This document shows positions 1-64,000 of a DNA stretch of 64,000 nt, piece after piece. Numbering within the stretch: the stretch's first letter is position 1; every line of letters starts with the position of its first letter. This stretch comes from Verrucomicrobiota bacterium (lineage in GTDB: Bacteria > Verrucomicrobiota > Verrucomicrobiia > Limisphaerales > JAXMHQ01), in the NCBI GenBank assembly GCA_046346665.1, contig JAXMHQ010000001.1, positions 131,896 through 195,895 on the forward strand, given 5' to 3'. The translations under genes were made by a program, and so were the position numbers. The notes under the pieces were generated by a model. That model searched no databases, was not told where the DNA came from, and worked only from the letters and a program-made list of their open reading frames with translations.

Positions 1-300
1 GCGATCATCCAGGGCGGGCTCGGCGTGGCGGCGGGCGGCAATATCAATCCGGATGGCGCCTCGATGTTTGAGCCGATGGGCGGCAGCGCCCCGAAATACA
101 CCGGCCAGAACGTCATCAATCCCCTGGCCGCCATCAACGCGGCGGGAATGCTGCTCGATTTCCTCGGCGAAGCGAAAGCCGGCGCCGCCATCGAAGCCGC
201 CGTCATCCAGGTGATCAATACCAAGATCAAATCCCTGGCGGCAGGCAAAATGGGCTACAGCACGACGGAAGTCGGCGACCTCGTCGCGGCGGCGCTATAG
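1..300 (+). CDS. isocitrate/isopropylmalate/tartrate dehydrogenase family protein, C-terminal fragment (5' end outside window)
   Basis: Frame 1 is open from the window edge. EPMGGSAPKYTGQNVINPLAAINAAGMLLDFLGE matches the conserved GSAP..G..-NP C-terminal core of this family. Confidence 0.75.
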   Translation, partial: AIIQGGLGVAAGGNINPDGASMFEPMGGSAPKYTGQNVINPLAAINAAGMLLDFLGEAKAGAAIEAAVIQVINTKIKSLAAGKMGYSTTEVGDLVAAAL

Positions 301-323
301 GCAGCGCCGGGTTAAGCGTTGCT

Positions 324-399
324 GGTTGCAAGTTGCAGGTTGCAGGTTTGACGCCCGAGAGCGTCTTTTCCTGCAACTTTCAACCTGCAACCTGCAACT
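324..399. repeat. word-periodic hairpin (GTTGCAG family) between convergent genes; likely bidirectional terminator
   Basis: Left arm ggttgcaagttgcaggttgcaggtt. Right arm cctgcaactttcaacctgcaacctgcaact. ~21-nt loop. Confidence 0.8.
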
Positions 400-413
400 C
401 GGTCAAAGTCCGC

Positions 414-1472
414 CTACTTCCTCTTCGCCGTCATGTCCCCTTCCCCGACCGAGAACCGGATTTCGCTGACGGGGTTGGTGCCGACAAAGTCGCATTGCAC
501 GTCGGTGGTGGTGGCGAAGAAATGGGTTGGAGACTCGGCGTGCAGGAGGAACGTGGCGCCGCCGAAGTTGAGGGACAACAGACCGTCGCCGGCCCGCCGC
601 ACCTGGACGAGGTCGTTGTGGCCTCGGTCGTAGTCGCCCGCGTAGCTGTCCAGCAACGCGTCCGGCAGCATCAATTCCTTCCGGCCCTTGCCGATTTCGC
701 GGACCCAAACGTTCCGGTATCGCACCGGGTTGCCGTGATCCTGGAAGGCGATCGGCAATTTCTCCGGGTGGGCTTTGTAGGGTGCGCGCTCCAGCCAGGA
801 GGTCGGCCCGGTGAGTTCCACGTGGTTCTGAACCAGCACGCCGTTTTGGAAAACGGTCAGGAACGCCTTGGAAAGCAGCTTGCCGTCGACGTCAAACCGC
901 GGGGCGGTCCAGACGATGTCGTAGGTCTGCCATTGGCCGGCGGGGCGGCAGACATTCACCAGGGGCGGATACTGTCCGTAAACGGAGGCCGCCGTGCCGT
1001 CCGCGTAACTCTTGCTTTCGTAGGAATCGAGCACCTGGATTTCGTAACGGTCGTAGCCGAAAAACACGCCGCTGTTGCCGCGGCCCTGTCCGCCGCCGTG
1101 CGGCGGCATCGGCGTGCACCATTCCACGTGCAACTGGCAGTCACCAAAACTTTGCAGCGTCCGCACATACCCGCTGCCGGGCACGCATTCCATCGCACCG
1201 TTCTTGATGATCCATTTCGTCGGCTTGCCGTCCATGGCCGCCCATTGCGACAGATCCTTTCCGTCGAACAACACGACCGCATCCGAAGGCGCCTGTCCCG
1301 GCTGTTCCTGGGTGCTGCACGAACCGGGCGTCACGGCCGGGGGCTGCGGCCGCAGCCGGTCGTGTTCCAGCCAGTTCGGATCCGGCTGCGCCTGAACCAG
1401 GGCGGCGCGGCCCGCGACAACGAGGGCGATGCACAGGGACCGGGACAACGGGGAGAGCGGGAATAGTTTCAT
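414..1472 (-). CDS. secreted DUF1080 (3-keto-disaccharide hydrolase-like, ConA/LamG fold) protein
   Basis: Signal-peptide-like start MKLFPLSPLSRSLCIALVVAG at an internal ATG of ORF 414..1547. DUF1080-type motifs are present: LFDGKDLSQW, WIIKNGAMEC, GNSGVFF, YEIQVLDS, NGVLVQN, IAFQDHGNPVRYRNVWVREI. Confidence 0.8.
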   Translation of the reverse strand: MKLFPLSPLSRSLCIALVVAGRAALVQAQPDPNWLEHDRLRPQPPAVTPGSCSTQEQPGQAPSDAVVLFDGKDLSQWAAMDGKPTKWIIKNGAMECVPGSGYVRTLQSFGDCQLHVEWCTPMPPHGGGQGRGNSGVFFGYDRYEIQVLDSYESKSYADGTAASVYGQYPPLVNVCRPAGQWQTYDIVWTAPRFDVDGKLLSKAFLTVFQNGVLVQNHVELTGPTSWLERAPYKAHPEKLPIAFQDHGNPVRYRNVWVREIGKGRKELMLPDALLDSYAGDYDRGHNDLVQVRRAGDGLLSLNFGGATFLLHAESPTHFFATTTDVQCDFVGTNPVSEIRFSVGEGDMTAKRK

Positions 1473-1548
1473 AGAATCAAGTGGGCCGAAGTTATCCGGG
1501 GCGCCCGGCGATGGCAACCTTTCAGCGTTCCCGAACTTTGACAGCATG

Positions 1549-1626
1549 GACAGAATTCACAGAATGAATAGTGCCATGCGGCGTTCCGTTTTCCGGAGTC
1601 ATTCGGTCCATTCGGTTCATTCTGTC
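1549..1626. repeat. word-periodic hairpin (CAGAAT family)
   Basis: gacagaattcacagaatgaata ... tcattcggtccattcggttcattctgtc, imperfectly complementary arms around a 28-nt loop. Confidence 0.7.
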
Positions 1627-1721
1627 AAACCGGATTTTCAAGGGGTCCTGCAAACAAACGAGGGTTCCCCGCGTTGACAATCGGCCGCGGGATACGCAAT
1701 TTGGGGCCGGAAGAACGGATT

Positions 1722-1967
1722 GTGCCCATTTACGAATACGAATTGTGCGACGGGGAGTGCAAGGTCTGCGGGGGCCGGTTCACGCTGCGCCGGCCGCTGA
1801 GCGCACCGCCTTTGGCCCAGTGCCCGGCCTGCAAAAAGCCCGTGCGCAAAATCATTTCCAGCTTCAATTCGCCGATGAAACTCAAGCCGCTTTCGGTGTC
1901 CGACGCGAAGAAGGCCGGGTTCACCGTGCTCAAAAAAGTCAGCAAGGGGGAATATGAGCGCCAATAA
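1722..1967 (+). CDS. FmdB-family zinc-ribbon protein (CxxC...CxxC)
   Basis: (V)PIYEYELCDGECKVCGGRF...CPACKKPVRKI is the typical FmdB/CxxC_CxxC_SSSS N-terminus. A GTG at 1722 gives the canonical PIYEY start. Confidence 0.7.
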   Translation: MPIYEYELCDGECKVCGGRFTLRRPLSAPPLAQCPACKKPVRKIISSFNSPMKLKPLSVSDAKKAGFTVLKKVSKGEYERQ

Positions 1968-2102
1968 CGCCGTCCAGGCGGTCCTGGTGAGAAAAAACAT
2001 TGCGCCATCCCAGCCAATTTGGCTTTATCAGGCGGGCCCGACCGGTGTGTCCGGGCGCCGGCGCCTGAGGATGGGGCTGGGATCGACGGGCAGCCGGGCG
2101 GT

Positions 2103-2387
2103 ATGAACCGACGCCGAATGACGGTGCTGTATTCGGGTCACGTCCAGGGTGTGGGATTCCGTTACGCCGTGAAGTCGACGGCGGCCGGGTATGAACTGGC
2201 CGGGACGGTTCGAAACCTGGCGGATGGGCGTGTGGAGTTGATTGCCGAAGGGCCGAGGGAGGAACTTGAAGCCTTCCGCGCAGCCATCCGGGATTCCGGG
2301 ATGGATCACTTCATCCGGCAGGAAGATGTGGCCTGGAGCGAAGCGACAGGATCGTTTCGCGGGTTTGAAATAGTGAGATCATACTGA
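2103..2387 (+). CDS. acyP: acylphosphatase
   Basis: VLYSGHVQGVGFRYAVKSTAAGYELAGTVRNLADGRVELIAEG is the acylphosphatase signature (V.G.VQGVGFR). The start is taken at the internal ATG 2103. Confidence 0.85.
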   Translation: MNRRRMTVLYSGHVQGVGFRYAVKSTAAGYELAGTVRNLADGRVELIAEGPREELEAFRAAIRDSGMDHFIRQEDVAWSEATGSFRGFEIVRSY

Positions 2388-3109
2388 TGAAGTTCGCGAT
2401 TATAGCCGATATTCACGCCAACCTGGACGCCTTCCAGGTTGTGCTCGAGGACATCAAGGCGCAAAAGTGCACCCACTACGCCTGCCTCGGCGACGTCGTC
2501 GGCTACAACGCCAACCCCAAGGAATGCCTCGAAATCGTCCGCTCCATGGGCATGCCCTGCGTCAAGGGCAACCACGACGAATACTGCTCCAGCAACACGG
2601 CGCTCGACGGCTTTAATCCCGCGGCCGCCGAAGCGGTCAACTGGACCCGGCAACAGCTCAGCGAGGAAGACCGTCAGTGGCTCCGCGACTTGAAATATGT
2701 CCGGATGGTCACCAGCTTTTCCATCGTTCACGCCACGCTCGACGGACCGCAGCGATGGGGTTACGTCTTCGACAAGCTCGCCGCCGCAGCCAGCTTCACC
2801 TACCAGAACACCGCCGTCTGCTTTTTCGGACACACCCACGTCCCGGTCGCCTTCATGCGCGACAACATGGTCCGCGGCGGCACCTACTCCAAGTTCAAGG
2901 TCGAACCGGGCAAGAAATATTTCGTCAACGTCGGCGCCGTCGGCCAGCCGCGCGACAATAATCCCAAATCCGCTTACGTCGTTTACGACATGGACGAGGG
3001 AACGATCGAACTGCGCCGGCTGGAATACGACATCGCGGCGGCCCAGAAAAAAATCCGCGACGCCGGCCTGCCGGAGCGCCTGGCGGAACGGCTCGCCTAC
3101 GGGCGCTGA
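2387..3109 (+). CDS. metallophosphoesterase family protein (YfcE/MJ0936-like)
   Basis: MKFAIIADIHAN...LGDVVGY...GNHDEY...GHTH metallophosphoesterase motifs. The start overlaps the acyP stop (ATGA). Confidence 0.85.
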   Translation: MKFAIIADIHANLDAFQVVLEDIKAQKCTHYACLGDVVGYNANPKECLEIVRSMGMPCVKGNHDEYCSSNTALDGFNPAAAEAVNWTRQQLSEEDRQWLRDLKYVRMVTSFSIVHATLDGPQRWGYVFDKLAAAASFTYQNTAVCFFGHTHVPVAFMRDNMVRGGTYSKFKVEPGKKYFVNVGAVGQPRDNNPKSAYVVYDMDEGTIELRRLEYDIAAAQKKIRDAGLPERLAERLAYGR

Positions 3110-3205
3110 ACCGACATCACCGGCGGACGCGGGTCCCGTCCTTCACACGGACCCCATTCAGGATCCGGCCCGCCTTCGCGGGCCCGGAAACCCTTCGTTC
3201 AACCT

Positions 3206-4222
3206 TTGAAGACCTTGATTCTCAAACCGAGTTCGCTCGGGGATGTCATCCAGGCGCTGCCCGTGCTGCGACTGCTCAAACGGCATCAGCCCGGCAACCA
3301 GGTCTATTGGTGGATCGATTCGGAACTGGCCCCGCTCCTGGAAGGCGACCCCGACCTCGCCGGGCTCGTCCTTTTCGAGCGGCGCCGCTGGACGTCCCCC
3401 CGCCGCTGGCCCGAAGTCTGGCGCAGCGTGCGCTGGATGCGGGATCAACACTTCGATCTTGTCCTCGACCTTCAATGCCTCGCCCGCAGCGGCGCGTTTG
3501 CGTGGCTCGCCAACGGCAAACTGCTCGTCGGACTCGACGACGCCCGCGAAGGCGCGCGCGGCTTCTACGACCTGGTCGTCCGGCGCGAATCCCCGCTCAC
3601 CCACGCCGTCGATTGGTACCTCGGCACCCTCCGCGCCCTCGGCATCCCAACCTCCGGCCGCTTCACCTGGCTGCCTGTCCGCGCCGCCGCCGCGGAGGAA
3701 ATTCGCCGGCGCGATGCCCACAACCATCGCTGGATCGTCCTTCAGCCGGGCGCACGCTGGATGAACAAGCGCTGGCCCGTCGAACACTTTTCCGAACTCG
3801 TCCGCCGGCTCGCCCAAAGCCACCCCGGCCATCGCCTGGCCATTCTCGGCGGAAAATCCGACGCGGAACTTGGCGCCGCCATCACCAGCGCCGCCCCGCG
3901 GGCATGCCTCGACCTCACCGGCAAACTGTCCCTGCCGGAAATGATCGAATGGATCCGGCTCGCGCGGCTCATGATCTCCAACGACACCGGCCCCATGCAC
4001 GTCGCCGCCGCCGTCGGCACCCCGCTCGTCGCCTTGTTCGGCCCGACCGAACCCTGCCGTACCGGCCCCTACGGACAGCTCCGCGAGTCCATCCAGGTCG
4101 CACTCCCCTGCGTTCCGTGCATGAAATCCCAGTGCACCTACGTCCGCCCCCTGGAATGCCTGCGCGCCATCACCCCCGAAATGGTCCACGCCCGCGCCGC
4201 CGCCGCGCTCAAGGACAGGTAA
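3206..4222 (+). CDS. glycosyltransferase family 9 (ADP-heptose:LPS heptosyltransferase-like)
   Basis: ILKPSSLGDVIQALPVLRLLK at the N-terminus and ISNDTGPMHVAAAVGTPLVALFGPT near the C-terminus are classic GT9 motifs. Confidence 0.85.
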   Translation: MKTLILKPSSLGDVIQALPVLRLLKRHQPGNQVYWWIDSELAPLLEGDPDLAGLVLFERRRWTSPRRWPEVWRSVRWMRDQHFDLVLDLQCLARSGAFAWLANGKLLVGLDDAREGARGFYDLVVRRESPLTHAVDWYLGTLRALGIPTSGRFTWLPVRAAAAEEIRRRDAHNHRWIVLQPGARWMNKRWPVEHFSELVRRLAQSHPGHRLAILGGKSDAELGAAITSAAPRACLDLTGKLSLPEMIEWIRLARLMISNDTGPMHVAAAVGTPLVALFGPTEPCRTGPYGQLRESIQVALPCVPCMKSQCTYVRPLECLRAITPEMVHARAAAALKDR

Positions 4223-4223
4223 G

Positions 4224-4388
4224 CTCCAAAAACCTGGTAATGTCCTGATCTGCAATTCGGAAGATGTCCGCTGTACCAGGGCTGCGCCCCGCGCAGCCGG
4301 CACCGCGGAGCGGCGGCTTACCAACCCGTTTGCTCGGTCGAAAACACACCTTTCAACAATAGGATTACCAAAGGGATTACCAAAGATC
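4224..4388. repeat. word-periodic inverted repeat (GGTAATCC/CCAAAG family) with ~110-nt loop containing an inner GC hairpin
   Basis: Left ctccaaaaacctggtaatgtcctgatc. Right aggattaccaaagggattaccaaagatc. The inner hairpin is ggctgcgc-cc-cgcgcagcc. Confidence 0.65.
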
Positions 4389-4424
4389 TTGCGACTTTCC
4401 CGCGTCCCCCTACAGTAGAGTTTC

Positions 4425-5348
4425 ATGAAGATTCCAGCTTTCGTCCTGGCCTTCTGGCTGGCGCTAACCGCCGCCGCCACAGCCCAGGTCTCCGTCGAAG
4501 TGGTGCTCGACCAGGAACATTTCCTCCCCGGCGAAACCATGAACGTCGCCGTCCGCATCATCAATCGATCCGGCCAAACCCTCCAACTGGGCGCCGACCC
4601 CGACTGGCTCACGTTCGCGGTGGAATCCAAGGACGGTTATGTGATCCTGAAAAACGGGGATGTGCCCGTCGTGCAACCCTTCACGCTGGAATCCTCCAAG
4701 CGCGCCACGAAGCATGTCGACCTGGCCCCCTACTTCAACCTCACCAAGGAAGGCGCCTACACGGTTTCCGCGACGGTGAACATCAAGGAATGGAACCGCC
4801 AGTTCACCAGCCAGGCGCGCATGTTTGAAATCATCAGGGCCGCTTCGCTGCGGGACATTGAAGTGGGCGTGCCGCGCCCCGCGGGTTCGACCAACTCCGA
4901 ACCCCAGCTCCGGAAATACAGCCTGCTCCAGGCCAATTACCTCCGAAAAACCCTCGTGCTCTACGTCCAGATCACCGACGGCGCCGGCAAACTCAAACGC
5001 GTCTTCCCCATCGGCCCCATGATCTCGTTCGGACAACCCGAACCGCAGATCGACAAAGACAGCAATCTCCACATTCTCTACCAGAGCGGCCCGCGCCTGT
5101 TCCGCTATTTCATCATCACGCCCGACGGCGAAGTCATCGGGCGCCAGACCTACGAATTCACAAACCGCCCGCGGTTGAAGGTGGGAGAGAATTCGCAGAT
5201 CTCTGTGGAAGGCGGACGCCGCCGGATCACGGACGAGGATATCCCGTCGCCCGACGCCGCCGATGCAGCCGGGACAAATTCGCCCGCCCTTCCGGCCACG
5301 AACGCCGCTCCGGCTTCGGCGCCGCCTCCCGCACCAGCCGTTAAATAA
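4425..5348 (+). CDS. secreted hypothetical protein (signal peptide, Pro/Ala-rich tail)
   Basis: MKIPAFVLAFWLALTAAATAQ signal peptide, GC3-rich coding frame, C-terminal low-complexity PALPATNAAPASAPPPAPA. No family recognised. Confidence 0.6.
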   Translation: MKIPAFVLAFWLALTAAATAQVSVEVVLDQEHFLPGETMNVAVRIINRSGQTLQLGADPDWLTFAVESKDGYVILKNGDVPVVQPFTLESSKRATKHVDLAPYFNLTKEGAYTVSATVNIKEWNRQFTSQARMFEIIRAASLRDIEVGVPRPAGSTNSEPQLRKYSLLQANYLRKTLVLYVQITDGAGKLKRVFPIGPMISFGQPEPQIDKDSNLHILYQSGPRLFRYFIITPDGEVIGRQTYEFTNRPRLKVGENSQISVEGGRRRITDEDIPSPDAADAAGTNSPALPATNAAPASAPPPAPAVK

Positions 5349-5353
5349 AAAAA

Positions 5354-5390
5354 TCAGGGGAATAAAAGCGCGCGGCTCTTATTCCCCTGA
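5354..5390 (-). terminator. intrinsic terminator-like hairpin downstream of gmhB (also after the convergent 4425..5348 gene)
   Basis: tcaggggaataa-N13-ttattcccctga (12-bp perfect stem), followed on the minus strand by a T7 run. Confidence 0.75.
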
Positions 5391-5420
5391 CTTCAACTCC
5401 CGCTCCGGGCGTTGCCGGTT

Positions 5421-5966
5421 CTACACGGCCACAGCCGGTCCGGGCACCTGCAATTGGAGAATCTTCTCCACGGCGGCCGTGAAATCCGGCAGCAGGAAAT
5501 CGTGGTGCACCGAGCCCACCCACGGCGATTTCAGCAGCACCGAGGTGCAACCCGCCGCACGCGCCGCTTCGGCATCCTGCCACTTGTCGCTGATCACAAA
5601 CGAACGGTCCATGTCCAGGTGCCACTTGAATTTCGCCTCGATCAACATGCCAGGCTTCGGCTTGCGGCAGGAACAACGGTCCACCTCCGCGTGCGGACAC
5701 ATGAAAATATCGTCGATCGGCAGCGTCCGGCGCAGCGCCTGGTGCATCAAATCCAGTTCACGCCGGGAAATCGACCCGTCGGAAAGCCCCGGCTGATTCG
5801 TCGTCGCTATCAACACAAGACCGGCCGCCTTCAACTGCTTCAGCAGCGGGAGAATCTCCCGGTTGATCTCAAAATCCTTGAGGGTGGCGGGAGTGACTTG
5901 GTGTTGCCGTTCGGTTCGCACTTTATTCAGTACGCCGTCGCGCTCAATAAAAATGCCGAGCTTCAT
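5421..5966 (-). CDS. gmhB: D-glycero-D-manno-heptose 1,7-bisphosphate phosphatase-like HAD-IIIA hydrolase
   Basis: MKLGIFIERDGVLN (DxDGxL-type motif I variant), TNQPG, CPH....C.CRKPKPGM (GmhB zinc/Cys motif), SDKWQDAEAARAAG. The start is taken at the internal ATG 5966. Confidence 0.8.
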   Translation of the reverse strand: MKLGIFIERDGVLNKVRTERQHQVTPATLKDFEINREILPLLKQLKAAGLVLIATTNQPGLSDGSISRRELDLMHQALRRTLPIDDIFMCPHAEVDRCSCRKPKPGMLIEAKFKWHLDMDRSFVISDKWQDAEAARAAGCTSVLLKSPWVGSVHHDFLLPDFTAAVEKILQLQVPGPAVAV

Positions 5967-6205
5967 ATGCCGGGCGAGATAGCATAAACCCGGCCCAGCA
6001 ACGGCCCGGACCAAAAAAAGGAAAATTCACCCCGGGAAATCTGCAGGAGAAAACCCGCCAATCTCAGTTCTGAGACGCAAAACAACCCCGCCCCGCCCTT
6101 CCCCGCCCGCCCGCCGGCATTCCGACTTGTCCCGGTTTCGGGCAGGAATCGTCTCAATCGATAACGCCTAACACCGAGGCCACGGTGCAGCCACCCGAAA
6201 ACAAC

Positions 6206-7258
6206 TCAACGCACCAGGTCGTCGAGCGATTGCACCCCGGCTTGCATCCGTTCGATAACCGGATTGGCCCGGGCCCGCGCATTGTCTTCCGTCTGGCCGG
6301 CAAAAGATTTCATCTTCACACAAATCGCCGCGATCGATTCGCCGTTCCGATCCGTCAACGGCGCCGTGATGGTCACCCACGATTTTCCGCGCGCCCAGTA
6401 ACGGGTGCCCCGCGCTATCACATCCTTCTCCACTTCCGTCCCAGCCCGCCCCACCTCGCCGGGATCGGTCGATGCGATCACCACCGGGGTTGACCCTGGC
6501 TTCTCAACGGTGTAAATCGCCAATCCCAGCAGGCGCGGAAACTCTTTCATCACCGAGGCGATCAGCCTCTGCGCCGGCGCTTCCTCGTGGGTGAACCGCA
6601 CCCGGGCATCGCGAAAATACGTCACCGCGTCCGACTTTGTCCAAAACCCGATCTTTCCCGCCTTCGGCCCCGCGCTGTCGATCAGCCTGATCAGGTCCTT
6701 GCCGTCCAGCGCACAGGTGATCCGGTTTCCCTCGCATTCAACCGACAACTCGTGCCATTCCCCCTTCGAAACGACGATGTCCGGGCCGATCGGCGGCTTC
6801 AATTCACCGTCCACCACCCGGTAACAGCGGAAATTCCCGCCCAACACACTGGCCCGCACCACGGAAAAATTCGATTCGTTCTGAAATCGGAACACCACGC
6901 CGCCCATCTGTTCCAGAGCGCCTCCCACACACTTGAACCGGGTCGTGAATTTGAAATCCCCGAAATCCTCGTTGGTGTAGACCAGGATCGGGTAGTGATC
7001 CGGCAACCCGCTGCGCGCCAACTGCGCCAGCACCGCCTGCTTGCTCACCACCATGGCTTTCGACGTCAACGGCGCCAGCAACGGCGCCACTTCGTCCAGG
7101 ATCACCTTCCAGTCCCCCGGCTTCCCCATCCCCGCCACCGCGCTCCGAAACCCCGGCGGCGGTTGATCCCCGGCTTCCTTGCCAAAATCAAACACCACGT
7201 CCGACCCGCGCACGCGCCCCACCGCCAGGACGGCTAAAATCACAAAAAACAATCGCAT
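6206..7258 (-). CDS. secreted hypothetical protein; N-terminal DUF1080/LamG-like domain plus C-terminal domain of unknown (possibly PDC/Cache-like) fold
   Basis: Signal peptide MRLFFVILAVLAVGRVRG. FGDFKFTTRFK...GGVVFRF...WHELSVECEGNRITCALDG...GKIGFWTKSDAVTYFRDARVRF resembles the DUF1080 pattern. The C-terminal 120 aa are unassigned. Confidence 0.65.
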   Translation of the reverse strand: MRLFFVILAVLAVGRVRGSDVVFDFGKEAGDQPPPGFRSAVAGMGKPGDWKVILDEVAPLLAPLTSKAMVVSKQAVLAQLARSGLPDHYPILVYTNEDFGDFKFTTRFKCVGGALEQMGGVVFRFQNESNFSVVRASVLGGNFRCYRVVDGELKPPIGPDIVVSKGEWHELSVECEGNRITCALDGKDLIRLIDSAGPKAGKIGFWTKSDAVTYFRDARVRFTHEEAPAQRLIASVMKEFPRLLGLAIYTVEKPGSTPVVIASTDPGEVGRAGTEVEKDVIARGTRYWARGKSWVTITAPLTDRNGESIAAICVKMKSFAGQTEDNARARANPVIERMQAGVQSLDDLVR

Positions 7259-7399
7259 CCGGCCTTCATCCTAAGGGATTCTCTCCCCGTCGAGAACCCG
7301 AATTTGCCTACATTTCAAGAAAAACAGGCTCGATTCCTGCTATGTTGGGCGCTGGCGTGGAATTACAAAACTCTTACAGGCCGAACAACATGCGCGGGT

Positions 7400-8617
7400 A
7401 TGGCTAAGATCCTGTTGGTGGAAGACGATTTGGTGATCGCCCGAATCTACCGGCGCAAGCTGGAGGAAGCCGGGCACGAGGTTGCCACGGCGGAGGACGG
7501 CCTGGAAGCGATGAAACAAATCCCGGTCTTCCGGCCCGACCTCGTCGTGCTCGACCTGATGATCCCCAAACTCAGCGGGATCGACGTTCTCAAATACATC
7601 CGTCAACACCCCGATTTCAACCGGCTGCCGGTGGTCGTTTTCACCAACGCATTTCTCAACAAACTCTGGGAGGAACTCACCGCGCTCGGCGTTCAGGAAA
7701 TGCTCCTGAAATCCTCCAGCACACCGCCCCAGCTCATCGCCGCCATCGCGCGCATCCTTCAGCAACACCATGCGCGGGAAATCTCCGCCGCGGATTCCGC
7801 CACGAGCCCCGCTGCCGCCCGGCCCAGCCCGGAATTCCCCCAGCCCCCGCCGTCCCGCAGCAGCGAAAGCGCCTCCCAGTTCCGCCAGCGCATTCAACAC
7901 GATTTCTTCGAACAAATCCCCGTCATCTGCGGCGGCATCCACCTCGCCGGCCGTGATTTTCTCAACGCACCCGATGCCTCCTCACGCCTGCTGCGACTGG
8001 AACCGCTCCGCCGCAAAATCGGGTTTGTCACCCACATGACGTCCATGGCCGGATGTTACCGGCTCGCCCAGCTCTCCAGCGCTTTCGAAGCGCTCCTCTT
8101 CGAACTCCAGTTGAAACCCTCCGCCATCAACGACTCCTCGCGACACACCATCTCGAATACCATCAGCCTGCTCACCTCCGGGCTCAACCTCGCCAACCAG
8201 CCCGACGAACAAAGCCTCACCCCCATCCAGGTGCTCGTTCTCGACGACGACCCCGTCTCCACCCGCGCCCTCGTCGTCACCCTGGACCGCGTCAATGTCA
8301 AAGCCACCGCCCTCGCCAACCCCTTCGAGGCCCTCGAGAAACTTCGCCAGAACCTCTACGACGCCGTCCTGCTCGATATCAATCTCCCCGAAATCACCGG
8401 GTTCGCCGTGTGCGAACAAATGCGCCAGATGCCGCACCACGCCCAGACCCCCGTCATTTTCGTCACGAGCTACGCCGAGTTCGAACCCCGCGCCCGCTCC
8501 ATCCTCAGCGCCGGCGACGATCTCATCGGCAAACCCATCATGCCTATCGAACTGACCGTCAAAGTCATCGCCCACGTGATGAAACAACGCGCCCGCCTCT
8601 CGCCCGCGGTGTTCTGA
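7400..8617 (+). CDS. response regulator with two receiver domains and a central HPt-like segment (REC-HPt-REC)
   Basis: N-terminal REC (KILLVEDD...DLVVLDLMIPKLSG...LLKS). C-terminal REC (VLVLDDDP...DAVLLDINLPEITG...GKP). The central VTHMTSMAGCYRLAQL resembles an HPt H-x-x-(K/S)-G helix. The start is taken at ATG 7400. Confidence 0.8.
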   Translation: MAKILLVEDDLVIARIYRRKLEEAGHEVATAEDGLEAMKQIPVFRPDLVVLDLMIPKLSGIDVLKYIRQHPDFNRLPVVVFTNAFLNKLWEELTALGVQEMLLKSSSTPPQLIAAIARILQQHHAREISAADSATSPAAARPSPEFPQPPPSRSSESASQFRQRIQHDFFEQIPVICGGIHLAGRDFLNAPDASSRLLRLEPLRRKIGFVTHMTSMAGCYRLAQLSSAFEALLFELQLKPSAINDSSRHTISNTISLLTSGLNLANQPDEQSLTPIQVLVLDDDPVSTRALVVTLDRVNVKATALANPFEALEKLRQNLYDAVLLDINLPEITGFAVCEQMRQMPHHAQTPVIFVTSYAEFEPRARSILSAGDDLIGKPIMPIELTVKVIAHVMKQRARLSPAVF

Positions 8618-8630
8618 TTGCCCGCCCGCC

Positions 8631-9059
8631 TCACGTGGGCAAATCCTTGCCGGTCGTGGTCACCGTGAGCTTCCCGTGCTTCACCCCGCGCGCGGCAATC
8701 AACTGGTCCGCTATGTGCCGCACCGCCCCCGCCTGCCCGCGCACAATCAATACCTCCAGGCAATTGTGATGATCTAGGTGCACGTGGACCGTCGACAGAA
8801 TGATGTCGTGATGATCATGCTGGATCCCCGTCAGCGTCTCCTGCACATGCCGGGTGTGATGATCGTACACCAGCGTGATGGTCCCCGCGATCTCGCCCGC
8901 GAGCGACCGGTGCCGGTGCTCCACCAACTGGTCCCGGATCATGTCCGCGATGGCCAGCGACCGGTTGTCGTATCCCTTCTGGCCGACCATCCGGTCGAGT
9001 TGCTCCAGCAATTGCGGCGGCAGCGAAACGCTGAACCGCGTGACGGTGTCCTTTTTCAT
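8631..9059 (-). CDS. nikR: nickel-responsive transcriptional regulator NikR
   Basis: Ribbon-helix-helix N-terminus (RFSVSLPPQLLEQLDRMV..GYDNRSLAIADMIR) and His-rich C-terminal metal-binding domain (HHTRH..HDHHD..HVHLDHHNCLEV). Confidence 0.9.
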   Translation of the reverse strand: MKKDTVTRFSVSLPPQLLEQLDRMVGQKGYDNRSLAIADMIRDQLVEHRHRSLAGEIAGTITLVYDHHTRHVQETLTGIQHDHHDIILSTVHVHLDHHNCLEVLIVRGQAGAVRHIADQLIAARGVKHGKLTVTTTGKDLPT

Positions 9060-9207
9060 TTGAATTCAGCCGAAGCTTAAACGCCGCTGCCGCCGGAGTA
9101 AAGAACCCGTCAGTAGCAGCCGGATTGCAGCCGCCAATGTGAGTTGGCGGAGCCCCCGCTCTCACGATCACGGCTAAGGAACGTCCTTCGCAGGCTTGAC
9201 CCCGGCG

Positions 9208-9252
9208 CCGGAAATATTACCATCCAAATAAAACGTGTTACGGTAATTCCGG
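9208..9252. promoter_or_regulatory. candidate NikR operator / promoter region in the nikR-cbiM divergent gap
   Basis: Imperfect inverted repeat ccggaaATATTACC-N20-GGTAATtccgg in the only AT-rich patch of the gap, ~25 bp upstream of the cbiM start. It is analogous in layout to known NikR dyad operators but not identical to any I can recall. Confidence 0.35.
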
Positions 9253-9277
9253 CGCGGCGGTCTGCGGCGGAGATGTG

Positions 9278-10237
9278 ATGCATATACCCGATGGATTTCT
9301 GGATGGCCGGACGGCGGCAGTGACCGGGGTGGTGGCGGCCGGGGGCGTGGGGCTGGCGCTGCGCCAAGTCCGGCGCGAGCTGCCGCCGCGGCGCATTCCC
9401 CTCCTCGGGCTGGCGGCGGCATTTTTGTTCGCGGCACAGATGGTGAATTTCCCGGTGCTCGGCGGCACGTCGGGCCACCTGGTCGGCGGCGTGCTGGTCG
9501 CCGCCCTGCTCGGACCCGGCGCCGCCATCGTCGTCCTCACCACGGTTCTCATCGTTCAGTGTTTCCTGTTCAACGACGGCGGCCTCCTGGCGCTCGGGGC
9601 AAACATTCTCAATATGGGCATCATTGGCGCCGGCGCCGGCTACGCCATCTACCGGGCGGTCGCCGCCGTGCTGCCCGGCACGCGCGGCCGCGTCACCGCC
9701 GTCGCCTTCGCCGGATGGTGCTCGACCGTTCTGGCCGCCATGGCCTGCGCCGGTGAACTTGCCGCCTCCGGCACCGTCGCCTGGTCGTCCGCGTTCACCG
9801 CCATGACGGTTACCCATATGCTCATCGGCGTCGGCGAAGGCCTGATCGGGGCGCTCGTTTACCTCGCCGTTCTCCGCACCCGTCCGGAGCTGGCCGAAAC
9901 AGGCGCGAACGGCGGCACCGGGGCCAGCCGCGGCTGGCGGGACATGCTGCGCTACGGCCTGCCGGCGGCGCTCGGCATCGCGCTGTTCGTCGCCCCGTTC
10001 GCCTGTCCGTGGCCGGACGGACTCGAAAAAGCCGCGGAACGGCTTGGATTCGCGCACCGGGAAGCGGCGCCCGCGCTCGCATCGCCCGCCGCCAACTACC
10101 AGTTTCCTGGAATCCATTGGGCCCCTGGCGCCACCGCCCTCGCCGGTGCCTCCGGCTGCCTCGTGGTGCTCGCATTGTCCTGGATGTTGGGCCGCTGGCT
10201 GGCACCGGAACCGCGCGATTACCCTCAGAAACAGTAG
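9278..10237 (+). CDS. cbiM: ECF-type nickel/cobalt transporter substrate-capture subunit CbiM/NikM fused to a PDGLE (CbiN/NikL-like) domain
   Basis: Canonical MHIPDGFL N-terminus and CbiM transmembrane core. The C-terminal WPDGLEKAAERLGF is the PDGLE-domain motif. Confidence 0.9.
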   Translation: MHIPDGFLDGRTAAVTGVVAAGGVGLALRQVRRELPPRRIPLLGLAAAFLFAAQMVNFPVLGGTSGHLVGGVLVAALLGPGAAIVVLTTVLIVQCFLFNDGGLLALGANILNMGIIGAGAGYAIYRAVAAVLPGTRGRVTAVAFAGWCSTVLAAMACAGELAASGTVAWSSAFTAMTVTHMLIGVGEGLIGALVYLAVLRTRPELAETGANGGTGASRGWRDMLRYGLPAALGIALFVAPFACPWPDGLEKAAERLGFAHREAAPALASPAANYQFPGIHWAPGATALAGASGCLVVLALSWMLGRWLAPEPRDYPQKQ

Positions 10238-10265
10238 CCGCATCGTGAAACCGGCCAGCCAATTT

Positions 10266-10305
10266 CTGCAACCTTTGTGTCGTACGTACGACAGAAAGGT
10301 TGCAG
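10266..10305. repeat. 38-40 bp palindromic element, copy 1 (cbiM-cbiQ intercistronic gap)
   Basis: ctgcaacctttGtgtcgtac|gtacgacaGaaaggttgcag, a 17-19 bp stem with one central mismatch. Near-identical copy at 62672..62709. Confidence 0.9.
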
Positions 10306-10414
10306 CTTCTAAGACGGCGCTGGGAGCTATAGAAGGACTTCGAGGATCGATGGCCGTGTTGCGCAGCGATCCGGGCTTTCCGGCGACCGGCTGTCCTGTT
10401 ATTGATTCACGCCC

Positions 10415-11029
10415 GTGAGCGCAGCGATTCTTGGACATCAACATCGGCGGCCGGACAGCCCGGTGCATCGCCTGTCGCCCGGCCCCAAGCTGGCCGTGGC
10501 GGTGGTGATCCTGGCAGGCACGGTGACGCTGCCGCTGGATTGGAAAGGCTGGTTCCTGGGCGTGCCGCTCATGCTCGGGATCACGATTGCGTTCAGCCGG
10601 ATTTCACCGTGGTTCCTGCTCAAACGGCTGCTCCTGCTGTCCCCGTTCGTCCTCGGGGTCGCGGTCCTGAACGCGTTTCAGCCGGGCGCGCGCGGGAGCT
10701 GGCTCGGGGTCGCGGTCCGCAGCGGCCTGTGCCTGCTCACCGTCCTGCTGGTGTCCAACACCACCCCGTTCAGCGGGATTTTGCGGACACTCCGGACGGT
10801 CCGGGTTCCGGCGCTGCTGATCACAACGCTGGCATTGATGTACCGCTACCTGTTCGTGCTCGCCGAGGAATCCGAGCGCATGCGGCGCGCGCGGGCGAGC
10901 CGCACGTTCACCACCGGCCGACGGTTCCATTGGCAGACTCTCTCAACCGTGATTTCCCAGTTGTTCATCCGGGCGTCGGAACGGGCGGAACACATTTACG
11001 ACGCCATGTGCGCGAGGGGATGGCGATGA
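10415..11029 (+). CDS. cbiQ: ECF transporter transmembrane (T) component CbiQ/NikQ
   Basis: Multi-TM protein with the conserved ..YRYLFVL.EE.ERMRRARASR motif typical of CbiQ/EcfT. Non-ATG start as given by the ORF track. Confidence 0.8.
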   Translation: MSAAILGHQHRRPDSPVHRLSPGPKLAVAVVILAGTVTLPLDWKGWFLGVPLMLGITIAFSRISPWFLLKRLLLLSPFVLGVAVLNAFQPGARGSWLGVAVRSGLCLLTVLLVSNTTPFSGILRTLRTVRVPALLITTLALMYRYLFVLAEESERMRRARASRTFTTGRRFHWQTLSTVISQLFIRASERAEHIYDAMCARGWR

Positions 11030-11769
11030 ACCCGGCCATTGAAGTCGCGGAACTGCGCTACGGTTACCATGACGGAACCGAGGCGCTGCGCGGCGTGAGT
11101 TTCCGGATCGAGCCGGGCGAATGCGTGGCGTTGTTGGGTCCGAACGGCTCCGGAAAATCCACCCTGCTCCTCCATCTGAACGGCATCCTGCCCGAGAAAC
11201 CCGACGGGTCGGTCCGGATCCTGGGCCAGCCCGTTGCGCCCGGCACACTGGCCGCGGTCCGGCGCCAGGTGGGGTTGCTGTTCCAGGATCCGGACGACCA
11301 GTTGTTTTGTCCGACGGTGCAGGAGGACGTGGCGTTCGGGCCGCAACAGCTTGGGTTGAAGGAAGCGGAGATCGAGAGCCGCGTGAGCAAGGCGCTGGCG
11401 CAGGTCGGCCTGTTGGATTTCGGCCGGCGGGCGACGCACCATCTGAGCCACGGCGAAAAACGCCGCGCCTGCCTGGCGGGAGTGCTGGCGTGCGCCCCGG
11501 AAATTCTCGTGCTCGACGAGCCGACGAGCGACCTCGACCCGCGCGGGCGGCGCGAATTCAAGGCCTTGCTGCGGCACATTCCCGCCACCAAGCTGATTGC
11601 GACGCACGACCTGGAACTGGCGGTCGAAATGTGCCCGCGCGCGATCATCCTGGATCGCGGACGGGTGGTGGCGGACGGCGCGACGGCGCAACTGCTGGAC
11701 AACGAGGAACTGATGATGGAACACGGCCTGGAGCGGCCGCATATTCTGCGGCATAAGCATCCGCACTGA
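11020..11769 (+). CDS. cbiO: ECF transporter ATPase CbiO/NikO (ABC ATP-binding protein)
   Basis: Walker [11 protein letters not shown]-loop, signature LSHGEKRR, Walker B ILVLDEP. The start overlaps the cbiQ stop. Confidence 0.9.
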
Positions 11770-11775
11770 CAAGCG

Positions 11776-11953
11776 GTCGAGGGTCGAAAGCCGAGAGTCG
11801 AGGGCAGGAGCTGGCGGCGGGTCGACGCGATCGTTGGATTCCAGGCGTACTGACAAGAGGGGCCTCCGCGATTTTACAATCGCGGCTACCGGTCAGGGTT
11901 GAGAACCATCCGCCACGTCGGGCCCTCGACTCTGGACCTTCGACTCTCGACTC
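11776..11953. repeat. word-periodic inverted repeat (GTCGAGGG family) with ~115-nt loop
   Basis: Left gtcgagggtcgaaagccgagagtcgagggc. Right gccctcgactctggaccttcgactctcgactc. The loop has an inner hairpin ccgcgatt-ttac-aatcgcgg. Confidence 0.8.
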
Positions 11954-11996
11954 TTTTGCTCTTGCCAAGAATTCGGGGCTTTTGGCAAGTTCCCAC

Positions 11997-13562
11997 ATGG
12001 CAGCACTCAAAGCTTCAGACGGTCTGGATTCCCAGTTCTACAAGCGCGCCGATTCCTTTTTCCCGGCTTACAGCAACATCGGGCTGACGTTCGACGACGT
12101 GACGCTGGCGACGTTGTATTCGGAAATTCTCCCGCGCGACACGCAATTGGGAACGGTGCTGGCGGAGGGGCTGGAGTTGAACATCCCGGTGATTTCGGCG
12201 GACATGGACACGGTGACGGAATCGCGCATGGCGATCGCGATGGCGCTGAACGGCGGGCTGGGATTGATCCATTACAACATGCCCGAGCGGCAGCAGTTGT
12301 CCGAGGTGAGCCGGGTGAAGAATAACGTGCACGGCCTCATCCAGGACCCGATCAAGGTGTCCCCGGAACAGCACATCGGCGACGTGCTGCACATGATGGA
12401 CGAGCGGAAGTTTGCGTTCAGCACGTTCCCGGTGGTGGACTCGACGGGCAAGCTGATCGGGTTGCTGTCGGGCCACGTGGTGAAGCCGCGCTACGCGCAG
12501 CGCACGGTGGCGGAGGCGCTGACGCCGCGCGCGCAGGTGCACACGATCGCGAAAAAGGAACTTGGCAAGAATCCGATCGCGAAGGCGGACAAGTTTTTCA
12601 CGGAACACCCGGGCATTCACAAGCTGCTGGTGGTGGATGAGCGGGATCATTTGCACGGGTTGTTCACGATGAGCGACGTGGAGCGGATCACGCAGGAGCG
12701 CAGCGCGCAGTTCAAGCCGGCCCGCGACAGCCATTTCCGCCTGCTGTGCGGCGCGGCGGTTTCCGCCACGCGCAACGCCTTCGGCGAACTCGACCGCGAA
12801 CGGATCCTCACCCACGTCGGCGGACTCGTCGAACGGGGCGTGGACGCGATCGCCGTCTCGACGGCCCACGGCCACAGCCGGGGCGTGGGCGACACGGTGC
12901 GCATGCTGCGCGACGCGTTTCCGAAACTGCCGATCATCGCCGGAAACGTGACCAGCGCCGAGGGCGTGGAATACCTCGCATCCAGCGGCGCCAACGCGAT
13001 CAAGATCGGCCAGGGGCCGGGATCCATCTGCACCACGCGCGTGGTGGCCGGCGTCGGCATTCCGCAGCTCACCGCCCTTTACATCGCCTCCCGCAGCGCC
13101 CGGAAAAACAAGGTGTCCATCATCGCCGACGGCGGCATCACGAAATCGGGCGACATCGTCAAGGCGCTTACGCTGGCTCAGGCGGTCATGTGCGGCGGCA
13201 TGTTTGCCGGCTGCACCGAGGCGCCGGGCGAGGTCATGGAAATCGACGGGAAACTTTACAAGCAATACCGCGGCATGGGCAGCCTAGCCGCCATGAAGGT
13301 CGGGTCCGCCGCGCGCTACGGTCATTCGAACAACCCCACCCAGAAAGTCGCCCCCGAAGGCGTCGAAGCGCTCAAGGAAGTCGCCGGCTCCGTCGACCGC
13401 GTGCTGGCCCAGCTCATCGGCGGCATCCAGTCCGGAATGGGCTACCTCGGCGCCGTCACCCTCGCCCAGCTCCGCGATAAAGCCCGCTACATCCGCGTCA
13501 GCCCCGCCGGCCAGCGCGAAGCCGCGCCGCACGATGTCATCGAGCTGAAGACCCGCGTCTAA
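11997..13562 (+). CDS. guaB: IMP dehydrogenase
   Basis: LTFDDV..., [13 protein letters not shown]-pair insert, [21 protein letters not shown] catalytic loop, GGI..SGD. ATG 11997 is preferred to the TTG at 11982. Confidence 0.95.
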
Positions 13563-13576
13563 ACCGGTTTTTATCG

Positions 13577-13629
13577 GCAGATTTCGCAGATCAACGCAGA
13601 TTATCTGCGAAAACTGTGTAATCTGCGGA
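13577..13629. repeat. word-periodic hairpin (CGCAGAT family) after the guaB stop; terminator-like
   Basis: ggcagatttcgcagatcaacgcagat-t-atctgcgaaaactgtgtaatctgcgg. Same word family as 63461..63518. Confidence 0.7.
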
Positions 13630-13657
13630 CGCCTTTTCGACCCGGGAACGGTTGAAT

Positions 13658-13882
13658 CTAAAACACGATCGGGTCGTTCATCTGCCCGCATTGCGTGCAG
13701 CGCGAACGGTCGACGTCGGGGTCGTCGGTGTAGACGCACCCGCAGCGTTTGCAGCGGAAAATCCGGTCGCTGCTGGGGGTGGGATTAAACCGCCGCTGGC
13801 GGAACTCGGTGTAAAGCGCGGCCCCGGCCAACCCACCTAACAGGATCAACACGTATGCCAGGATGAGCTGGGAGAATTCCAT
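13658..13882 (-). CDS. small membrane-anchored zinc-ribbon protein (74 aa)
   Basis: N-terminal TM helix (LILAYVLILLGGLAGAALY), then CKRCGC...CTQCG (two CxxC pairs). The ATG lies 2 nt after the stop of the upstream tonB-like gene. It is the internal portion of ORF 13658..14368. Confidence 0.55.
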   Translation of the reverse strand: MEFSQLILAYVLILLGGLAGAALYTEFRQRRFNPTPSSDRIFRCKRCGCVYTDDPDVDRSRCTQCGQMNDPIVF

Positions 13883-13884
13883 GG

Positions 13885-14658
13885 TCACCTTGGCGACGGA
13901 GGGACAATCCGGGTCTGCCACTCGAATTCCGCCGCCCCCGACGCCACCCCGCCCCCCGGCGCGTCCGCCGGTTGAAATCGAAGTCCGCCGGCCAGTTCCA
14001 ACGCCAGTTGGTCGGCCTTTTTCTGGTCTGCCCCCACCGGCCCGGCGGCGCCGGGAAGGAGGAAGGCCGAAACGGTTTCGCCGCGGGCGTTCACGAGCAG
14101 TTGCACCACGCTGTTGGTGAGCAGGTCGGTGGAGGTCCAGGACGGCAGCGCGGGGACGGAGAGGAGCGGGCGGGGCGCGAGGTCGCCGGTGATGCGGAGC
14201 CGGGAGGGATTGCCGGCGGGCGCGGGATCCGGGGGCGGCAGGGTGGCGCGCGGCGCGGCGAGGAGCGGCGGAAGGTCGGCTGGCCGGCCGGCCCAGGAGG
14301 GGGCCGCCAGCAGGGGGCCGCCGAGGGCGGACGGCTGCATCGCCAGCAGGCGGGCGGGGCGCGACCATTCGGTGATGTCGAAGGGGAGGATGGGAGGCTT
14401 GAGCCAGGCCTGGCCGGAGAACCCGGAAGCGTGGGGCAACGCGAGCAGGGTGGGATCCTCGACGGACAACAGGAGGTCGGCGGAATCCTCGGGCAGATGG
14501 AAAACGGGCGCAACGGGCGGCGGGGTGACGGGGTGCGGCGTGCGCCGTTCCAGCCGGGTGAACAGGAGCACCTGCAGGCCGAACACGACGAGCAACGCGG
14601 CGGACCAGCGGCCCAGCGAGCCCGGGCGGAGTTCGGCGGCGGCGCCGTTCAGGTTCAT
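13885..14658 (-). CDS. TonB-like energy transducer (Pro-rich linker, TonB_C-like C-terminus)
   Basis: N-terminal TM anchor (WSAALLVVFGLQVLLF), Pro-rich region, C-terminal VVQLLVNARGETVSAFLL....ADQLALELAGGLRFQP resembling the TonB C-terminal pattern. The ATGA overlap with the exbD stop and operon context support it. Confidence 0.6.
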   Translation of the reverse strand: MNLNGAAAELRPGSLGRWSAALLVVFGLQVLLFTRLERRTPHPVTPPPVAPVFHLPEDSADLLLSVEDPTLLALPHASGFSGQAWLKPPILPFDITEWSRPARLLAMQPSALGGPLLAAPSWAGRPADLPPLLAAPRATLPPPDPAPAGNPSRLRITGDLAPRPLLSVPALPSWTSTDLLTNSVVQLLVNARGETVSAFLLPGAAGPVGADQKKADQLALELAGGLRFQPADAPGGGVASGAAEFEWQTRIVPPSPR

Positions 14659-15089
14659 GGCAGGGCTGCCGCGGCAGGCAGCGGTTGCGGCAAGGTGGCG
14701 AGCAGCAGGGTTTGAATCCCCGCCTGCCTCGCCAACAGGGCCAGCCGGATCAGCTTCTCCTCCGTCACGGATTTGTCGGCGCGCACCACGAGGGTCATGG
14801 GAACGCCGGCGGCGGCGGCGGCGGATTTGAGGCGCGATTGGAGTGCGTCCGCGGCGATGGCCTGGTTCTCGTAATAAAAGCGGCCCGCGGCATCCACCGC
14901 CACCGACAGCGTGGGCTGGTCGGTGCCCGGCAATCCCTCCGCGTCCGCCGAGGGCAGCTCGACGCGGACGCCCGGGGTATAGAGCAGCGAACCCAGGAGG
15001 ACGAACATGAGCATGAGGAAGAAGACCGACGCGTAGGGGGTGGCGTCGAACTGGCCCCGGAAAATGCGCGCGTTGCGGGGAAATTTCAT
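14655..15089 (-). CDS. exbD: biopolymer transport protein ExbD/TolR
   Basis: Typical ExbD layout: short cytoplasmic N-terminus, one TM (VFFLMLMFVLLGSLL), periplasmic domain. 4-nt overlap with exbB. Confidence 0.85.
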   Translation of the reverse strand: MKFPRNARIFRGQFDATPYASVFFLMLMFVLLGSLLYTPGVRVELPSADAEGLPGTDQPTLSVAVDAAGRFYYENQAIAADALQSRLKSAAAAAGVPMTLVVRADKSVTEEKLIRLALLARQAGIQTLLLATLPQPLPAAAALP

Positions 15090-15727
15090 GGCTTGTCCGC
15101 CGCGACGGCCGCGCCGTTCTCGGTGACAATGTTCACGATTTCGGCCGCGGCGCGTTCCATGTCGAGCACGATGGAATTGACACGGCTGACGAGGTAATTG
15201 TAGGCGGCGTGGGTGGGGATGGAGACGGCAAGGCCGGCGGCGGAGCAGATGAGGGCCTGCCAGACGCCGGAGGACAGTGTGCCGAGGTGGGCCTGGACGC
15301 CGGCTTCCTGGAGTTTCTGGAAAACCTGGATGAACCCGAGCACGGTTCCAAAGAGCCCGAGCAGCGGGGCGAGCTGGGCAATGGTGGCCAGCAGGCTCAG
15401 CTTTTCCTCGAGGCGCGGCACTTCCACCAGGCCCGCCTCCTCGATCGCCTCGCGCACGCGATCCCTGCCGTGGTCACGGCTGAGGATCGCGGTTTTCACC
15501 AGGCGCGATACGGGGCCGGGCGTGGCGTCGCAGATCGACACGGCCTCGACGACGTTGTCGCGGCGGAGGACATTGCGCACGCCGTTGAGAAACTCGGTCG
15601 AGTTGATCTGGACGCGGTGATAATGCAGAAATCGCTGCAGAAAGACCACGATGGCGACGGCTCCCAGGAACAGGATGAGCCAGAAGACATAACGGCCTTC
15701 CACCAGGAAGTTCGGCAAACTTGACAT
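15086..15727 (-). CDS. exbB: MotA/TolQ/ExbB proton-channel protein
   Basis: Three-TM ExbB topology with the conserved LLGLFGTVLGFIQVF and ALICSAAGLAVSIP segments. Confidence 0.9.
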   Translation of the reverse strand: MSSLPNFLVEGRYVFWLILFLGAVAIVVFLQRFLHYHRVQINSTEFLNGVRNVLRRDNVVEAVSICDATPGPVSRLVKTAILSRDHGRDRVREAIEEAGLVEVPRLEEKLSLLATIAQLAPLLGLFGTVLGFIQVFQKLQEAGVQAHLGTLSSGVWQALICSAAGLAVSIPTHAAYNYLVSRVNSIVLDMERAAAEIVNIVTENGAAVAADKP

Positions 15728-15771
15728 GCCTTCGTTATACGTTTTCGCCCCAAAACTTAAAAGTATAAATC

Positions 15772-15850
15772 GTTAAAAGAGTTGAATGGTTGAATGGTTC
15801 AACCGTCCCGCGCGCCAGCTTTCAACCGTTCAACCGTTTAACAATTCAAC
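15772..15850. repeat. word-periodic hairpin (GTTGAATGGTT / AACCGTTCAAC family), copy upstream of the dUTPase gene
   Basis: gttgaatggttgaatggttcaaccg ... ctttcaaccgttcaaccgtttaacaattcaac. Confidence 0.75.
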
Positions 15851-15902
15851 GAACTGTCAGTTCCAGCTTGATTCCGGCGCCCAGTCCCGGACACTGGCGC
15901 GC

Positions 15903-16283
15903 ATGGAAAATGGCGATCAACTCCGCGATTTGTTTCGGATGCAGAAGGCCCTCAACGAACGCATCGGCGTTCGGACGGACGGGATGGATGAGGCCGAGAA
16001 GACGAAGTGGGTATTGAATTACTGCCGGGCCATGACGCAGGAGATCGCCGAGCTCACGGACAGCGTCCCGTGGAAATGGTGGGCGAAGTACCAGAAATTC
16101 GACGAGCAAAACGCGCGGGTCGAGGTGGTGGACCTGTTCCATTTCCTGATCAGCCTCGCCCAGGTGCTCGGCATGAGCGCCGACGACGTGTTCACGGCCT
16201 ATTGCAAGAAGAACGAGGTCAATTTCAAACGGCAGGAAACCGGCTACAGCGTCAAGGACGAGCAGGACTCCAAACATATTTGA
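15903..16283 (+). CDS. dimeric (all-alpha, dUTPase_2 family) dUTP pyrophosphatase
   Basis: W..NYCRAMTQEIAELTDSVPWKWW....NARVEVVDLFHFLISL parallels the Campylobacter/trypanosomatid dimeric dUTPase motifs (ECAELIDS..WKHW...IEIVDIWHFILSL). The start is at ATG 15903; upstream ORF-track residues come from a repeat. Confidence 0.75.
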   Translation: MENGDQLRDLFRMQKALNERIGVRTDGMDEAEKTKWVLNYCRAMTQEIAELTDSVPWKWWAKYQKFDEQNARVEVVDLFHFLISLAQVLGMSADDVFTAYCKKNEVNFKRQETGYSVKDEQDSKHI

Positions 16284-16291
16284 GCCGGGCT

Positions 16292-16379
16292 GTTGAATCG
16301 TTGAACTGTTAAACGGTTAAATGGGAATGCCGGCGCCGCTATCCACACTTTTAACGTTTTAACCGTTTAACGATTCAAC
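16292..16379. repeat. word-periodic hairpin (same GTTGAA/GTTAAACGGTT family), copy downstream of the dUTPase gene
   Basis: gttgaatcgttgaactgttaaacggttaaa - 27-nt loop - ttttaacgttttaaccgtttaacgattcaac. Confidence 0.8.
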
Positions 16380-16438
16380 TCAGCGAACGCTTCAATTGAC
16401 AATTGTAATACCCGGGGTTACTTAGGACAGGGATTCTG

Positions 16439-16915
16439 ATGAGAACGAGCTGCCGATTCGCGATGGCCGTGCACGTGCTGGCCGTCCTGGCCTACAAGGA
16501 CGGCGACCGGGTGACCTCGGCGCTGCTCGCCTCGAGCGTCAATACGAACCCGGTGATCATCCGGCGGCTCCTGCTGGACCTGAAGAAGGCGCGGCTCGTG
16601 GAGACCGGCAAAGGCGCGGGGTCGGGATCGCGCCTGAGCCGTTCCGCCGCCCGGATCAACCTGGCCCAGGTCTACCGCGCCGTGGAAGGATCGGAATCGT
16701 TCCGCAGCCCCGCCCGAAAACCCAGCGCCGCCTGCCCCGTCGGCCAGTGCATTCGCAACAGCCTCAACGCCGTGTTCGCCTCCGCCCAGCGCGCCCTGGA
16801 ACTGGACCTCGAACGCACAACCCTGGCGGACATCGCCCGGGCCGCGGAGGAATGCGCCTGCAAGGGCGTCGAGGGTCGACGGTCGAGGGGCGGGCGCCGG
16901 GCGAATGCGGAATAG
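16439..16915 (+). CDS. Rrf2 (BadM/IscR-like) family transcriptional regulator
   Basis: FAMAVHVLAVLAY.....TSALLASSVNTNPVIIRRLLLDLKKARLVE winged-helix N-terminus typical of Rrf2. The last ~16 codons run into a repeat arm. Confidence 0.85.
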   Translation: MRTSCRFAMAVHVLAVLAYKDGDRVTSALLASSVNTNPVIIRRLLLDLKKARLVETGKGAGSGSRLSRSAARINLAQVYRAVEGSESFRSPARKPSAACPVGQCIRNSLNAVFASAQRALELDLERTTLADIARAAEECACKGVEGRRSRGGRRANAE

Positions 16916-17033
16916 CCGGGGCACACCAGACCTTCTCACAGTTTGAACGCCGCCCGGGCGCAGGTGGTCGAACATCCCGACTACACGGCGCACGGACAGG
17001 CGGCCCTCGACACTCGACGATCGACTCTCGACG
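16868..17033. repeat. word-periodic inverted repeat (GTCGAGGG family) with ~110-nt loop; left arm overlaps the Rrf2 gene 3' end
   Basis: Left gtcgagggtcgacggtcgagggg. Right gccctcgacactcgacgatcgactctcgacg. Confidence 0.8.
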
Positions 17034-17064
17034 GCATTTGACACGCCCCGATTCGCGTGGCAGT

Positions 17065-17085
17065 ATGTAACAATCAGTGTTACAT
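17065..17085. promoter_or_regulatory. AT-rich perfect palindrome 18 bp upstream of the sigma-factor gene; candidate operator/promoter element
   Basis: ATGTAACA-atcag-TGTTACAT (8-bp arms). Confidence 0.35.
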
Positions 17086-17102
17086 TAAAACAGGCGATTA
17101 TT

Positions 17103-18068
17103 ATGAAAAGGCTGACAGCAACCCGGCCCAAGGCGGCCCGGCTGAGCCGGTCGCGAAACCGGCCCGCCGCCCCGGCGCCCGAACTCCATCCCGAACCCGC
17201 GCCCGCCCCGGCGGAATCGCTGCGGGGCGACGTCCTGCAGTTGTACCTGCGCGAAATCGGCCAGGTGAAACTGCTGACGGCGAAGGAGGAGCTGGACCTG
17301 GCGAAGCGGATCCGGAAAGGCGACAAGCACGCCCGGGAGCACATGATCAAGGCGAACCTGCGGCTGGTGGTGAAGATCGCCCGCGATTACGAGGGGCTGG
17401 GCCTTCCGCTGCTGGACCTGATCAATGAAGGCAACATCGGGCTGATGCAGGGGGTGGAACGATTTGACCCGCGCAAGGGCGCGAAGCTGTCGACCTATGC
17501 CGCGTGGTGGATCAAACAGGGCATCCGCCGCGCCCTGGCCAACCAGTCCAAGACCATCCGCCTGCCGGTCCACGTCGTGGACAAGGTGTCGCAGATCCAC
17601 CGGGCCGAGCGCAAGCTGCGCGAGCACCTGGACCGGGACCCGACGAACGAGGAATTGGCGAGCGAGCTCAAGATGAATCCGCGCCGGGTGGAGCAATACC
17701 GCCGGGCGTCGCTGGCGCCGGTGTCGCTCGATGCGGCGATCGGGGGCGACGAGGATTCCGGGCGGGTGGCGGACGTGGTGGCGGACCCGGACGCGGAGGC
17801 GCCGTTCAGCCGGCTGGTGCAGGAGACGGACACCGAGCTGGTGCGCGAAGTGATGTCGACGTTGAGTGAGCGCGAGCGGGCGATCCTGGTGCGGCGGTTC
17901 GGCCTGGAGACCGGCACCCCGGTGACGCTGGAGGAAGTCGGCGAGGAATTCGGGCTGACGCGGGAGCGGATTCGCCAGATCCAGGAAGAGGCGCTCTTGA
18001 AGCTGCGTGAGGCGATGGAGAAGCGGGACCGGCCGGATAAAGACCCGTCGTTCGCGATGGCAGCTTGA
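17103..18068 (+). CDS. RNA polymerase sigma-70 family factor, RpoD/SigA-like (regions 1.2-4)
   Basis: LQLYLREIG, ANLRLVVKIARDY....LLDLINEGNIGLMQGVERFDP.KG.KLSTYAAWWIKQGIRRA, RLPVH, and the region 4 HTH LTLEEVGEEFGLTRERIRQIQEEAL. Confidence 0.9.
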   Translation: MKRLTATRPKAARLSRSRNRPAAPAPELHPEPAPAPAESLRGDVLQLYLREIGQVKLLTAKEELDLAKRIRKGDKHAREHMIKANLRLVVKIARDYEGLGLPLLDLINEGNIGLMQGVERFDPRKGAKLSTYAAWWIKQGIRRALANQSKTIRLPVHVVDKVSQIHRAERKLREHLDRDPTNEELASELKMNPRRVEQYRRASLAPVSLDAAIGGDEDSGRVADVVADPDAEAPFSRLVQETDTELVREVMSTLSERERAILVRRFGLETGTPVTLEEVGEEFGLTRERIRQIQEEALLKLREAMEKRDRPDKDPSFAMAA

Positions 18069-18080
18069 CGATATCGAGCG

Positions 18081-18170
18081 GTTAAATGGTTAAAAGGGTT
18101 GAATGGTTGAATGGTTGATTCGCGCGAGCGGGTCGACCATTCAACTTTTTTAACCGTTCAACCATTCAAC
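18081..18170. repeat. word-periodic hairpin (GTTGAATGGTT family) after the sigma-factor stop
   Basis: gttaaatggttaaaagggttgaatggttgaatggttga ... gaccattcaacttttttaaccgttcaaccattcaac. Confidence 0.8.
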
Positions 18171-18179
18171 TCCAAGCAC

Positions 18180-18199
18180 AAGTAACTTGACAGTTACTT
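18180..18199. promoter_or_regulatory. candidate TetR operator overlapping a TTGACA -35-like hexamer upstream of the tetR-MFP-RND operon
   Basis: Perfect palindrome AAGTAACT-tgac-AGTTACTT, 39 bp upstream of tetR ATG 18238. Confidence 0.5.
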
Positions 18200-18237
18200 T
18201 GCGTCCGGTATGGTCCGGGTGTGCTTTTCCGGTCCCT

Positions 18238-18876
18238 ATGAAAGCGGAGCGCTCCAGCCGGTCCGCCAGCCGCAATCCGCACCAGAGCCAGGAGCGGATC
18301 CTGGATGCGGCCTTGCGTGAATTTGCGGCGAAGGGGTTTGCCGGCGCCCGGGTGGATGCCATCGCCCGCCGGGCGCGCATCAACAAACGGATGTTGTATC
18401 ATTACTTCGGGGACAAGGACCGGCTGTTCCGCGAGGTGTTGCGGCGCAAGTTGTCGGAACGGTCGGCGTGGCTGGCGTCAGCGCCGGAGGATGCAGGGGA
18501 CAGCCTGGCGTACTGGTTCCGGCTGGCGTGCAATGACATTGACTGGGTGCGGCTCCTGGAGTGGGAGGCGTTGCAGGGGGACAGCCGGGAATTGATCGAG
18601 GAGGAGCACCGGCGGGTGAACGTGCGTCGGGCGATCGACCGGCTGCGGCGCCAGCAGGCGGAAGGGCTGCTGCCCTCGGAGTATGATCCCGGCCAGTTGC
18701 TGCTCACGATGATGTCCCTGACGGCGTATCCGCTGGCGTTTCCCCAACTGACCCGGCTGATCACGGGCATGGAAGTCTCCGACCCGGCGTTCCAGGCGCA
18801 ACGCGAGAAGTTTTTACGGCTGATGGGCAGGGCGATTCGCAGAAAGCCGCGCGAGGGGGCTCCCGGCACCGATTGA
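18238..18876 (+). CDS. TetR/AcrR family transcriptional regulator
   Basis: ILDAALREFAAKGFAGARVDAIARRARINKRMLYHYFGDKDRLF TetR HTH. ATG 18238 is preferred because the ORF-track start lies inside an upstream palindrome. Confidence 0.85.
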   Translation: MKAERSSRSASRNPHQSQERILDAALREFAAKGFAGARVDAIARRARINKRMLYHYFGDKDRLFREVLRRKLSERSAWLASAPEDAGDSLAYWFRLACNDIDWVRLLEWEALQGDSRELIEEEHRRVNVRRAIDRLRRQQAEGLLPSEYDPGQLLLTMMSLTAYPLAFPQLTRLITGMEVSDPAFQAQREKFLRLMGRAIRRKPREGAPGTD

Positions 18877-18883
18877 AAATCCC

Positions 18884-20038
18884 ATGAGATCCCGAAATCC
18901 TTATTGGTCCCGCGCGGCGGGATTTGGCGTGCCGGGGCTGATGTTGTGCCTGGCGGTTTCGTGTTCGAAATCGCCAGCCGGCGCGGCCCGGCCCGCACGG
19001 CCCCCCGTGCCGGTGGTGACCGCCGAGTCTTCCACGCGCGATGTGCCGGTGCAGATCCAGGCGATCGGCAATGTGCAGGCGTATTCCCTGGTCCTGATCC
19101 GCTCGCTGCTCACGGGGCAATTGGAATCGGTCAACATCCGTGAAGGCCAGGATGTGCGGGCGGGGGATTTGTTGTTTACGCTGGATCCGAGGCCGTGGCA
19201 GACGGCGGTGAACGAGGCGCAGGCCAACCTGGCGCGGGACGAGGCGCAATGCATCCGGGCGCGGCTGGAATTCGAGCGCACGAGCAACCTGTTTGAAACG
19301 CAGATTGCGTCGAAGCAGGACTTCGATTCCGCGCTGGCGGCCTACCGCGGACTGGAGGCGTCCATCGAGGCCGACGCGGCCGCCCTTTCGAACGCGCAGG
19401 TGAACCTTGGTTACACATCGATCCGGGCGCCGATCGACGGGCGGACCGGGAGTCTGTCCGTGCGCAAGGGCAACGTGGTGAAGTCGCCGGACGACGTGTT
19501 GTTGCGGATCACGCAGGTGCACCCGGTGTATGTGGCGTTTTCGGTGCCTGAGGCGGAGCTGCCGGCGATCCGGCGCGAGGCGCGGCAGCGGGCGTTGCCG
19601 GTGACGGCGGCGGCGCCGGGCGACGACGGGGTGGCGACGGGGGAGCTGACGCTGATCGACAACCTGGTGGACACGAACACGGGCAGCATTTTGTTGAAGG
19701 CGACGTTTGCGAACCAGGACGAGGTGCTTTGGCCGGGACAGTATGTGCGCGTGACGCTGACCTTGAGCAACCTGGTGGACGCGGTGGTGGTGCCGACGCC
19801 GGCGGTGCAGACCGGGCAGTCCGGCCAGTTTGTGTTCGTCGTCAAACCGGACAAGACCGTGGAGACGCGGCCGGTGGTTGTGGGATTGAGTTACGGGAAC
19901 GAGACGGTGATTTTGCGCGGGTTGAGCGGGGGTGAAACGGTGGTGACCGACGGCCAGCTCCGGCTGAGCCCGGGCGCCGCCGTCATCGTGAAGTCGCCCG
20001 GCACACCCGGCACAAATTCCCCGGCGCCGGTCCCATGA
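18884..20038 (+). CDS. efflux RND transporter periplasmic adaptor (MFP)
   Basis: Lipoprotein-like N-terminus (LCLAVSCS). Motifs G.V..V.V.EGQ.V..GDLLF.LDPRP, LGYT.IRAPIDGR, and a beta-barrel/MP domain typical of AcrA/MexA-like adaptors. Confidence 0.9.
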   Translation: MRSRNPYWSRAAGFGVPGLMLCLAVSCSKSPAGAARPARPPVPVVTAESSTRDVPVQIQAIGNVQAYSLVLIRSLLTGQLESVNIREGQDVRAGDLLFTLDPRPWQTAVNEAQANLARDEAQCIRARLEFERTSNLFETQIASKQDFDSALAAYRGLEASIEADAAALSNAQVNLGYTSIRAPIDGRTGSLSVRKGNVVKSPDDVLLRITQVHPVYVAFSVPEAELPAIRREARQRALPVTAAAPGDDGVATGELTLIDNLVDTNTGSILLKATFANQDEVLWPGQYVRVTLTLSNLVDAVVVPTPAVQTGQSGQFVFVVKPDKTVETRPVVVGLSYGNETVILRGLSGGETVVTDGQLRLSPGAAVIVKSPGTPGTNSPAPVP

Positions 20039-23000
20039 ACGTCCCCGAGCTTTTCATCCGCCGCCCCGTCATGACCACCCTGGTCATGTCGGGCATCCTT
20101 CTGTTCGGCGCGATCAGCTACCGTTTCCTTCCCGTCAGCGATCTGCCGAGCGTGGATTACCCCACGATCCAGGTCTCCGCGAGCCTGCCGGGGGCGAGTC
20201 CTTCGACGATGGCGGCGGCGGTGGCGACGCCGCTGGAAAAGCAGTTCTCGACGATCGCGGGCATTGATTCGATGTCTTCGGCCAGCGCGCTGGGGAGCAG
20301 CCAGATCACGATTCAATTTTCGCTGGACCGGAACATCGACGCGGCGGCGCAGGACGTGCAGGCGGCGATTGCGAAGGCGGCGCGGCAATTGCCGCCGAAC
20401 ATGCCGACGCCGCCGACCTACAGCAAGGTCAACCCGGCGGATTCGCCGGTGCTCTACCTGGCGCTCGCCTCCCCCACCCTGCCGCTGTCCACCGTGGATG
20501 AATACGGCCAGACGCTGATGGCGCAGCGCATTTCGATGATCAACGGCGTGGCTCAGGTGTCGGTGTTTGGCGCGCAAACCTACGCGGTCCGGGTGCAGGT
20601 GGACCCGAACAAACTTGCCTCCTATGGCATCGGCCTCGACGAGGTGTCGGACGCCATCCAGGCCGGCAACGTGAATCTCCCCACGGGCACCTTGATGGGC
20701 AAGCGGCAGACCTACACCATCCTGGCCAACGGGCAGTTGACCCGGGCGGCGGATTACCGGCCGTTGATCGTGGCTTACCGCAACGGCAGACCGATCCGGC
20801 TCGAGCAGCTGGGCCGGGTGCTGGACAGCGTGCAGAACGACCGCATCGCGAGCTGGTTCAACAACACCCGAGCCGTCGTCCTCGCCATCCAGCGCCAGCC
20901 GGGCGCGAACACGATCGAGGTCGTGGACGGGATCAAGCGGCTGATGCCGCAATTCCGCGCCGCGCTTCCCGCTTCGCTGGAACTCAGCATCCTGTACGAC
21001 CGTTCGGAATCGATCCGCGATTCGGTGAACGACGTCCAGTTCACGCTCGGGCTGACCGTGGCCCTGGTGGTGATGGTGATTTTCATTTTCCTGCGCAACC
21101 TTTCCGCCACCGTGATCCCCAGCCTCGCGCTGCCCATGTCGATCGTCGGCACGTTCGCCGCCATGTACCTGCTCGGCTACAGCGTCGACAACCTGTCGCT
21201 GATGGCGCTCACGCTGTCGGTCGGGTTCGTCGTCGACGACGCGATCGTGATGCTGGAAAATATCGTGCGCCACATCGAGCTCGGCGAGACGCCCATGCAG
21301 GCGGCGTTGAAAGGATCGCGCGAGATCGGGTTCACGATCGTTTCGATGACGCTGTCGCTCGCGGCGGTGTTCATCCCGGTGCTGTTCATGAGCGGCATTC
21401 TCGGGCGGCTGCTGCACGAGTTCGCCGTCACCATCGCCGTCGCGGTGCTGGTGTCCGGGTTTGTGTCGCTGACGCTGACCCCGATGTTGTGCAGCCGGTT
21501 CCTGAAATCCGGGCACGACAGCCGGCATGGCAGGCTCTACGCCGCGTTCGAGCGGTTTTTCCAGGGGATGCACAACACCTACGACCGCACGCTCCAGGCG
21601 GTGCTCCGGCACCGCCGCGCAACGCTGCTCGTGTCCGTCGTGGTGCTGTTCGCCACCGCCTGGCTGTTCTACGTCATTCCCAAGGGATTTTTCCCGACGG
21701 AAGACACGGGCCAGGTGTTCGGCATCACCGAGGCGGCGCAGGACATTTCGTTCGAAGCGATGCGCGAACACCAGCAGGCCATCGCGAAGATCGTCGCGGA
21801 AGACCCGAACGTGGCGAATTTCATGTCCTCCATCGGCGCCGGTGGCCCGAATGCCACGGCGAACAGCGGCCGCATTTTCATGCGGCTCAAGCCGCGATCG
21901 GAGCGGAAGCTGCGCGCCGACCAGGTGATCCAGGAACTGCGGCCGAAGCTCGCCGCGGTCCCCGGCATCCAGGCCTACCTCCAGGTGCCCCCGCTCATCC
22001 GCATCGGCGGCATGCTCACCAAGGCGCTGTACCAGTTCAGCCTGCAGGACACCGACACAAAGGAGCTGTATCACTGGGCCCCGATCCTGATGGGGGAGAT
22101 GGCGAAGCTGCCGGGATTCCAGGACGTGACCAGCGACCTGTTGATCGCCAACCCGCAGTTGAACGTCGACATCGACCGCGACAAGGCCTCGGCCCTGGGC
22201 ATCACGCCGGACATGATCGAGAACGCGCTCTATGACGCCTACGGGCAGCGCCAGATCTCGACGATCTACACCGACGTCAATGAATACTGGGTGATCCTGG
22301 AGGTGGAACCGCAATACCAGTCGAATCCCTCGGCGCTCTCGCTGCTCTATGTCCGGTCCAACTCGGGCAAGCTGGTGCCGTTGAGCACGATTGCGAAACT
22401 GACGAAGGACATCGGGCCGATGACGGTGTCGCACGTCGGGCAGCTGCCGGCCGTGACGATCTCGTTCAACCTGGCTCCCGGCGTGTCGCTCGGCACCGCC
22501 GTGGAGCAGGTCCAGCGGTTGCAGAGTGAATTGCGCATGCCCCAAACCATCACCGGCAGTTTCCAGGGTTCCGCCCAGGTGTTCCAATCATCGGTCAAAG
22601 GCCTCGGCGTGCTCCTCGCCATGTCGGTCCTGATCATCTACATCATCCTGGGAATTTTGTATGAAAGCTTCGTTCATCCGCTGACGATCTTGTCGGGGCT
22701 GCCGTCGGCTGGGTTTGGGGCATTGCTGGCGCTGATTGTGTTCAGCTGGGGATCGGGCACGTGGGTGGACCTGGTGCACGCGCGCAGTTTGAAGGCGGTG
22801 CAGGACGCGCTGGTGTCGCGGGCGGACCTGAACATTTATGCGTTTGTGGGATTGATCATGCTGGTGGGCATTGTGAAGAAGAACGCGATCATGATGATTG
22901 ATTTCGCGCTCGACGCGGAGCGGCAGGGCAAGGCGCCGGAGGAAGCGATTTACCAGGGTTGCCTGCTGCGGTTCCGGCCGATCATGATGACGACGATGGC

Positions 23001-23220
23001 GGCGCTGATGGGCACGCTGCCGATTGCGCTCGGCATGGGAGCCGGCGGCGAATCCCGCCGCCCGCTCGGTCTTGCGGTGGTCGGCGGGCTCGTCGTGTCG
23101 CAACTGCTGACGCTTTACATCACGCCGGTGATTTATCTGTACCTGGAGGATTTCCAGCGGCGGGTCCGCGGCGCGCGCCGCCCCCACCCGCGCGCGGCCA
23201 AGCCGGTTGAGACGGGGTAG
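20035..23220 (+). CDS. efflux RND transporter permease (AcrB/MdtB/MdtC-like, HAE1)
   Basis: 1061 aa. FIRRPVMTTLVM N-terminus, 12-TM/2 large periplasmic loop layout, conserved VVDDAIVMLENI and KKNAIMMIDFA motifs. The start overlaps the MFP stop. Confidence 0.95.
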   Translation: MNVPELFIRRPVMTTLVMSGILLFGAISYRFLPVSDLPSVDYPTIQVSASLPGASPSTMAAAVATPLEKQFSTIAGIDSMSSASALGSSQITIQFSLDRNIDAAAQDVQAAIAKAARQLPPNMPTPPTYSKVNPADSPVLYLALASPTLPLSTVDEYGQTLMAQRISMINGVAQVSVFGAQTYAVRVQVDPNKLASYGIGLDEVSDAIQAGNVNLPTGTLMGKRQTYTILANGQLTRAADYRPLIVAYRNGRPIRLEQLGRVLDSVQNDRIASWFNNTRAVVLAIQRQPGANTIEVVDGIKRLMPQFRAALPASLELSILYDRSESIRDSVNDVQFTLGLTVALVVMVIFIFLRNLSATVIPSLALPMSIVGTFAAMYLLGYSVDNLSLMALTLSVGFVVDDAIVMLENIVRHIELGETPMQAALKGSREIGFTIVSMTLSLAAVFIPVLFMSGILGRLLHEFAVTIAVAVLVSGFVSLTLTPMLCSRFLKSGHDSRHGRLYAAFERFFQGMHNTYDRTLQAVLRHRRATLLVSVVVLFATAWLFYVIPKGFFPTEDTGQVFGITEAAQDISFEAMREHQQAIAKIVAEDPNVANFMSSIGAGGPNATANSGRIFMRLKPRSERKLRADQVIQELRPKLAAVPGIQAYLQVPPLIRIGGMLTKALYQFSLQDTDTKELYHWAPILMGEMAKLPGFQDVTSDLLIANPQLNVDIDRDKASALGITPDMIENALYDAYGQRQISTIYTDVNEYWVILEVEPQYQSNPSALSLLYVRSNSGKLVPLSTIAKLTKDIGPMTVSHVGQLPAVTISFNLAPGVSLGTAVEQVQRLQSELRMPQTITGSFQGSAQVFQSSVKGLGVLLAMSVLIIYIILGILYESFVHPLTILSGLPSAGFGALLALIVFSWGSGTWVDLVHARSLKAVQDALVSRADLNIYAFVGLIMLVGIVKKNAIMMIDFALDAERQGKAPEEAIYQGCLLRFRPIMMTTMAALMGTLPIALGMGAGGESRRPLGLAVVGGLVVSQLLTLYITPVIYLYLEDFQRRVRGARRPHPRAAKPVETG

Positions 23221-23237
23221 CGAGAGCGGGAGGATCG

Positions 23238-23335
23238 TTGGATTAATGGATTAATGGATTGATGGATTACTGGATAAAGCGCGATCGCCGCGTGGAGCCA
23301 AAAATCCAATCATCCATTTATCCAATAATCCAGCA
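23238..23335. repeat. word-periodic hairpin (GGATTAATGGATT family) after the RND pump stop
   Basis: ttggattaatggattaatggattgatggattactggataaa - loop - aaaatccaatcatccatttatccaataatccagca. Confidence 0.8.
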
Positions 23336-23388
23336 AAGATTGGGCTCGACCGAGTCCCACTCCACCGCGCTGGATACGCGGAGCATCG

Positions 23389-24084
23389 ATGCGCATATCC
23401 GAAACAGAAAAACTGTTCTGGCAAGCCCGGGCGCGGATCGTCTGGGGAGAATCGGCCCGTTCCGTCAGAACGTTCCTGATCGCGAACGGGGTCGCTCAAT
23501 CGCTTGCCGATGAAAGAATCGCCGCGTTCCTTCAGGAGAAGCATGCCGACATGCGGCGGAGTGGTTGCCGCGATTTATTGCAGGGCCTGGCCCTGGCGTG
23601 CGCCTCGGGAGGCGTTCTGTTTTACATCCTGAATTACGGCACAGCCGCTTTGGGCGCCATAGGCAGCGCCGGCGCCCCCCTTCTTCTCATCACCATTTAT
23701 GGTCTGTGGAAAAGCCTGGAGGGTCTGGGCTCGATCCTGGAACCCCTCTTCGACCCTGGAGTCAACGCCCCCAAAAAAGAGCCCCGAACCCGCCGGCGTC
23801 ACGATTCCGCCGCGCCCGACCGGGAAGTTGCCCAGGCGCAGACGTCGCCCTTTCACCAGGTGCTGGGCGTGACGCCTGGCGCCTCTCCAGCGGAAATCAA
23901 GAAAGCCTACCGCAATTGCGTCAAAATGTATCACCCGGACAGGTTTGAAAATGAACCGGAGGAAATGCGCTCCTGGGCCGACGAGATGACGAAATCGGTA
24001 AACGCCGCTTACGAAGCGCTGACAAAACTCCCTCCGCTTCCACAGAGCGAGCCAAAAGATCGGACGCGCACCTCATCCGATTGA
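23389..24084 (+). CDS. membrane protein with C-terminal J (DnaJ) domain
   Basis: Two predicted TM helices (LALACASGGVLFYIL, APLLLITIYGLW), then FHQVLGVTPGASPAEIKKAYRNCVKMYHPDRF (J-domain with HPD). Confidence 0.75.
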   Translation: MRISETEKLFWQARARIVWGESARSVRTFLIANGVAQSLADERIAAFLQEKHADMRRSGCRDLLQGLALACASGGVLFYILNYGTAALGAIGSAGAPLLLITIYGLWKSLEGLGSILEPLFDPGVNAPKKEPRTRRRHDSAAPDREVAQAQTSPFHQVLGVTPGASPAEIKKAYRNCVKMYHPDRFENEPEEMRSWADEMTKSVNAAYEALTKLPPLPQSEPKDRTRTSSD

Positions 24085-24183
24085 GCGGGCCAAGCCCCTG
24101 GAGTCGCAGCAGGGTGGCGATGCCACTTTATCCTAAACGCCTCTTGGCGGCGCCCGGTTATATTAATAATTTGGCGCAATCCT

Positions 24184-25866
24184 ATGTTACGCGACTGGTC
24201 CGCCGCGTTGAAGCTGCTCCTGCTGGGAATAGCATGCCTGCTGGCTTATTCGGTGAGCTTGTCCGTGGCGGTGGTCGGGCCGGCTCTTGTGGCCGGCCTT
24301 GCCGCCATTTTGGCGCAAAACCGATGGATTGAAGCCCGGCCTTTGGGCCCGAGAATCCTGTCGGGCTTGGCCTGGATTGCGACCGCCATGACCATCGCCT
24401 TCGCGCTGCTGCCCGGCAGCCGGTTTTATGTGGAAGTTTACGTGTCCATCATGGTTTGGCTGACGGCCATGGCCTTTTTCCCTCTGCGTGCAGCGGTTCG
24501 GGTTTCTGCTGAATGGAAGAAACTCGGGATGACATGGATACTCCTCGGAATTGTGATTTGGATCGCGTCCGGGTACGCGGAGAATCGCGCGATAACTTTC
24601 TATTGCGGCATGTTATTCCTGATCGCCTGGCTGATCGCTCTTCAGCTCCTGTGGAAACTTCCGGCCGCTCTGCGTGTCGGGGCGAATTCGCTCATCCTGC
24701 TCAATCTTGGGCTGCCCCTGGCGAGTTGGCTTACTCACCCCAAAAACGCGGCTTCAACAACCGCATTTCCGGAAGAAGAACTGTATCTGTATGAATCCGC
24801 TCGAACCAACCAGCCGGGATTCAACCGCTGGTGCGGCGCATTCGACGAACAATGGCACAAGGTGCTGACGGAGGCGTTTTTGATCAACGGGGGTTATCGG
24901 CTGCGGCCCAACAGCCACTCAGTGCTTTTTGAGAGCCCGATAGCCATCAACAGCCTTGGATTCCGCGGTTCCGAACTATCGAACGACACGAATGTCTACC
25001 GCATTGTCGCACTGGGAGAGTCCACAACATTCGGGATCACCATCCGTTCCAATGATTGTCCGTGGCCCGAACTCCTGCAGCAGCTTATTGAATCGCGGAT
25101 TCACCCGGCCCGTCCTGTGGAAGTCGTTAATGCGGGTATCCCGGCTCTCACTCTTCCCGCCAACCTGGATCGGCTTACCCCCGAAATCCTGCCGCTCAAA
25201 CCCAACTTGATCATTTCCTATCATGGTTACAACGGGTTTTATCTGCTGCGCAGCGGCCTTTCGATACCGTTTGTCATCAAGGCCCCGCATTACCAGAAGC
25301 GTCCCATCAGATTGTTGGCAGATATTGAGTATAAAATGCGACTGGCTCTGGCGGTGCGGTCCGAGAAAAGCATGCTCGCTCTGAATCCGCCCGACACCCG
25401 AAAACCGCTGGACACTCCTTACGCAGAGGCCTACCGGCGGCTCATAGAAGTCGCGCGGAGCAACCACGTCCACCTGGCGCTCTGCAATTATTCCATGGCG
25501 GTGAACAGTCGAAGCCCTTTCGAAGTGATCCAGTTTTTCCAGCGGCGATTCGCGACGGCATTCTGGCAAGTAAAGGCCAATGATGTCCATTCCATGATTG
25601 TCCGGGAATTGACACGGCAAACTCCTGACGTCCTTTATGTCGACACCCATCCAGGCCTGGATGGAGATTACGACGAGTTCATCGATCTGATGCATTTTGC
25701 CCATGCCGGCGAAGCGCAGATTGCCGAGAACATTTATCAAGGAATCGAAACATTCCTGAGACAGGAATTGGGAAGTTCCGGATCCACTTCAAATGCGTTT
25801 TCGGCGGCTTCCTCCGCCATTTCCGCGGATTCGACCCGTGAAAATGCTCGGGGCGGCACGTTCTGA
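24184..25866 (+). CDS. polytopic membrane protein with C-terminal SGNH/GDSL-like hydrolase domain
   Basis: About 190-aa N-terminal region with ~6 hydrophobic helices. The catalytic-type block I is IVALGESTTFG, with a later NAG block and a C-terminal DLMHF (D-x-x-H). Codon third positions are visibly less GC-rich than in neighbours. Confidence 0.65.
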   Translation: MLRDWSAALKLLLLGIACLLAYSVSLSVAVVGPALVAGLAAILAQNRWIEARPLGPRILSGLAWIATAMTIAFALLPGSRFYVEVYVSIMVWLTAMAFFPLRAAVRVSAEWKKLGMTWILLGIVIWIASGYAENRAITFYCGMLFLIAWLIALQLLWKLPAALRVGANSLILLNLGLPLASWLTHPKNAASTTAFPEEELYLYESARTNQPGFNRWCGAFDEQWHKVLTEAFLINGGYRLRPNSHSVLFESPIAINSLGFRGSELSNDTNVYRIVALGESTTFGITIRSNDCPWPELLQQLIESRIHPARPVEVVNAGIPALTLPANLDRLTPEILPLKPNLIISYHGYNGFYLLRSGLSIPFVIKAPHYQKRPIRLLADIEYKMRLALAVRSEKSMLALNPPDTRKPLDTPYAEAYRRLIEVARSNHVHLALCNYSMAVNSRSPFEVIQFFQRRFATAFWQVKANDVHSMIVRELTRQTPDVLYVDTHPGLDGDYDEFIDLMHFAHAGEAQIAENIYQGIETFLRQELGSSGSTSNAFSAASSAISADSTRENARGGTF

Positions 25867-26092
25867 CACCGTAATCACCGGGAACGATGCCAATCGCCGT
25901 CGGTCCAACCACCGCTCGAGTCCTCGAGATTGCTGAAGCAGGCAGTTGCACATCAGCATGCGGACGATCCCGCGAATACCGCATGCTTGGCATGAATTCA
26001 TCAGTCAGGCCATCTTCAACCGCTTGTTGCGGACGGGCTATGCAGTGCGTAGCATTTCGCGTCCGGACGTCTTCGCAGCGCCCGGGCGTCTC

Positions 26093-28165
26093 ATGAACAT
26101 CCGGCATAGTGCCCAGATTGCGTCCTGGGGGCTCCGAATCGCTGTCGCTTGCGCGGCGGCGTGGGCGTGGAGCGCGTTTGCCGCGCCGTCCCGGCAGGAA
26201 TACCTCGATCACTGGCGCAGCCTCACCGCCCCGCCCGGAGATCCCGTCCGCGTCTTCGTCAACGGAAACCGCATCCGCTTCTTCTTCAATACCGAATCCA
26301 ACATCGTGGAATACGAGGGATCCTGGAATCACCGCCGTGTTCCGTCGGACAGTTACGCGGTGAACTCGGCGCTGTTGCGGTGGACGGCCACCCTGCCCCG
26401 CCAGCCCGACCTGCGCAAGAGCTGGCGCGAGGCGACGGTGATCGCCGGATCCGAATGGCGGCGGCTCTCGACGAACCTGGTGCAGGAACTCACGCCCGCG
26501 GAACCCGGGCACGGCGCCTGTTACCAGGCGTTCCTGGGCGATCGCGTGTTCTTCCGGACGGCGCTGGGTGCCGTGCGGTCGATTCCGCAGGGCGATGTGC
26601 CCGAGCAGATCGTGATCGACCACCGGTATTCGGTGGATGAAACGCTGGATGTGCTGTCGGTGAAGGTGGAGGAGCAGCTCGTGCGGACGCATCCGGGGGA
26701 CAATTTGTTCCTGATCATGGCGCCAGATTCCGGCCGGTTCACGCAGCCGCTGCTGCTGGATCGCCAGCAGAAACAATGCATCTGGCTCTCCCCCGCGGCG
26801 CTGTATGACACCACCGAGCGCGGGCCGGGATTCGCGGCGTCGCTGCGGGGGTTTGCCGCCCTGATTTTCGAAAGCCACGGACTGGCTTTGATCAAGAACC
26901 CGGTGTCCTGCGCGGCGCGGCTGGCGGACCTGGGCGTGCAGAGCGCCGTGCACCTGCTCCAATTGCCGCTCCCGAAACCCGGCGTGGAACGCGCGGCGCT
27001 CTCGCAGACCAACGGCATGGACCTTCAGGCCTGGGAAAAATGGCTGGACACCTACACCGGCACGCGGCGCGAGCAGGGATCGATCGAATTGCTCATCGAC
27101 GGGGACCGGTTTTATTCCCGGCTGCAACACGCGATCGCGGGCGCCACAAACCATATCTCGGTCAACGTTTTCATTTTCGACCGGGACGACGTGGCGGTGT
27201 CGATCGCGGACGAATTGAAGCGGCGCTCGACGGAAGTGGAGGTGCGGGTGATCCTGGACCAGTTAGGCAGCCTCGGGGCGGGCCTCGCGCCGCCCACCAC
27301 GCCCATGGCGGAGGATTTCGTCATGCCCACGTCGATCGTGGATTACTTGAGAAGCGGCTCCGACGTCCATGTCCGCCCGTTCCTCAATCCGTGGCTGTCG
27401 ACGGATCATTCGAAAGTCTACCTGGTGGACGGCACACAGGCGTGGATCGGGGGCATGAACCTCGGGCGCGAATACCGGTATGAGTGGCACGACCTGATGA
27501 TCCAACTGGGCGGGCCGGTGGTGGGTTCGCTTGAGAATGAATTCGCCCGGCACTGGGCGCACGAGGGGCCGCTGGGGGATTTGTCATACGCCGCGGCGCT
27601 GTTGAGCCCGGGAAAGGCGTGGCCGGCGGGCACGAATGCCGGCAACTGGATCCCCCTGCGGCGGCTGCCGAGCCGGACCGGGTGGAAACCCTACAGCGCG
27701 GCGGTGCACGGAGCCATCGAGAAGGCGCGCGGTTATATTTACGTGGAAAATCCCTACCTGTTCGACAAGAACGTCATCTCCGAACTCGTCCTGGCCCGCC
27801 GCCGCGGGGTGGATGTGCGCGTCGTGCTCCCGCGGGTGAACGATTTCAAAACAGGCGGGCGCAGCAACCTGGTCATCGCCAATTATCTCCATGAACAGGG
27901 AGTGCGGGTTTATTTCTATCCGGGCATGACGCACGTCAAGGCGCTGCTCGCGGACGGCTGGGCGTGCGTCGGATCGGGCAACCTGACGCATCTCAGCCTG
28001 CACCTGAGCCAGGAGGAAAACATCGCGACGTCCGATCCGGCCTTCGCCGCGGAGTTGAAGAAAGCCCTGTTCGAACAGGATTTCGCGAGGAGCTACGAAT
28101 TGAACCAGCCGATTTCGGTGGACTGGGTCGACACGCTGGCGGACACGGTGCTGGAGAGTTTTTGA
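26093..28165 (+). CDS. secreted phospholipase D / cardiolipin synthase-like (two HKD motifs) protein with ~370-aa N-terminal domain of unknown function
   Basis: HKD motif 1 HSKVYLVDGTQAWIGGMN and motif 2 HVKALLADGWACVGSGN. The signal-peptide-like start MNIRHSAQIASWGLRIAVACAAAWAWSAFA is at internal ATG 26093. Confidence 0.8.
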   Translation: MNIRHSAQIASWGLRIAVACAAAWAWSAFAAPSRQEYLDHWRSLTAPPGDPVRVFVNGNRIRFFFNTESNIVEYEGSWNHRRVPSDSYAVNSALLRWTATLPRQPDLRKSWREATVIAGSEWRRLSTNLVQELTPAEPGHGACYQAFLGDRVFFRTALGAVRSIPQGDVPEQIVIDHRYSVDETLDVLSVKVEEQLVRTHPGDNLFLIMAPDSGRFTQPLLLDRQQKQCIWLSPAALYDTTERGPGFAASLRGFAALIFESHGLALIKNPVSCAARLADLGVQSAVHLLQLPLPKPGVERAALSQTNGMDLQAWEKWLDTYTGTRREQGSIELLIDGDRFYSRLQHAIAGATNHISVNVFIFDRDDVAVSIADELKRRSTEVEVRVILDQLGSLGAGLAPPTTPMAEDFVMPTSIVDYLRSGSDVHVRPFLNPWLSTDHSKVYLVDGTQAWIGGMNLGREYRYEWHDLMIQLGGPVVGSLENEFARHWAHEGPLGDLSYAAALLSPGKAWPAGTNAGNWIPLRRLPSRTGWKPYSAAVHGAIEKARGYIYVENPYLFDKNVISELVLARRRGVDVRVVLPRVNDFKTGGRSNLVIANYLHEQGVRVYFYPGMTHVKALLADGWACVGSGNLTHLSLHLSQEENIATSDPAFAAELKKALFEQDFARSYELNQPISVDWVDTLADTVLESF

Positions 28166-28217
28166 AGCCGCATGGCCGGGACTGCGGTTGGGATGAAACG
28201 AGGCGTTGTGGTGCGGG

Positions 28218-29135
28218 TTACTTTGATGGGTTCAGCCAGCCGCGACTGCGCATCCAATCGGCTGCGCGATCCGGCCAGGTGGTGATCGGGTTGTCGGTGC
28301 GGCGCAACCCATAGCCATGACCGCCGGTTGGGTAGATGTGCAATTCGAAGGGAACCTTGGATTCCTGCAACGATTCCGCATAGCGAAGAACGTTTTCGAC
28401 GCGAACGCGATCGTCCTGCGCCATGAGGAGGAACGTCGGCGGGGTGTGGCTGGAAACCGCAACTTCCGCTCCCGGGGAGGCGTCCGCCGGGGCATGTACC
28501 AGGCCGCCGGGATAGATCAGCAATTGAAAATCCGGGCGGCACGATTGCTCATCCGCCGCGTCCACGCGGGGATAGGCGCGGGTGGCGCTCTGGGCGCACA
28601 GCGTGGCGCACAAGTGGCCTCCGGCCGAGAAGCCCAGCACCCCGATCCGGTGCGGATCGATGCCGAATTCCGAGGAACGGGACCGGAGAATGCCCATGGC
28701 GCGTTGCACGTCCTGCAGCGGGGCCACATATTTGGGTGCACCTTCGCGGGCGGGGACGCGGTACTTGAGGAGCACACCCGTTACGCCAATGGAATCAAGC
28801 CATTCACAGACCTCTGTGCCTTCGAGGTCGTAGGCGAGAATGTTGTATCCGCCTCCCGGACAAACCACCACCGCGGCGCCGTTCTGTTTGCCGGAAGCAG
28901 GGCGGTAAACCGTGAGGGTCGGCCGGGTGACGTCTCCGAGGCGGATGAGAGGTTTCCCGGCAATGAGGTTATCGGAAGGTTGGGTCGTGTCGTGTTCCAC
29001 CAGGGCCAGGTTGGTTTCACCCGGGGCGCCGGAGGGCCAGAGCGCGATGGGTGCGGAAACATCGGCCGCAAGCACCGCGGTTGCCAGGAGGCTGATCCCG
29101 AGAAAACAGACGAGAGAAAACCTTTCAAAGTTCAT
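28218..29135 (-). CDS. secreted alpha/beta hydrolase (esterase/lipase, Abhydrolase_3/BD-FAE-like)
   Basis: Signal peptide. CPGGGY oxyanion-type motif and the nucleophile elbow GFSAGGHL. Confidence 0.8.
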   Translation of the reverse strand: MNFERFSLVCFLGISLLATAVLAADVSAPIALWPSGAPGETNLALVEHDTTQPSDNLIAGKPLIRLGDVTRPTLTVYRPASGKQNGAAVVVCPGGGYNILAYDLEGTEVCEWLDSIGVTGVLLKYRVPAREGAPKYVAPLQDVQRAMGILRSRSSEFGIDPHRIGVLGFSAGGHLCATLCAQSATRAYPRVDAADEQSCRPDFQLLIYPGGLVHAPADASPGAEVAVSSHTPPTFLLMAQDDRVRVENVLRYAESLQESKVPFELHIYPTGGHGYGLRRTDNPITTWPDRAADWMRSRGWLNPSK

Positions 29136-29239
29136 GGGCCGGATTCAACCCGAGAACTCCCGGAGTCGCAATCCCGCATCCCGCCTTTCGAAGGAGGAGC
29201 GGACGGCTATGGGTGGTAATTCGCCTTGAGCCCGCCGCG

Positions 29240-29731
29240 TTACCCGCGGACCGCCAGCGCGGAATGGATGGAGGCTTCGAGCTCGGGCCCGTTAATGGGC
29301 TTGGGCAGGAACGCCGCCGCGCCAGCCGCGGAGGCGCGCTGTTTGAATTCCGCCCGATCCGCGCCACTGATCATGATGAACGGAATTTTCGAATTGGAAT
29401 TCACACGCTGCACCCATTCGCAAATCAGGAATCCGTTCCACGGCACACCGCCGCCATGGCTGACGTCCGGCGGGAAATCCACGTCGAGCAACATCAGGTC
29501 CGGACGCGTGGTGCGGGTGCTGGTGATGGCTTCGGATCCGTCGCGGGCGGTCAGGACCTGGTAACCCAGCGACTTCAGCTTGAGCGTGAGCGCCTGCAGC
29601 ACGACGGGGTCGTCGTCGGCGACCAGGATGCGCTTGCCATTGGAGGGAACGGGCGCCGCAGGTTCGGGCGCCGTGACCGCGGAAGCGGGTTTGACGGCTT
29701 CCGCACAGGATTTTCTACGGCTGAAAAACAT
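29240..29731 (-). CDS. single-domain response regulator (REC)
   Basis: KRILVADDDP...DLMLLDVDFPPD...FLPKP receiver-domain pattern after a ~30-aa N-terminal extension. Confidence 0.8.
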   Translation of the reverse strand: MFFSRRKSCAEAVKPASAVTAPEPAAPVPSNGKRILVADDDPVVLQALTLKLKSLGYQVLTARDGSEAITSTRTTRPDLMLLDVDFPPDVSHGGGVPWNGFLICEWVQRVNSNSKIPFIMISGADRAEFKQRASAAGAAAFLPKPINGPELEASIHSALAVRG

Positions 29732-29963
29732 GCCTCAATATGGGCCGCCCCCGCGCGTTCCGCAAAACCGTTGATTACGGAACCCTCCGGAAATCCCCCC
29801 GGGCCGCGCACCGGATTTCACCGGGGGTCACCGGAAATCGGCAGCCTGTTTTTTCCCGCAGCCCGGCCCCGCACGCGTTCAAAATTCCTTCCCCGCATGA
29901 AAATGCGGCTCATCCCGATGAAAACAGCTTGTCCGGACATTCTCGCCGGTGTACTTAAATAAC

Positions 29964-31403
29964 ATGTCCAAACGCGACTTTCTCTCCTCGTCGTCCATGA
30001 CCCGCCGTCGGTTTATCTACTCCTCCGCCCTGGCCGGCGCCGCAGCCGCTTGCACTCCGCTGCTCGCGGCGGATTCCAAAATCCTCTCGCCCAACAGCAA
30101 ACTGAACATCGGCGTGATCGGGTTCGGCGGCAAAGGCGCCGGCGACACCGACGCGTGCGCGAGCGAAAACATCGTCGCGCTGTGCGACGTCGATGACCAC
30201 ATCGGCGCATCGGTCCGGTCCAAATATCCCAAGGCCAAGTATTACCAGGATTACCGCAAGATGCTGGATGCGGAGAAGAGCCTGGACGCGGTGGTGATTG
30301 CGACGCCCGACCACACGCACGCGGTGATCGCGGCGCACGCGATGCAGATGGGCAAGAACATTTACTGCCAGAAACCGCTGACCCAGACGATTTACGAGGC
30401 CCGGCTGCTGAGGAAAATGGCCCGCGACACCAAGGTCGTCACGCAGATGGGCAACCAGGGCAGCGCCGAGGACGGCCTGCGCCGCGCCGTCGAAGTCATC
30501 CAGTCCGGCATCATCGGCCCGGTCCGGGAAGTCTACGTCTGGAGCAGCCGCCCCGTCTGGCCGCAGGGCATCGACCGGCCGCCCGGCTCGGACCCGATCC
30601 CGGAAGGATTCGATTGGGACCTGTGGATCGGCCCGGCGCCGATGCGGCCGTTCAAGAAGGATGTGTATCATCCGTTCAACTGGCGCGGGTGGATGGATTT
30701 CGGGACGGGCGCGCTCGGGGACATGGCCTGTCACACGGTGAACATGCCGTTCCGCGCGTTGAAACTGGGTTACCCGACCGAGGTGGAGGCGCTGCTGCCG
30801 TTGACGAACAAGGAAACCTACCCGCTCAAGTCGAAGATCCGCTTCCAGTTCCCCGAACGCGAGGGGCTGGTCCCGCTCACGTTCTGGTGGTACGACGGCG
30901 GCAACCTGCTTCCCGACGCCCGGAACTGGCATATCCAGGACAACAGCAACAAGCCGCCGCGCGAAGTCACGGCCGACGTGGAACGCCTGCTGGACAAGGT
31001 GCCGGACAGCGGCTGCCTGCTCATTGGCGACAAGGGCAAGGTGTTCGCCCCGGACGATTACGGCACGCGCTTCTTCCTCAAGCTCGCGGACGAGCCGGAT
31101 TTCATCGACGGCAAGGATCATCCCGCCGTCAAAGCCATTCCCCAGACCATTCCGCGCAACGAATTCAAGGGCAGTTCCGACCTGCGCCAGCACCTGGAAT
31201 GGATTGCCGCCTGCAAAGGCGGGAAGCCGGGGTATTCGAACTTCGACATCGCCGCCTACCTCACGGAAATCATCCTGCTCGGCTGCGTGGCGATGCGGGT
31301 CGGCAAGAAGATCGAATGGGACGGCCCGAACATGCGCGCCACAAACGCCCCCGAAGCCGCCCAGTTCATCAAGCGCGATTACCGGAACGGCTGGCAGATT
31401 TGA
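29964..31403 (+). CDS. Gfo/Idh/MocA family oxidoreductase with twin-arginine (Tat) signal
   Basis: MSKRDFLSSSSMTRRRFIYSSALAGAAAA Tat signal. Rossmann motif IGVIGFGGKGAGD and ATPDHTHA. Confidence 0.9.
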   Translation: MSKRDFLSSSSMTRRRFIYSSALAGAAAACTPLLAADSKILSPNSKLNIGVIGFGGKGAGDTDACASENIVALCDVDDHIGASVRSKYPKAKYYQDYRKMLDAEKSLDAVVIATPDHTHAVIAAHAMQMGKNIYCQKPLTQTIYEARLLRKMARDTKVVTQMGNQGSAEDGLRRAVEVIQSGIIGPVREVYVWSSRPVWPQGIDRPPGSDPIPEGFDWDLWIGPAPMRPFKKDVYHPFNWRGWMDFGTGALGDMACHTVNMPFRALKLGYPTEVEALLPLTNKETYPLKSKIRFQFPEREGLVPLTFWWYDGGNLLPDARNWHIQDNSNKPPREVTADVERLLDKVPDSGCLLIGDKGKVFAPDDYGTRFFLKLADEPDFIDGKDHPAVKAIPQTIPRNEFKGSSDLRQHLEWIAACKGGKPGYSNFDIAAYLTEIILLGCVAMRVGKKIEWDGPNMRATNAPEAAQFIKRDYRNGWQI

Positions 31404-31407
31404 GGCG

Positions 31408-31475
31408 TGGGGTGTTGGAGTAATGGAGTATTGGATTACCGGGACCCATCACTCCACCACTCCACCACCCCATTC
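31408..31475. repeat. word-periodic hairpin (GGAGTAATGGAGT / ACTCCACCACTCC family) after the Gfo/Idh/MocA stop
   Basis: tggggtgttggagtaatggagtattggattacc ... ccatcactccaccactccaccaccccattcc (imperfect). Confidence 0.65.
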
Positions 31476-31527
31476 CCCCCCCGATCTGCCTTGTCCGAAA
31501 CCATCGGCCCGGCTTACTCTCTAGCAT

Positions 31528-32226
31528 ATGAAGAGAACGATTTCTGATTCGTGGTTTTCGTGGTTGGGCTGCGTGATCATCGCGTGCTGGCTGGCGGCCG
31601 CCGCGACGGCGTCGGCGGACGGCACCAACCTGGTTCCGCTCAAACTCAAGCTCCCCTCGCCCGCCTTCGTGGGAACGCCCGTGAACCTGCAGATTGGACC
31701 GGAAGTCGAGCCAATGCCCAAGGGCCCGCGGCCGCCGTTCCTGGTGCCCGCCGGACTGACCAACCTGGCCCCCGCCGGCAAACTCACCTGCAGCGACACC
31801 AACGCCAGCCCGGATGCCCTCGCCAAAATCGTCGACGGCAACAAGGACCTGACGGACGGCAGCGTGGTGCTGATCCGGAAGGGCCCGCAGTATGTTCAGT
31901 TCGATTTAGGCGCCCCGGAGGAAATCTACGCGATCCTGATCTGGCACGCTTATGACGCGCCGAAAATTTACCGCGACGTGGTGGTCCAGGTGGCGGACGA
32001 CGCCGCGTTCACGCAGAATGTCCGGACGCTGTTCAACAACGATCGCGAGAACCACGCGGGCCGCGGCGCGGGCACGGACAAGCAGTATTTTGAGACCAAC
32101 GAGGGACGGCTCATTGACGCGAAGGGCCAGGTGGCGCAGTTCGTCCGCACGTATTCTCGCGGGAGCACCGAGAGCGCGTTGAACGAGTACACCGAAGTGG
32201 AGATTTACGGACGCCCGGCGAAATGA
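31528..32226 (+). CDS. secreted F5/8 type C (discoidin, galactose-binding-like) domain protein
   Basis: Signal peptide. KIVDGNKDL......PQYVQFDLG...IYAILIWH.......VVVQVADDAAF and the terminal EVEIYG follow the discoidin-domain pattern. Confidence 0.65.
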   Translation: MKRTISDSWFSWLGCVIIACWLAAAATASADGTNLVPLKLKLPSPAFVGTPVNLQIGPEVEPMPKGPRPPFLVPAGLTNLAPAGKLTCSDTNASPDALAKIVDGNKDLTDGSVVLIRKGPQYVQFDLGAPEEIYAILIWHAYDAPKIYRDVVVQVADDAAFTQNVRTLFNNDRENHAGRGAGTDKQYFETNEGRLIDAKGQVAQFVRTYSRGSTESALNEYTEVEIYGRPAK

Positions 32227-33728
32227 CCCGCGGCCTTCTTCCCGGGATCCTGCTGGCGGCGCTCATCGCCCTCCTCCTCCGCTGGCCCGGGCTGGAACAG
32301 AGGCCGTTCCATAACGACGAAGCCGTCAACGCGGTCAAGTTCGGCCAGCTCTGGAACGGGGACGGCTACCGCTACGATCCCAACGAACATCACGGCCCAG
32401 TCCTGGCCTATGCCACCTGCGCCTGGGCGGGCGCAACCGGCGGGGGACCGTTGTCCGGCTTCACGGAGGCGCGATTCCGGCAACTCACCGCGCTGTTTGG
32501 CGTCGCCCTGATTCTCCTGCTTCCGCTCCTCGCCGACGGCCTCGGTGCCGCGGCGGCGTTTTGGTCGGCTTGCCTGCTGGCCGTTTCGCCGGCCATGGTT
32601 TTCTACAGCCGCGATTACATCCATGAAATGCTGCTGGCCTTTTTCACTTTCCTGGCGCTGGCCGCAGCCTGGCGGTATTCATGCACACGCGGGATCGGCT
32701 GGGCAATCCTGGCCGGCGCGGCCGCCGGGCTCGCGCAGGCCACCAAGGAAACGTTTGTCCTGGCCGGAATCGCCGCCGCCGTCGCCTGGCTGCTGAACCG
32801 GTTCTGCGAATCCAGGATTTACCCGGCCCAGGCTGCCGGGCGGCGGCGGCTGAATCGGCGTCACCTGGCCGCCGGACTCGTTTCGGGACTGGTTGCGGCG
32901 GGAGTTCTTTACAGCTCGTTTTTCCAGCATCGGGCCGGAATCATCGATGCCTTCCGCGCTTTTGATCCGTGGATTCACCGCGCTGAAGGCGCCTCTCCAC
33001 ATGTTCACCCTGTCGGTTTCTATTTCTCCCGGCTGGCCTCCGGCGAAGGACTCGTGCTGCTGCTCGGCGCTGCCGGCGGCTGGTTCTGCCTGGCAGGCCG
33101 CCGCCCGCGATGCAGCCACGCGGGGTTTCTCAGGTTCCTGGCGTTTTACACGGCGATCCTGACGCTGATTTACTGCGCGATTCCCTACAAAACGCCCTGG
33201 TGCCTGGTGCAGTTCTACCTGGGCTGGGTTCTCCTGGCCGGCATCGGCGCAACCGCGCTGCTGGAACGAATCCCGGGAAGGGCACTGAAGATCCTCGCCA
33301 CGGTTGCCTTGGGCGCCGGGGTCCTGCAACTCGCAGCCCGATCCCGGCGCGCGGCGCTATCGGAAGATCTGCGGCGGAATCCTTATGCCTACGCAGAAAC
33401 CTCCCCGGACGTGCGGGAATTGGTCGCGGCCGTCGAACGCGTGGCCGCCGCCGCACCTCAACCGGCCGAGGTGCGCATCAACGTCGTGGCGCCCGCGGAT
33501 GATTACTGGCCTCTGCCCTGGTACCTGGGCTCGTTCCACGAGATCGGCTGGTGGCATGACCTGCCTGCAGACGCCCCGGCTCCTATCCAAATCCTGTCGC
33601 TGCGCCTTCAAAATCGACCCGGTGACAGTGCCTCCAACATCATCGCCGGGACTTTCGAGCTGCGCCCGGGCAACTTCTTCGAGCTTCAAGTGGAGACAAA
33701 CCTCTGGCAATCGCACCTCGCGCGCTGA
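32223..33728 (+). CDS. TIGR03663/GT39 (PMT_2, ArnT-like) family polytopic membrane glycosyltransferase-like protein
   Basis: LRWPGLEQRPFHNDEAVNAVKF......YRYDPNEHHGPVLAY matches the characteristic N-terminus of the TIGR03663 family, with multiple TM helices. The start overlaps the upstream stop (ATGA). Confidence 0.7.
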   Translation: MTRGLLPGILLAALIALLLRWPGLEQRPFHNDEAVNAVKFGQLWNGDGYRYDPNEHHGPVLAYATCAWAGATGGGPLSGFTEARFRQLTALFGVALILLLPLLADGLGAAAAFWSACLLAVSPAMVFYSRDYIHEMLLAFFTFLALAAAWRYSCTRGIGWAILAGAAAGLAQATKETFVLAGIAAAVAWLLNRFCESRIYPAQAAGRRRLNRRHLAAGLVSGLVAAGVLYSSFFQHRAGIIDAFRAFDPWIHRAEGASPHVHPVGFYFSRLASGEGLVLLLGAAGGWFCLAGRRPRCSHAGFLRFLAFYTAILTLIYCAIPYKTPWCLVQFYLGWVLLAGIGATALLERIPGRALKILATVALGAGVLQLAARSRRAALSEDLRRNPYAYAETSPDVRELVAAVERVAAAAPQPAEVRINVVAPADDYWPLPWYLGSFHEIGWWHDLPADAPAPIQILSLRLQNRPGDSASNIIAGTFELRPGNFFELQVETNLWQSHLAR

Positions 33729-33925
33729 CCCATCTCACTCTCAGGCTGGTTTCGACAAAGCCCCATACTTTTCGGAAAGCACCGGACGTTATCGATACCT
33801 GAGACTTGAAAACCCCGTATGGAAGCATTATTGCCGTCAAAAATCGCTCCATAGGCCCAAATTCGGCTCCATTTTCTGCGGATATCATTCACCGACAAGA
33901 GCTTGCTCTGGTCAGACGAGCCTTA

Positions 33926-34016
33926 CGCAGGTAGGGACGCCGCGCTGCGGCGTCCGCGGTCGGCGCAGCGCGCCGACCCTACCTTTTGCGGCTACGACAT
34001 TTCTTGAGCCGCTCTA
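33926..34016 (+). repeat. 91-bp structured repeat, copy 1 (100% identical to 55537..55627)
   Basis: cgcaggtagggacgccgcgctgcggcgtccgcggtcggcgcagcgcgccgaccctaccttttgcggctacgacatttcttgagccgctcta, compared base by base with the second copy. Confidence 0.95.
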
Positions 34017-34610
34017 GGAGAGCTGATTCGCAATGAAGGCGGCGCACTCGGCGGCGTGGGTCATGGAGATCAGGTGTCCGCCTTCCAGGGCCAGATCCGG
34101 TGCGGGCGGACAGGGAATGATGCGGTCCTTCCGTCCGTGGAGCCGGTAACAGGGAGTGGACGAGGAGTGCAGTCCTTTCCATTGGAACACAGCGTGGCAC
34201 ATTGCCCGGACAAAATCGGTGTCGCTGTCGGCAAACATCAGGGTGAAATCGTGTGGCAAATGGCGCGCGGCGCGACGCAGGGTTTTCCAGGGCGTCACCG
34301 CGGCCAACGGATGGAGCAAGCTGAAGAATCGGTTGATTTCCTGTCGGTGCGTGGCGCTGCCGACGAGGAACAGGGCGCGCAGATTCCGGATCCGGGCGAT
34401 CTCACACGCGACCATGCCGCCCAGCGAAGCGCCGATGACAGTATCCTGATCCTGGATGCCGAAGTGTTCCACCACCTGACGGGCCAGCGCGGGCAGGTCG
34501 CGTTCTCCCCGGTAAGGCGGCCAGTTATGGGCCGCGAAGGACGGGAGCGATTCCCAGGGGCGCGGGAACATCCGCCGATCCGCGCCCATGCCGGGGAGCG
34601 CGTGAATCAT
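34014..34610 (-). CDS. alpha/beta hydrolase fold protein
   Basis: MIHALPGMGAD N-terminus and the nucleophile elbow GASLGGMVA. Confidence 0.65.
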   Translation of the reverse strand: MIHALPGMGADRRMFPRPWESLPSFAAHNWPPYRGERDLPALARQVVEHFGIQDQDTVIGASLGGMVACEIARIRNLRALFLVGSATHRQEINRFFSLLHPLAAVTPWKTLRRAARHLPHDFTLMFADSDTDFVRAMCHAVFQWKGLHSSSTPCYRLHGRKDRIIPCPPAPDLALEGGHLISMTHAAECAAFIANQLS

Positions 34611-34623
34611 GATGTCGTCCGGC

Positions 34624-35955
34624 TCACATCTTCCAGGGCTCGCGGTAGGGCCGGGTCAGGAGCTTGCTGGCATCCGGGTCGTTCAGAATGACTTCCTTCT
34701 CGACGTCCCAGTTGATTTTCCGTCCGACGATCATGGAGATGAGGCCGAGATGGCCGGGGATGGCGGAGTGATGCGCGGTCTGAACCGGTGTGATGGTGGG
34801 CTGCCGGGATTTGACGCAATCGAGGAAGTTGCGCACATGATTCTTCGAGATGTAGAGTTTCACTTTGCGCATTTCCTCGGGCAGCGTTTTGTAATCCTCC
34901 CAATCGGTATTGGAAGCCGCGAACCCGCCGCGGTCGACCCAGACCCAGCCCTTGGTGCCGATCCATTTCGTGCCGCTTTTGATTTCGGGGTGTCCGCCGG
35001 CGATGATCATCTCGATATTCCGCGGGTATTTGAGGCGGATATAATACTTCGTGCAGGTGTTCCAGACGGCGTCGGCGGGCGGGAATTCGCCGTGGCCTTC
35101 CACCTCGGACGGACCGGCGTTGTCGAAATCGAGCCCCCAATGGGCGATGTCGGCATGGTGCCCGACCCAATCCAGGAGTTGTCCGGCGCCGGTGTTGTAA
35201 TTCCAGCGCCAATTCATGTGCACGCGGCCGCGGATGTAAGGCTCCATCTTCGACGGCCCGATCCAGAAATCGTAATCCAGCTCGGGCGGCGGCGGGGTGG
35301 GCGTCATGAACTTGCCGGTCCCGGCGAAGTCGTGGTGGCCCTGGGGCAGTCCGACTTCGACGCGGGTGACATCGCCGATGAGGCCGTTCCGAACGATTTC
35401 GGCGGCCTTGTGGAAATTCGCGACGGAACGCTGCCACGAGCCGGTTTGCCAGATGCGATTGTTTTGTTCGACGGCGCGGACGATGTGCTGTTGCTCGGCG
35501 ATGGTGCGGGCGAGGGGTTTTTCGCCGTAGATATCCTTCTTTTGCCGCGCGGCCTCGGTGGCGACGAGCATGTGCCAATGGTCGGGAATGGCGATCATGA
35601 CGGCGTCGATGTCGGGCCGGGCCATCATTTCGCGGTAATCGTGATAGGATTTGCAATCCTGGTTGCCGTAGTGCGAATTGACGGTATCGACGGCCGACTT
35701 GAGGTGGTCGCGGTCGAGGTCGCAGGCGGCGACCACCTGGCAATCGGCTTGGGAGAGAAAATCGCGGGTATTGCCGGGCCCCTGCATTCCCCAGCCGACG
35801 ATGCCGACGGTGATGCGTTTGGAAGGCGCGGGCCGGTCGGATTGCGCGAACAATCCGGAGGGCAGCAGGGTGGGCAGCGCGGCGGCGGCGGCGGTGCGGG
35901 TGATGAAACGGCGGCGGGAGAATTTGGAGTGGCGCGGCATTTTCGACATAAGCAA
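34624..35955 (-). CDS. Gfo/Idh/MocA family oxidoreductase with Tat signal
   Basis: SRRRFITRTAAAAALPTLL Tat signal. VGIVGWGMQGPGN Rossmann motif and IPDHWH. This is the real frame opposite the spurious ORF 34609..35991. Confidence 0.9.
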   Translation of the reverse strand: MLMSKMPRHSKFSRRRFITRTAAAAALPTLLPSGLFAQSDRPAPSKRITVGIVGWGMQGPGNTRDFLSQADCQVVAACDLDRDHLKSAVDTVNSHYGNQDCKSYHDYREMMARPDIDAVMIAIPDHWHMLVATEAARQKKDIYGEKPLARTIAEQQHIVRAVEQNNRIWQTGSWQRSVANFHKAAEIVRNGLIGDVTRVEVGLPQGHHDFAGTGKFMTPTPPPPELDYDFWIGPSKMEPYIRGRVHMNWRWNYNTGAGQLLDWVGHHADIAHWGLDFDNAGPSEVEGHGEFPPADAVWNTCTKYYIRLKYPRNIEMIIAGGHPEIKSGTKWIGTKGWVWVDRGGFAASNTDWEDYKTLPEEMRKVKLYISKNHVRNFLDCVKSRQPTITPVQTAHHSAIPGHLGLISMIVGRKINWDVEKEVILNDPDASKLLTRPYREPWKM

Positions 35956-36095
35956 GAGACAGACGTTTTAGCCCGGCGTGATCTTCAATGAACTTTCTTG
36001 AAAAAAGCCGTAACATGGCCACGCTCCAAAGTAAACCCCGGATTCAGGGAACCTGGAAGCGTTAACCACGGATAAACAGAATCGTTGCGCCTTAC

Positions 36096-36285
36096 CCGTC
36101 TCTATGCAGTCGGTTTTCCTGGGGATAAACGCAGAGGCGCGGAGGGCGCAGAGATTCGCAGAGAACTGGCGGCTTTTTCGGGGTCACCGATTGGTGAGCG
36201 ATTTGCCTGACCCATTTCTCTGCGGTCCTCCGCGTCCTCTGCGTCTCTGCGTGAGTTTGAGTTTTTTTGAATTGCATAGAGACGG
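36096..36285. repeat. nested inverted repeats: outer 15-bp pair plus inner word-periodic arms (CGCAGAGG family)
   Basis: Outer ccgtctctatgcagt / attgcatagagacgg. Inner acgcagaggcgcggagggcgcagagattcgcagagaa / ttctctgcggtcctccgcgtcctctgcgtctctgcgt. A T-run (gagttttttt) follows the right inner arm on the plus strand. Confidence 0.8.
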
Positions 36286-36286
36286 C

Positions 36287-36859
36287 TTAGTGCCGCGGCG
36301 GCCGGGAGACCCAGGGGTTGCCGCGGATGTAAAACCTGAGATGGCGGCGCGCCCAGTGGCGGGCGTAATCGACCCCGATCCTGGGGCTGCGACCGATGCG
36401 AAAGGATTCGGAGACGAGCGGTTCGGCGACGAACAAATCGTCGCTGAGCAGGTCGTGGCCATTGAAGCGGAGGTCGATGTCGAGAGCGCGGCAGAGCAAG
36501 GCGGGGCCGCGGGTGTTGGCGGGGAGATTCTCGATGGGTTCCAGGGCCCGGAGCAGGACGGCGGCGGCGTGCCCGGCGGGTTCCGTCACCACGTTCATGC
36601 AATGGTGCATTCCGTAAACGAAATACACATACGCATGACCCGGCGGGCCGAACATGATCCGGGTGCGCGCGGTCAGGCCCCTGGAGGAATGAGCGGCCAG
36701 GTCGTGCGGGCCCAGGTAGGCTTCGACTTCCACGATGCGGCCGACGCGAGCAGCACCGTCAGGGGCGTGCACAAGGCATTTTCCGAGCAAATCCCGCGCG
36801 ACCTGGATTGTGTCGCGGTCGTAAAAACTTCGGGGCAAACGCCGGTCGATCCACTGCAT
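36287..36859 (-). CDS. mpg: DNA-3-methyladenine glycosylase (Mpg/AAG family)
   Basis: LPRSFY.RDT..VARDLLGK.LVH.......GRIVEVEAY.G..D.A.HS..G.T.R...MFGP.GHAYVYF.YGMH.C.NVV is the AAG-family signature. Confidence 0.9.
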   Translation of the reverse strand: MQWIDRRLPRSFYDRDTIQVARDLLGKCLVHAPDGAARVGRIVEVEAYLGPHDLAAHSSRGLTARTRIMFGPPGHAYVYFVYGMHHCMNVVTEPAGHAAAVLLRALEPIENLPANTRGPALLCRALDIDLRFNGHDLLSDDLFVAEPLVSESFRIGRSPRIGVDYARHWARRHLRFYIRGNPWVSRPPRH

Positions 36860-36972
36860 GCGGCAGCATAGTGGAAATCAGGGGGAGCGCCACGCGCGAA
36901 CAGCTTTTGACAGGAGTACGCGTGAGGATTAGTTTCAGCGAAGGGACGAACCCGATGAAAGGATGAATTGTT

Positions 36973-37203
36973 ATGGCTCGTGAATTGCCGAAGATGTCTC
37001 AACAACAGCAGAAAACCATCCGGCCGACGCACGATGAGATTGCCCGGCGCGCCTATGAGATTTTCCTGGAACGCGGGAGCCCGGAAGGCCGGGACCAGGA
37101 GCACTGGTACGCGGCGGAGTCGGAACTTTCGGGTCTGACAGCGGCAAGACAGGCTCGGCCGGCGCCCGCGGCGAAACCGGGTGCTACGGCGCCGCGCAAG
37201 TGA
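36973..37203 (+). CDS. DUF2934 domain protein
   Basis: IARRAYEIFLERGSPEGRDQEHWYAAESEL is the DUF2934 core motif. Confidence 0.7.
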   Translation: MARELPKMSQQQQKTIRPTHDEIARRAYEIFLERGSPEGRDQEHWYAAESELSGLTAARQARPAPAAKPGATAPRK

Positions 37204-37211
37204 AGTGACAA

Positions 37212-38084
37212 TCAGGACCGTTTTTGCGGCAGCAGCAGGGCGAGCCGTTTCCGGGTCCGGGCCGGCCACAAGTCGGGCGCGGTCATGATGGCATTGCGCA
37301 GCGCGTCGTGGCAGGAGCAGCCGGGTTGCTCAGGGATTTTGGGAACGGTGCGTTCCACCATGGCGCGGGCGAGATCGGCGTTTCGGCGCAGATTGGAAAG
37401 CACCATGTCCACCGTGACGTGCGCCTCATCGGCTTTCCAGCAATCGAAATCGGTCACCATGGCCATGGTGGCGTAGGCGATCTCGGCTTCGCGCGCGCAC
37501 TTGGCCTCGCCGAGACTGGTCATCCCGATCACGTCGTAGCCGAGTCGATGGTTCGTCAGGGATTCCGCCCGGGTGGAAAACGCGGGTCCTTCCATGTTCA
37601 CATACGTGCCGCCGTTGTGCACGCGCGCCTTGAGTGAACGGGAGGATTTCAGGAGCAACTGCCGCAGTTCCCGGCAAACCGGTTCCGCGAAAGCGATGTG
37701 CGCCACGATTCCATCGCCGAAAAATGTGTGCGCGGCGGACTGCTTGGTGCGGTCGACGTATTGATCCGGGAGGACGATGTCGCAGGGTCTATAGCGGGCC
37801 TGGAGGGATCCAACGGCACTGATGCTGAGAATCCAGCGCACGCCGAGCTTTCGCATGGCCCAGATGTTGGCGCGATGGTTCAGTTCGCTGGGGAGGATTC
37901 GGTGTCCGCGGCCGTGACGGGGCAGGAACGCCACATCGCGGCCGGCGAGTGTGCCGGTGAGAAAGGCGTCGGACGCTTCCCCGAATGGCGTGCGGACGCG
38001 AATCCATTTCTGGCGCTGGAATCCTTCCAGGTGATACAGACCGCTGCCGCCGATGATTCCGATGCGATGCATTGCCATGGGCAC
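37212..38084 (-). CDS. mtnP: S-methyl-5'-thioadenosine phosphorylase
   Basis: IGIIGGSGLY.........TPFG..S......G..V.FL.RHG.GH...PSE.N.RANI.A....GV and the MT..PE..LARE-like blocks of MTAP/PNP family 2. Confidence 0.9.
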   Translation of the reverse strand: MPMAMHRIGIIGGSGLYHLEGFQRQKWIRVRTPFGEASDAFLTGTLAGRDVAFLPRHGRGHRILPSELNHRANIWAMRKLGVRWILSISAVGSLQARYRPCDIVLPDQYVDRTKQSAAHTFFGDGIVAHIAFAEPVCRELRQLLLKSSRSLKARVHNGGTYVNMEGPAFSTRAESLTNHRLGYDVIGMTSLGEAKCAREAEIAYATMAMVTDFDCWKADEAHVTVDMVLSNLRRNADLARAMVERTVPKIPEQPGCSCHDALRNAIMTAPDLWPARTRKRLALLLPQKRS

Positions 38085-38118
38085 GGTATAAGGACGGGAG
38101 GGAGAGCTGGCGAGAACT

Positions 38119-38805
38119 TTATGGATGGCAGCAGGAGCCTGAGCCGCTGGTGAGAACGGGGCTGACGTAGGGGATGCCGAGGGCGAGTCCGCGCAGGATG
38201 AGCAGGACGGCGAGGACCACCACGGTGGCGGGGACGGCCTTCAGCAGTTTCAACCGGACGGTGGCGGGCACGAGCCGGCCGGAGAGGCCGATGGCGAGCA
38301 TCATGGGGAAAGTGCCGAGTCCGAACAGGATCATGTAGAGCGCGCCGTCGAGGATGCCGCCGGTGCTGGTGGCGGCGGTGGCGGCGACGTAGACCAGTCC
38401 GCACGGGAGCAGGCCGTTGAGCAGGCCGAGCAGGCCGAGAGAGGCCAGGGTGCGTTCGCGCAGGAGGCGGGCGAAGGTGGATTTCAAGGCGGCGACGAAG
38501 CGGCTGACGGGGACTGCGGCGGCGAGTTTGCGGGAGGCGAACAGGCCGGCGAGCAGGGCGGCGCCGAGGGTGATGGAAAGCCATTGTTGAACCCCGGCGA
38601 GAACGAAGCTGCGGCCCAGCAGGCCGAAGACAAGACCCAGCGCGGCGTAGGTGGCGAGCCGGCCGAGATTGTAGGCGATTCGTCCCGCGACAAATCCGGT
38701 GCGCGACCCGGCGCCGGCGGGAAGCGCCAGCGCAAGCGGCCCGCACATGCCGGCGCAGTGCAGGCTGCCAAGGAATCCCAGGATGAATGCCGTCCACAAT
38801 GCCAT
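38119..38805 (-). CDS. DsbD_2 / TauE-SafE-like membrane protein commonly found at the end of cbb3 oxidase clusters
   Basis: N-terminal GSLHCAGMCGP motif and a 6-TM profile. Last gene of the cco cluster. Confidence 0.75.
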   Translation of the reverse strand: MALWTAFILGFLGSLHCAGMCGPLALALPAGAGSRTGFVAGRIAYNLGRLATYAALGLVFGLLGRSFVLAGVQQWLSITLGAALLAGLFASRKLAAAVPVSRFVAALKSTFARLLRERTLASLGLLGLLNGLLPCGLVYVAATAATSTGGILDGALYMILFGLGTFPMMLAIGLSGRLVPATVRLKLLKAVPATVVVLAVLLILRGLALGIPYVSPVLTSGSGSCCHP

Positions 38806-38815
38806 AAGGTGCGGA

Positions 38816-39325
38816 TCAGTTTGTGGCGCGGGGGGCGACGGGGTTCAGCCGGGCCTGGAGGCTCGGCGGGCCAAGCACGATTTTCTGGCCGTGAAAATAC
38901 TCCACGCCGGCCACGGTCCAGGTGATGCCGATTTGCCAGAGGCCGCGCGGCAGGCTGGAGACGTCGATCGTCTGCCGGCCATCGGGCCCGGGTACGAGCG
39001 CGACCTGCCGGTCCAGGCCGGCCGCGGCGGGGCGGTAGAGGACGATTTCGCCGGTGACGGGTTTCGCGGCATGTTCGGGCGGGAGCGTGAAGAGCACGGC
39101 GCGAGTGCTGTCGTCGTAGGCAACGCGGGCCGGGGTGGCGAGACTGGCGGCGCGTTTCTGGCTGTCGATGCGCGACTGGAACCGGATTTCCTGGTCGTAA
39201 TAATTGGCGGCGACCAGTTCGGATTTATGGGTGCAGGCGAGCCAGGCGCAGACGCCGATGCCGCTGAGGTAGAACACGCAGCCGGCGACAATGCCGAGGG
39301 GCCACCAGGATCGGGATGTTTTCAT
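38816..39325 (-). CDS. FixH/CcoH-like protein
   Basis: W.WPLGIVAG TM anchor followed by NYYDQEIRFQ..ID, typical of FixH. Located directly after ccoG. The start is at internal ATG 39325. Confidence 0.75.
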   Translation of the reverse strand: MKTSRSWWPLGIVAGCVFYLSGIGVCAWLACTHKSELVAANYYDQEIRFQSRIDSQKRAASLATPARVAYDDSTRAVLFTLPPEHAAKPVTGEIVLYRPAAAGLDRQVALVPGPDGRQTIDVSSLPRGLWQIGITWTVAGVEYFHGQKIVLGPPSLQARLNPVAPRATN

Positions 39326-39332
39326 GGATTGA

Positions 39333-40796
39333 TCAGAAGGAATCATCGCGCGGGCCGATGAAGGCGGATTTGACCGTGCCGATTTTTCGGTTGCCGGAAT
39401 AGACGCCGATGACGAGCGGCGTGGTGCCGCGCTGCATGTCGGCGCGGTTGAGTTGAACCAGCAGCGAGGTTTCGACCAGCTTTTCGCCGGGAACGACGAT
39501 GTCCTGTCCGAGCACCTGGAGTTCGCCGGCGGGGGATTCGAGCTTGAGCTGGACCGGGAGGGTGTGGCTGGTTTTGTTGACCACTTTGACCGTGTAAAGA
39601 TTGCTGAACCGGCCGTCGGGCATTTGCTGGAACAGGGCGCCCTGGGCGCGGAGGACGACGGCTTCGACGTCGGGCCGGGTGAAAACGAGGACGGACCAGA
39701 GGGCGATCAGGGCGGCGAGCACGACGCAGTAGCCGGCCATGCGCGGGGTCCAGCGGAGCGGTTCGCCGCGTTCGATGCCGTTGAGCGACGCGAACCGGAC
39801 GAGGCCGCGGGGGCGGCCGACCCGGTCCATGACTTCGTCGCAGGCGTCGATGCAGGCGGTGCAGTTGACGCATTCCATCTGGGTGCCGTTGCGGATGTCG
39901 ATGCCGGTGGGGCAGACGACGACGCAGCGGTGGCAATCCACGCAATCGCCCACGCCGGAGGCGCGCCGGCTTTCCGGGGTTTCATCGCGGCGAAGTGTCC
40001 CGCGCAGTTCGCCGCGTTTATAATCATAGGCGACGACGATGGTGTTTTCATCCATCACCGTGGCCTGGTGGCGGCCGTAGGGGCAGATGAAGGTGCAGGC
40101 CTGTTCGCGGAACCGGGCGAAGATGCCGTAGAACACGAGCGAGAACAGGACCATGAAGGTGAGGCCGGTGAGGTGATTGGCGGGGTTGTCGGTGACGATG
40201 CGGTAGAGCTGTTCCGTGCCGATGATGTAGGCGAGGAGGGTGTTTCCGACGAGGAACGAGAGCGCGAAGAAGAGGATGTGCTTTGCGGATTTCTTGAGGA
40301 TTTTTTCCGCGTTCCACGGGGCGCCGGCGAGGCGGCGCTGTTCGGGCGCATCGCCTTCGATGGCGTATTCGATCTTTCGAAACACCATTTCCATGAGGAC
40401 CGTTTGCGGACAAGTCCAACCGCACCAGATGCGGCCGAAAGCGGCGGTGAAAATGAGGATGCCGGTGACGAAGATGAGGAGTGTAACCGCGGTGATCACC
40501 ATGTCCTGGGGCCAGAAAATGTGGCCGAGGATGATGAACTTGCGCTCGATGACGTTGAGAAGGAGCAGCGGGTTCCCGTTGATTCGGACAAACGGCCCGA
40601 CGAACATGATCGCGAGCAAAAACCAGCTCACCCAGGTGCGGGCGCGGTAAAATCGGCCGCTGGGCCTGCGGGGGTAGAGCCACATGCGGCGCCCCTCCCG
40701 GTCGGCCGTGGAAAGGTGGTTCCGGTAATCCTGCCAGTCTTCCGCGGGTGCGGCGGCGGGCTTTGCGGGCGGCGTGGGATCGATGTCGGTGCTCAT
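39333..40796 (-). CDS. ccoG: cytochrome c oxidase accessory protein CcoG/FixG (polyferredoxin)
   Basis: RFYRARTWVSW N-terminal pattern, CGW.CPQT, two ferredoxin clusters CVDCHRCVVVCPTG and CVNCTACIDAC, C-terminal IPT-like domain. Confidence 0.9.
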   Translation of the reverse strand: MSTDIDPTPPAKPAAAPAEDWQDYRNHLSTADREGRRMWLYPRRPSGRFYRARTWVSWFLLAIMFVGPFVRINGNPLLLLNVIERKFIILGHIFWPQDMVITAVTLLIFVTGILIFTAAFGRIWCGWTCPQTVLMEMVFRKIEYAIEGDAPEQRRLAGAPWNAEKILKKSAKHILFFALSFLVGNTLLAYIIGTEQLYRIVTDNPANHLTGLTFMVLFSLVFYGIFARFREQACTFICPYGRHQATVMDENTIVVAYDYKRGELRGTLRRDETPESRRASGVGDCVDCHRCVVVCPTGIDIRNGTQMECVNCTACIDACDEVMDRVGRPRGLVRFASLNGIERGEPLRWTPRMAGYCVVLAALIALWSVLVFTRPDVEAVVLRAQGALFQQMPDGRFSNLYTVKVVNKTSHTLPVQLKLESPAGELQVLGQDIVVPGEKLVETSLLVQLNRADMQRGTTPLVIGVYSGNRKIGTVKSAFIGPRDDSF

Positions 40797-40844
40797 GTCG
40801 GGGGCGGGACCGGCGCGTGCCCTTGCGCGCCGGTCCGTGCAAGC

Positions 40845-41432
40845 CTATTCGAACTGGCTGGGGCCGGTGTTTACCGGCGCCTGGTTTTCCGGCGGCTTCG
40901 GATTTTTCGGGTTGGTGCCGCGCAGGGTGTAGATGTAGCTGGCCACGGCCCTGATCTGGTCGGGATTCAGGTAGTTTTTCCAGGTAATCATGCCCTTCGC
41001 CGGCACGCCGTTCCAGATGGTGGTGACGTTGTCGGTGAAGTTGGAGCCGTGGATCCAGTAATCGTCGCACAGGTTCGGCCCCACCAATCCGCCGCCGTCG
41101 GCCCGGTGACACGGGGCGCAGCGGGTGACGAAGATGGATTTGCCCTCGTCGAGGGCGGCGGGATCCTTGACCGGGGTGAGCGTCGGGATGCCGGCTTCGA
41201 ACTTGGTCATGGCGGCGGCCTTCACCTCGGCGCCGCGGGCCATTTCCTTGCGGTACTCGGCGGCGCTGAGATCGCCGGCGTGCAGCAGGTGGAAATAGCC
41301 GAGGTAAAACGCGGCAAACACGATGGTGATGTTGAAGAGCCACACCCACCAGCGGGGCAGCTTGTTGTCGAGCTCGCGAATGCCGTCCACTTCATGGTCG
41401 AGCAGCAGCGGGTCCTGTTCGTTCTTATTCAT
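40845..41432 (-). CDS. ccoP: cbb3-type cytochrome c oxidase subunit CcoP-like (FixP_N domain, single heme c site seen)
   Basis: DGIRELDNKLPRWW (FixP N-terminal motif). Only one CxxCH (CAPCH) is visible, so it is a monoheme variant. Confidence 0.85.
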   Translation of the reverse strand: MNKNEQDPLLLDHEVDGIRELDNKLPRWWVWLFNITIVFAAFYLGYFHLLHAGDLSAAEYRKEMARGAEVKAAAMTKFEAGIPTLTPVKDPAALDEGKSIFVTRCAPCHRADGGGLVGPNLCDDYWIHGSNFTDNVTTIWNGVPAKGMITWKNYLNPDQIRAVASYIYTLRGTNPKNPKPPENQAPVNTGPSQFE

Positions 41433-41634
41433 GGCGCGTATCGTCAGGGTTGGAGGTTTGGGCGTGCTCGACCAGACTGTCGTCCAGAGGGAGCACTTTC
41501 ATCGAATTCACATAACTTTTCTTGAGCCGGAACACCCAAACGAGCATTCCGATGAAGCAGCCGAAGAATAGCAGGATCGAAAACACCCCGATGGTGTCGA
41601 CCTGCTCCAGGTGTTCCACAACGTTCTTGATCAT
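41425..41634 (-). CDS. ccoQ: CcoQ/FixQ-like small membrane subunit
   Basis: 69 aa with a single TM (IGVFSILLFFGCFIGMLVWVF). Located between ccoNO and ccoP and overlaps the ccoP start. Confidence 0.6.
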   Translation of the reverse strand: MIKNVVEHLEQVDTIGVFSILLFFGCFIGMLVWVFRLKKSYVNSMKVLPLDDSLVEHAQTSNPDDTRHE

Positions 41635-41641
41635 GGTCGCC

Positions 41642-43825
41642 TCACTGGGGGTTGACCGACGCGGTGCCGGCGGTGGGAGCGGGCGCCGCGGGCGCTGTCT
41701 TGATGTCCGTCCCGAGCCGCTGCAAATAGGCGATCAGGGCGATGATTTCCCGGTCGGACTTCGCCGTCACGGACCCGGCCTTGAGGTTCGCCACCACTTT
41801 TTCCTGCTGGGCGGCGAGTTCCTTCTGCGCGGCGCCGTCTTCATAGCCGGTGGGGTAAGGCACGCCCACCTTGCGCAGCGCGCGAATGCGGGCCGACAGG
41901 ACGTCGGTGTTCAGCTTGTCCGTCAACAACCACGGGAAGCGCGGCATGATCGATCCCGGCGACGTGGAGCGCGGGTCGTCCATGTGATTGTAGTGCCACG
42001 CGTCGGGATACTTGCCCCCGATGCGCTGCAAATCGGGCCCGGTGCGCTTGGAACCCCACAGGAACGGATGATCGTAGACGAACTCGCCGGCCTTGGAGTA
42101 ATCGCCATAGCGCTCGGTTTCGGACCGGAACGGGCGGATCATCTGGGAATGGCAGCCGACGCAGCCTTCGCGGATGTAGATATCGCGGCCGAGGAGCTCG
42201 AGCGGCGTGTACGGTGTGACCGAGGTGATGGTGGGGATGTTGGATTTGACGAGGAACAGGGGGAGGATTTCGACCATGCCGCCGATGGCGACGGCGACGA
42301 AGGCGAGCACGGTGAAGAAGAGCGGTTTGCCTTCGAGCCAGCGGTGGCCGTGCCATTTGCTGTGAGGCGCGGCGGCGCCCGCGGCATGTTCGGGCGCGGC
42401 CACGGCCGCCTGGGCCTGTTCCTCGGGCAGGAACTGTCCGCTGCGCGCGGTCATGTAAAGGTTCACAACCATCATAAGCGCACCGGCAATGTAGAGGGAT
42501 CCGCCGATGGCGCGGAGTTCATACATCGGGATGATGTGCAGGACCGTGTCGAGGAAGTTTGGATACAGCAGGAAACCGTCCGCGTTGAACTGTTTCCACA
42601 TGAGGCCCTGGGTGACGCCGGAGGCATACATGGCGATGACGTAGAAGGCGATTCCGAGCAGGCCGGTCCAGAAATGGTAATTGGCCAGCTTGACCGACCA
42701 GAGGCGGGTGCGGTAGAGGCGCGGGAAGAGCCAGTAGAGCAGCGAGAAGGTCAGGAACCCGTTCCAGCCGAGCGCGCCGTTATGCACGTGGCCGATGCCC
42801 CAGTCGGTGTAGTGGGAAAGGGAGTTGACGGATTTGATGGACATCAGGGGTCCTTCGAGGGTGGCCATGCCGTAGGCGGTGACGGCGACGACCATGAACT
42901 TGAGCATGGGTTCCTCGCGGAGCTTGTTCCAGGCGCCGCGGAGGGTGAGCAGGCCGTTGAGCATGCCGCCCCAGGACGGCGCGATGAGCATGAGGGAGAA
43001 GACCATGCCGAGCGACTGCGCCCAGTCGGGGAGCGCGGTGTAGATCAGGTGGTGCGGCCCGGCCCAGATGTAGAGGAAAATCAGGGCCCAGAAATGGATG
43101 ATCGACAACCGGTAGCTGAACACCGGCCGGCCGGAGGCTTTGGGGAGGAAATAATACATCAGGCCGAGGTAAGGCGTGGTGAGGAAAAACGCGACGGCGT
43201 TGTGGCCGTACCACCATTGGACGAGGGCGTCCTGGACGCCGGCGTAGGCGGAGTAGCTCTTCCAGAGGCCGGCCGGCATTTCCATCGAATTGAAGATGTG
43301 CAGCATCGCGACCGTGAGGGCACTGGCGATGTAGAACCAGATGGCGACATACATGTGCTTCTCGCGCCGGACCGCCACCGTGCCGAGTAGGTTCACCGTG
43401 AACGCCACCCAGACAACCGCGATGGCGATGTCGATCGGCCATTCCAGTTCCGCGTATTCCTTGCTGCTGGTGATGCCCAGCGGAAGGGTGAGCGCGGCGG
43501 AGACGATGATTAATTGCCAGCCCCAGAAATTGAACCAGCTCAGGAAATCGCTGAACATCCGCGCCCGGCACAGGCGCTGGAGGGAATAGTAAATGCCCAT
43601 GAACATGCCGTTGCCCACGAACGCGAAGATCACCGCGTTGGTGTGCAGCGGCCGCAGCCGGCTGAAGGTGGTGTAAGGCAGGTTCAGGTTCAGCGCCGGG
43701 AAAAACAGCTGGCAGGCGATCAGCAGCCCGACACTGAATCCCACGATGCCCCACACGACCGTGGCGATCGCGAAGGCGCGGACGATTCGATTATCGTATT
43801 TAAACGTCTCTACGTTGGTGTTCAT
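41642..43825 (-). CDS. ccoNO: cbb3-type cytochrome c oxidase, fused subunits I and II (CcoN-CcoO)
   Basis: 727 aa. Heme-copper oxidase core (HFWALIFLYIW.GPHH, WGIGHVHNGALGW), then the CcoO part with CVGCHSQMIRPF heme c site. Confidence 0.95.
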   Translation of the reverse strand: MNTNVETFKYDNRIVRAFAIATVVWGIVGFSVGLLIACQLFFPALNLNLPYTTFSRLRPLHTNAVIFAFVGNGMFMGIYYSLQRLCRARMFSDFLSWFNFWGWQLIIVSAALTLPLGITSSKEYAELEWPIDIAIAVVWVAFTVNLLGTVAVRREKHMYVAIWFYIASALTVAMLHIFNSMEMPAGLWKSYSAYAGVQDALVQWWYGHNAVAFFLTTPYLGLMYYFLPKASGRPVFSYRLSIIHFWALIFLYIWAGPHHLIYTALPDWAQSLGMVFSLMLIAPSWGGMLNGLLTLRGAWNKLREEPMLKFMVVAVTAYGMATLEGPLMSIKSVNSLSHYTDWGIGHVHNGALGWNGFLTFSLLYWLFPRLYRTRLWSVKLANYHFWTGLLGIAFYVIAMYASGVTQGLMWKQFNADGFLLYPNFLDTVLHIIPMYELRAIGGSLYIAGALMMVVNLYMTARSGQFLPEEQAQAAVAAPEHAAGAAAPHSKWHGHRWLEGKPLFFTVLAFVAVAIGGMVEILPLFLVKSNIPTITSVTPYTPLELLGRDIYIREGCVGCHSQMIRPFRSETERYGDYSKAGEFVYDHPFLWGSKRTGPDLQRIGGKYPDAWHYNHMDDPRSTSPGSIMPRFPWLLTDKLNTDVLSARIRALRKVGVPYPTGYEDGAAQKELAAQQEKVVANLKAGSVTAKSDREIIALIAYLQRLGTDIKTAPAAPAPTAGTASVNPQ

Positions 43826-44004
43826 GGTTGGTTCTTCGGTTCCGATTCAACGGCAGGCTTCGGCGACTCCTCCTCCATCAGGACCCGGAGGGCCGGCGTG
43901 GAGATGTCTTCAAACTGGCCGCTCCGCGCGGCCCAAATGAATGCAAACAGAAATAAGACGGCCATGCCCAGGCTGGCCAAAATCAAAATCACAATCACGC
44001 TCAT
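43822..44004 (-). CDS. ccoS: cbb3 oxidase maturation protein CcoS
   Basis: MSVIVILILASLGMAVLFLFAFIWAARSGQFED is the CcoS signature. ATGA overlap with the ccoI stop. Confidence 0.8.
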   Translation of the reverse strand: MSVIVILILASLGMAVLFLFAFIWAARSGQFEDISTPALRVLMEEESPKPAVESEPKNQP

Positions 44005-46580
44005 GCCCCGCCCTCCTCCCCGGCGTCCGCCCGGCATTCCAAACCGCGCCCCGCCAGCCGCGTCACACCGCAGGCGAATAAAACCACGGAAAATGAGCTC
44101 AGCGGCATCAGGATCGCCGACACCAGGGGCGACAACAGCCCGGCCGCCGCGACGGAAATGCCCACCAGGTTATAAAGCGCGGAAATGCCAAATCCCACCC
44201 GCACGATCGTCGCGCTCCGCCGCGCCACGGCCAGGGTCCGCCCCAGGTGCGCCACCCGCGTCGCGTCCAGGATCACGTCGCTCGCCGGCGAAAACGCCCC
44301 GGCCCGCTCCACCACCGCCACGCCCACGTCGCTCTGCCGGAACGCCCCGGCGTCGTTCAATCCGTCCCCCACCATCATCACGGTCCGGCCCGCGCGCTGC
44401 CGGTCCCGCACATAATGCAATTTGTCCAGCGGACTCTGGTTGAACAACAGCGGCGCACCCGGCCCCATCAGCTTCCGGAACCGGTCGGCCTCGCGCGGAT
44501 TGTCCCCGCTCACCAGCGACACTTCCATCCTGCCCGCAAGATCCATCGTCATTTGGTCCGCCTCCGGCCGCATGTCGTTGGCGATCACGAAGGCCCCCTG
44601 GAATTCGCCGTCGACGGCCAGTGCGACGAGGCTGCCGGGGCGGTTGGGAAGGGATTGGACCGCGATGCCGCGGGACAGGAGCCAGGCGGGGGAGCCGAGC
44701 AGCAGCGAGCGGCCGTGGACGCGGCCTTCGACACCGCAGCCGGCGGTTTCCCGGAAATCCTGGACCGGGTCGAGCAGGCAGTGGGCGGACAGGAAATTGG
44801 CGATGCGGGAGGCGTGCGGGTGCGAGGACTGGAGGGCGAGGGAAAAGACGCGCTGCTCGTCCGGGCGGCTCAGGGCGGGTCCGTGGAAGCGGACGCCGCC
44901 GACGGACGCCGTGGTGAGCGTGCCGGTCTTGTCGAAAACCACCGAGTCGATGCGGGCCATTTCCTCGATGACATCGACGTTGCGGACGAACACGCCGGCG
45001 CGGGCGAACAGGCGCTGGGCGGTGCCGAGCGTGAACGGCGCGGCCAGCGCGAGCGCGCAGGGACAGGCCACGATGAGAATGGAGGTGAACGCTTTGGCCG
45101 CGCGCGCGGAATCGCCGGAGGCAAGCCAGAACACGGCCGCGCCCGCGGCGAGGCAGATCACCGCGATCGTGAACGCGAGGCTGAAGCGGTTCGTGAGCGA
45201 TTCAAAGCCGGCCTTGCGAGTCTTGCGGAAGGCCTCGTGGTTCCAGAGCGAGGTCAGGTAGCTGTGGGAAACCGGTTTGACGGTCTCGAGCTCGATGGCC
45301 CCTCCGATCTGCTTGCCGCCTGCGTAAAGGTAATCGCCGCGGGATTTCGGCAGCGGCTCGGATTCGCCGGTGACAAAGCTGTAATCGATGAGCGCGGCAT
45401 CGCTGGCGAGGCGCGCGTCGGCCGGGATGAGTTCGCCGTGCCGCAGCACAAGGCGGTCGCCCACCTTGAGCCGCTCGAGCGACACGTGCTCCTCACGGCC
45501 GCCACCGGGCAGGCGGCGGGCGACGGAGATCGGGAAAAACGACCGGTAATCGCGGTTGAACGCGAATCGTTCCTGCGTGGTCTGCTGAAACGCGCGCCCG
45601 CACAGCAGAAAGAACACGAGGCCCGCGAGCGAATCCAGGTAGCCGTCGCCCCGCTGCACCACGATCGACCAGGCGCTCTGCACGTAGAGCGCGCCCAGGC
45701 CGAGCGCAATCGGCACGTCCAGCGTCAGACGGCGGCGGCGGATGGAGAGCGCGGCGGATTTCCAGTAATCCGAGGCGCTGTAGACCACGACGGGGAATGC
45801 CAGGGCGAGGCTGATCCAGCCGAACACGGCGCGGAACAGCGGCGCCGTCCAGATGTCCAGACCAAGATAGGCGGGGAGGCTGAACAGCATGATGTTTCCG
45901 AACGCGAACCCGGCCACGGCGATCTGGATCCACTGCCGGTGCCGGCGCGCCCGTTGCGGCGCCCCGTCGAGCCGGTCGAGCGTGAGCACCGGTTCGTAGC
46001 CGAGCGACACCAGGAGCGCGACCAGGCCGCTGAGCGTCAGGCGGTCGTTGGAAAAGGCGAACGAGGCTTCGCGGCGGGCGAAGTTGACCCGGACGGTTCC
46101 GACGCCGGGATGCAGGCGGAAAAGGTTTTCGAGCAGCCAGACACAGGCGACGCAATGGATGGCGGGGAGCTGAAAGGTGACGCGGCTCGTCCGGCCATCG
46201 GTGAAATCGAGGAGCTTCGCGGCAACCTCCGGTTCGTCGAGGAAAGCCCAGCGCCGGGCGGGATCGCGCCGGAACGCGCGCACGCCGGGATGCCGCTGCA
46301 GCTCGTAATAATTGCCCAAGCCGCTCTCCGTCAGGAGATCGTGCACCACCCGGCAGCCGGCGCAGCAGAAATGACGGCCGGCGGCGGCCACGGACCCCTC
46401 CGCGCAAGGCTCGCCGCAATGATAACACGCGGGATCGCCGGTCTCGGAGACGCCCGCCGAATTCCGGCGCGCGCTTGCCCCGGCGGCAGCCAAATCGGGC
46501 TGTATCCGGTCAACCCCGGCGGCGTGCCGGGCCCTGTCGGGCGGCCGCTTTGCTTCAACGAATCCCATTGCAACAATCAC
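44001..46580 (-). CDS. ccoI: heavy-metal (copper) translocating P1B-type ATPase CcoI/FixI
   Basis: CPC transmembrane motif (VACPCAL), phosphorylation site FDKTGTLT, hinge GDGLNDAGA, N-terminal CxxC metal sites (CYHCGEPC). The start is ambiguous: GTG 46580 or ATG 46567. Confidence 0.9.
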   Translation of the reverse strand: MIVAMGFVEAKRPPDRARHAAGVDRIQPDLAAAGASARRNSAGVSETGDPACYHCGEPCAEGSVAAAGRHFCCAGCRVVHDLLTESGLGNYYELQRHPGVRAFRRDPARRWAFLDEPEVAAKLLDFTDGRTSRVTFQLPAIHCVACVWLLENLFRLHPGVGTVRVNFARREASFAFSNDRLTLSGLVALLVSLGYEPVLTLDRLDGAPQRARRHRQWIQIAVAGFAFGNIMLFSLPAYLGLDIWTAPLFRAVFGWISLALAFPVVVYSASDYWKSAALSIRRRRLTLDVPIALGLGALYVQSAWSIVVQRGDGYLDSLAGLVFFLLCGRAFQQTTQERFAFNRDYRSFFPISVARRLPGGGREEHVSLERLKVGDRLVLRHGELIPADARLASDAALIDYSFVTGESEPLPKSRGDYLYAGGKQIGGAIELETVKPVSHSYLTSLWNHEAFRKTRKAGFESLTNRFSLAFTIAVICLAAGAAVFWLASGDSARAAKAFTSILIVACPCALALAAPFTLGTAQRLFARAGVFVRNVDVIEEMARIDSVVFDKTGTLTTASVGGVRFHGPALSRPDEQRVFSLALQSSHPHASRIANFLSAHCLLDPVQDFRETAGCGVEGRVHGRSLLLGSPAWLLSRGIAVQSLPNRPGSLVALAVDGEFQGAFVIANDMRPEADQMTMDLAGRMEVSLVSGDNPREADRFRKLMGPGAPLLFNQSPLDKLHYVRDRQRAGRTVMMVGDGLNDAGAFRQSDVGVAVVERAGAFSPASDVILDATRVAHLGRTLAVARRSATIVRVGFGISALYNLVGISVAAAGLLSPLVSAILMPLSSFSVVLFACGVTRLAGRGLECRADAGEEGGA

Positions 46581-46726
46581 TGCTCATCCAAAGTGCGCTT
46601 CGAAAAATCCTATCAGAACTGTTCGGCATGACTTCGAAAAAAGCTTAGCTTTAATTGCCCAAGGCTCGCCATTTTTTGACCAGTCGAGCGGTGAACCCCG
46701 GGAGGCGGGATGGGGAGCGAAGGGGC

Positions 46727-46802
46727 GGATTAATGGATGAATGGATTCCTGGATTCAGGATGCCCAATCCAACAATCCAATTATCCAGCGATCCAACAAT
46801 CC
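46727..46802. repeat. word-periodic hairpin (GGATTAATGGATT family) in the ccoI-glgC divergent gap
   Basis: ggattaatggatgaatggattcctggattcag ... caatccaacaatccaattatccagcgatccaacaatcc. Confidence 0.75.
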
Positions 46803-46898
46803 GCTTCTTCCCTTTCCCCGCTTGCCCGTTTTGCGGAGGGAGCGTATAAGTTTGGCGTAGCGAGTGCGGTCAACCCAGAAGAGAGATTCATCAATACT

Positions 46899-48206
46899 AT
46901 GTCACAGACAGGGCGGCAGACCATCAACACGAGCAACGTGCTTTCGGTGATCATGGGCGGCGGACAGGGCACGCGGCTGTTCCCGCTCACCAAGGAGCGG
47001 TCCAAGCCCGCGGTGCCGCTGGCGGGCAAATACCGGCTGGTCGACATCCCGATTTCCAACTGCATCAATTCCGGCCTGCGCCGCATCTACCTGCTCACCC
47101 AGTTCAATTCCGCCTCGCTGCACCGCCACATTTCCCAGTCGTACAAGTTCGATCATTTCACCGGCGGTTTCGTGGAGATCCTGGCGGCGGAGCAGACGAT
47201 GACGGACAATTCCTGGTACCAGGGCACGGCCGACGCGGTGCGGAAAAACCTGATTCATTTTCTGAACCACGATTTCGATTACCTGCTGATCCTGAGCGGC
47301 GACCAATTGTATCACATGGATTTCCGGCGGATTATCGCGCAGCACCAGGAGACGGGGGCGGACATCACCGTGGCGACCATCCCCGTGTCGCGGCGCGAAT
47401 CGGAATCGCTGGGCATCATGCAAATCGATGCCGAACGGCGGATCACGCGGTTTGTGGAGAAGCCGAAGGACCCGGCGGTGCAGGATTCCCTTCGGCTGAC
47501 GCCGGACTGGCTGGAGCGGCTGGGGATTGAGGCGGGCAAGGAGTGTTTCCTGGCGTCGATGGGCATCTACGTGTTCAACCGGGATGTTGTCCGCAAGCTC
47601 CTGGACAACAACCTGACGGATTTCGGCAAGCACATCATCCCGGGCGCGATCGGGACGCAGCGCGTGTTCTCGTTTGTGTTCCAGGGTTACTGGGAGGATA
47701 TCGGGACGATCCGGTCGTTTTTCGAAGCCAACCTCGACGTCACGTCGGAGCTGCCGCGGTTTAATTTCTTCGACATGGGCGCGCCGATCTTCAGCCGGCC
47801 GCGGTTCCTGCCGGGCTCAAAAATCAACAGCGCGCAGGTGGACCACGCGGTGATTTCCGACGGCTGCATCATCAATCATTCGCGCATTTCGCACAGCATC
47901 GTGGGCGTGCGCAGCATCGTGGGCGCCGGGACCGAACTGAACCGCGTCATCCTGCTGGGCTGCGATTATTATGAATCGGCCGAGTCGATCGCCGCCAATG
48001 AACAGGCGGGCCGGCCGCGGATCGGGGTGGGGATGAACACGCGCATTGAAAACGCGATCATCGACAAAAATGCGCGCATCGGGGACAACGTGACCATTTC
48101 GCCCGCCGGCAAGCCCGAACAGGTGGATCACCCGCTGTATTACATCCGCGACGGCATTGTAATCATCCCCAAGAGCGGCGTCGTCCCGCACGGCACGGTC
48201 ATTTGA
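46899..48206 (+). CDS. glgC: glucose-1-phosphate adenylyltransferase
   Basis: VIMGGGQGTRLFPLTKERSKPAVPLAGKYRLVDIPISNCINSG, WYQGTADAV, and the left-handed beta-helix C-terminus. ATG 46899; upstream ORF-track residues are encoded by a repeat. Confidence 0.95.
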   Translation: MSQTGRQTINTSNVLSVIMGGGQGTRLFPLTKERSKPAVPLAGKYRLVDIPISNCINSGLRRIYLLTQFNSASLHRHISQSYKFDHFTGGFVEILAAEQTMTDNSWYQGTADAVRKNLIHFLNHDFDYLLILSGDQLYHMDFRRIIAQHQETGADITVATIPVSRRESESLGIMQIDAERRITRFVEKPKDPAVQDSLRLTPDWLERLGIEAGKECFLASMGIYVFNRDVVRKLLDNNLTDFGKHIIPGAIGTQRVFSFVFQGYWEDIGTIRSFFEANLDVTSELPRFNFFDMGAPIFSRPRFLPGSKINSAQVDHAVISDGCIINHSRISHSIVGVRSIVGAGTELNRVILLGCDYYESAESIAANEQAGRPRIGVGMNTRIENAIIDKNARIGDNVTISPAGKPEQVDHPLYYIRDGIVIIPKSGVVPHGTVI

Positions 48207-48216
48207 CCGCGAAGTT

Positions 48217-48247
48217 CTTTTCACCACGAAGGCGCGAAGCGCACGAA
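48217..48247 (+). repeat. 31-bp direct repeat, copy 1 (orphan left arm, CACGAAG family) just after the glgC stop
   Basis: ttttcaccacgaaggcgcgaagcgcacgaag is 29/31 identical to 48799..48829. Confidence 0.9.
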
Positions 48248-48255
48248 GTTCAGAA

Positions 48256-48687
48256 TTACATCTGTTCCGGGCGGGCTTCCGGATTTTTCCGCGTGTGCCC
48301 CGTGTCCAGGATCAGGCGGGTGATGCCGTCTTTCAGAAGGCTGACATTGAAATTCAGCAAGAGCCCGACCCGAACATTCGCGAGCTTCATATAGGTTAGC
48401 AACTGGGCTTTGTGAATTGGATCAATGTTTGCGACGGATTTAAGCTCCACGATGATACCTCGATCCACCATCAAATCCAGCCGGTAGCCGCAATCGATGG
48501 CCATCCCCTTGTAGCAAACAGGCAATGGCACTTGCGCCTGAAATGGAATTTTTTGCAAAGCGAGTTCGTGCGCGAGGCAGTGTTCGTAAGCGGATTCCAG
48601 CAAACCCGGCCCGAGGGCGCGATGCACTTCTATGGCGCAGCCGATCAACCGGTTCGAGAGTTCTTCAAACTGAATGGTTCCCTGCAT
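48256..48687 (-). CDS. GxxExxY protein (PDDEXK_3 / PD-(D/E)XK nuclease-like family)
   Basis: IGCAIEVHRALGPGLLESAYEHCLAHEL carries the family-defining G..E..Y motif. D...VELK and QLLTYMK blocks follow. Lower GC than its neighbours. Confidence 0.85.
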   Translation of the reverse strand: MQGTIQFEELSNRLIGCAIEVHRALGPGLLESAYEHCLAHELALQKIPFQAQVPLPVCYKGMAIDCGYRLDLMVDRGIIVELKSVANIDPIHKAQLLTYMKLANVRVGLLLNFNVSLLKDGITRLILDTGHTRKNPEARPEQM

Positions 48688-48798
48688 GCTATTCCCTTTC
48701 CTTTATGAACCACGAGAATTCGAGATTCAACCTTGCATGAGAGAATAAAGCCGCGGGTAGGACAATGGCAGTCCAACCTCACAGAAACAGGGAAGACA

Positions 48799-48911
48799 TT
48801 TTTACCACGCAGGCGCGAAGCGCACGAAGATTTGTTCAGGGATAGCCTAACAAGAAAAACTTCGCGCTCTTCGCGCCTTCGTGGTGAACAAAGTCTTCGC
48901 CCTTCGTGGTC
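48799..48911. repeat. 31-bp direct repeat copy 2 plus its complementary arm (intact CACGAAG-family hairpin abutting the CBM48 gene stop)
   Basis: tttttaccacgcaggcgcgaagcgcacgaag - 30-nt loop - cttcgcgctcttcgcgccttcgtggtgaa, followed by a partial extra word gtcttcgcccttcgtggtc. Confidence 0.85.
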
Positions 48912-48919
48912 AGCGCCGG

Positions 48920-49345
48920 CTACTTGGTCTGCGCGTAGAGCATGAAGACGCGCCCGCCGCGGGCGGTTTGGAGCTGGAACTGTTCCTCCTGCGGCCCGTG
49001 CGGAATCGCCAGCCCGTCCGCATTTTTATCCTGCACCGGTTTGCCATCCACCAGGATCATGTAGTGATGGGTGCGGTTCCCGGGGATGTGGTGAAGCGTG
49101 ACGTGCCAGGCGTCAACTTCGCTGTCGCGTGTGAGCGGCACTTTCTGCCAGTTGTTGAAGGAGCCGACGATCTCGACCGTGGCCGGCGCCTGGGTTTGTC
49201 CGTCGGGCAACCGCCAGCGGAATACCTTGGAATAAGTCGGGCGCCGGTCGGGGGAGTCCTGGTGTTTCAGCGGCGATCCGGCGAAAGGTTCTGGAACCAT
49301 CGGCCCGCCCTTGGAGGATTTCTGACCAAAAAAACTGTTCAGCAT
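48920..49345 (-). CDS. glycogen-binding (CBM48 / AMPK1_CBM-like) domain protein
   Basis: VFRWRLPDG...VEIVGSFNNWQKVPLTRD.....WHVTL.L.PG.H.Y..LVDG is the AMPK beta/CBM48 pattern. Confidence 0.7.
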   Translation of the reverse strand: MLNSFFGQKSSKGGPMVPEPFAGSPLKHQDSPDRRPTYSKVFRWRLPDGQTQAPATVEIVGSFNNWQKVPLTRDSEVDAWHVTLHHIPGNRTHHYMILVDGKPVQDKNADGLAIPHGPQEEQFQLQTARGGRVFMLYAQTK

Positions 49346-49363
49346 ACGACAAAAAACAATTCC

Positions 49364-49458
49364 GGGAGGGACGAGCTACCGCGAGTCCCATTCCAGGCTG
49401 GCGACAAAACCGCTTCTTCTGTGCATTGTGTTGGGGACTCGCATAGCTCGTCCCTCCC
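49364..49458. repeat. long imperfect hairpin (26-nt arms, 43-nt loop), distinct non-periodic repeat type
   Basis: gggagggacgagctaccgcgagtccc ... ggggactcgcatagctcgtccctccc (about 24/26 complementary). Confidence 0.75.
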
Positions 49459-49469
49459 ATATTTACACC

Positions 49470-49509
49470 ATCCGGGAATCCAGTCCAGCGGGAGCTGGAA
49501 TTCCCGGAT
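49470..49509 (-). terminator. hairpin immediately downstream of fba (terminator-like, no U-tract)
   Basis: atccgggaatccag-tccagcgggag-ctggaattcccggat. Confidence 0.45.
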
Positions 49510-49546
49510 AAACGAGGGAGAAATCCGCCGGCGGGGGAGGTTGCGC

Positions 49547-50512
49547 TCAGTCGAAGGCGTGCCCGGCGCAGCACAGGACGTTTCTGACCTTGTGCCGGAC
49601 GAGTTCCTTGACCTTGTTGCGGGCGGGGCCGAGATACTTGCGGGGATCGAATTCCTTGGGATTCTCGAACAGCGCCTTGCGGATGGCGGCCGTCATGGCC
49701 AGGCGCAGGTCGGTGTCGATGTTGACCTTGGTGCAACCGGTGCGGCGCGCGACTTCGATATCCGATTCCGAAACGCCGGCGGTGTCGGTGCCGAGTTTGC
49801 CGCCGTACTTGTTGATTTCCTCCGCGAGATCCTTCGGAACGCTGGAAGCGCCGTGCAGCACGAGCGGGTAATCGCCCAGCCCGGCGTCCATCAGCGCCTT
49901 CTTGATCGCCTTGAGCCGCTCCAGGTCGAGGTGCTGTTCGCCCTTGAATTTATAGGCCCCGTGGGAATTGCCGATGGCGACCGCGAGGGAATCGACGCCG
50001 GATTCGCGCACGAATCGGACGGCTTCCTCGGGGTGGGTGTAATGGCCGGTGGTGGAGTAATTGCCGCCCTCCTCGCCTTCGTCGAACTGCGCGCCGACGA
50101 GGTGGCCGAGTTCGCCTTCCACAACGCAATTGTGCTTGTGGGCGTATTCCACGACGCGCTTGCAGATCTCCACGTTCTTGTCGAACGGCTCGTGGCTCGC
50201 GTCGATCATCACGCTGGTGAACCCCTCATCGATGCAATCCTTGCACAGCTCGAACGAGTCGCCATGGTCCAGGTGGACGGCGATCGGGATGTTCGAGAGG
50301 CTGACGGCGGCTTCGATCAGTTTCTTCAGGTAAACCGGGTTGGCATACTGCCGGGCGCCCTTGGAAATCTGGAGCATGACCGGCGCTTTTTCCTCCTCGC
50401 AGGCCTCAACGATGGCCTGGAGCAGCTCCATGTTGTTGACGTTGAAAGCTCCCAGCGCGTATTTTCCCTTGAGCGCCTTGGCAAACAATTCCCGCGTATG
50501 TGTCAATGGCAT
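49547..50512 (-). CDS. fba: class II fructose-1,6-bisphosphate aldolase
   Basis: YALGAFNVNNMELLQAIVEA, VHLDHG, SVMIDASH, EGELG, AIGNSHG motifs. The start is at internal ATG 50512. Confidence 0.95.
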   Translation of the reverse strand: MPLTHTRELFAKALKGKYALGAFNVNNMELLQAIVEACEEEKAPVMLQISKGARQYANPVYLKKLIEAAVSLSNIPIAVHLDHGDSFELCKDCIDEGFTSVMIDASHEPFDKNVEICKRVVEYAHKHNCVVEGELGHLVGAQFDEGEEGGNYSTTGHYTHPEEAVRFVRESGVDSLAVAIGNSHGAYKFKGEQHLDLERLKAIKKALMDAGLGDYPLVLHGASSVPKDLAEEINKYGGKLGTDTAGVSESDIEVARRTGCTKVNIDTDLRLAMTAAIRKALFENPKEFDPRKYLGPARNKVKELVRHKVRNVLCCAGHAFD

Positions 50513-50626
50513 AAAGTGTCGTTCTGTTTCACGCGCCGCACGGGCGCATATCCGGAACATTTTAGGCGGACCCGGTCAAAAGGAAACAAAAAACACAGGA
50601 CTCACCTCGAAGCAGGGAAGGATTTA

Positions 50627-50881
50627 TCAACCACGAAGACACGAAGAACACGAAGGTTTTGGGGGGGCAGATTGTTTCGATGTTGGGACCGGATGAGGCC
50701 GGCCCTCCAATCGATCCGCTATCGACGATGCAAAGTGAAATGCCTGGAAAAGACCAATCGCGGAAATCAGCCGCAGACTCAGCAAGCGCGCAAAATTCGA
50801 TGTGCACGGAATGAACGAGCAGCCTGGTCCGGCTTTCCCCCGAAAAAGACTTCGCGTTCTCCGCGTCTTCGTGGTGAAAAA
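50627..50881. repeat. word-periodic inverted repeat (CACGAAG family) with ~168-nt lower-GC loop, between the sigma-54 activator gene and fba
   Basis: Left tcaaccacgaagacacgaagaacacgaaggttttggggggg. Right cccccgaaaaagacttcgcgttctccgcgtcttcgtggtgaaaaa. Confidence 0.8.
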
Positions 50882-50894
50882 TTTCCCTCCCCGT

Positions 50895-52364
<1,470 letters not shown>

Positions 52365-52439
52365 CGGCCGACATTAACGGAATTTCTTCCCGGCGGGCAA
52401 GCTTTTCAACCGCGCGACGCAACAACACGAACCGGCTCT

Positions 52440-52466
52440 CACCACGAAGACACGAAGGACGCGAAG
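52440..52466. repeat. orphan left-type arm of the CACGAAG family upstream of the sigma-54 activator gene
   Basis: caccacgaagacacgaaggacgcgaag. No complementary arm lies nearby. It is complementary (~22/27) to the right arm at 50850..50876 on the other side of the gene. Confidence 0.75.
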
Positions 52467-52554
52467 AAATCTCTTTTGAGGGAAGTGCTGCTCCCGATTT
52501 TGCTTTTGCGCGGCTGCCGGATTTCCGACGCCGCGCCCGATCTCGCGAAGGCGG

Positions 52555-52588
52555 CCATTCCGCACTCCGCGTTCCGCATTCCGCATTT
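52555..52588. repeat. orphan right-type arm of the AATGCGG family abutting the pilC stop
   Basis: ccattccgcactccgcgttccgcattccgcattt. About 29/31 identical to the reverse complement of 55418..55450, 2.8 kb away. Confidence 0.8.
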
Positions 52589-53798
52589 AGCGCGCCTGGT
52601 TGATGATGTCCGCCATTTTAAAGATGGGCAGGAACATACAGATCACCATGCCGCCGATGACGATGCCGAGGCCGACGATCAGGATGGGCTCGATCAGCGA
52701 GGTCAGGCCGGACAGGGTGGTTTCGATTTCCTCGTCCAGGAAGTCGGAGATGCGTTCCAGCATGTTGTCGATCTTGCCGGTTTGTTCGCCGGCCGTGATC
52801 ATGCGGATGATCATGCTGGGGAAAATGGGATGCTTGCTGAGCGCGGTGGAAATGCTTTCGCCGCGTTCGATGTCGGCGGAGGCGTCCTTGATGGCCTTCT
52901 CCATCACCACGTTGCCGACAGTCTGGGAAACGATCTGCAGCACTTCGAGGATCGGCACGCCGGAGCGGATCAGCGACGCCAGGGTGCGGGTGAATCGTGC
53001 AAGGCAGATCTTGTGGGCAATCATGCCGAAGATCGGGAGCTTGATGCGGCGCGAATCCCAGAACCAGCGGCCGGGCTTGGTCTTGATGAAGGCGAACCAG
53101 CCGTAAACGATGCCGGCGCCGGCGAGAACAAACAGGAGGATGAAGCGCTTGACGATTTCGCTCAGGTCGATGAGGAACTGGGTCGGACCGGGCAGCTTGG
53201 CGCCGAATCCCTGGTAAATTTCACCGAACACCGGCACGACCTTGATGAGCAGGAACGTGGTGATCAGGATAGCCACGATGGTGACGACCGTGGGATACAT
53301 CATCGCCGATTTGACCTTCTTGCGCAGGCGCGCAGCGTTTTCGAGGTAAATGGCCAGGCGCGCCATGATTTCGGCGAGCAAACCGCCCTTTTCACCGGCG
53401 GACACCATGGAATAATACAGGCGGTCGAAAACCTTCGGATGCTTCTGCAGCGCCTCGGAAAAGCTGTCGCCGGCTTCCACGCGGGCGCAAATGTCGCGAA
53501 TGACATCGCGCATCGCCTTGTTCGTGGTCTGTTCGGCGAGCGCCTGGAGCGACTGAACCATCGCAAGACCGGCGTCGATCATCGTGGCGAGTTGCCGGGT
53601 GAAAATGACCTGGTCGGCAAGGCTGACCCTGCCGCCGCTGGTGCGTCCTTTCTTGCCGACCTTTTCCTGGATGGAAACCACCAGGAGATTGCGGTTGAGC
53701 AGCGCCGTGATGGCCGCCTGCTCGGTGGCCGCTTCGACGGAGCTGCGGATCTCTCGGCCGGAGGCCGTCTCCCGCGCAATATACAAGTATGAAGGCAT
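52587..53798 (-). CDS. pilC: type II secretion system F-family / type IV pilus platform protein (PilC/GspF-like)
   Basis: 403 aa with duplicated T2SSF domains (LATMIDAGL..., LASLIRSGVPI...), a 3-TM layout, and the typical Y.A.....G N-terminus. Confidence 0.9.
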   Translation of the reverse strand: MPSYLYIARETASGREIRSSVEAATEQAAITALLNRNLLVVSIQEKVGKKGRTSGGRVSLADQVIFTRQLATMIDAGLAMVQSLQALAEQTTNKAMRDVIRDICARVEAGDSFSEALQKHPKVFDRLYYSMVSAGEKGGLLAEIMARLAIYLENAARLRKKVKSAMMYPTVVTIVAILITTFLLIKVVPVFGEIYQGFGAKLPGPTQFLIDLSEIVKRFILLFVLAGAGIVYGWFAFIKTKPGRWFWDSRRIKLPIFGMIAHKICLARFTRTLASLIRSGVPILEVLQIVSQTVGNVVMEKAIKDASADIERGESISTALSKHPIFPSMIIRMITAGEQTGKIDNMLERISDFLDEEIETTLSGLTSLIEPILIVGLGIVIGGMVICMFLPIFKMADIINQAR

Positions 53799-54108
53799 AG
53801 CTTATCGAAACGGCCTCCCGCAGGTTCGCAACCTGGTTGTTCAGTTCAGGACGGCTCGTTCGCGGCATGTTGAGCAGGGTTTATTCCACTCATTCACAAA
53901 ACCTCATCCAAGCTCCCGCCACGGCGCGTTTTGCGGTTTTTCAGTGGCGCTCCCGGCTGCTTCTGCCCCAAGCCCGGACAGTTCTGTACCGGTCCGCGGG
54001 AAGAATCTTGTTGTCAAAGCCCCCGGTTTGGCTTTGAATCGGATCCATCAACCGGGGCCGGCCCGCCCGGCGGGTAACTGTTCAGGAACCGGGACGGATC
54101 CAGCCCCT

Positions 54109-54124
54109 TGGCGCAGAAGATGCC
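54109..54124 (+). promoter_or_regulatory. candidate sigma-54 (-24/-12) promoter for porin paralog 1
   Basis: TGGCGCagaagATGCC. The GG and GC dinucleotides sit at the consensus spacing of TGGCAC-N5-TTGCW, 16-31 nt upstream of the possible starts. Confidence 0.35.
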
Positions 54125-54139
54125 CATTATAAGTTTATT

Positions 54140-55417
54140 ATGTCGGAGGAACGCATGAGAGTGAACAAATGGACGCTGGGCCTCGCCGCCGCGGGCGTCG
54201 TCAGCCTGGGATCCGCGGTCCAGGCCGAGGAAACTTCAAACACCGTCCTCACCGGCCTGTCCTCAACCACCTTGAGCGGCTACGTCGATACGTCCGCCAT
54301 GTGGAACTTCGGCACCGGCAACGCCAACCCCGTCCCGGTCCGGTTCAACCAGGGCAAACAGGACGGATTCAACCTCAACGTCGTCCAGCTCTCCCTCGCC
54401 CGGCCCCTGTCCGAAAATAACTGGGCCGCCGGATACCGCGTCGACCTCTGGATGGGACCCGACGCCGCCCAGCTCGACACTGCCAGTCTCCAGTCCGGTT
54501 TCACCCAGGGCGATTTAGCCATCCGCCAGGCCTACGTCGCCCTCCGCACCCCCCTCGGCAACGACATCGAATGGAAGATCGGCGTTTTTGACAGCATCAT
54601 CGGCTACGAATCCGTCGCCTCCCCGAGCGATCCCAATTACACCCGCTCCTACGGCAACACCCTCGAACCCACCTCGAACACGGGCCTGCTGGCGTCCTAC
54701 CGCTTCTGCGAGGAATTCAACATCTCCGCCGGCATCGCCAATACCGTCGGACCTAACATCAACCAGCGCGCATTCAACACCCCCGGCGTCCCGCCGCTCA
54801 CCAATCCCCAGGCCGAGTCCTTCAAGACTTACATGGGATCGTTCACGGTGGTCGCCCCCGACAGCCTCGGATTCCTGGCGGGATCCAGCCTCTACGGCGG
54901 CATCGTGAATGGATTCAATGACGCGGTGAACGAAACCGCGTATCAGAACAACAGCACCAGCTATTACCTCGGCGCCACCTTCGTCACCCCCGTCAACGGG
55001 CTCCGCTTCGGCACCGCCTTCGACTGGCTCCATATCCATAACTGGTCCGAAGTCCTCGCCTCCGCCCCCGTCCCGCTTTTCGGCGGCGACGGCAATAGCT
55101 GGTCCCTGGGACTCTACGGCTCCCTGCAGGCTACGGAAGCCTTCAGCATCCATCTCCGCGGCGAATACGTGAACGACAACGCCGGATTCTTCTTCGGCCC
55201 CTTCGGCGAAGACCAGACCGGCAACGTCGTGGAACGCGCCCAGGTGTTCGAAGTGACCACCACCGCCCAATACGATCTCTGGAAAAACGTGATCAGCCGC
55301 GCGGAATTCCGCTGGGATCACATCGAACACGGCAACGCCTTCGGCGGCACCATCCCCGGCTCCCCCATCTACGCCAACGCCTACATGCTGGCCGCAAATA
55401 TCATCTACCAGTTCTGA
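54140..55417 (+). CDS. outer-membrane beta-barrel porin (BBP2/OmpL-like), paralog 1
   Basis: Signal peptide ending AVQA, alternating beta-strand pattern, C-terminal aromatic (IIYQF). About 45% identical by eye to 55804..57075. Alternative start at ATG 54155. Confidence 0.75.
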   Translation: MSEERMRVNKWTLGLAAAGVVSLGSAVQAEETSNTVLTGLSSTTLSGYVDTSAMWNFGTGNANPVPVRFNQGKQDGFNLNVVQLSLARPLSENNWAAGYRVDLWMGPDAAQLDTASLQSGFTQGDLAIRQAYVALRTPLGNDIEWKIGVFDSIIGYESVASPSDPNYTRSYGNTLEPTSNTGLLASYRFCEEFNISAGIANTVGPNINQRAFNTPGVPPLTNPQAESFKTYMGSFTVVAPDSLGFLAGSSLYGGIVNGFNDAVNETAYQNNSTSYYLGATFVTPVNGLRFGTAFDWLHIHNWSEVLASAPVPLFGGDGNSWSLGLYGSLQATEAFSIHLRGEYVNDNAGFFFGPFGEDQTGNVVERAQVFEVTTTAQYDLWKNVISRAEFRWDHIEHGNAFGGTIPGSPIYANAYMLAANIIYQF

Positions 55418-55698
55418 GGAATGCGGAATGCGGAGTGCGGAGTGCGGAATCCTGGCGGAATGCGGGGTTCACGGATATAACCATCCTTTGATCCATTGAT
55501 GCCGCTCCATTATAGCGGTTTAACATAAACCGTAGCCGCAGGTAGGGACGCCGCGCTGCGGCGTCCGCGGTCGGCGCAGCGCGCCGACCCTACCTTTTGC
55601 GGCTACGACATTTCTTGAGCCGCTCTAAGGACAAGAACGAGCAGGGCTCCCCTGTTGCGCCGCCAGGATTCCGCACTCCGCACTCCGCACTCCGCGTT
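55418..55698. repeat. word-periodic inverted repeat (GAATGCGG/GAGTGCGG family) abutting the porin-1 stop, with a ~200-nt loop carrying the 91-bp repeat
   Basis: Left ggaatgcggaatgcggagtgcggagtgcggaatcctggcg. Right cgccaggattccgcactccgcactccgcactccgcgtt. Confidence 0.85.
55537..55627 (+). repeat. 91-bp structured repeat, copy 2 (fuller copy; outer stem extends to 55531..55600)
   Basis: Identical to 33926..34016. Here cgtagccgca (55531-55540) additionally pairs with tgcggctacg downstream of the ggtaggg...ccctacc stem. Confidence 0.95.
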
Positions 55699-55803
55699 TA
55701 AAATGGCGGGGCGGGCGGCGTCTGAATGGACAAACAGACGCGCCCGCCCGCGGGATCACCGGAGATACTGGCGATCAAATTCGATCGCCAGCTCCCGGGT
55801 GGT

Positions 55804-57075
55804 TTAGAACATGTAGATGATGTTCAGAGTCAGAGTTTCGGCGTTGGCCTTGCTCGGATTGCCAGGGGTCGCCGGAGTCGTGCTGAAATCGGCGGCCACC
55901 GTGCCACCGAAGGGCTTGTCATCCGTCAAGCAATGATCCCAGCGGAATTCCACGCGGCTGATCACGTTCTTCCACAGGGAATAATCCAGCGTTTCGGTGA
56001 GCGACATGAGCTGGTTGCAGCTCCCCTGCGAGACGTAGCCGAACGAGCCGTTCTCGCCGTTGGCATAGGAGCCGTTGCTGCCCCAACCGAAGTCGAGGCG
56101 GCTGCCGCTCTTCAGTTTCTCGGTGATCTGCCACATCAAGTAGGTGCCCAGGGCATTCGCGTAGGAGTTCTGGAACACGCTGCTGGTGGTCAGGTCGTAG
56201 GCCACACCCAGGCTCAGGCCCGTGATCGGCAACGGCGTCGTGCCGCCGATATACAGGTTGCGCTGGTTGTAATCCGTGCCGCCGCTCGAAGCGCCGCCGC
56301 CCGACACGTTCGGAATCACGGCCGGGAAATGACCGCCGTCCGTCCAGCCGGCCGAGAGCGTCGCGCCCTTCATGAACCCGAAACTCTCGGGAGCCGTGAA
56401 CGAAGCCATCACCAGGTAGGCCTTCTTGGATTCGACACCGTTCTTCACGTCGACCTGGTTGTTGTAACCGGCCTGGTTGCCGATGCCCGCCTGCAGGGCG
56501 AAGCAGTCAGTCACCTTGTAGGTGCCCGCAATGCCCGTGTGCGCGGAGGATTCAATGTAGAACCCGTAGGAACGGCTGAAATTCGGATCCTTGTAGGTGT
56601 CGTAGGATTCGTAGCCGTTGAACGTTCCGAATTGGCCCATGTGCAGCTCCAGGCCGTTGCCAATCGGGACGCGCAGGTTCACATACGCCTCGTTAAAGGC
56701 GAAATCCGTCGTGCCGGACGAGGCAAAAATCCCCGTGCCGCGCTGCGCAGCGCCGGGCCCCATCAGCATCTGGAAATGATAACCCGAGGCCCACTGGGAA
56801 TCGTCCAGCGGCTTGTCCAGCGTCAGGCTCACCACGTCAAGGTTGAAGCCGTCCATCATGGTCGGACCATCATACACGCGGCCCGGCATGTTCGCGTTGC
56901 CGGTTCCCATGTTCCAGATCGCGGAGGTATCCACATAACCGCTCAGCGTCGTGGCGGAAAGGGATGTCAGCACGGAATTCGGTTTCGCAGCCGGAGCCTC
57001 ATCAGCCTGTGCCAAAGCAGGCGCACTGATCAGGCCGGCGCTCAACAGGACTTGTGTCCATTTACTCATGTTCAT
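55804..57075 (-). CDS. outer-membrane beta-barrel porin (BBP2/OmpL-like), paralog 2
   Basis: Signal peptide ending ALAQA. Shared blocks with paralog 1 (TTLSGYVDTSA.WN.GTGNAN, DGFNL.VV.L.L..PL, LWKNVISR.EFRWDH). C-terminal IIYMF. Confidence 0.75.
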   Translation of the reverse strand: MNMSKWTQVLLSAGLISAPALAQADEAPAAKPNSVLTSLSATTLSGYVDTSAIWNMGTGNANMPGRVYDGPTMMDGFNLDVVSLTLDKPLDDSQWASGYHFQMLMGPGAAQRGTGIFASSGTTDFAFNEAYVNLRVPIGNGLELHMGQFGTFNGYESYDTYKDPNFSRSYGFYIESSAHTGIAGTYKVTDCFALQAGIGNQAGYNNQVDVKNGVESKKAYLVMASFTAPESFGFMKGATLSAGWTDGGHFPAVIPNVSGGGASSGGTDYNQRNLYIGGTTPLPITGLSLGVAYDLTTSSVFQNSYANALGTYLMWQITEKLKSGSRLDFGWGSNGSYANGENGSFGYVSQGSCNQLMSLTETLDYSLWKNVISRVEFRWDHCLTDDKPFGGTVAADFSTTPATPGNPSKANAETLTLNIIYMF

Positions 57076-57160
57076 AGTTCTTGTATAGGTTTGGTTTCTA
57101 GTTCTTCTCTAACTTCTAGCTTCGTGCGTCAACCGCACAACTCGGTTCGCCGCGCCACCC

Positions 57161-57176
57161 AGCAAAAACGGTGCCT
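57161..57176 (-). promoter_or_regulatory. candidate sigma-54 (-24/-12) promoter for porin paralog 2
   Basis: The minus strand reads aGGCACcgtttTTGCT, a near-consensus GGCAC-N5-TTGCT, ~85 nt upstream of ATG 57075. Confidence 0.5.
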
Positions 57177-57230
57177 CGCCCAAAAAATGCGCCACACCGC
57201 TCGGCCCTGGCCCGATGGCCCGGTTCAATT

Positions 57231-57269
57231 GCCGAAGTGTAAACACTTGCTCCGCCGAAGTGCAACCAC
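57231..57269. promoter_or_regulatory. tandem 16-nt direct repeat (one copy containing a 14-bp palindrome) between the divergent porin-2 and urtA promoters; candidate activator binding sites
   Basis: gccgaagtgtaaacac (57231-57246, containing AAGTGTaaACACTT) and gccgaagtgcaaccac (57254-57269), spaced 23 bp start to start. Confidence 0.3.
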
Positions 57270-57448
57270 CGTTTTGACCCGCAATTTTTCCGTGCCCACA
57301 AGCCCCACGACTCCACACCTCAACCCGACCCGCGCTGTTCAGGTTTGACCGCGATGCGCAGAATGCAACTGGCGATTTTCCCATCGCCCGCCCGCACGCG
57401 CGCTCCATTCCCCTGCAAATGCTGCATCCGACCCGCGCCGGCTCCCCG

Positions 57449-57464
57449 TGGCATATCGGGTGCT
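57449..57464 (+). promoter_or_regulatory. candidate sigma-54 (-24/-12) promoter for urtABCDE
   Basis: TGGCATatcggGTGCT with consensus GG/GC spacing, ~125 nt upstream of urtA ATG 57589. Confidence 0.45.
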
Positions 57465-57588
57465 GAAGCGCCGCTGGACCAGCCCGGCAACACGAACACA
57501 GTCCTCGTGCGCCCCGATGAAACGCGGGAACGCCGGCCGATCCGAGAAACCAAACGAACCCAGAACTGAACTGAACGCAAACGGAACC

Positions 57589-58884
57589 ATGAAAACCAAA
57601 CCCTCCGCTTTTAAGAAATTACTGCTCCTGGCAAGCCTAACGGCCGGGCTCGCCCTCTCATCCCAGGCCGCAGAAACCATCAAGGTCGGCATCCTCCACT
57701 CGCTCAGCGGCACCATGGCCATCAGCGAAACTTCCCTCCGCGATGTCCTCCTCTTCGCCTTCGACGAAATCAACAAGTCCGGCGGCATCAAGGTCGACGG
57801 CAAAAGCTACATGATCGAACCCGTCATCGTCGACGGCGCCTCGAACTGGCCCCTCTTCGCCGAAAAAGCCAAACAATTGCTCGAACAGGACAAGGTCGCC
57901 GTCGTCTTCGGATGCTGGACGTCCGTGAGCCGCAAATCCGTCCTCCCCGTGTTCGAAAAAGACAACGGACTCCTCTTCTACCCGGTCCAGTATGAAGGCG
58001 AGGAGTTGTCGAAAAACATCTTCTACACCGCCGAAGCCGTCAACCAGCAGGCCACCCCAGCCATCGATTACCTGCTCGCCAACGGCAAAAAGAAATTCTA
58101 CCTGATCGGCACCGATTACGTCTATCCCCAGACCACCAACCTGATCCTCTACAAATACCTCCTCCTCCACGGCATTCCCCTCGAAAACATCGGCGGCGGA
58201 CTGCGCAAGGACGAATCCGGCAAGGTCATCTCCGCCGGCAAATACACCCCCTTCGGCCACACCGATTACCAGCAGATTGTCGCCGAAATCAAACAGTTCT
58301 CCGCCGGCGGCGACGCCTGCGTGATCAATACCATCAACGGCGATTCCAACGTCCCCTTCTTCAAGGAAATCGCCGCCGCCGGCCTCACCCCCGCCGAATG
58401 CCCCGTCGTCTCCTTCAGCCTCGCCGAAGATGAACTCCGCGCCCTGCCCACCAAGGACCTCGTCGGCGAACTCGGCTGCTGGACCTACTTCATGTCCCTC
58501 CCCGGCGCCGAAAACAAAGCCTTCCTCAAAGACTGGGACGCCTGGCTCAAAGCCCAGAAATACCCCGGCGTGATCAAGGAAAAACGCGCCGTCGACAGCC
58601 CCATGGTCCTCTCCTATAACGGCGTTTACCTCTGGAAAAATGCCGTCGAAAAAGCCAACTCCTTCAACGTCGACAAAGTCCGCGAAACCCTCGAGTCCGG
58701 CACCATCTCCTTCGACGGCCCCGGCGGCAAAAACACGATGCAGAAAAACCATCACACCACCAAGAATGTCTACATCGGCGAGACCCGCGCCAACGGCCAG
58801 TTCAAAATCCTCAAGTCCTACGACAACATCCCCGGCGAACCCTTCCTTCTGAAGGGCCTCGACGAACAATTGGCCGCGAAATAA
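57589..58884 (+). CDS. urtA: urea ABC transporter substrate-binding protein
   Basis: Signal peptide, then [34 protein letters not shown] blocks characteristic of UrtA. The start is at ATG 57589. Confidence 0.9.
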
Positions 58885-58957
58885 GGCCCCCCACATTCCC
58901 CATCTCGGTTAACCGGGAGGGGTGGACCTGATGACTCCACCCCTCCCTATTCCGCGA

Positions 58958-60709
58958 ATGAAATCCCACGTGATCGCGATCCTCGCCCTCCTCCTGGCCT
59001 CCGCCTGGACCTGCTCCGCCCAGCCGTCCGCCTCTCCCGCGACGGATTCCGCCGTCCGGCAGAAACTCGCCCGCACCCTCGCCGCCGAACCCGCCGAACA
59101 AAAACAATTGCTCGCCGATCTCGCCGACTCCGGATCCCGAACCGCCCGCGATATCCTCATCGCCTGGACCCGCGACAACGTCTACCTCTGGGATTCACCC
59201 GGCGGCGCCAAAATTCCCGTCACCCTCGAGGACGCCACCGACGCCGACGGCAAGGCCCGCGCCCTCCGCGTCGATAACAACGAATTTGCCCGCGACGATC
59301 ACGGCGCCGAACTCCGCTTCGCCGCCAGCGACCTCGCACCCGTCGACACCGACATGCAGCTCCGCGCCGCCATCCAGCAAACCCTCGACGCCCTCGGACT
59401 TTCCGATCCCGACCCCGACGCCCGGCGCTCCGCCATCCAGAAACTCGGCAACACCGGGAAGGAAAAAAATCTGCCGCTCCTCAAAAACCGCCTGTCCCGC
59501 GAAACCGACGCCTCCGTCCGCCGCAGCCTCGAGGAGGCCGTCGCCATGATCGGTCTCAACAGCAGCGACCGCCAGGTCCAGATCAACGCCGTCCGTGACC
59601 TCGCCCGCCTCAATTCCATCGGCAGCCTCGACGCCCTGAAAAAACTGGCCGCCGCGTCCCAGACCTCCTCCGCCCTCGCCCAGGCCGCCAACGCCGCCGT
59701 CTACTCCATCAACCAGCACATCATGTGGGTGAATTTCTGGGGCACACTCTTCCGCGGACTCAGCCTCGGATCCATCCTCCTCGTCGTCGCCCTCGGGCTC
59801 GCCATCACCTTCGGCCTCATGGGCATCATCAACATGGCACACGGCGAAATGATCGCCATCGGCGCCTACACCTGCTACGTCGTCCAAAACCTCTTCGGCA
59901 CCGGGTTCGGATTCAGCATCAACCTGCCCTTCTCCATCTTCGGCCACCCGCTCGGGTTCGGCCTCCACCTGCCCGGCCTCAACACCACCGGCCTGCTCTA
60001 CGAAAGCTACTTCCTGTTCGCGCTCCCCCTCAGCTTTCTCACCGCCGCCCTCGCCGGTATCCTCATCGAACGCACCGTCATCCGGTTTCTCTACCGCCGC
60101 CCCCTCGAATCCCTCCTCGCCACCTGGGGCGTCTCGCTCGTCATGCAGCAATGCTTCCGAATGGTCTTCGGCGCCAATAATGTCCAGGTCAATTCGCCAT
60201 CCTGGCTGCTCGGACATTTCACGGTCTACGACATCCTCTTCGGATACAACCGCGTCTTCGTCATCGCCTTCGCCGCCCTCATCGTCCTCGGCACCTGGCT
60301 GCTCCTCACCCGCACCCCGCTCGGCCTCCTGATCCGCGCCGTCATGCAAAACCGCAACATGGCCGCCTGCATGGGCGTCCGCACCCAGCGCGTCAACCTC
60401 CTCACCTTCGCCTTCGGATCCGGCCTCGCCGGCCTCGCCGGCGCCTTCCTGTCCCAAATCGGCAACGTCGGACCCAGCCTTGGCCAAACCTACATCGTCG
60501 ACAGCTTCATGACCGTCGTCGTCGGCGGCGTCGGCAGCATCGTCGGCACCGTCTGCTCCGCCGTCGGCATCGGCACCTCCGACCAGGTCCTCCAACAGGT
60601 CACCGGCTCGCCCGTCACCGGTAAAATCGTCGTGCTCGTCGCCATCATCCTCTTCCTCCAATGGAAACCCGGCGGCCTGTTCTCCATCCGCAGCCGAAGC
60701 CTCGACTGA
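58958..60709 (+). CDS. urtB: urea ABC transporter permease UrtB with ~270-aa N-terminal signal-peptide/HEAT-like repeat extension
   Basis: The C-terminal 300 aa are a LivH/UrtB-type permease (NMAHGEMIAIGAY..., GLAGLAGAF...). The N-terminal part has a signal peptide and repeated D..RR.A...LG..G......L helical repeats. Confidence 0.9.
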   Translation: MKSHVIAILALLLASAWTCSAQPSASPATDSAVRQKLARTLAAEPAEQKQLLADLADSGSRTARDILIAWTRDNVYLWDSPGGAKIPVTLEDATDADGKARALRVDNNEFARDDHGAELRFAASDLAPVDTDMQLRAAIQQTLDALGLSDPDPDARRSAIQKLGNTGKEKNLPLLKNRLSRETDASVRRSLEEAVAMIGLNSSDRQVQINAVRDLARLNSIGSLDALKKLAAASQTSSALAQAANAAVYSINQHIMWVNFWGTLFRGLSLGSILLVVALGLAITFGLMGIINMAHGEMIAIGAYTCYVVQNLFGTGFGFSINLPFSIFGHPLGFGLHLPGLNTTGLLYESYFLFALPLSFLTAALAGILIERTVIRFLYRRPLESLLATWGVSLVMQQCFRMVFGANNVQVNSPSWLLGHFTVYDILFGYNRVFVIAFAALIVLGTWLLLTRTPLGLLIRAVMQNRNMAACMGVRTQRVNLLTFAFGSGLAGLAGAFLSQIGNVGPSLGQTYIVDSFMTVVVGGVGSIVGTVCSAVGIGTSDQVLQQVTGSPVTGKIVVLVAIILFLQWKPGGLFSIRSRSLD

Positions 60710-60711
60710 TC

Positions 60712-61890
60712 ATGATGACCCGATTTTCAAGCCGGTCCGAATGGTGGGGCGTGGGCGCGGCCCTCGCCGTGCTGCTGGTCCTCCTGCCCGCGCTCAACGC
60801 GTTCACACCTGAAACCAGCTTCCTCCACGTCAGCAATTTCACCATCAATCTCTACGGCAAATACCTCTGCTACGCCCTGCTCGCCATCAGCGTCGATTTG
60901 CTCTGGGGTTACACCGGCCTGCTCAGCCTCGGCCAGGCCCTCTTCTTCACCCTCGGCGGCTACATGATCGGCATGCACCTCATGCGCCTGATCGGCAACC
61001 TCGGCCAGTATCACCAGGAAATCCCCGATTTCCTCGTCTTTCTCGGCTGGAACACCCTGCCCACCTTCTGGCGCCCGTTCAGCAGCCTCGCCTTCGCCCT
61101 GCTCATGGCCATCCTCCTCCCCGGCACCCTCGCCCTCGCCTTCGGCTACCTCGCGTTCCGTTCCCGCATCCGCGGCGTCTACTTTTCCATCCTCACCCAG
61201 GCCCTCACCTACGGCGCCTGCCTCCTGTTCTTCCGCAACAGCCTCCTCATGGGCGGCAATAACGGGTTCACCGATTTCAAATTCCTCCTCGGCCACGACC
61301 TCCGCTCCCCCGGCACCCAGCGCGCCCTCTACATGGCCACCGTCATCGCCCTGCTCGCCGTCTACCTCGGCTGCCGCTGGCTCAGCCGGTCCAAGTTCGG
61401 CCTCGTCCAACGCGCCATTCGCGACAGCGAAAACCGCGTCCTGTTCAGCGGCTACGCCGCCGGCAATTTCAAACTGTTCGTCTTCGTCCTCGCCGCCATC
61501 ATCGCCTCCATCGGCGGCGTGCTCTATGTCCCCCAGGTCGGCATCATCAACCCCGGCGAAATGCAGCCCGACAAATCCCTCGAAGCCGTCGTCTGGGTCG
61601 CCGTCGGCGGCCGCGCCACCCTGCTCGGCCCCATCCTCGGCGCGTTCGGCGTCAATGCCCTCAAAAGCTGGGCCACCCGCGCCTACCCCGACCTCTGGCT
61701 CCTGTTCCTCGGAGGACTCTTCGTCCTGGTCACCCTCTTCATGCCCAAAGGAATCGCCGGCATCCCCGCCCAGATCCACAGCCTCAGCCAACGATTCATG
61801 GCCCGGCGCCGCACCACCCCCGATCCCAAAAGCCCCCCCGCCCTCGTCACACCCGCCGCCAACCCCGGCACCCCCGTCGAAACCGAATGA
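60712..61890 (+). CDS. urtC: urea ABC transporter permease UrtC
   Basis: LivM-type permease (LLWGYTGLLSLGQALFF..GGY). The ATG lies 2 nt after the urtB stop. Confidence 0.9.
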   Translation: MMTRFSSRSEWWGVGAALAVLLVLLPALNAFTPETSFLHVSNFTINLYGKYLCYALLAISVDLLWGYTGLLSLGQALFFTLGGYMIGMHLMRLIGNLGQYHQEIPDFLVFLGWNTLPTFWRPFSSLAFALLMAILLPGTLALAFGYLAFRSRIRGVYFSILTQALTYGACLLFFRNSLLMGGNNGFTDFKFLLGHDLRSPGTQRALYMATVIALLAVYLGCRWLSRSKFGLVQRAIRDSENRVLFSGYAAGNFKLFVFVLAAIIASIGGVLYVPQVGIINPGEMQPDKSLEAVVWVAVGGRATLLGPILGAFGVNALKSWATRAYPDLWLLFLGGLFVLVTLFMPKGIAGIPAQIHSLSQRFMARRRTTPDPKSPPALVTPAANPGTPVETE

Positions 61891-62645
61891 TCCCCAAGGA
61901 ATTCATCCTCATGCTCGAAGACGTCCACAAGACCTTCGACGGTTTCAAAGCCATCTCCAACCTGACGTTCTACATGGATGACGGCGAACTCCGCGTCATC
62001 ATCGGACCCAATGGCGCCGGCAAAAGCACCATGCTCGACCTCATCACCGGCCGCACCCGGCCGGACAAAGGCCGCATCGAATTCGGCAGAAACACCGACC
62101 TGACCGAACTGAACGAATACCAGATCAACCGCCTCGGCATCGGCCGCAAATTTCAAACCCCCTCGGTCTACATCGACCACACCGTCGCGGAAAACATCTG
62201 GCTCTCCCTCAAAGGCGGCCGCTCCGTCTGGAGCACGCTGCTCGCCCGCCAATCGTCCGACCAGCAGGACCGCATCCAGGACGTGCTGAAAACCGTGGGA
62301 CTCGCCGGCTGGGCCGATTCCAAGGCGGGCGCCCTGAGTCACGGCCAGAAGCAATGGCTGGAAATCGGCATGCTGCTCGCCCAGGACCCGAAGCTCCTGC
62401 TCGTCGACGAACCGGCCGCAGGCATGACCGACGAGGAAACGCACAAGACCGGCGAACTGCTCCTCAGCCTCGAAGGCAAACACAGCATCGTCGTGATCGA
62501 ACACGACATGACCTTCGTCCGCCAGCTCGCCCGCCGCGTCACCGTCCTCCACCAGGGCACCGTCCTCTGCGAAGGCTCCGTCGACGAAGTCCAAAACAAC
62601 GAAAAAGTCATCGAGGTCTACCTTGGCCGAAAAAAGAAACATTAA
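61887..62645 (+). CDS. urtD: urea ABC transporter ATP-binding protein UrtD
   Basis: Walker A GPNGAGKST, signature LSHGQKQWLEIG, Walker B LLLVDEP. The start overlaps the urtC stop. Confidence 0.9.
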   Translation: MIPKEFILMLEDVHKTFDGFKAISNLTFYMDDGELRVIIGPNGAGKSTMLDLITGRTRPDKGRIEFGRNTDLTELNEYQINRLGIGRKFQTPSVYIDHTVAENIWLSLKGGRSVWSTLLARQSSDQQDRIQDVLKTVGLAGWADSKAGALSHGQKQWLEIGMLLAQDPKLLLVDEPAAGMTDEETHKTGELLLSLEGKHSIVVIEHDMTFVRQLARRVTVLHQGTVLCEGSVDEVQNNEKVIEVYLGRKKKH

Positions 62646-62671
62646 CCCCCCGCGCAACCTCGTTCCCCGGC

Positions 62672-62709
62672 TACAACCTTTTTGTCGTACGTACGACACA
62701 AAGGTTGCA
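62672..62709. repeat. 38-bp palindromic element, copy 2 (urtD-urtE intercistronic gap)
   Basis: tacaaccttttTtgtcgtac|gtacgacaCaaaggttgca. Same core as 10266..10305, with the mismatch at the same stem position. Confidence 0.9.
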
Positions 62710-62738
62710 CAGTCTGGCTGCGCGGATCCCTTGCACGC

Positions 62739-63434
62739 ATGCTGAACGTCTCCAGTCTCTCGGTTTCCTACGACGGCTCCCGCATCCTCCGGGGCGTGGA
62801 CCTCGCCGTGCCCGAACGCAGCCTCGTCTGCCTCATGGGCCGCAACGGCGTCGGCAAAACCACCACGCTCAAATCCATTGTCGGCCTCGTCAAACCCGAC
62901 GCCGGATCCGTCCGGCTCGCGGGCGAGGAACTGGCGGGATTGCCCCCCGAGGAGCGCGCCCGACGCGGGCTCGGTTATGTGCCGCAGGGACGCGACATCT
63001 TTCCGCACCTCACCGTCTGGGAAAACCTGAAAATCGGCCTGCTCGTGCGGGGCACGCGCCCCAACGGACAGGTGGACCGGGTCCTCGAACTCTTTCCCGT
63101 GCTCAAAGACATGCTTCAGCGCAAAGGCGGCGTGCTCAGCGGCGGCCAGCAACAGCAACTCGCCATCGCCCGCGCCCTGCTCACGGATCCCAAGGTGCTC
63201 ATCCTCGACGAACCCACCGAAGGCATCCAGCCCAACATCATCGACCAGATCGGCGACACCCTGCTCAAGATCAAGGGCGAAGGCCGGCTCAGCATCCTGC
63301 TGGTGGAACAATACCTCGATTTCTGCCGCTCCATCGGCGACAGCTTCTTTATCATGGACCGCGGCGCCGTCGTCGCCAGCGGCCCCATCGGCGGCCTCAA
63401 CGAGGAAACCGTCCGGCAACACCTGACCGTTTAG
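62739..63434 (+). CDS. urtE: urea ABC transporter ATP-binding protein UrtE
   Basis: Walker A GRNGVGKTT, signature LSGGQQQQLAIARAL, Walker B ILILDEP. ATG 62739; the upstream ORF-track residues are encoded by a palindromic repeat. Confidence 0.9.
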   Translation: MLNVSSLSVSYDGSRILRGVDLAVPERSLVCLMGRNGVGKTTTLKSIVGLVKPDAGSVRLAGEELAGLPPEERARRGLGYVPQGRDIFPHLTVWENLKIGLLVRGTRPNGQVDRVLELFPVLKDMLQRKGGVLSGGQQQQLAIARALLTDPKVLILDEPTEGIQPNIIDQIGDTLLKIKGEGRLSILLVEQYLDFCRSIGDSFFIMDRGAVVASGPIGGLNEETVRQHLTV

Positions 63435-63460
63435 CCATTCACGGTTTGCGGCGAAGAAAC

Positions 63461-63518
63461 GTCCGCAGTTTCCACAGATCTCGCAGAAAATCTGCGTCCG
63501 TCTGCGAAATCTGCGGAC
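63461..63518 (+). terminator. word-periodic hairpin (CGCAGA family) after the urtE stop; terminator-like
   Basis: gtccgcag-tttccacagatctcgcagaaaatctgcgtccgtctgcgaaat-ctgcggac. The outer 8-bp stem is perfect, with inner tctgcg/cgcaga words. Confidence 0.55.
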
Positions 63519-63694
63519 AAGTGCCCCCTGCCGCCTTGTAGTCACCCTGTTCAAATCCGCTCAGGCACCTGACCACTTCAGCGCACCTCCGCGCGACTCA
63601 ATTCAGTCGCCAACAATTTCCCGGCCGCTTGATTTTGCTTCCTGCCTCGCAAATGGAATCATTCGCCGGGCAGGAGCCACGGCCCGCAGCCTCG

Positions 63695-63710
63695 TGGCAC
63701 GTGCGCTGCT
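63695..63710 (+). promoter_or_regulatory. candidate sigma-54 (-24/-12) promoter upstream of the partial ORF at the window end
   Basis: TGGCACgtgcgCTGCT is a near-consensus match (TGGCACG-N4-TTGCW), ~190 nt upstream of ATG 63898. Confidence 0.5.
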
Positions 63711-63897
63711 CTCCAGCGCGCATGACCATCATCCTGACCTCGCGCGCGTCGCAGACGTTCGATGATCGTCGTTTCTTCCAGCGGCTCACGCTGATCGACA
63801 TCTGCTGCGGACCGCCGGACCGGGATTGATTTGCCGTCCGCGCCGGTTCGAACAATTCCCAACACCTTTAACGCAGTCAATCCCTGTTCCTGTACCT

Positions 63898-64000
63898 ATG
63901 GGTTTCGGTCATTCACATTCAAAGAAACGCCCCGCCCAACGCCGGGTCCGGTCGGTCACCCGCGAAGCGCAGCACGATCTCGCGCACCTGGAGGGCAAAG
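63898..64000 (+). CDS. possible 5' end of an unidentified gene (runs off window)
   Basis: ATG at 63898 opens a frame (MGFGHSHSKKRPAQRRVRSVTREAQHDLAHLEGK...) that stays open to the window end, ~190 nt downstream of a strong sigma-54-like promoter. No family recognised from 34 aa. Confidence 0.25.
   Translation, partial: MGFGHSHSKKRPAQRRVRSVTREAQHDLAHLEGK

Follow-up and report, generated by a model that had tools for sequence, protein, structure and literature searches.

The intergenic hairpins of this stretch of DNA from the Limisphaerales (Verrucomicrobiota) are, for the most part, probably gene-less and non-autonomous copies of the inverted tandem-word repeats that form the ends of tiny selfish gene units of two kinds, one carrying the gene for a GxxExxY protein (PD-(D/E)XK nuclease fold, ~125 aa) and the other the gene for a four-helix-bundle "23S rRNA IVS" protein (IVP). 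The window, by which we mean the whole 64,000-nt stretch that was analyzed, holds one gene-bearing unit (48217-48911) and ~17 gene-less hairpins, in ~10 word families (Table 1).

In each arm of the ~18 intergenic inverted repeats a 7-9 nt word, built from a conserved 5-7 nt core and 1-3 variable bases, is repeated 3-4 times in tandem. TRF detects arrays of period 7-9 at nearly all listed coordinates, an inverted-repeat search pairs these arrays, and MFE folding gives long stems of -28 to -191 kcal/mol. At 11 loci both arms exceed in periodicity their own dinucleotide-shuffled versions (500 per arm; p<0.002 for each arm), the kind of control that the earlier note had proposed. Strong inverted repeats number 18 in the 9.2 kb of intergenic DNA, and a strict, ungapped filter for periodicity retains 8 of them. 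Over 100 dinucleotide shuffles of this DNA, inverted repeats average 0.02 per shuffle and none is periodic; 53 kb of coding DNA yields 2 strong inverted repeats, 1 of them periodic. The word-periodic hairpins described in the earlier note are thus real, and its count of ~18 loci stands, but the families number ~10 and not ~11. The region at 4224-4388 is weak, with no inverted repeat above threshold and a clear 12-nt duplication in the right arm only, and 48217-48911, listed as a CACGAAG locus, is a composite enclosing a gene. The segments 52440-52466 and 52555-52588 were rejected as a hairpin, being adjacent solo arms of two different families, and 52556 and 55418, considered as a pair flanking two genes, are more plausibly two distinct elements, one of them truncated.

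Neighboring hairpins share a word family above chance (permutation p=0.03). Same-family copies in the window have similar arms and different loops, and nothing points to recent copying and pasting of entire elements; loop similarity, itself diverged, is seen within one IMG/VR contig only. Word families recur in different species and phyla, and the TGGAGTNN family also occurs in two loci of relatives (L003, L010), in further related loci and in 47 stretches of IMG/VR.

Table 1 Word hairpins, solo arms and the gene-bearing unit of the window.
Feature	Coordinates	Strand	Word	Details
Hairpin	318..398	.	GTTGCAG (7 nt)	Arms 318-348 and 370-398; between two convergent stop codons
Canonical GC stem and T-run	350-369			In loop of 318..398 hairpin
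Hairpin	1537..1629	.	GACAGAATN (9 nt)	Divergent promoter gap
Weak/partial case	4224..4388	.		Right arm GGATTACCAAAG x2 (4362-4385); left arm a single approximate complement
Hairpin	11776..11953	.	GTCGAGG	Begins 6 nt past stop of cbiO-like ABC ATPase; loop ~100 nt
Hairpin	13576..13631	.	CGCAGAT	Between guaB stop and stop of convergent zinc-ribbon gene
Hairpin	15772..15850	.	GTTRAANN (8 nt)	Divergent exbB/dUTPase-like gap; directly after conserved promoter-like motif
Hairpin	16292..16379	.	GTTRAANN	8 nt past stop codon
Hairpin	16867..17033	.	GTCGAGG	Left arm overlaps 3' end of Rrf2-family gene
Hairpin	18080..18170	.	GGTTRAAT	11 nt past stop of sigma-70 gene
Hairpin	23239..23332	.	TGGATNNN	5-bp cores with 3-nt variable spacers between
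Hairpin	31408..31472	.	TGGAGTNN	TRF, fold, shuffle test
Hairpin	36129..36252	.	CGCAGAGG	Inverted repeat and fold
Hairpin	46727..46802	.	TGGATNNN	Divergent gap
Composite gene-bearing unit	48217..48911	.	CACGAAG	Inverted repeats and gene inside; left arm 48220-48250, second left 48801-48833, right 48856-48888, right-arm remnant 48893-48911
GxxExxY protein gene, 143 aa	48256..48687	-		PF13366 PDDEXK_3, TIGR04256
Hairpin	50630..50875	.	CACGAAG	Termini ACCACGAAG...CTTCGTGGT; 194-nt loop
Solo left arm	52443..52467	.	CACGAAG	
Solo right arm	52556..52587	.	GGAATGC family (CATTCCG x4.6)	Abuts stop codon
Hairpin	55418..55698	.	GGAATGC/GGAGTGC	First base after stop codon; 201-nt loop
Hairpin	63461..63518	.	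CGCAGAT	MFE fold

In tandem (same-direction) gaps the hairpin lies closer to the upstream stop codon in 10 of 10 cases, at a distance of 0-34 nt, which bears out the earlier observation that arms start near stop codons. Hairpins occupy 4 of 9 convergent gaps and also 3 of 9 divergent ones (1537-1629, 15772-15850 and 46727-46802). This placement would suit host transcript-end elements (terminators, 3'-end stabilizers or insulators) that small genes merely adjoin, in which a local 7-9 nt seed slips in place and the other arm arises by templated correction. Word copy number varies between arms and species, as slippage predicts; in the 15772 hairpin, the initial word (GTTAAAAG) is similar to a native motif at that site (GTTCAAAG), of which one relative (L001) carries a 14-nt tandem duplication at the same point of the exbB-dut gap; and CACGAAG elements in IMG/VR are A-rich upstream and T-rich downstream. 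We nevertheless consider a transcript-end origin unlikely. Because no T-run follows the arms in the window, divergent promoter gaps are occupied, and canonical terminators of GC stem and T-run lie inside or beside arms (350-369, 48266-48288), the hairpins are not classical terminators; a terminator scan showed no enrichment and matched only inner stems. Spacer bases pair at 45% versus 42% with permuted partners, with no covariation between arms, and arm mismatches are balanced (13 G-T, 10 A-C), so that there is no sign of selection for RNA pairing.

Comparison of orthologous gaps shows that the hairpins have been inserted into intergenic DNA that is otherwise short; in related species these gaps are 5-70 nt long and empty, or are filled by a different word family. 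The guaB 3' gap, with CGCAGAT in the window, is only 5-15 nt and hairpin-free in many relatives, such convergent gaps being common among them, and in other loci it contains GGAGTG with nested CGAAATC (L003), GGAGT (L010, L056, L061), ACGAAGG (L006) or GTCAG arms around an IVP gene (L033, L040, L063). Most relatives have short NtrC-FBA and exbB-dut gaps with no hairpin, and at NtrC-FBA plain terminators of relatives take the place of the 50630-50875 hairpin. Nested insertions are found in L003 and in the loop of 55418-55698, which contains a copy of an unrelated 93-nt repeat; neither a target-site duplication nor a conserved target was found. Density is patchy and lineage-specific (10 strict matches in the 64-kb window; relatives have 16 in 1.19 Mb). 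The empty orthologous gaps, together with the missing T-runs, occupied divergent gaps and absent spacer covariation, argue against the proposal that slippage or templated repair built terminators in situ; slippage does account for the drift in word copy number.

The single gene-bearing unit of the window encloses a GxxExxY/PD-(D/E)XK gene (PF13366). The catalytic-type residues D71, E81 and K83 (D...ExK) are invariant in the family alignment, and the AF2 model (pLDDT 82) gives PD-(D/E)XK-type matches. Homologues in 14 other contexts, from Planctomycetota, Desulfobacterota, Gemmatimonadota, Bacteroidota, Alphaproteobacteria and an archaeon, are flanked by word arrays. Homologues of 68-74% identity have AACCACGAAG..CACGAAG..CACGAAG / CTTCGTG..CTTCGTG..CTTCGTGGTGA arrays (L162, L163 and L166 from Planctomycetes, L291 from Desulfuromonadales), and the archaeal one (L292) has the variant CGCAAAG. 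At 50-58% identity the words are CACAAAG, CACAGAG(G) and CGCAGAGG (L293, Bernardetia, Bacteroides finegoldii, Gemmatirosa), with complete CGCAGAGG-family hairpins at both sides of the gene in Gemmatirosa kalamazoonensis. Proteins at least 50% identical thus have CRCRRAG-type words, including CGCAGAGG, which is also a window family. At 38-42% identity the words are different ones of 11-13 nt, or CGCGAAG; the word in Sphingomonas (38% identity) is still CRCRRAG-type, and the tracking of word and protein is imperfect. The words accompany the gene, and proteins that are close relatives have related words. This correlation would also result, with no direct recognition, if gene and flanking repeats were simply inherited together. 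Locus-by-locus origin, which a transcript-end explanation would require, cannot produce the identical words and termini that accompany this gene family in six phyla.

Gene-less copies of the same element are abundant. Three successive CACGAAG words occur in at least 120 IMG/VR stretches, with no GxxExxY gene in that 1 Mb, and gene-less CACGAAG hairpins vastly outnumber genes. These elements have a modal three words per arm, conserved termini (TCACCACGAAG...CTTCGTGGTGA) and an outermost word (ACCACGAAG) that is conserved and distinct from the inner CACGAAG. The strict stop-codon-side preference and the A-rich/T-rich flanks of CACGAAG elements are also compatible with a terminator role.

IVP genes are word-flanked in the same way as GxxExxY genes. 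Their words include GTCAGNN, GTCCGTN and AGTCCAA and, on plasmids of cultured strains, GGGAAAA, CAGGAGT, GGGTGTA, AAGGTTY and AGGTGAC; on Nostoc, Calothrix and Anabaena plasmids four-helix-bundle genes lie between inverted heptamer arrays, and a GGGAATC array lies over the start codon of the IVP-family gene XCC0516 of Xanthomonas (PDB 2gsc). Inverted periodic arrays span 17 of 25 cargo genes versus 1-2% of random 380-nt segments. By resemblance only, the window words GGAGT and GGTTRAA may be of IVP type; no cognate gene for 7-8 window word families was seen within the 64 kb.

The IVP family (PF05635) was first found in rRNA intervening sequences bounded by processed stems, and the usual order of a unit is a purine-rich array, the gene in sense and a pyrimidine-rich array. 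Both would fit an RNA-level stem at which RNase III cuts the small gene out of host transcripts, as in a 23S rRNA intervening sequence, with no protein-word recognition and with gene-less hairpins as the remains of gene deletion. Units lie between co-oriented housekeeping genes (fabD-fabG, radA), where an insulating stem would limit harm, and the gene between the arms of L033 has the opposite orientation to that in L040 and L063, which also agrees with this idea. We find it improbable, since a processing stem requires pairing and not a word, yet the cores are conserved and the spacers are not complementary. Arm lengths can also differ greatly (88 versus 38 nt in L010), several genes (in the window, Sphingomonas and Nostoc 7120) have a single array or arrays in direct orientation, and deletion remnants do not account for the 120 or more gene-less copies of constant three-word architecture.

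For the selfish units that we favor, each word (5-7 nt core, usually 3-4 per arm) would be a putative binding site, and the array would bind a multimer of the cognate protein. Among the three mechanisms offered in the earlier note, a protein that recognizes periodic words fits best, as a GxxExxY gene lies in the CACGAAG locus and the same words lie at its homologues; that the encoded protein recognizes them is what we infer. This protein, a nuclease in the case of GxxExxY, may act in trans on gene-less copies, copying or moving them into intergenic DNA, where they would land mostly just 3' of stop codons and be tolerated. Word number would afterwards drift through replication slippage, and transcript effects (3'-end stabilization, processing, some termination) would be secondary and not the origin. 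Such trans action would be similar to that of RAYT on REP/REPINs, or of transposases on MITEs and foldback elements.

Inverted word arrays around filler or local sequence could also be repair scars, in which both 3' ends of a nuclease cut are extended by tandem copies of a short template, as by telomerase, and then rejoined. This would account for the orientation of the arms, with the purine-rich word running 5'-3' towards the center on each strand (purine-rich first arm at 17 of 18 window loci; left-right versus right-left 70 to 3 among CACGAAG elements), for the missing target-site duplication, and for unrelated loops within a family and unequal word numbers between arms. IVP proteins are moreover relatives of Avd, a reverse-transcriptase partner. 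We regard repair scars as very unlikely, as neither the window nor the neighborhood of the cargo genes yielded a reverse transcriptase or template RNA, the distinct outermost word is a better fit to a defined element end than to reiterative synthesis, and mirror-position word variants common to both arms of the 16292 and 55418 hairpins fit a palindromic copy. PF05635 is listed in a DGR context (PMC10053308).

The closest described repeats are the cyanobacterial STRR and the inverted GGGAATC arrays of Xanthomonas, and complete novelty is too strong a claim. STRR (short tandemly repeated repetitive) sequences are heptanucleotides repeated in tandem and scattered through the intergenic DNA of Nostoc, Calothrix and Anabaena, long known and with no function assigned; they are described as direct tandem arrays for fingerprinting, and we did not find inverted pairing or gene association in that description. 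The Xanthomonas study, which cites STRR, reports intergenic arrays in which a 7-nt word is repeated in tandem, preferably 4 times, and which in 70-75 cases per genome form convergent, stem-loop-capable inverted pairs; they lie near stop or start codons, are under-represented between divergent genes, differ in length among related strains and are assigned no function (Rehm et al. 2015; PMC4692102). In its supplementary table one array covers the start of XCC0516 (PMC4692102), a gene whose IVP-family link the study does not draw. Xanthomonas has one word family per genome, read as G-quadruplex-forming, whereas the window has ~10 non-G4 families and a gene-bearing unit.

The elements behave as a genome-wide-style class with word families, and the defining features of REP/BIME, ERIC and MITE are absent, as the earlier note held. 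With REP/BIME/REPIN and RAYT (TnpA-REP) they share short, high-copy intergenic palindromes of family-specific sequence, a rare repeat-flanked cognate gene, gene-less copies presumably acted on in trans, and secondary roles in mRNA stability and termination. However, REP is a single 20-40 nt imperfect palindrome with a GTAG/CGTC tag and not a word array, and its partner is a Y1 HUH transposase, not a PD-(D/E)XK-fold protein or four-helix bundle; the search for a co-occurring protein returned the GxxExxY gene, and no transposase, RAYT, RT or integrase in the 64-kb window. Foldback (FB) transposons and MITEs likewise have long inverted arms of short tandem subrepeats in variable number, mostly with little or no loop and in a few cases with genes between the arms, but FB elements belong to eukaryotes, their arms are kilobases long, and they have known transposases and the target-site duplications that we did not find here. 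ORF-carrying 23S rRNA intervening sequences hold a four-helix-bundle (PF05635) gene within stem-forming inverted sequences; they lie inside rRNA helices and are removed by RNase III, whereas the present elements lie between protein-coding genes. We know of no description of tandem-word arms for such rRNA intervening sequences.

We found no paper reporting an association of word repeats with these genes. The GxxExxY and four-helix-bundle families are two huge families of tiny unexplained genes, and our analysis points to a selfish gene-plus-repeat system, so far undescribed, that is widespread across many phyla.

The word-periodic intergenic hairpins are real. Tandem Repeats Finder returns arrays with periods of 7–9 nt and 2.5–4.8 copies at nearly all of the positions where the earlier note had placed hairpins, an inverted-repeat search pairs these arrays up, and folding turns them into long stems. 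The claim that the arms are periodic holds against shuffled controls, as at 11 loci each arm beats all 500 dinucleotide shuffles (p<0.002). The 9.2 kb of intergenic DNA contains 18 strong inverted repeats, eight of which satisfy a strict ungapped periodicity filter, versus 0.02 inverted repeats and no periodic ones in 100 shuffles and two and one, respectively, in 53 kb of coding DNA. Because the words are degenerate, a separate strict periodicity detector with a mismatch penalty of -3 passes over most arrays. Curation upholds the earlier count of about 18 loci, reduces the families from about 11 to about 10 and corrects three entries in the list; one supposed hairpin is a weak locus, the CACGAAG locus is a composite enclosing a gene, and another pair of sites are adjacent solo arms, each from a different family (see table). 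These hybrid arms fit a deletion between two adjacent hairpins; their arrangement does not fit an inversion between hairpins as the source.

Each word consists of a conserved core of 5–7 nt and one to three variable bases (for example TGGAT+NNN, TGGAGT+NN, GTTRAA+NN and CACGAAG+N(1–2)), so that the stem consists of short helices broken up by small internal loops. There are usually three or four words per arm, and about 16 loci are paired, with complementary words in convergent orientation. The purine-rich arm comes first in 17 of 18 loci (22 vs 4 in a strict set that includes relatives). This order is intrinsic to the elements, as a hairpin gives the same reading on either strand. Neighbouring hairpins tend toward a common family (p=0.03). 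The loops are GC-rich, 4 to roughly 200 nt long, and vary in content, holding a canonical terminator, another word hairpin (comparison locus L003), a gene, or an unrelated 93-nt repeat. This last repeat is a GTAG-containing, GC-rich double palindrome (AGGTAGGGACGCCGCGCTGCGGCGTCCG / CGGTCGGCGCAGCGCGCCGACCCTACCT) present in two identical copies, one of them nested inside the loop of a word hairpin, and a similar motif, CGGACGCC...GGCGTCCCTACC, follows guaB in a relative (L012). Another nesting is seen in L297 (900–1200), upstream of a gene for a four-helix-bundle "23S rRNA IVS protein" (IVP), where a GGTCCGT-word hairpin encloses a CACGAAT x3 array.

The hairpins lie in DNA of 62–65% GC with an ordinary housekeeping gene content, including, by Pfam, guaB, exbBD, a cbb3 oxidase cluster, glgC, a class II aldolase, an NtrC-type regulator and branched-chain amino-acid ABC transport genes. 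The same annotation of all window genes finds no transposase, RAYT, integrase or reverse transcriptase. One protein encoded in the window is 99–100% identical to an NCBI entry from a Verrucomicrobiota MAG, and a Logan contig agrees with the window at 100% over 1,695 nt. One gene, encoding a membrane-anchored GDSL/SGNH-like hydrolase, differs from its neighbours in codon composition, is lower in GC, and may have been acquired horizontally. A solo CAAAAT hexamer array, with no complementary arm nearby, sits downstream of ccoNO and upstream of a P-type ATPase gene.

Comparison with relatives, the nearest of which share 82–85% protein identity with the window (the closest public guaB genes, at 85% or less, come from MAGs of the Limisphaerales, in Verrucomicrobiota subdivision 3), shows that the hairpins are inserted, family-structured and lineage-amplified elements. 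The convergent gap 3' of guaB measures 5–15 nt in many related species; elsewhere it is filled by CGCAGAT (the window), GGAGT-type hairpins (six loci), CGAAATC arrays (two), an ACGAAGG hairpin (one) or a four-helix-bundle gene between GTCAG-word arms (four). In L029 (11566–12224) and L039 (11578–12899) it contains an AAA/zeta-toxin-like gene (MKSPRCIIIAGPNGAGKTTF...) and no hairpin, and small accessory genes in general seem to land in this gap. Between the NtrC-type regulator and aldolase genes, relatives carry plain terminators with a GC stem and T-run, and the window carries a CACGAAG hairpin whose loop spans 194 nt. The exbB/dut promoter gap is 58–72 nt in most relatives and contains a conserved promoter-like motif, directly after which the window hairpin begins. 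This exbB/dUTPase-like motif, TTATACG-N15-GTTCAAAGGGCAAAGTT (TTGAAC-N17-TATAAG read on the exbB strand), is found in the window, in L001 (13673–13746) and at about 20 other loci, and in L001 it has undergone a 14-nt tandem duplication at the exact place of the window GTTRAANN hairpin. Strict hits number 10 in the 64-kb window versus 16 in 1.19 Mb of relatives, and a few other genomes, such as that of L010, are also hairpin-dense. For the gene-bearing CACGAAG locus no empty site was found, its CBM-glgC junction being shared by no relative compared.

Hairpins occupy 4 of 9 convergent, 10 of 37 same-direction and 3 of 9 divergent gaps. The proximity to stop codons noted earlier is borne out in the same-direction gaps, where all 10 hairpins are on the stop-codon side, 0–34 nt from the stop. 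The hairpins may incidentally act as terminators or transcript stabilisers, which could contribute to the survival of insertions on this side. Intrinsic (Rho-independent) terminators have a GC-rich stem with a T-run within 0–2 nt; none of the window hairpins has a T-run after its outer arms, and a terminator scan gives no enrichment over shuffles, with matches confined to inner stems. We assign a low probability to the hairpins being RNA-processing stems and likewise to their being scars of break repair. A search of Rfam 15 returns nothing at gathering score, the sole match with E<0.1 being an irrelevant miRNA model in a coding region. A tRNA or tmRNA identity and CcrM GANTC sites were also dropped, as were arrays of -35-like boxes, which suit the GTTGAAT family only.

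The earlier note had allowed for a protein that recognises periodic words, and a candidate is encoded inside the CACGAAG locus itself, with the same words beside its homologues elsewhere. The protein belongs to the GxxExxY family (PF13366 PDDEXK_3/TIGR04256), and in an alignment of 30 members the residues D71, E81 and K83 of the D...ExK signature are invariant, together with the GxxExxY motif. The alpha-beta core of PD-(D/E)XK nucleases is present in its AlphaFold model (pLDDT 82). A structure search with this model returns only weak, generic PD-(D/E)XK matches, the best being Cas4 SSO0001 (E=3.6e-3), with lambda exonuclease, the I-Bth0305I catalytic domain and Hjc among the others, and no sequence relative was found in the PDB. 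The window protein also has a 16-residue C-terminal tail of low pLDDT that is absent in homologues, and its coding sequence reads through a terminator-like hairpin.

Window features discussed in the text
Feature	Position	Strand	Remark
Canonical terminator in hairpin loop	350–369
Weak hairpin locus	4224–4388
exbB/dUTPase-like motif	15728–15771
GDSL/SGNH-like hydrolase gene	24184–25866		GC 0.56
93-nt repeat	33926–34018		palindrome 33929–33984
CGCAGAGG-family hairpin	36129–36252
ccoNO	41642–43825	minus	cbb3 oxidase
Solo CAAAAT array	43978–43998		x3.3
CACGAAG composite locus	48217–48911
GxxExxY gene	48256–48687	minus	between CACGAAG arms; PF13366 1.9e-43, TIGR04256 5.6e-44
C-terminal tail of GxxExxY protein	48256–48300
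Terminator-like hairpin	48266–48288	plus	between gene body and left arm
Solo arm	52443–52467
Solo arm	52556–52587		other family
Word hairpin enclosing 93-nt repeat	55418–55698
93-nt repeat, nested copy	55537–55629		palindrome 55540–55595

Word arrays adjoin every GxxExxY homologue that we fetched from unrelated genomic contexts. CACGAAG with identical termini (AACCACGAAG...CTTCGTGGTGA) recurs in L162, in L163 beside rpoA/L17, in L166 (Planctomycetes) beside panC and in L291 (Desulfuromonadales); an archaeon (L292) has the variant CGCAAAG, and further variants are found near the homologues in L293 and L345–L348. Words of the form CRCRRAG accompany 11 of 11 proteins at least 50% identical to that of the window. 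A gene-first search of IMG/VR found CACAAAG/CACGAAG arms at a 52%-identical protein and AT-rich words of 11–13 nt at 38–42% identity. On replicons of cultured strains the words are CACAGAG in Bernardetia, CGCGAAG in Sphingomonas and CACAGAGG, with termini TCACCAC...GTGGTGA, in Bacteroides finegoldii; the Treponema gene has a single inverted repeat. In Gemmatirosa kalamazoonensis the gene has complete CGCAGAGG hairpins on both sides, and these belong to the family of a hairpin in the window. In Sphingomonas parapaucimobilis (L348, 482837–483265) a GxxExxY gene with a CGCGAAG array stands between fabD and fabG of the core fatty-acid synthesis operon, in the same orientation. The hairpin words are certainly the words that bound GxxExxY genes for CACGAAG and CGCAGAGG, and probably so for CGCAGAT. 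The window locus is itself such a unit of small gene and flanking arrays, with an intact D...ExK gene and the word family of its homologues.

IVP genes (PF05635/TIGR02436) are enclosed by inverted word arrays just as GxxExxY genes are, and the hairpins have the same architecture as these arrays. Those at the guaB site use the word GTCAGNN, with the gene inverted in L033; GTCCGTN surrounds a 69%-identical IVP gene in a different context, and AGTCCAA accompanies that of L091. The best 120 homologues of the guaB-site clade provide no independent context, apparently being same-site orthologues. On plasmids of cultured strains the words are GGGAAAA (Nostoc ATCC 53789), CAGGAGT (N. punctiforme), GGGTGTA (Calothrix), AAGGTTY (Riemerella) and AGGTGAC (Anabaena 90). 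On the last of these plasmids, pANA02 (L356, 44265–44633), the four-helix-bundle gene and its AGGTGAC/GTCACCT arrays are set in a CRISPR-Cas locus, with cas6 on one side and cas4 on the other. By a crude automatic test, 17 of 25 cargo genes are spanned by inverted periodic arrays, versus 1.2–2.4% of random 380-nt segments. The PDB relative is 2gsc, XCC0516 of Xanthomonas campestris, whose start codon is overlapped by a GGGAATC array according to the supplementary table of Rehm et al. (PMC4692102).

Copies that carry no gene predominate. CACGAAG-NN-CACGAAG-NN-CACGAAG occurs in at least 120 IMG/VR stretches, and among the matches listed the modal number of words per arm is three, the median element is about 105 nt, pairs are left-right in 70 cases vs right-left in 3, and flanks are A-rich upstream and T-rich downstream. 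No GxxExxY gene is present in this sequence of about 1 Mb, among the matches listed; using HMMs built from fetched homologues, we found neither a GxxExxY or IVP gene nor a recurrent small-protein neighbour of the TGGAGT or CACGAAG hairpins, again among the matches listed. Spacer dinucleotides in the listed matches consist of purines on the left and of pyrimidines on the right arm, and pair in 45% of cases vs 42% for permuted partners, with G-T and A-C mismatches balanced; as they pair no better than permuted partners, it is the word core that is conserved and not pairing. In IMG/VR contig 3300018030_000010 (L229, 1155–4916), three hairpins with the words CACAGAG, CACAAAG/CACAGAG and CACGAAG have similar though diverged loops of 73–81 nt with common TAAAAGCT and TTTTATGCATAG stretches, a likeness that suggests duplication of a whole element followed by a change of word. 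Slippage, an origin proposed earlier, accounts for the way copy number drifts, with unequal arms and species-to-species differences, but does not explain how the elements arose.

The separation of the hairpins from REP/BIME and MITE elements stands. REP/BIME is a single imperfect palindrome of 20–40 nt with a GTAG/CGTC end tag, whereas the window arms are tandem words without a tag; the GTAG palindromes of the 93-nt repeat belong to a different element. In REP/BIME-RAYT the repeats flank a Y1 (HUH) transposase, whereas the flanked gene here is PDDEXK_3, and Pfam finds no Y1_Tnp among all genes of the window, which is 64 kb of the genome. MITEs combine terminal inverted repeats with a target-site duplication; inverted termini are present here, and no direct repeat of 2–8 nt surrounds any of 60 CACGAAG elements. 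A CRISPR array, with its identical direct repeats and unique spacers of similar length, is ruled out, as the words are contiguous or 1–3 nt apart and the arrays form inverted pairs. As a working analogy REP-RAYT remains closest; in architecture, eukaryotic foldback elements come nearest.

Tandem heptamer repeats (STRRs) have been known in bacterial intergenic DNA since about 1990, with origin and function unexplained. The nearest descriptions of the window hairpins are the cyanobacterial STRRs and the GGGAATC inverted arrays of Xanthomonas, with which they share head-to-tail units of 6–9 nt, at least three in number, in intergenic DNA, and, with the Xanthomonas type, two complementary arrays close by in convergent orientation. 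The Xanthomonas type is marked by G-tracts proposed to form G-quadruplexes; GTTGCAG, TGGATNNN, CACGAAG and other window words lack GGG runs. The 2015 paper that described the Xanthomonas inverted heptamer pairs leaves their function unexplained and proposes a G-quadruplex (PMC4692102). In a literature search whose coverage excludes most subscription journals, we found nothing tying GxxExxY or four-helix-bundle genes to inverted repeats of tandem words.

Both GxxExxY (TIGR04256/PF13366) and four-helix-bundle (TIGR02436/PF05635) proteins number from thousands to millions in databases and have no assigned role. We propose, tentatively and with rather less than even confidence, that they are the protein parts of widespread, undescribed miniature mobile elements of bacteria and archaea. 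These would comprise gene-bearing units, some 0.5 kb long, with inverted arrays at their ends of a clade-specific word of 7–13 nt that is read by multimers of the encoded protein, and gene-less foldback copies, dozens to hundreds of them, in intergenic DNA. One system would then lie behind the Verrucomicrobial hairpins, the Xanthomonas GGGAATC arrays and the cyanobacterial STRR heptamers, which until now have been viewed as unconnected. Apart from this broader proposal, we infer that the words are putative protein-binding sites, that the encoded proteins would mobilise gene-less copies in trans, and that the other window families (GGAGT, GGATT, GGTTRAA, GTCGAGG, GGAATGC, GTTGCAG and GACAGAAT) would have their cognate genes elsewhere in the genome.

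The link gives both the repeats and the protein families testable partners, by matching particular small proteins with particular word arrays, and suggests where the gene-less hairpins come from, which in some genomes take up much of the intergenic space. If true, it would constitute a second REP-RAYT-like system with another protein fold and another repeat architecture. It would also improve annotation, as such arrays, when translated, account for many spurious "hypothetical proteins", and would be relevant to the assembly and binning of repeat-rich MAGs. Finally, such proteins could possibly provide small, sequence-programmable DNA- or RNA-binding modules.

Follow-up and report, generated by a model that had tools for sequence, protein, structure and literature searches.

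Two near-identical palindromes lying between cistrons of a nickel and a urea ABC-transporter operon are probably copies of a dispersed, REP-like repeat family that occurs in a few Verrucomicrobiota-type lineages and was inserted at both places in this lineage, and not parts of a nickel/urea regulon. Each copy would sit as a conserved tip on a longer, imperfect hairpin whose base is specific to that copy.

Two palindrome copies within transporter operons

In the window, by which we mean the whole 64-kb stretch of DNA analysed, copy 1 (10266-10305, no strand assigned) consists of two 20-nt arms, CTGCAACCTTTGTGTCGTAC|GTACGACAGAAAGGTTGCAG, which meet with a spacer of 0, and its one mismatch, G.G, directly flanks the 16-nt core TGTCGTACGTACGACA at 10278-10293. 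Copy 2 (62672-62709, likewise unstranded), TACAACCTTTTTGTCGTAC|GTACGACACAAAGGTTGCA, has its core at 62683-62698; at the stem position where copy 1 is mismatched it has T.C, and a further mismatch lies close to its outer end. The stems comprise 17-20 pairs over 38-40 nt with 1-2 mismatches, and contain a T-tract on the 5′ side and an A-tract on the 3′ side. The two copies align best when one is inverted, and then differ at 2 of 38 nt, both differences being transitions. The initial annotation had described a near-identical palindrome at both sites, with a single mismatch at the same stem position (G.G in one copy, T.C in the other), and both observations were confirmed. A degenerate 34-mer, allowing up to three mismatches, retrieved just these two sites from the window and nothing from 100 shuffles. 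The core and its half-site are confined to the same two sites within the window, no further copy was found there by the covariance model of the family, and the two palindromes are the longest without a spacer that the window holds. That the source is a MAG is the sole point in favour of an assembly artefact or a chance similarity, and the probability of either is close to nil: none of the 100 shuffles matched, independent assemblies carry the same element, and the reading frames on either side of each copy are correct.

As RNA, copy 1 is predicted to fold at -26.7 kcal/mol (z = -6.95) and copy 2 at -17.6 kcal/mol (z = -6.8), and the covariance model of the family scores them at 54.4 and 50.5 bits, respectively. 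No sigma-70-like promoter was found at either copy, and a consensus scan of both sites returned no U-tract terminator, the flanks being devoid of T runs. Rfam 15 gave no match in the whole window at gathering thresholds, and noise only (E above 2) around copy 1 at permissive E-values. The exact core had no match in viral contigs and the 40-mer none in plasmids by blastn; a full-text literature search with the core and half-site strings returned just primers or unrelated text. Among the approximately 45 genes of the window, neither a transposase domain nor a RAYT was found.

Copy 1 lies in the cbi operon next to nikR (8631-9065, - strand; Pfam NikR_C, E = 2.1e-34), which together with the divergent promoter region spans 8631-9274. 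Because nikR lies divergently upstream of cbiM, the ECF transporter was identified as a NikR-associated nickel transporter; NikR is the expected nickel-responsive regulator of the cbiM operon. In the relative L033, nikR is found instead downstream of cbiO. On the + strand, cbiM/nikM-PDGLE (9275-10237; Pfam CbiM plus PDGLE, its product being 100% identical to a protein from a Verrucomicrobiota MAG at NCBI) is followed by the spacer that houses copy 1 (10238-10414), by cbiQ (10415-11029; full-length identity of 63% to CbiQ of L031, with the start checked against the orthologue), by cbiO (11026-11769; ABC_tran domain) and then by guaB. The urea transporter cluster, urtA-E, occupies 57448-63434. 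Here copy 2 lies in the spacer at 62646-62738 (+), between urtD (61887-62645, +; Pfam ABC_tran plus BCA_ABC_TP_C, with an identical database protein named UrtD) and urtE (62739-63434, +; Pfam ABC_tran), whose ATGCTGAAC start, with the ATG at 62739, aligns with that of L027. The gene context given initially, between cbiM and cbiQ and between urtD and urtE, was right, and the gaps are long as claimed, although their exact lengths are 177 and 93 nt and not 178 and 94 bp.

The accompanying statement that the other urt junctions are tight fails at urtA-urtB, which measures approximately 75 nt and has its own GC-rich hairpin at 58915-58947. This hairpin, GGGAGGGGTGGA...TCCACCCCTCCC, is kept in the orthologue L030 (~7030-7062), where T-rich sequence follows it, and could serve as an attenuator or stabiliser between the binding-protein and permease genes. 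UrtB itself (58960-60709; L030 7071-8822) has a long N-terminal extension with HEAT repeats and, judged by eye, an apparent signal peptide; the extension is kept in the relative. Just upstream of urtA, and also in the orthologous loci L029 and L030, are two genes for BBP2/OmpL-like beta-barrel porins (54038-55417, +; 55804-57108, -), which may be outer-membrane partners of the urea transporter.

Absence of the element from orthologous junctions

UrtD orthologues that are 91, 89 and 88% identical have urtD-urtE gaps of 19, 5 and 5 nt (L027, L028 and L029, respectively) without the element, and an 87%-identical orthologue has a different, 307-nt insert at this junction. Similarly, cbiM and cbiQ overlap or abut in loci of CbiM orthologues with 70-73% identity (L031/L032 and L033), and the 177-nt spacer is missing from the orthologous operons; one CbiM orthologue locus is syntenic through guaB, exbBD and the dUTPase gene, and one CbiM orthologue has a different, 88-nt insert between cbiM and cbiQ. 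The family covariance model found no copy across approximately 100 kb from these relatives, and the conservation in orthologous operons that the initial annotation put forward as a check was found for neither urt nor cbi. Because the orthologous urtD-urtE and cbiM-cbiQ junctions are without the element, we infer that both copies in the window are lineage-specific insertions. Presence/absence polymorphism was seen at three loci in all, the third being a site downstream of an epimerase gene (at least 90% identical) in another lineage.

The inserted segments measure approximately 75, 105 and 177 nt, exceeding the shared 36-40 bp. When the insertions were compared by short-word blastn and by alignment in both orientations, no longer common unit and no shared flanks were detected, and the palindrome alone was common to them. 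No target-site duplication was identified at the L001 (see below), urt or cbi insertion sites, and neither element ends nor a terminal inverted repeat consensus could be defined; the ends are copy-specific.

These comparisons bear directly on the function first proposed for the palindromes, in which a bulged hairpin would serve as a dedicated post-transcriptional control that co-regulates nickel and urea uptake through the stabilities of the cistrons. The intercistronic position of both copies in transporter operons, the common mismatch position, the high stability of the hairpins and the nickel link of the cbi transporter, with nikR adjoining, are all compatible with such a control, but the absence of the element from the closest orthologous urt and cbi operons largely refutes it. 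UrtD and UrtE, both ATPases, and likewise CbiM and CbiQ, are subunits expected to be needed in matched amounts, and because the two junctions part such subunits, an adaptive design is unlikely on general knowledge of ABC transporters. Further points against it are that nikR is already present, that the window contains no urease genes among its approximately 45 genes, and that the urt junction analogous to the REP-bearing malE-malF junction of E. coli is urtA-urtB, which is already filled by its own conserved hairpin. Together with the mismatch and the neighbouring genes of the other copies, described below, these observations make a shared nickel-urease control point very improbable.

A palindrome family in Verrucomicrobiota-type lineages

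When one genome from each of 185,579 species was scanned for the exact pattern, six sites were returned, all in the MAG of Verrucomicrobia bacterium REEB50 (JAGWYX01), where the six exact-core copies lie on 6 contigs and have the consensus GACGAACTTTTGTCGTACGTACGACAAAAGTTCGTC; the density in the source is 2 copies in 64 kb. In addition, a metagenome scan with 18 fixed bases returned 20 loci, 11 of which have extended complementary arms and represent ten distinct sequences (L008 and L013 being the same). The arms on other contigs read ...CCAACTTT-core-AAAGTTGG..., ...CGAAACTT-core-AAGTTTCG... and ...CACACTTC-core-GAAGTGTG..., and the tip is common to contigs of 42-67% GC.

The other nine metagenome loci, mostly of low GC and without complementary arms, were set aside as chance or unrelated matches, their number being consistent with a rough, order-of-magnitude estimate of the chance matches expected for 18 fixed bases; some of them are probably archaeal, given adjacent FtsZ and archaeal-type PEP carboxylase genes. 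On one such low-GC contig, L016, the 16-mer at 4544-4559 is accompanied by the variant TGTCCTACGTAGGACA at 4644-4659, 100 nt apart and upstream of ftsZ. Its genes for FtsZ and an archaeal-type PEP carboxylase make an archaeal origin of this contig probable, and its two sites, which resemble paired operator sites, are probably unrelated to the Verrucomicrobiota repeat.

Conserved tip and copy-specific base of the hairpins

In an alignment of 18 copies, the outer eleven pairs (11/18) had all changed on both sides, and the inner seven pairs were invariant, an invariance that is partly an artefact of searching with the exact core. Of the cells of the alignment, 90% were paired, as against 37-46% when the partner was slid, and the covariation score was unmatched by any shuffle. 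The length of the stem varies from 14 to 34 bp across copies, and the tip, (C)TTTTGTCGTACGTACGACAAAA(G), is a perfect palindrome. Counts of G.U versus A.C mismatches relative to the direction of transcription were too few to indicate a constraint on the RNA strand.

Among the 16 other copies, 15 have T-A and the remaining one C-G at the stem position where the window copies are mismatched; since this position pairs in all 16, the supposed bulge is private to this genome. Furthermore, with one window copy inverted with respect to the other, the mismatches would differ between the two mRNAs (G.G and U.C). The initial annotation had read the mismatch as a recognised bulge and had proposed its conservation in other copies as a check; neither the reading nor the conservation is upheld by these data, which also argue against the nickel-urease control discussed above. 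Most simply, the shared mismatch was inherited from one progenitor copy.

Each inserted segment folds end to end. The insert of approximately 105 nt in an oligopeptidase gene forms one long, imperfectly paired hairpin, at the tip of which lies the palindrome. The entire cbiM-cbiQ spacer adopts a closed fold (-72 kcal/mol, z = -3.67) with the closing stem CGTGAA...TTCACG, and in the urtD-urtE spacer (fold z = -4.1), an outer stem CCGCGCA...TGCGCGG (~62650-62725) lengthens the hairpin across most of the inserted DNA. Because just the palindrome is common to the insertions and the segments nevertheless fold end to end, the tip is conserved, and the base is copy-specific yet self-complementary. 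Such a base could have originated by snap-back extension of the palindrome or by re-symmetrisation during copying, both of which are guesses. It is conceivable, though we consider it unlikely, that these copies represent hairpin insertion elements of an undescribed kind, whose architecture is inverted: the tip TTTTGTCGTACGTACGACAAAA would be recognised, the base would be re-created for each copy and entry into coding sequence in frame would be possible. If so, a mobilising or maintenance activity would act on the hairpin tip, for example through a nick in or close to the centre and subsequent snap-back synthesis, or else the tip might be bound by a host protein that is conserved.

Genomic positions of the copies

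Neighbouring genes were assigned at 15 sites by codon-position GC and Pfam, and the copies were found in 8 tandem gaps, 5 convergent gaps, 1 divergent gap and 1 gene. In the tandem gaps, the element is usually much closer to the upstream stop codon, typically at a distance of 0-80 nt. This positional bias, like the abundance of the family, rests on approximately 16 independent copies, all of which were retrieved by the exact core. The published position distribution of REPs equals the pattern seen for this palindrome (PMC3733652). The REP-like nature suggested initially is well founded in this respect, the element being a short, very stable palindrome located past stop codons in operons or between convergent genes. 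The adjoining genes encode a prolyl oligopeptidase, a rhodanese, a helicase, TPR proteins, a sulfatase-modifying enzyme, an M1 peptidase, a Kelch protein, a bile-acid/sodium symporter, an epimerase, a GH2 enzyme, a PaaX-like regulator, TatD, the ribonucleotide reductase beta subunit and rpsO, and have no function in common. Thus, of the expectation that copies would be biased to intercistronic sites in transporter operons, the preference for sites past stop codons stood and the link to transporters did not, because the genes concerned are unrelated.

The intragenic copy lies in REEB50 (L001, 7792-7896), within a prolyl oligopeptidase gene, where it forms part of a 35-aa in-frame insertion between AAEWL and the catalytic GxSNGG motif, eight residues ahead of the catalytic serine motif. 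This insertion is absent from all prolyl oligopeptidases in the PDB and from seven database homologues. As read from the sequence, the palindrome contains a stop codon in no frame.

The bias to sites just past stop codons and between convergent genes is what would be expected of a 3′-end RNA element selected by the host, either a terminator that lacks a U-tract and may work in both directions, or a hairpin whose tip is bound by a conserved RNA-binding protein or an RNase, repeatedly recruited to gene ends. The combination of a conserved tip with a variable paired base is the pattern of RNA hairpins recognised by proteins, the hairpins are stable on both strands, and conservation of the tip across lineages of differing GC could reflect a host function. 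We nevertheless regard such recruitment as a minor possibility: close relatives are without the element at the same sites, one copy lies in frame inside a coding sequence, there is no U-tract and no Rfam match, and a strong terminator at urtD-urtE or cbiM-cbiQ would entail the loss of essential subunits. The G.U and A.C mismatches mentioned above were also too few to show that the RNA strand is constrained.

The only gene flanked by two copies encodes a PaaX-like regulator of 260 aa. It is located within a glycoside hydrolase cluster, with one copy of the palindrome in the divergent promoter region, 30 nt upstream, and the other just after the stop codon, a layout shared by three contigs that belong to one lineage (L024 1750-2656, L035 9920-10831 and L036). 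No PaaX-like homologue was found near any other copy. The arrangement raises the question of whether the palindrome is a duplex operator, that is, a perfect 16-22-bp palindrome (TGTCG-N6-CGACA plus T/A tracts) for a dimeric protein, for example a PaaX-like one, with the dispersed copies forming its regulon or serving as decoys. A palindrome without a spacer is symmetric at the centre too, which suits a dimer on double-stranded DNA, and the core is invariant with varying flanks. This core invariance, however, is partly an artefact of searching with the exact core, and the flanks covary as base pairs without a half-site consensus. Moreover, tandem or convergent gaps past stop codons account for 13 of the 15 copies, a further copy is intragenic, the orthologous operons are without the site, and the adjacency to the PaaX-like gene, which is not repeated near the remaining copies, may be due to chance. 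An operator role is accordingly doubtful enough to be judged quite improbable.

Other repeats in the window

Inverted arrays of tandem 7-8-mers occur in many intergenic regions of the window (11776-11951, 15758-15858, 16291-16379, 18075-18170, 23232-23284, 31409-31445, 46719-46763, 48206-48250, 48787-48888, 50613-50880, 52424-52466, 52556-52607, 55400-55458 and 55660-55698) and are also found in relatives (L030 10769-11075; L034 10946-11033). Their units, which differ by family, include GGATTAAT, GGTTGAAT/TTCAACCG, CACGAAG, AATGCGG and GTCGAGGG. In relatives, such arrays occupy the junctions at which the palindrome is found in the window, with AAGTTCCA at urtD-urtE of L030 and ATTTACGA at cbiM-cbiQ of L034. 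They look like a class of intergenic repeats that form hairpins, widespread in these Verrucomicrobiota and possibly not yet described.

A second repeat of approximately 70 nt, with CGCAGAT/ATCTGCG heptamers, occurs at 13571-13639 and 63452-63520 in inverted orientation (~81% identical). It sits 10-20 nt past the stop codons of guaB, at the end of the nik-guaB cluster, and of urtE, at the end of the urt operon, so that the nik and urt loci have two different repeat families in common. There is also an exact 91-nt direct repeat at 33926-34016 and 55537-55627, 21.6 kb apart, which holds a GC-rich hairpin (CGCGCTGCGGCGTCCGCGGTCGGCGCAGCGCG).

Predicted consequences for the host operons

If the palindromes are dispersed repeats, as we consider probable, both window copies would have been inserted within this lineage, one inverted with respect to the other, and would derive from a progenitor with the mismatch already in place. 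The junctions on which they would have landed are those that in relatives are tight or overlapping (urtD-urtE) or overlapping or abutting (cbiM-cbiQ). The polycistronic mRNA would thereby have gained an 18-20-bp hairpin without a U-tract, 26-29 nt past the upstream stop codon, and this hairpin would be expected to break the translational coupling of the flanking cistrons. REPs of E. coli block 3′ exonucleases, terminate transcription in part or serve as RNase III sites, and the hairpins described here would probably also act in one of these ways. As a result of such action and of the lost coupling, cbiQO and urtE may be expressed differently from the cistrons upstream of them. Any such effect on expression would be incidental to a repeat that is itself selfish or neutral, without a designed regulon.

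The analysis documents a small family of palindromic repeats in Verrucomicrobiota, with a conserved tip, a variable base and one in-frame insertion into a peptidase. The REPs reported so far from Verrucomicrobiota are the GTAG-type of Opitutus terrae alone (PMC3733652). A palindrome common to two operons is, in the present case, better read as repeat biology, and the idea of a nickel-urease riboregulator is unsupported. Should the element alter the expression of downstream cistrons, this would be an instance of repeats remodelling operons that are translationally coupled in relatives.

Comparison with known systems

Several classes of protein-binding site were considered and rejected. An operator for a regulator of the palindrome's own operon (NikR, or a nitrogen or CRP-family regulator) would be expected upstream, whereas the palindrome lies between cistrons and is missing from orthologues; a NikR-box reading of the core was ruled out on spacing, position and absence from orthologues. 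The NtcA site has the consensus GTA-N8-TAC, which the core does not fit by inspection. With the 16-bp parS site of ParB (TGTTNCACGTGAAACA), the core agrees at only 10 of 16 positions, and the covarying arms and the stop-codon bias are unlike parS, of which no canonical example was found in the window. Intrinsic terminators are similar in that a stable hairpin lies just past stop codons, often between convergent genes, but here there is no 3′ U-tract, and the T- and A-tracts are within the stem and in the wrong order.

Among mobile and dispersed elements, the Rickettsia palindromic elements (RPE) offer a parallel to the L001 prolyl oligopeptidase copy, as palindromic repeats that enter a protein gene in frame and free of stop codons. 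In contrast to RPE, one copy here is intragenic and most are intergenic, the shared unit is approximately 36 bp and not 100-150 bp, and there is no sequence relationship. MITEs and REPINs resemble the inserts of 75-177 nt, which fold end to end as long imperfect hairpins and show presence/absence polymorphism. However, those elements conserve the termini at the base of the foldback, whereas in this family it is the tip that is conserved, on a copy-specific base. A MITE assignment was rejected because terminal inverted repeats and a target-site duplication were not found, just the central 36-40 bp being common.

The likeness is most extensive with the REP/BIME elements of Proteobacteria (including that of E. 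coli malE-malF, and the GTAG- and CGTC-tagged superfamilies; PMC3733652). As in REPs (about 20-40 bp), the elements are short imperfect palindromes, here of 36-40 bp and present in several copies, with a stable stem-loop that is expected to be transcribed. They are extragenic and follow closely on the preceding ORF where gaps are tandem or convergent, being seldom found in divergent ones, with occasional intragenic copies and a patchy distribution among related genomes. Unlike REPs, the family has no consistent GTAG or 5′-CGTC tag, its arms ending in GACG.../...CGTC, TGCA.../...TGCA or CCAAC; the palindrome is perfect through its centre, without a distinct loop, and no RAYT gene was seen in the window. 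REPs are usually species-specific, whereas this tip is conserved across lineages of differing GC, and copies are apparently few (2 within the 64-kb window, 6 with the exact core in REEB50). Because the tag is inconsistent, we place the family among small dispersed palindromic repeats and not among canonical REPs.

Follow-up and report, generated by a model that had tools for sequence, protein, structure and literature searches.

The closest described systems to the locus reported here are those in which a single gene is associated with short palindromic or hairpin-forming sequences. REPtrons consist of a gene for a RAYT (a Y1 HUH transposase) flanked by inverted REP sequences, with REP or REPIN copies dispersed elsewhere; they and their RAYTs are reportedly the subject of work by Nunvar in 2010, by Bertels and Rainey in 2011 and by Ton-Hoang in 2012, and further work on the PeSL cassettes of phages is said to be due to Comeau et al. 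in 2014. Integron cassettes are compact, mostly promoterless single open reading frames delimited by imperfect hairpin palindromes (attC), and foldback transposons are eukaryotic and have unrelated transposases. Homing endonuclease genes, free-standing or intron-borne, include that of the PD-(D/E)XK enzyme I-Ssp6803I, and ORF-bearing intervening sequences (IVS) of 23S rRNA, known from Leptospira and Coxiella, encode proteins of the four-helix-bundle S23p family. We know of no bacterial IS family with a stand-alone PD-(D/E)XK protein of about 125 aa. For T4-type phages, PeSL mobile regulatory cassettes are described as short, conserved stem-loop motifs that flank single ORFs, many of them orphans; genes are shuffled by recombination between the motifs, which may also set mini-circles free (Arbiol et al. 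2010, PMC2839356). The protein family encountered here, PDDEXK_3, has been described as being of unknown function and as having undergone multiple transfers (Steczkiewicz 2012, PMC3424549).

The locus lies in a 64-kb stretch of Verrucomicrobiota DNA, which we call the window, and fills the spacer between a glgC and a CBM48 gene. Around one intact nuclease gene stand three near-identical arms of about 31 nt each, of which two (L1 and L2) are direct repeats and the third (R) is inverted. The same locus, in this filled state, is recovered in an independent Logan assembly (L001, SRR14234082). Its parts, in window coordinates, are the following.

48204-48206 and 48920-48922: stop codons of glgC and of CBM48, respectively, the borders of the module
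48207-48919: whole module, equal to the entire spacer between the two stop codons, 713 bp (5 bp in the relative represented by L162 and L163)
48207-48216: outermost degenerate word CCGCGAAG, pairing with 48902-48911 in the fold of the whole spacer
48218-48250: arm L1, the D arm in gene orientation, beginning 5 nt past the stop codon of the gene; words on the gene strand CTTCGTG / CTTCGCG / CTTCGTG, then GTGAA
48256-48687, minus strand: GxxExxY / PDDEXK_3 nuclease gene, 143 aa, assigned by profile matches and invariant catalytic columns
48688-48798, minus strand: leader of about 110 nt from the ATG to the extra arm, not present in canonical modules
48799-48833: arm L2, an extra D' arm, direct repeat of L1, forming a compact hairpin with the U arm
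48834-48855: loop of the compact hairpin, holding a short additional stem, TTGTT(C)AGG...CCTAACAA
48856-48888: arm R, the U arm in gene orientation, inverted; gene strand TTCACCACGAAG G CGCGAAG AG CGCGAAG
48896-48911: outer degenerate words CTTCGCC CTTCGTGGTC, an extension of the U-side arm

The 31-bp direct repeats on which the earlier note had built its case are real, with 84% identity over 43 nt between 48206-48248 and 48787-48829; the core arms (48220-48250 and 48801-48831) are identical at 28 of 31 positions and lie about 1 nt from where they had been placed. That the repeat exceeds chance is borne out by a search for the arm 29-mer with up to three mismatches, which finds three sites in 64 kb, all of them the arms of this locus, and none in 100 dinucleotide-preserving shuffles. 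The three arms agree with one another at 26-29 of 31 positions and with other CACGAAG-word arms of the window at 23-25 of 31; the trio is thus locally related. The same note had seen a compact hairpin at 48799-48888 and treated it as primary, and R (48856-48888) does pair with L2 (33 nt complementary at 85%, 22 nt apart), but not as the primary pair. Between R (48858-48888) and L1, 31 nt are complementary at 94%, 607 nt apart, and the MFE fold of the 726-nt sense RNA of the whole spacer pairs R with L1, outer words included (z = -8.6). The primary pair is therefore L1 (48218-48250) with R (48856-48888), enclosing the gene, and the direct repeat reflects a third arm, L2, whose pairing with R gives a compact hairpin close to the 5' side of the gene. 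Extra arms recur elsewhere, as hairpin-gene-hairpin in L098, L109, L123 and L130, as a compact hairpin 5' of a full module in L157 and L160, and in mirror form, with an extra U-type arm 3' of the gene, in L097. When leader and loops were compared by BLAST with all fetched loci, the arms alone gave matches and the leader had no homologue.

In both L162 and L163, independent assemblies of the closest relative found, only 5 bp separate the stop codons of glgC and CBM48, in the order CBM48 stop, GATTC, glgC stop (the L162 junction reads TAG-GATTC-CTA). Neither nuclease gene nor hairpin is present at this site; arms, gene and both intergenic regions are missing together. L162 otherwise resembles the window closely (fba 96%, glgC C-terminus 95.5%, CBM48 84% aa). 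The whole 713-bp spacer with all its arms is thus a one-gene indel between the window and this relative. An empty site had been predicted, and one exists, except that it retains 5 bp only and none of the hairpin that was expected to remain. It was reached via CBM48 homologues, and P0122, the closest CBM48 relative (87%), lies outside the DNA comparison. Among 80 metagenome glgC loci (72-87% identity) there is no clean empty site: CBM48 is still downstream in only three (L002, L003 and L008), and other genes occupy the gap. A DLH gene, a methyltransferase or a truncated methyltransferase stands at the site in other relatives, and outgroups do not polarise the direction of the indel. No target-site duplication is visible at the window/L162 junctions, a single empty-site pair at about 88% nucleotide identity, or in the comparisons L103/L121 and L119/L126.

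Membership of the gene in the GxxExxY family, which had been proposed from its translation, is confirmed by profile searches with PF13366 (E 2.4e-43, 147.6 bits, cut-off 22) and TIGR04256 (E 5.6e-44, 149.2 bits, cut-off 35), PDDEXK_3 and GxxExxY being the sole matches of the protein in Pfam and NCBIfam; recognised transposases or recombinases (DDE, DEDD, HUH, serine, tyrosine) are not among them. The motif G28-x-x-E31-x-x-Y34 and residues D71, E81 and K83 occupy columns that are invariant in an alignment of 45 homologues, and the catalytic D ... E-x-K of the PD-(D/E)XK type is present. An AF2 model (pLDDT 87) has the order helix-helix-strands-helix-strand, with a tail at residues ~128-143 that lies outside the family and has low pLDDT. 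Foldseek against the PDB returns weak matches, all to PD-(D/E)XK enzymes (Cas4 SSO0001, lambda exonuclease and Hjc; E ~4e-3, TM 0.4-0.46), and a PDB sequence search gives no match. Nothing in PHROGs matches the nuclease, and in PADLOC it has no significant match, the best being Cas4 and PDC-M36A at E ~0.02. To judge from the invariant catalytic columns and the apparently PD-(D/E)XK-type fold of the model, the nuclease is likely to be active, and two-domain tandem fusions, which are the top matches among representatives, point to a protein that is probably a dimer. The composition of the gene is foreign (GC 0.535), its GC3 of 0.66 being lower, as had been noticed, than the 0.79-0.86 of five neighbouring genes. 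Only one other contig encodes the exact protein, and does so in the same context; identical copies elsewhere are thus not in evidence. P0001, a protein 99% identical to it, comes from an NCBI Verrucomicrobiota MAG.

What holds for this one gene can be compared with a family that comprises 22,775 clusters at 50% identity. A link between other GxxExxY copies and hairpin arms, raised by the earlier note as a prediction, turns out to be strong and general: the inverted-repeat score has a median of 34 in 75 GxxExxY loci, whereas 388 shifted controls have a median of 20 and never exceed 32 (Mann-Whitney p = 6e-24). In loci from many phyla the arms stop 0-10 nt 5' of the ATG and begin 0-20 nt 3' of the stop codon, and the exact layout U|gene|D is seen in 36 of 73 loci, at least one arm in 66 of 73; a copy from cultured Bacteroides finegoldii has the identical design. 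GxxExxY loci contain 151 word arrays in 456 kb, almost exclusively beside the GxxExxY gene, against 3 in 507 kb of glgC loci and none in shuffles; for glgC loci of related Verrucomicrobiota the figure is 1 in ~500 kb. Tight brackets surround 34 of the 4950 ORFs scanned, and 26 of these 34 are GxxExxY genes. Each arm is a short tandem array of 7-nt words, usually three copies with a period of 8-9, of the form C[A/G]C-N-[A/G]-A-G; CACGAAG, CACCAAG, CACGGAG and other variants occur around GxxExxY genes. All six words of a module switch together between lineages, for example to all CACCAAG, all CACGGAG or all CGCCAAG. The outer termini have the consensus TT(C/GA)ACCAC ... GTGGT(G/TC)AA, and the arm termini TTCACCAC ... 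GTGGTGAA are found at this locus and at others. On the evidence of these sequences, arm-ORF-arm is the rule for the GxxExxY family across phyla. A full-text literature search on the family names and the arm word found no earlier account of a gene-in-hairpin architecture, and the design, recurring in many bacterial phyla, has, as far as we could find, not been described before. REP-like palindromes of other kinds are seen around unrelated genes, for instance in L007 and L108.

Comparison of non-orthologous copies indicates what is transferred. In L103 and L121 (both from one MAG), in L119 and L126, and in L083 (an unclassified bacterial MAG) and L090 (candidate division KSB1), homology is limited to arms and gene, and no similarity extends beyond the outer ends of the arms, as would befit terminal inverted repeats that delimit a unit; it follows that arms plus ORF are the unit that moves. 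The best non-self protein matches are 66-74% identical, and the named ones come from Planctomycetes, Desulfuromonadales, archaea and others. Orthology is seen within several sets of loci, where the module has been kept across species; long vertical residence or domestication fits this as well as mobility does. Plasmid records hold only 8 GxxExxY matches, which do not lend themselves to comparing filled with empty sites, and 50,697 GenBank phage records hold none.

Arms also occur apart from the gene. Four loci in the 64-kb window carry CACGAAG-type arrays, and the structures outside the module are these.

50630-50878: gene-less hairpin of the same word family, arms 50630-50656 and 50850-50878 with ~190 nt between them
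36130-36251: gene-less compact hairpin with CGCAGAG-type words, four per arm, and a T-run after it
52441-52466: solitary arm of CACGAAG words, for which no partner arm was found

A profile search detected no GxxExxY remnants in the loops of gene-less hairpins. Further gene-less copies are present in L086, L097, L100, L105, L136, L146 and L157 and in 120 viral contigs, where the arrays flank ordinary phage genes, including that of the major head protein, and where hairpins follow directly after stop codons at a rate of 0.44, compared with 0.14 at random positions. None of these 120 contigs, rich in arrays as they are, carries a GxxExxY gene, so arms can be present, and may even function, where this nuclease is missing.

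We consider it probable that the locus is one copy of a discrete, horizontally mobile module, a PD-(D/E)XK ORF of ~125 aa enclosed by inverted arms. The arms would then be the ends of the element, as foldback or terminal inverted repeats, and the nuclease may recognise or cut them, or the hairpin or cruciform they form, and thereby promote copying of the module. If it does act on arms, gene-less hairpins would be non-autonomous derivatives. The extra arm could have come from recombination between arms, in which an intermediate with the gene and one arm crossed over with a hairpin of this family already in place, or else from tandem insertion beside such a hairpin; capture by inter-arm recombination, which the earlier note had already suggested, is a viable origin. 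Since the arms abut start and stop codons, their pairing in a transcript would hide the ribosome-binding region and hold expression low. A further-reaching proposal is that GxxExxY modules in general are unrecognised autonomous prokaryotic mobile elements, with a dimeric nuclease of ~125 aa as their sole protein, which recognises foldback ends of heptamer arrays in the form of duplex, hairpin or cruciform, and with gene-less hairpins of bacterial and phage intergenic regions as non-autonomous, MITE/REP-like derivatives; this we regard as possible but doubtful, and put forward tentatively.

Could the arms act in RNA rather than as the ends of a DNA element? The module would then be a cassette of the 'moron' kind, its arms a long transcript stem and its nuclease engaged in some unrelated cellular role such as repair or defence. 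The stem, which may be likened to rRNA/IVS processing stalks or phage RNase III sites, would insulate the mRNA of the ORF from read-through, hide its ribosome-binding site and stabilise its ends, and the cassette would spread by generic transfer and recombination. Arms that adjoin start and stop codons agree with this, given that pairing would occlude the start region, and so does a whole-spacer RNA fold closed by the L1-R stem. Viral hairpins placed just past stop codons and flanking the highly expressed major head protein gene point the same way, as does the hairpin 50630-50878, whose three transition mismatches are, by inspection, G.U on the strand that carries both flanking genes. However, the sense strands of 36 modules have no excess of G.U over A.C mismatches (48 vs 39, p = 0.39), oriented compact hairpins exhibit a weak, non-significant trend (28 vs 20), and neither comparison separates pairing in DNA from pairing in RNA. 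An RNA stem, moreover, does not need tandem identical words, and neither the joint change of six words nor the exact end of inter-copy homology at the arm termini is explained by it; the result from PADLOC also speaks against it. We therefore judge this account unlikely. Searches of Rfam gave a single sub-threshold plant miRNA match in 48100-51000 at E <= 1 and, at gathering thresholds in 40 GxxExxY loci, tRNAs only, with none of the loci in rRNA.

The history favoured in the earlier note, taken literally, had a host terminator hairpin first and a one-gene cassette inserted into it with duplication of one arm. A single crossover in one arm would indeed give the layout of the trio, U - D' - gene - D, and the presence of the family's gene-less hairpins in this genome leaves room for two steps, hairpin and then gene. 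As a terminator, though, the hairpin 48799-48888 does not hold up, as no T-run follows it on either strand and a terminator scan makes no call there (sigma-70-like promoter sites in 48100-49000 likewise number zero); nor was it resident between glgC and CBM48 beforehand, to judge from L162 and L163, whose 5-bp spacer lacks it. Missing at the empty site and without a U-tract, it was not a pre-existing terminator. The arms are, besides, the family-typical GxxExxY bracket, found in unrelated phyla and moving with the gene, L1 pairs with R better than L2 does, and word arrays are nearly absent from glgC loci of related Verrucomicrobiota, all of which makes this sequence of events quite improbable. 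It is most improbable of all that CACGAAG-type hairpins are simply an abundant REP-like family of which two neighbouring intergenic regions independently received copies, so that the direct repeat would be uninformative on the gene, for although the four array loci in 64 kb and the palindromes around unrelated genes in L007 and L108 suit such a background, the three arms are closer to one another than to other arms of the window, the association of gene and arms is specific over 75 loci, and intergenic regions and gene are jointly missing in the relative.

Returning to the mobile module, the autonomous-element reading, if true, would provide a function for an orphan family with over 22,000 clusters (50% identity). 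Should the nuclease mobilise the arms, REP/MITE-like hairpins and small genes would have a new way of spreading through bacterial and phage genomes; should the arms act in RNA, they would serve horizontally acquired genes as a portable device that insulates expression. In both cases annotators can recognise the modules and related gene-less hairpins, and the question of family function becomes a concrete one, of protein against arm DNA or RNA, of excision circles and of strain-level polymorphism.

How, then, does the module compare with known systems? Like homing endonuclease genes, it offers a small nuclease gene with presence/absence polymorphism, foreign composition and transfer across phyla, but it involves no intron or intein, has inverted-repeat ends of its own, and its empty site contains no recognisable target or hairpin. 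With rRNA IVS it shares a small, sporadic, multi-copy ORF within inverted repeats that form a long stem, yet none of 40 loci is in rRNA, the window locus lies between protein-coding genes, and the protein family is a different one. The single ORF, the hairpin-forming palindromes and the direct repeats of a palindrome around the cassette recall integron cassettes; the arms, however, lack the RYYYAAC / GTTRRRY core sites of attC, the canonical GxxExxY gene sits inside one palindrome and not between two, and no cassette array is visible around 48207-48919. Foldback transposons and MITEs likewise have inverted ends built of short tandem repeats, and copies both with a coding loop and without a gene, but no target-site duplication was seen in the GxxExxY comparisons. 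Recombination between motifs as in PeSL cassettes would yield hairpin-gene-hairpin and duplicated-arm layouts such as those at GxxExxY loci. PeSL cassettes have a promoter and a terminator and are specific to a phage lineage, whereas the window locus has no sigma-70-like promoter or U-tract terminator, the GxxExxY word family spans many bacterial phyla, and one protein family is the dominant cargo of the word-array modules. REPtrons differ in their enzyme, a Y1 HUH (IS200/IS605-like) transposase in place of a PD-(D/E)XK nuclease, and in their repeats, the GxxExxY arms being tandem arrays of 7-nt words that abut start and stop codons. RAYTs are typically single-copy and vertically inherited, in contrast to a GxxExxY gene that is multi-copy and exchanged between phyla, and among the sampled loci gene-less copies of the GxxExxY type do not greatly outnumber gene-bearing ones. 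What the two have in common is a single gene between inverted short palindromic repeats, gene-less copies of the same repeats, and an enzyme presumed to act on them.

The direct repeat that the earlier note had described as about 31 bp long extends over 43 nt (48206-48248 against 48787-48829, 84% identity, from the repeat finder and the sequence itself), with core arms identical at 28 of 31 positions, and the third, inverted arm lies at 48856-48888. This arm matches the nearer copy over 33 nt (85%, 22 nt between) and pairs better with the distant one (31 nt, 94%, 607 nt between), so the informative pair is the one enclosing the gene and not the compact hairpin on which the earlier note had focused. 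A chance repeat, which that note had also considered, can be dismissed: at up to three mismatches the 29-mer of the arms occurs at three sites only in the 64-kb window, and not at all across 100 dinucleotide-preserving shuffles. Since the remaining arms built from the same words in the window (50630, 50878, 52441) also match the trio at only 23-25 of 31 positions, the three arms are locally related, and neither chance nor generic background.

Features of the window
36130-36251: gene-less compact hairpin, CGCAGAG words, followed by a T-run
48218-48250: arm L1 (D, the downstream arm in gene orientation)
48256-48687, minus strand: GxxExxY / PDDEXK_3 ORF (PF13366 2.4e-43, TIGR04256 5.6e-44)
48799-48833: arm L2 (D', the extra arm)
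48856-48888: inverted arm R (U, the upstream arm)
50630-50878: gene-less hairpin, arms about 190 nt apart
52441-52466: lone arm

Membership of the gene in the GxxExxY family is borne out by both profiles, and G28-x-x-E31-x-x-Y34, D71, E81 and K83 occupy columns that do not vary in an alignment of 45 homologues, so that the catalytic site is apparently intact. The AlphaFold model (pLDDT 87) is confident apart from a 16-aa C-terminal tail. As had been claimed, GC3 is lower (0.66) than in the neighbours (0.79-0.86 in five genes). The order fba-CBM48-GxxExxY-glgC is matched exactly in an independent Logan assembly (L001), and the locus is therefore no assembly artefact. The label of terminator did not hold: the hairpin has no following U-tract and was not called by a terminator scan. 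A terminator-like stem, TCCGGGCGGGCTTCCGGA then TTTTT, lies at 48266-48283 on the plus strand, 60 nt past the glgC stop, within the 3' end of the ORF that codes for the non-family, low-pLDDT tail; it could serve as terminator of glgC.

How did this module come to lie between two convergent genes? A glgC search returned 80 metagenomic loci (72-87% amino acid identity), only three of which keep CBM48 downstream, with a dienelactone hydrolase (L003, 5684-6481; L008, 5699-6595) or a methyltransferase (L002, 5555-6352) in the gap; in another relative, L164, a truncated methyltransferase remnant occupies the spot (5498-5845). The glgC-CBM48 spacer is thus a variable spot among relatives. Searching with the CBM48 protein and fetching contigs yielded an empty site in L162 and L163, which belong to separate ENA assemblies. 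L162 is the closest relative retrieved (96% amino acid identity for fba, 95.5% for the glgC C-terminus, 84% for CBM48). In both, the convergent stops are 5 bp apart (...CAGACGAAG TAG GATTC CTA AATCACCGTGCC...), and the whole 713-bp spacer of the window, 48207-48919, is absent (L1, gene, leader, L2, loop, R and outer degenerate words), with no hairpin remnant left at either site. The arms were therefore gained or lost jointly with the gene, which contradicts insertion into a resident terminator. The earlier note's one-gene cassette thus stands as an inserted cassette with a genuinely duplicated arm, but the hairpin belongs to the cassette and not to the host; its observation is confirmed and its interpretation partly supported. 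From the foreign composition and the evidence from the family, we favour gain in the window's lineage.

That evidence comes from 80 GxxExxY loci in GTDB species genomes, which include Planctomycetota, Desulfuromonadales, Kiritimatiellia, Chloroflexota, KSB1 and Acidobacteriota, as well as Bacteroidota, Verrucomicrobiota, Gammaproteobacteria and many Alphaproteobacteria. For the 75 with complete flanks, the upstream 300 nt were aligned to the reverse complement of the downstream 300 nt, and the scores exceed those of shifted controls (Mann-Whitney p = 6e-24). Word arrays were counted with a regular expression requiring at least three words.

Inverted-repeat scores and word arrays
Median score: GxxExxY loci (75), 34; shifted controls (388), 20
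Maximum score: GxxExxY loci (75), 96; shifted controls (388), 32
Word arrays, GxxExxY loci (456 kb): 151
Word arrays, glgC loci (507 kb): 3, two of them in L001, the window locus itself
Word arrays, window (64 kb): 7
Word arrays, shuffled sequence: 0

The arms are tandem 7-nt words, usually in three copies with a period of 8-9: CACGAAG, CACAAAG, CACAGAG, CACGGAG, CACCAAG, CGCAGAG and CGCCAAG, with GCAAAG in Chitinophaga. The purine-rich version lies upstream on the gene's strand, ending 0-10 nt 5' of the start codon, and its complement begins 0-20 nt 3' of the stop codon. The exact arm/gene/arm layout is present in 36 of 73 loci and at least one arm in 66 of 73. Conversely, among 4950 ORFs 60-400 aa long from the window and the bacterial loci, only 34 lie in a tight inverted bracket, and 26 of these 34 are GxxExxY genes. 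Cultured Bacteroides finegoldii has the same design (TTCACCACAGAGGACGCAGAGGACACGGAG ... gene ... CTCTGTGACCTCTGTGTCCTCTGTGGTGAA), and between lineages the words can change in concert on both sides (all CACCAAG in L113, L135, L139 and L154, all CACGGAG in L091, all CGCCAAG in L115). Asked whether paralogues are bracketed by hairpin arms, the loci give a strongly positive answer, though with one word grammar across phyla and not with host-specific hairpins. GCGAAGC and C(UUCG)G motifs form unusually stable DNA and RNA mini-hairpins; a GC-clamped mini-hairpin, (G)GCGCGAAGCGC(C), recurs in or beside arms (right after the stop in L137/L143/L148, in the loops of L109, at 48229-48241 in the window), and GGGCCTTCGGCCC lies upstream of the arm in L088, L092 and L094.

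Nucleotide similarity between copies in unrelated surroundings is limited to the module.

Extent of homology between copies (from start / stop)
L103 / L121, two contigs of one MAG: 86% over 454 bp, -39 to +30
L119 / L126, two Phenylobacterium species: -45 to +36
L083 / L090, unclassified bacterial MAG and candidate division KSB1: -78 to +39

Similarity begins at TT(C/GA)ACCAC / TTGGAACAC and stops at the mirror-image terminus, the flanks being unrelated; judged by these junctions, arms and gene move together as one unit. The window protein is 66-74% identical to copies named as Planctomycetes, Desulfuromonadales, Desulfobacterales and an archaeon, which fits the 'multiple transfers' that Steczkiewicz et al. 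2012 (PMC3424549) noted for PDDEXK_3. Orthologous sets keep the module across species (L088/L092/L094, L099/L106/L110, L113/L117, L137/L143/L148, L156/L159), and long residence of copies is therefore also possible. Several Caulobacteraceae / Phenylobacterium genomes (L099, L106, L122, L126, L129) carry the module about 1 kb downstream of a tRNA gene; clear orthology among some of these loci shows that it has stayed in one place across species.

The canonical module is U-ORF-D. In gene orientation the window copy reads U (R), a 22-nt loop, D' (L2), a leader of about 110 nt, the ORF, 5 nt and D (L1), so that a compact hairpin of the gene-less type (U-D') is added directly upstream of the gene and the ATG has no abutting arm. 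In the minimum free energy fold of the 726-nt sense RNA (-274 kcal/mol, z = -8.6) the whole spacer is closed via R-L1 together with the outer words, and the distal pair R-L1 is predicted to win thermodynamically. Related layouts are hairpin-gene-hairpin (L098, L109, L123, L130), a full module preceded by a compact hairpin (L157, L160), a mirror form whose extra U-type arm lies downstream of the gene (L097) and back-to-back arms (L121, L161). The extra arm may have arisen by single crossovers between arms, the part of the earlier note's idea of capture by recombination that we retain, or by tandem insertion beside a hairpin of the same family.

Arms also occur without the gene. No GxxExxY remnant is detectable in the loops of the gene-less hairpins of the window, and compact ones are also found in L086, L097, L100, L105, L136, L146 and L157. 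On the minus strand, from which both flanking genes are read, the three transition mismatches of the hairpin at 50630 are G.U. Scanning IMG/VR viral contigs for the pattern returned at least 120 stretches; among the matches listed (L165-L284), 120 loci (1.05 Mb) hold 286 word arrays, and arrays lie just after stop codons at a frequency of 0.44, against 0.14 for random positions. When the first 80 of these listed loci (721 kb) were searched by profile, they yielded no GxxExxY gene, and 50,697 GenBank phage records likewise contain none. The arms in viral contigs tightly bracket other single ORFs (L172 765-1135, L233 3034-3474, L242 2757-3162) and also flank ordinary phage genes, including that for major head protein phrog_1005; L217 (11912-13054) is a further example with CACGAAG words. 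Word-array hairpins thus form a broader family than the nuclease module.

What is shown is thus a discrete module that ends in inverted word arrays, is present or absent as a block at the window site and has spread across phyla. The arms would be the element's ends, on which the nuclease may act: identical tandem words that change in concert on both sides resemble reiterated protein-recognition sites more than a mere stem. It is chiefly because viral contigs carry arms without the nuclease that we only infer that it mobilises them. Since the best-scoring family representatives are tandem two-domain GxxExxY fusions of about 265-295 aa (P0241-P0252 and others), their architecture suggests that the single-domain protein may work as a dimer on a substrate of two-fold symmetry. 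A further pointer to action on the arms is that the closest folds, all of them weak matches, include a Holliday-junction resolvase, Cas4 and lambda exonuclease. A compatible second layer could be RNA, where pairing of the arms would bury the start region because they abut the start and stop codons. To tell selection on DNA from selection on RNA, mismatches were counted: 36 modules have 48 G.U and 39 A.C on their sense strand (p = 0.39); in 11 of 22 compact hairpins the transition mismatches are all of one type (6.8 expected), and orienting compact hairpins by their upstream gene gives 28 G.U against 20 A.C.

Other repeat brackets exist. In L108 (Prevotellaceae, 1072-1533) a DUF559 gene (Vsr-like PD-(D/E)XK, PF04480 2e-33), a second small-nuclease family, is flanked on both sides by another palindromic repeat, GTCCCCCTTCTAAGGGGGATTTAGAGGGTCTC, which also occurs within the gene's 5' end. 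Ordinary REP-type bracketing of genes occurs as well, as L007 shows: in this related Verrucomicrobiota contig a REP-like palindrome (GTGGCACGGGCG...CGCCCGTGCCAC, 6700-6735 and 7400-7440) surrounds an unrelated 211-aa ORF.

No Rfam family matches the arms, and a full-text literature search by family names and word, covering open-access papers and bioRxiv, returned no description of the architecture. What appears to be new is the placement of GxxExxY genes in a conserved heptamer-word foldback bracket that marks the bounds of a transferable unit and has gene-less relatives in both bacteria and phages; the bracket offers testable biology for a large orphan family. We rate the broad kind, selfish nuclease or repeat-flanked gene modules, as already known, and see a substantial chance that the GxxExxY module is a new class of mobile element. 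Its ORF-in-a-stem design is found also in 23S rRNA intervening sequences that bear an ORF (none of 40 GxxExxY loci lies in rRNA), and foldback transposons likewise have inverted ends built from tandem repeats. Integron attC cassettes have the compact logic of single ORF and palindrome in common with the module, but not the core sites. PeSL cassettes of T4-type phages are similar in their motif-ORF-motif layout and recombination-driven shuffling, but are promoter-terminator units (PMC2839356); promoter and terminator scans found no such unit at the window locus. In its logic the module comes closest to the REPtron, in which a RAYT gene lies between inverted REPs and REP/REPIN copies are dispersed, but it differs in enzyme family, arm grammar, copy number and inheritance.
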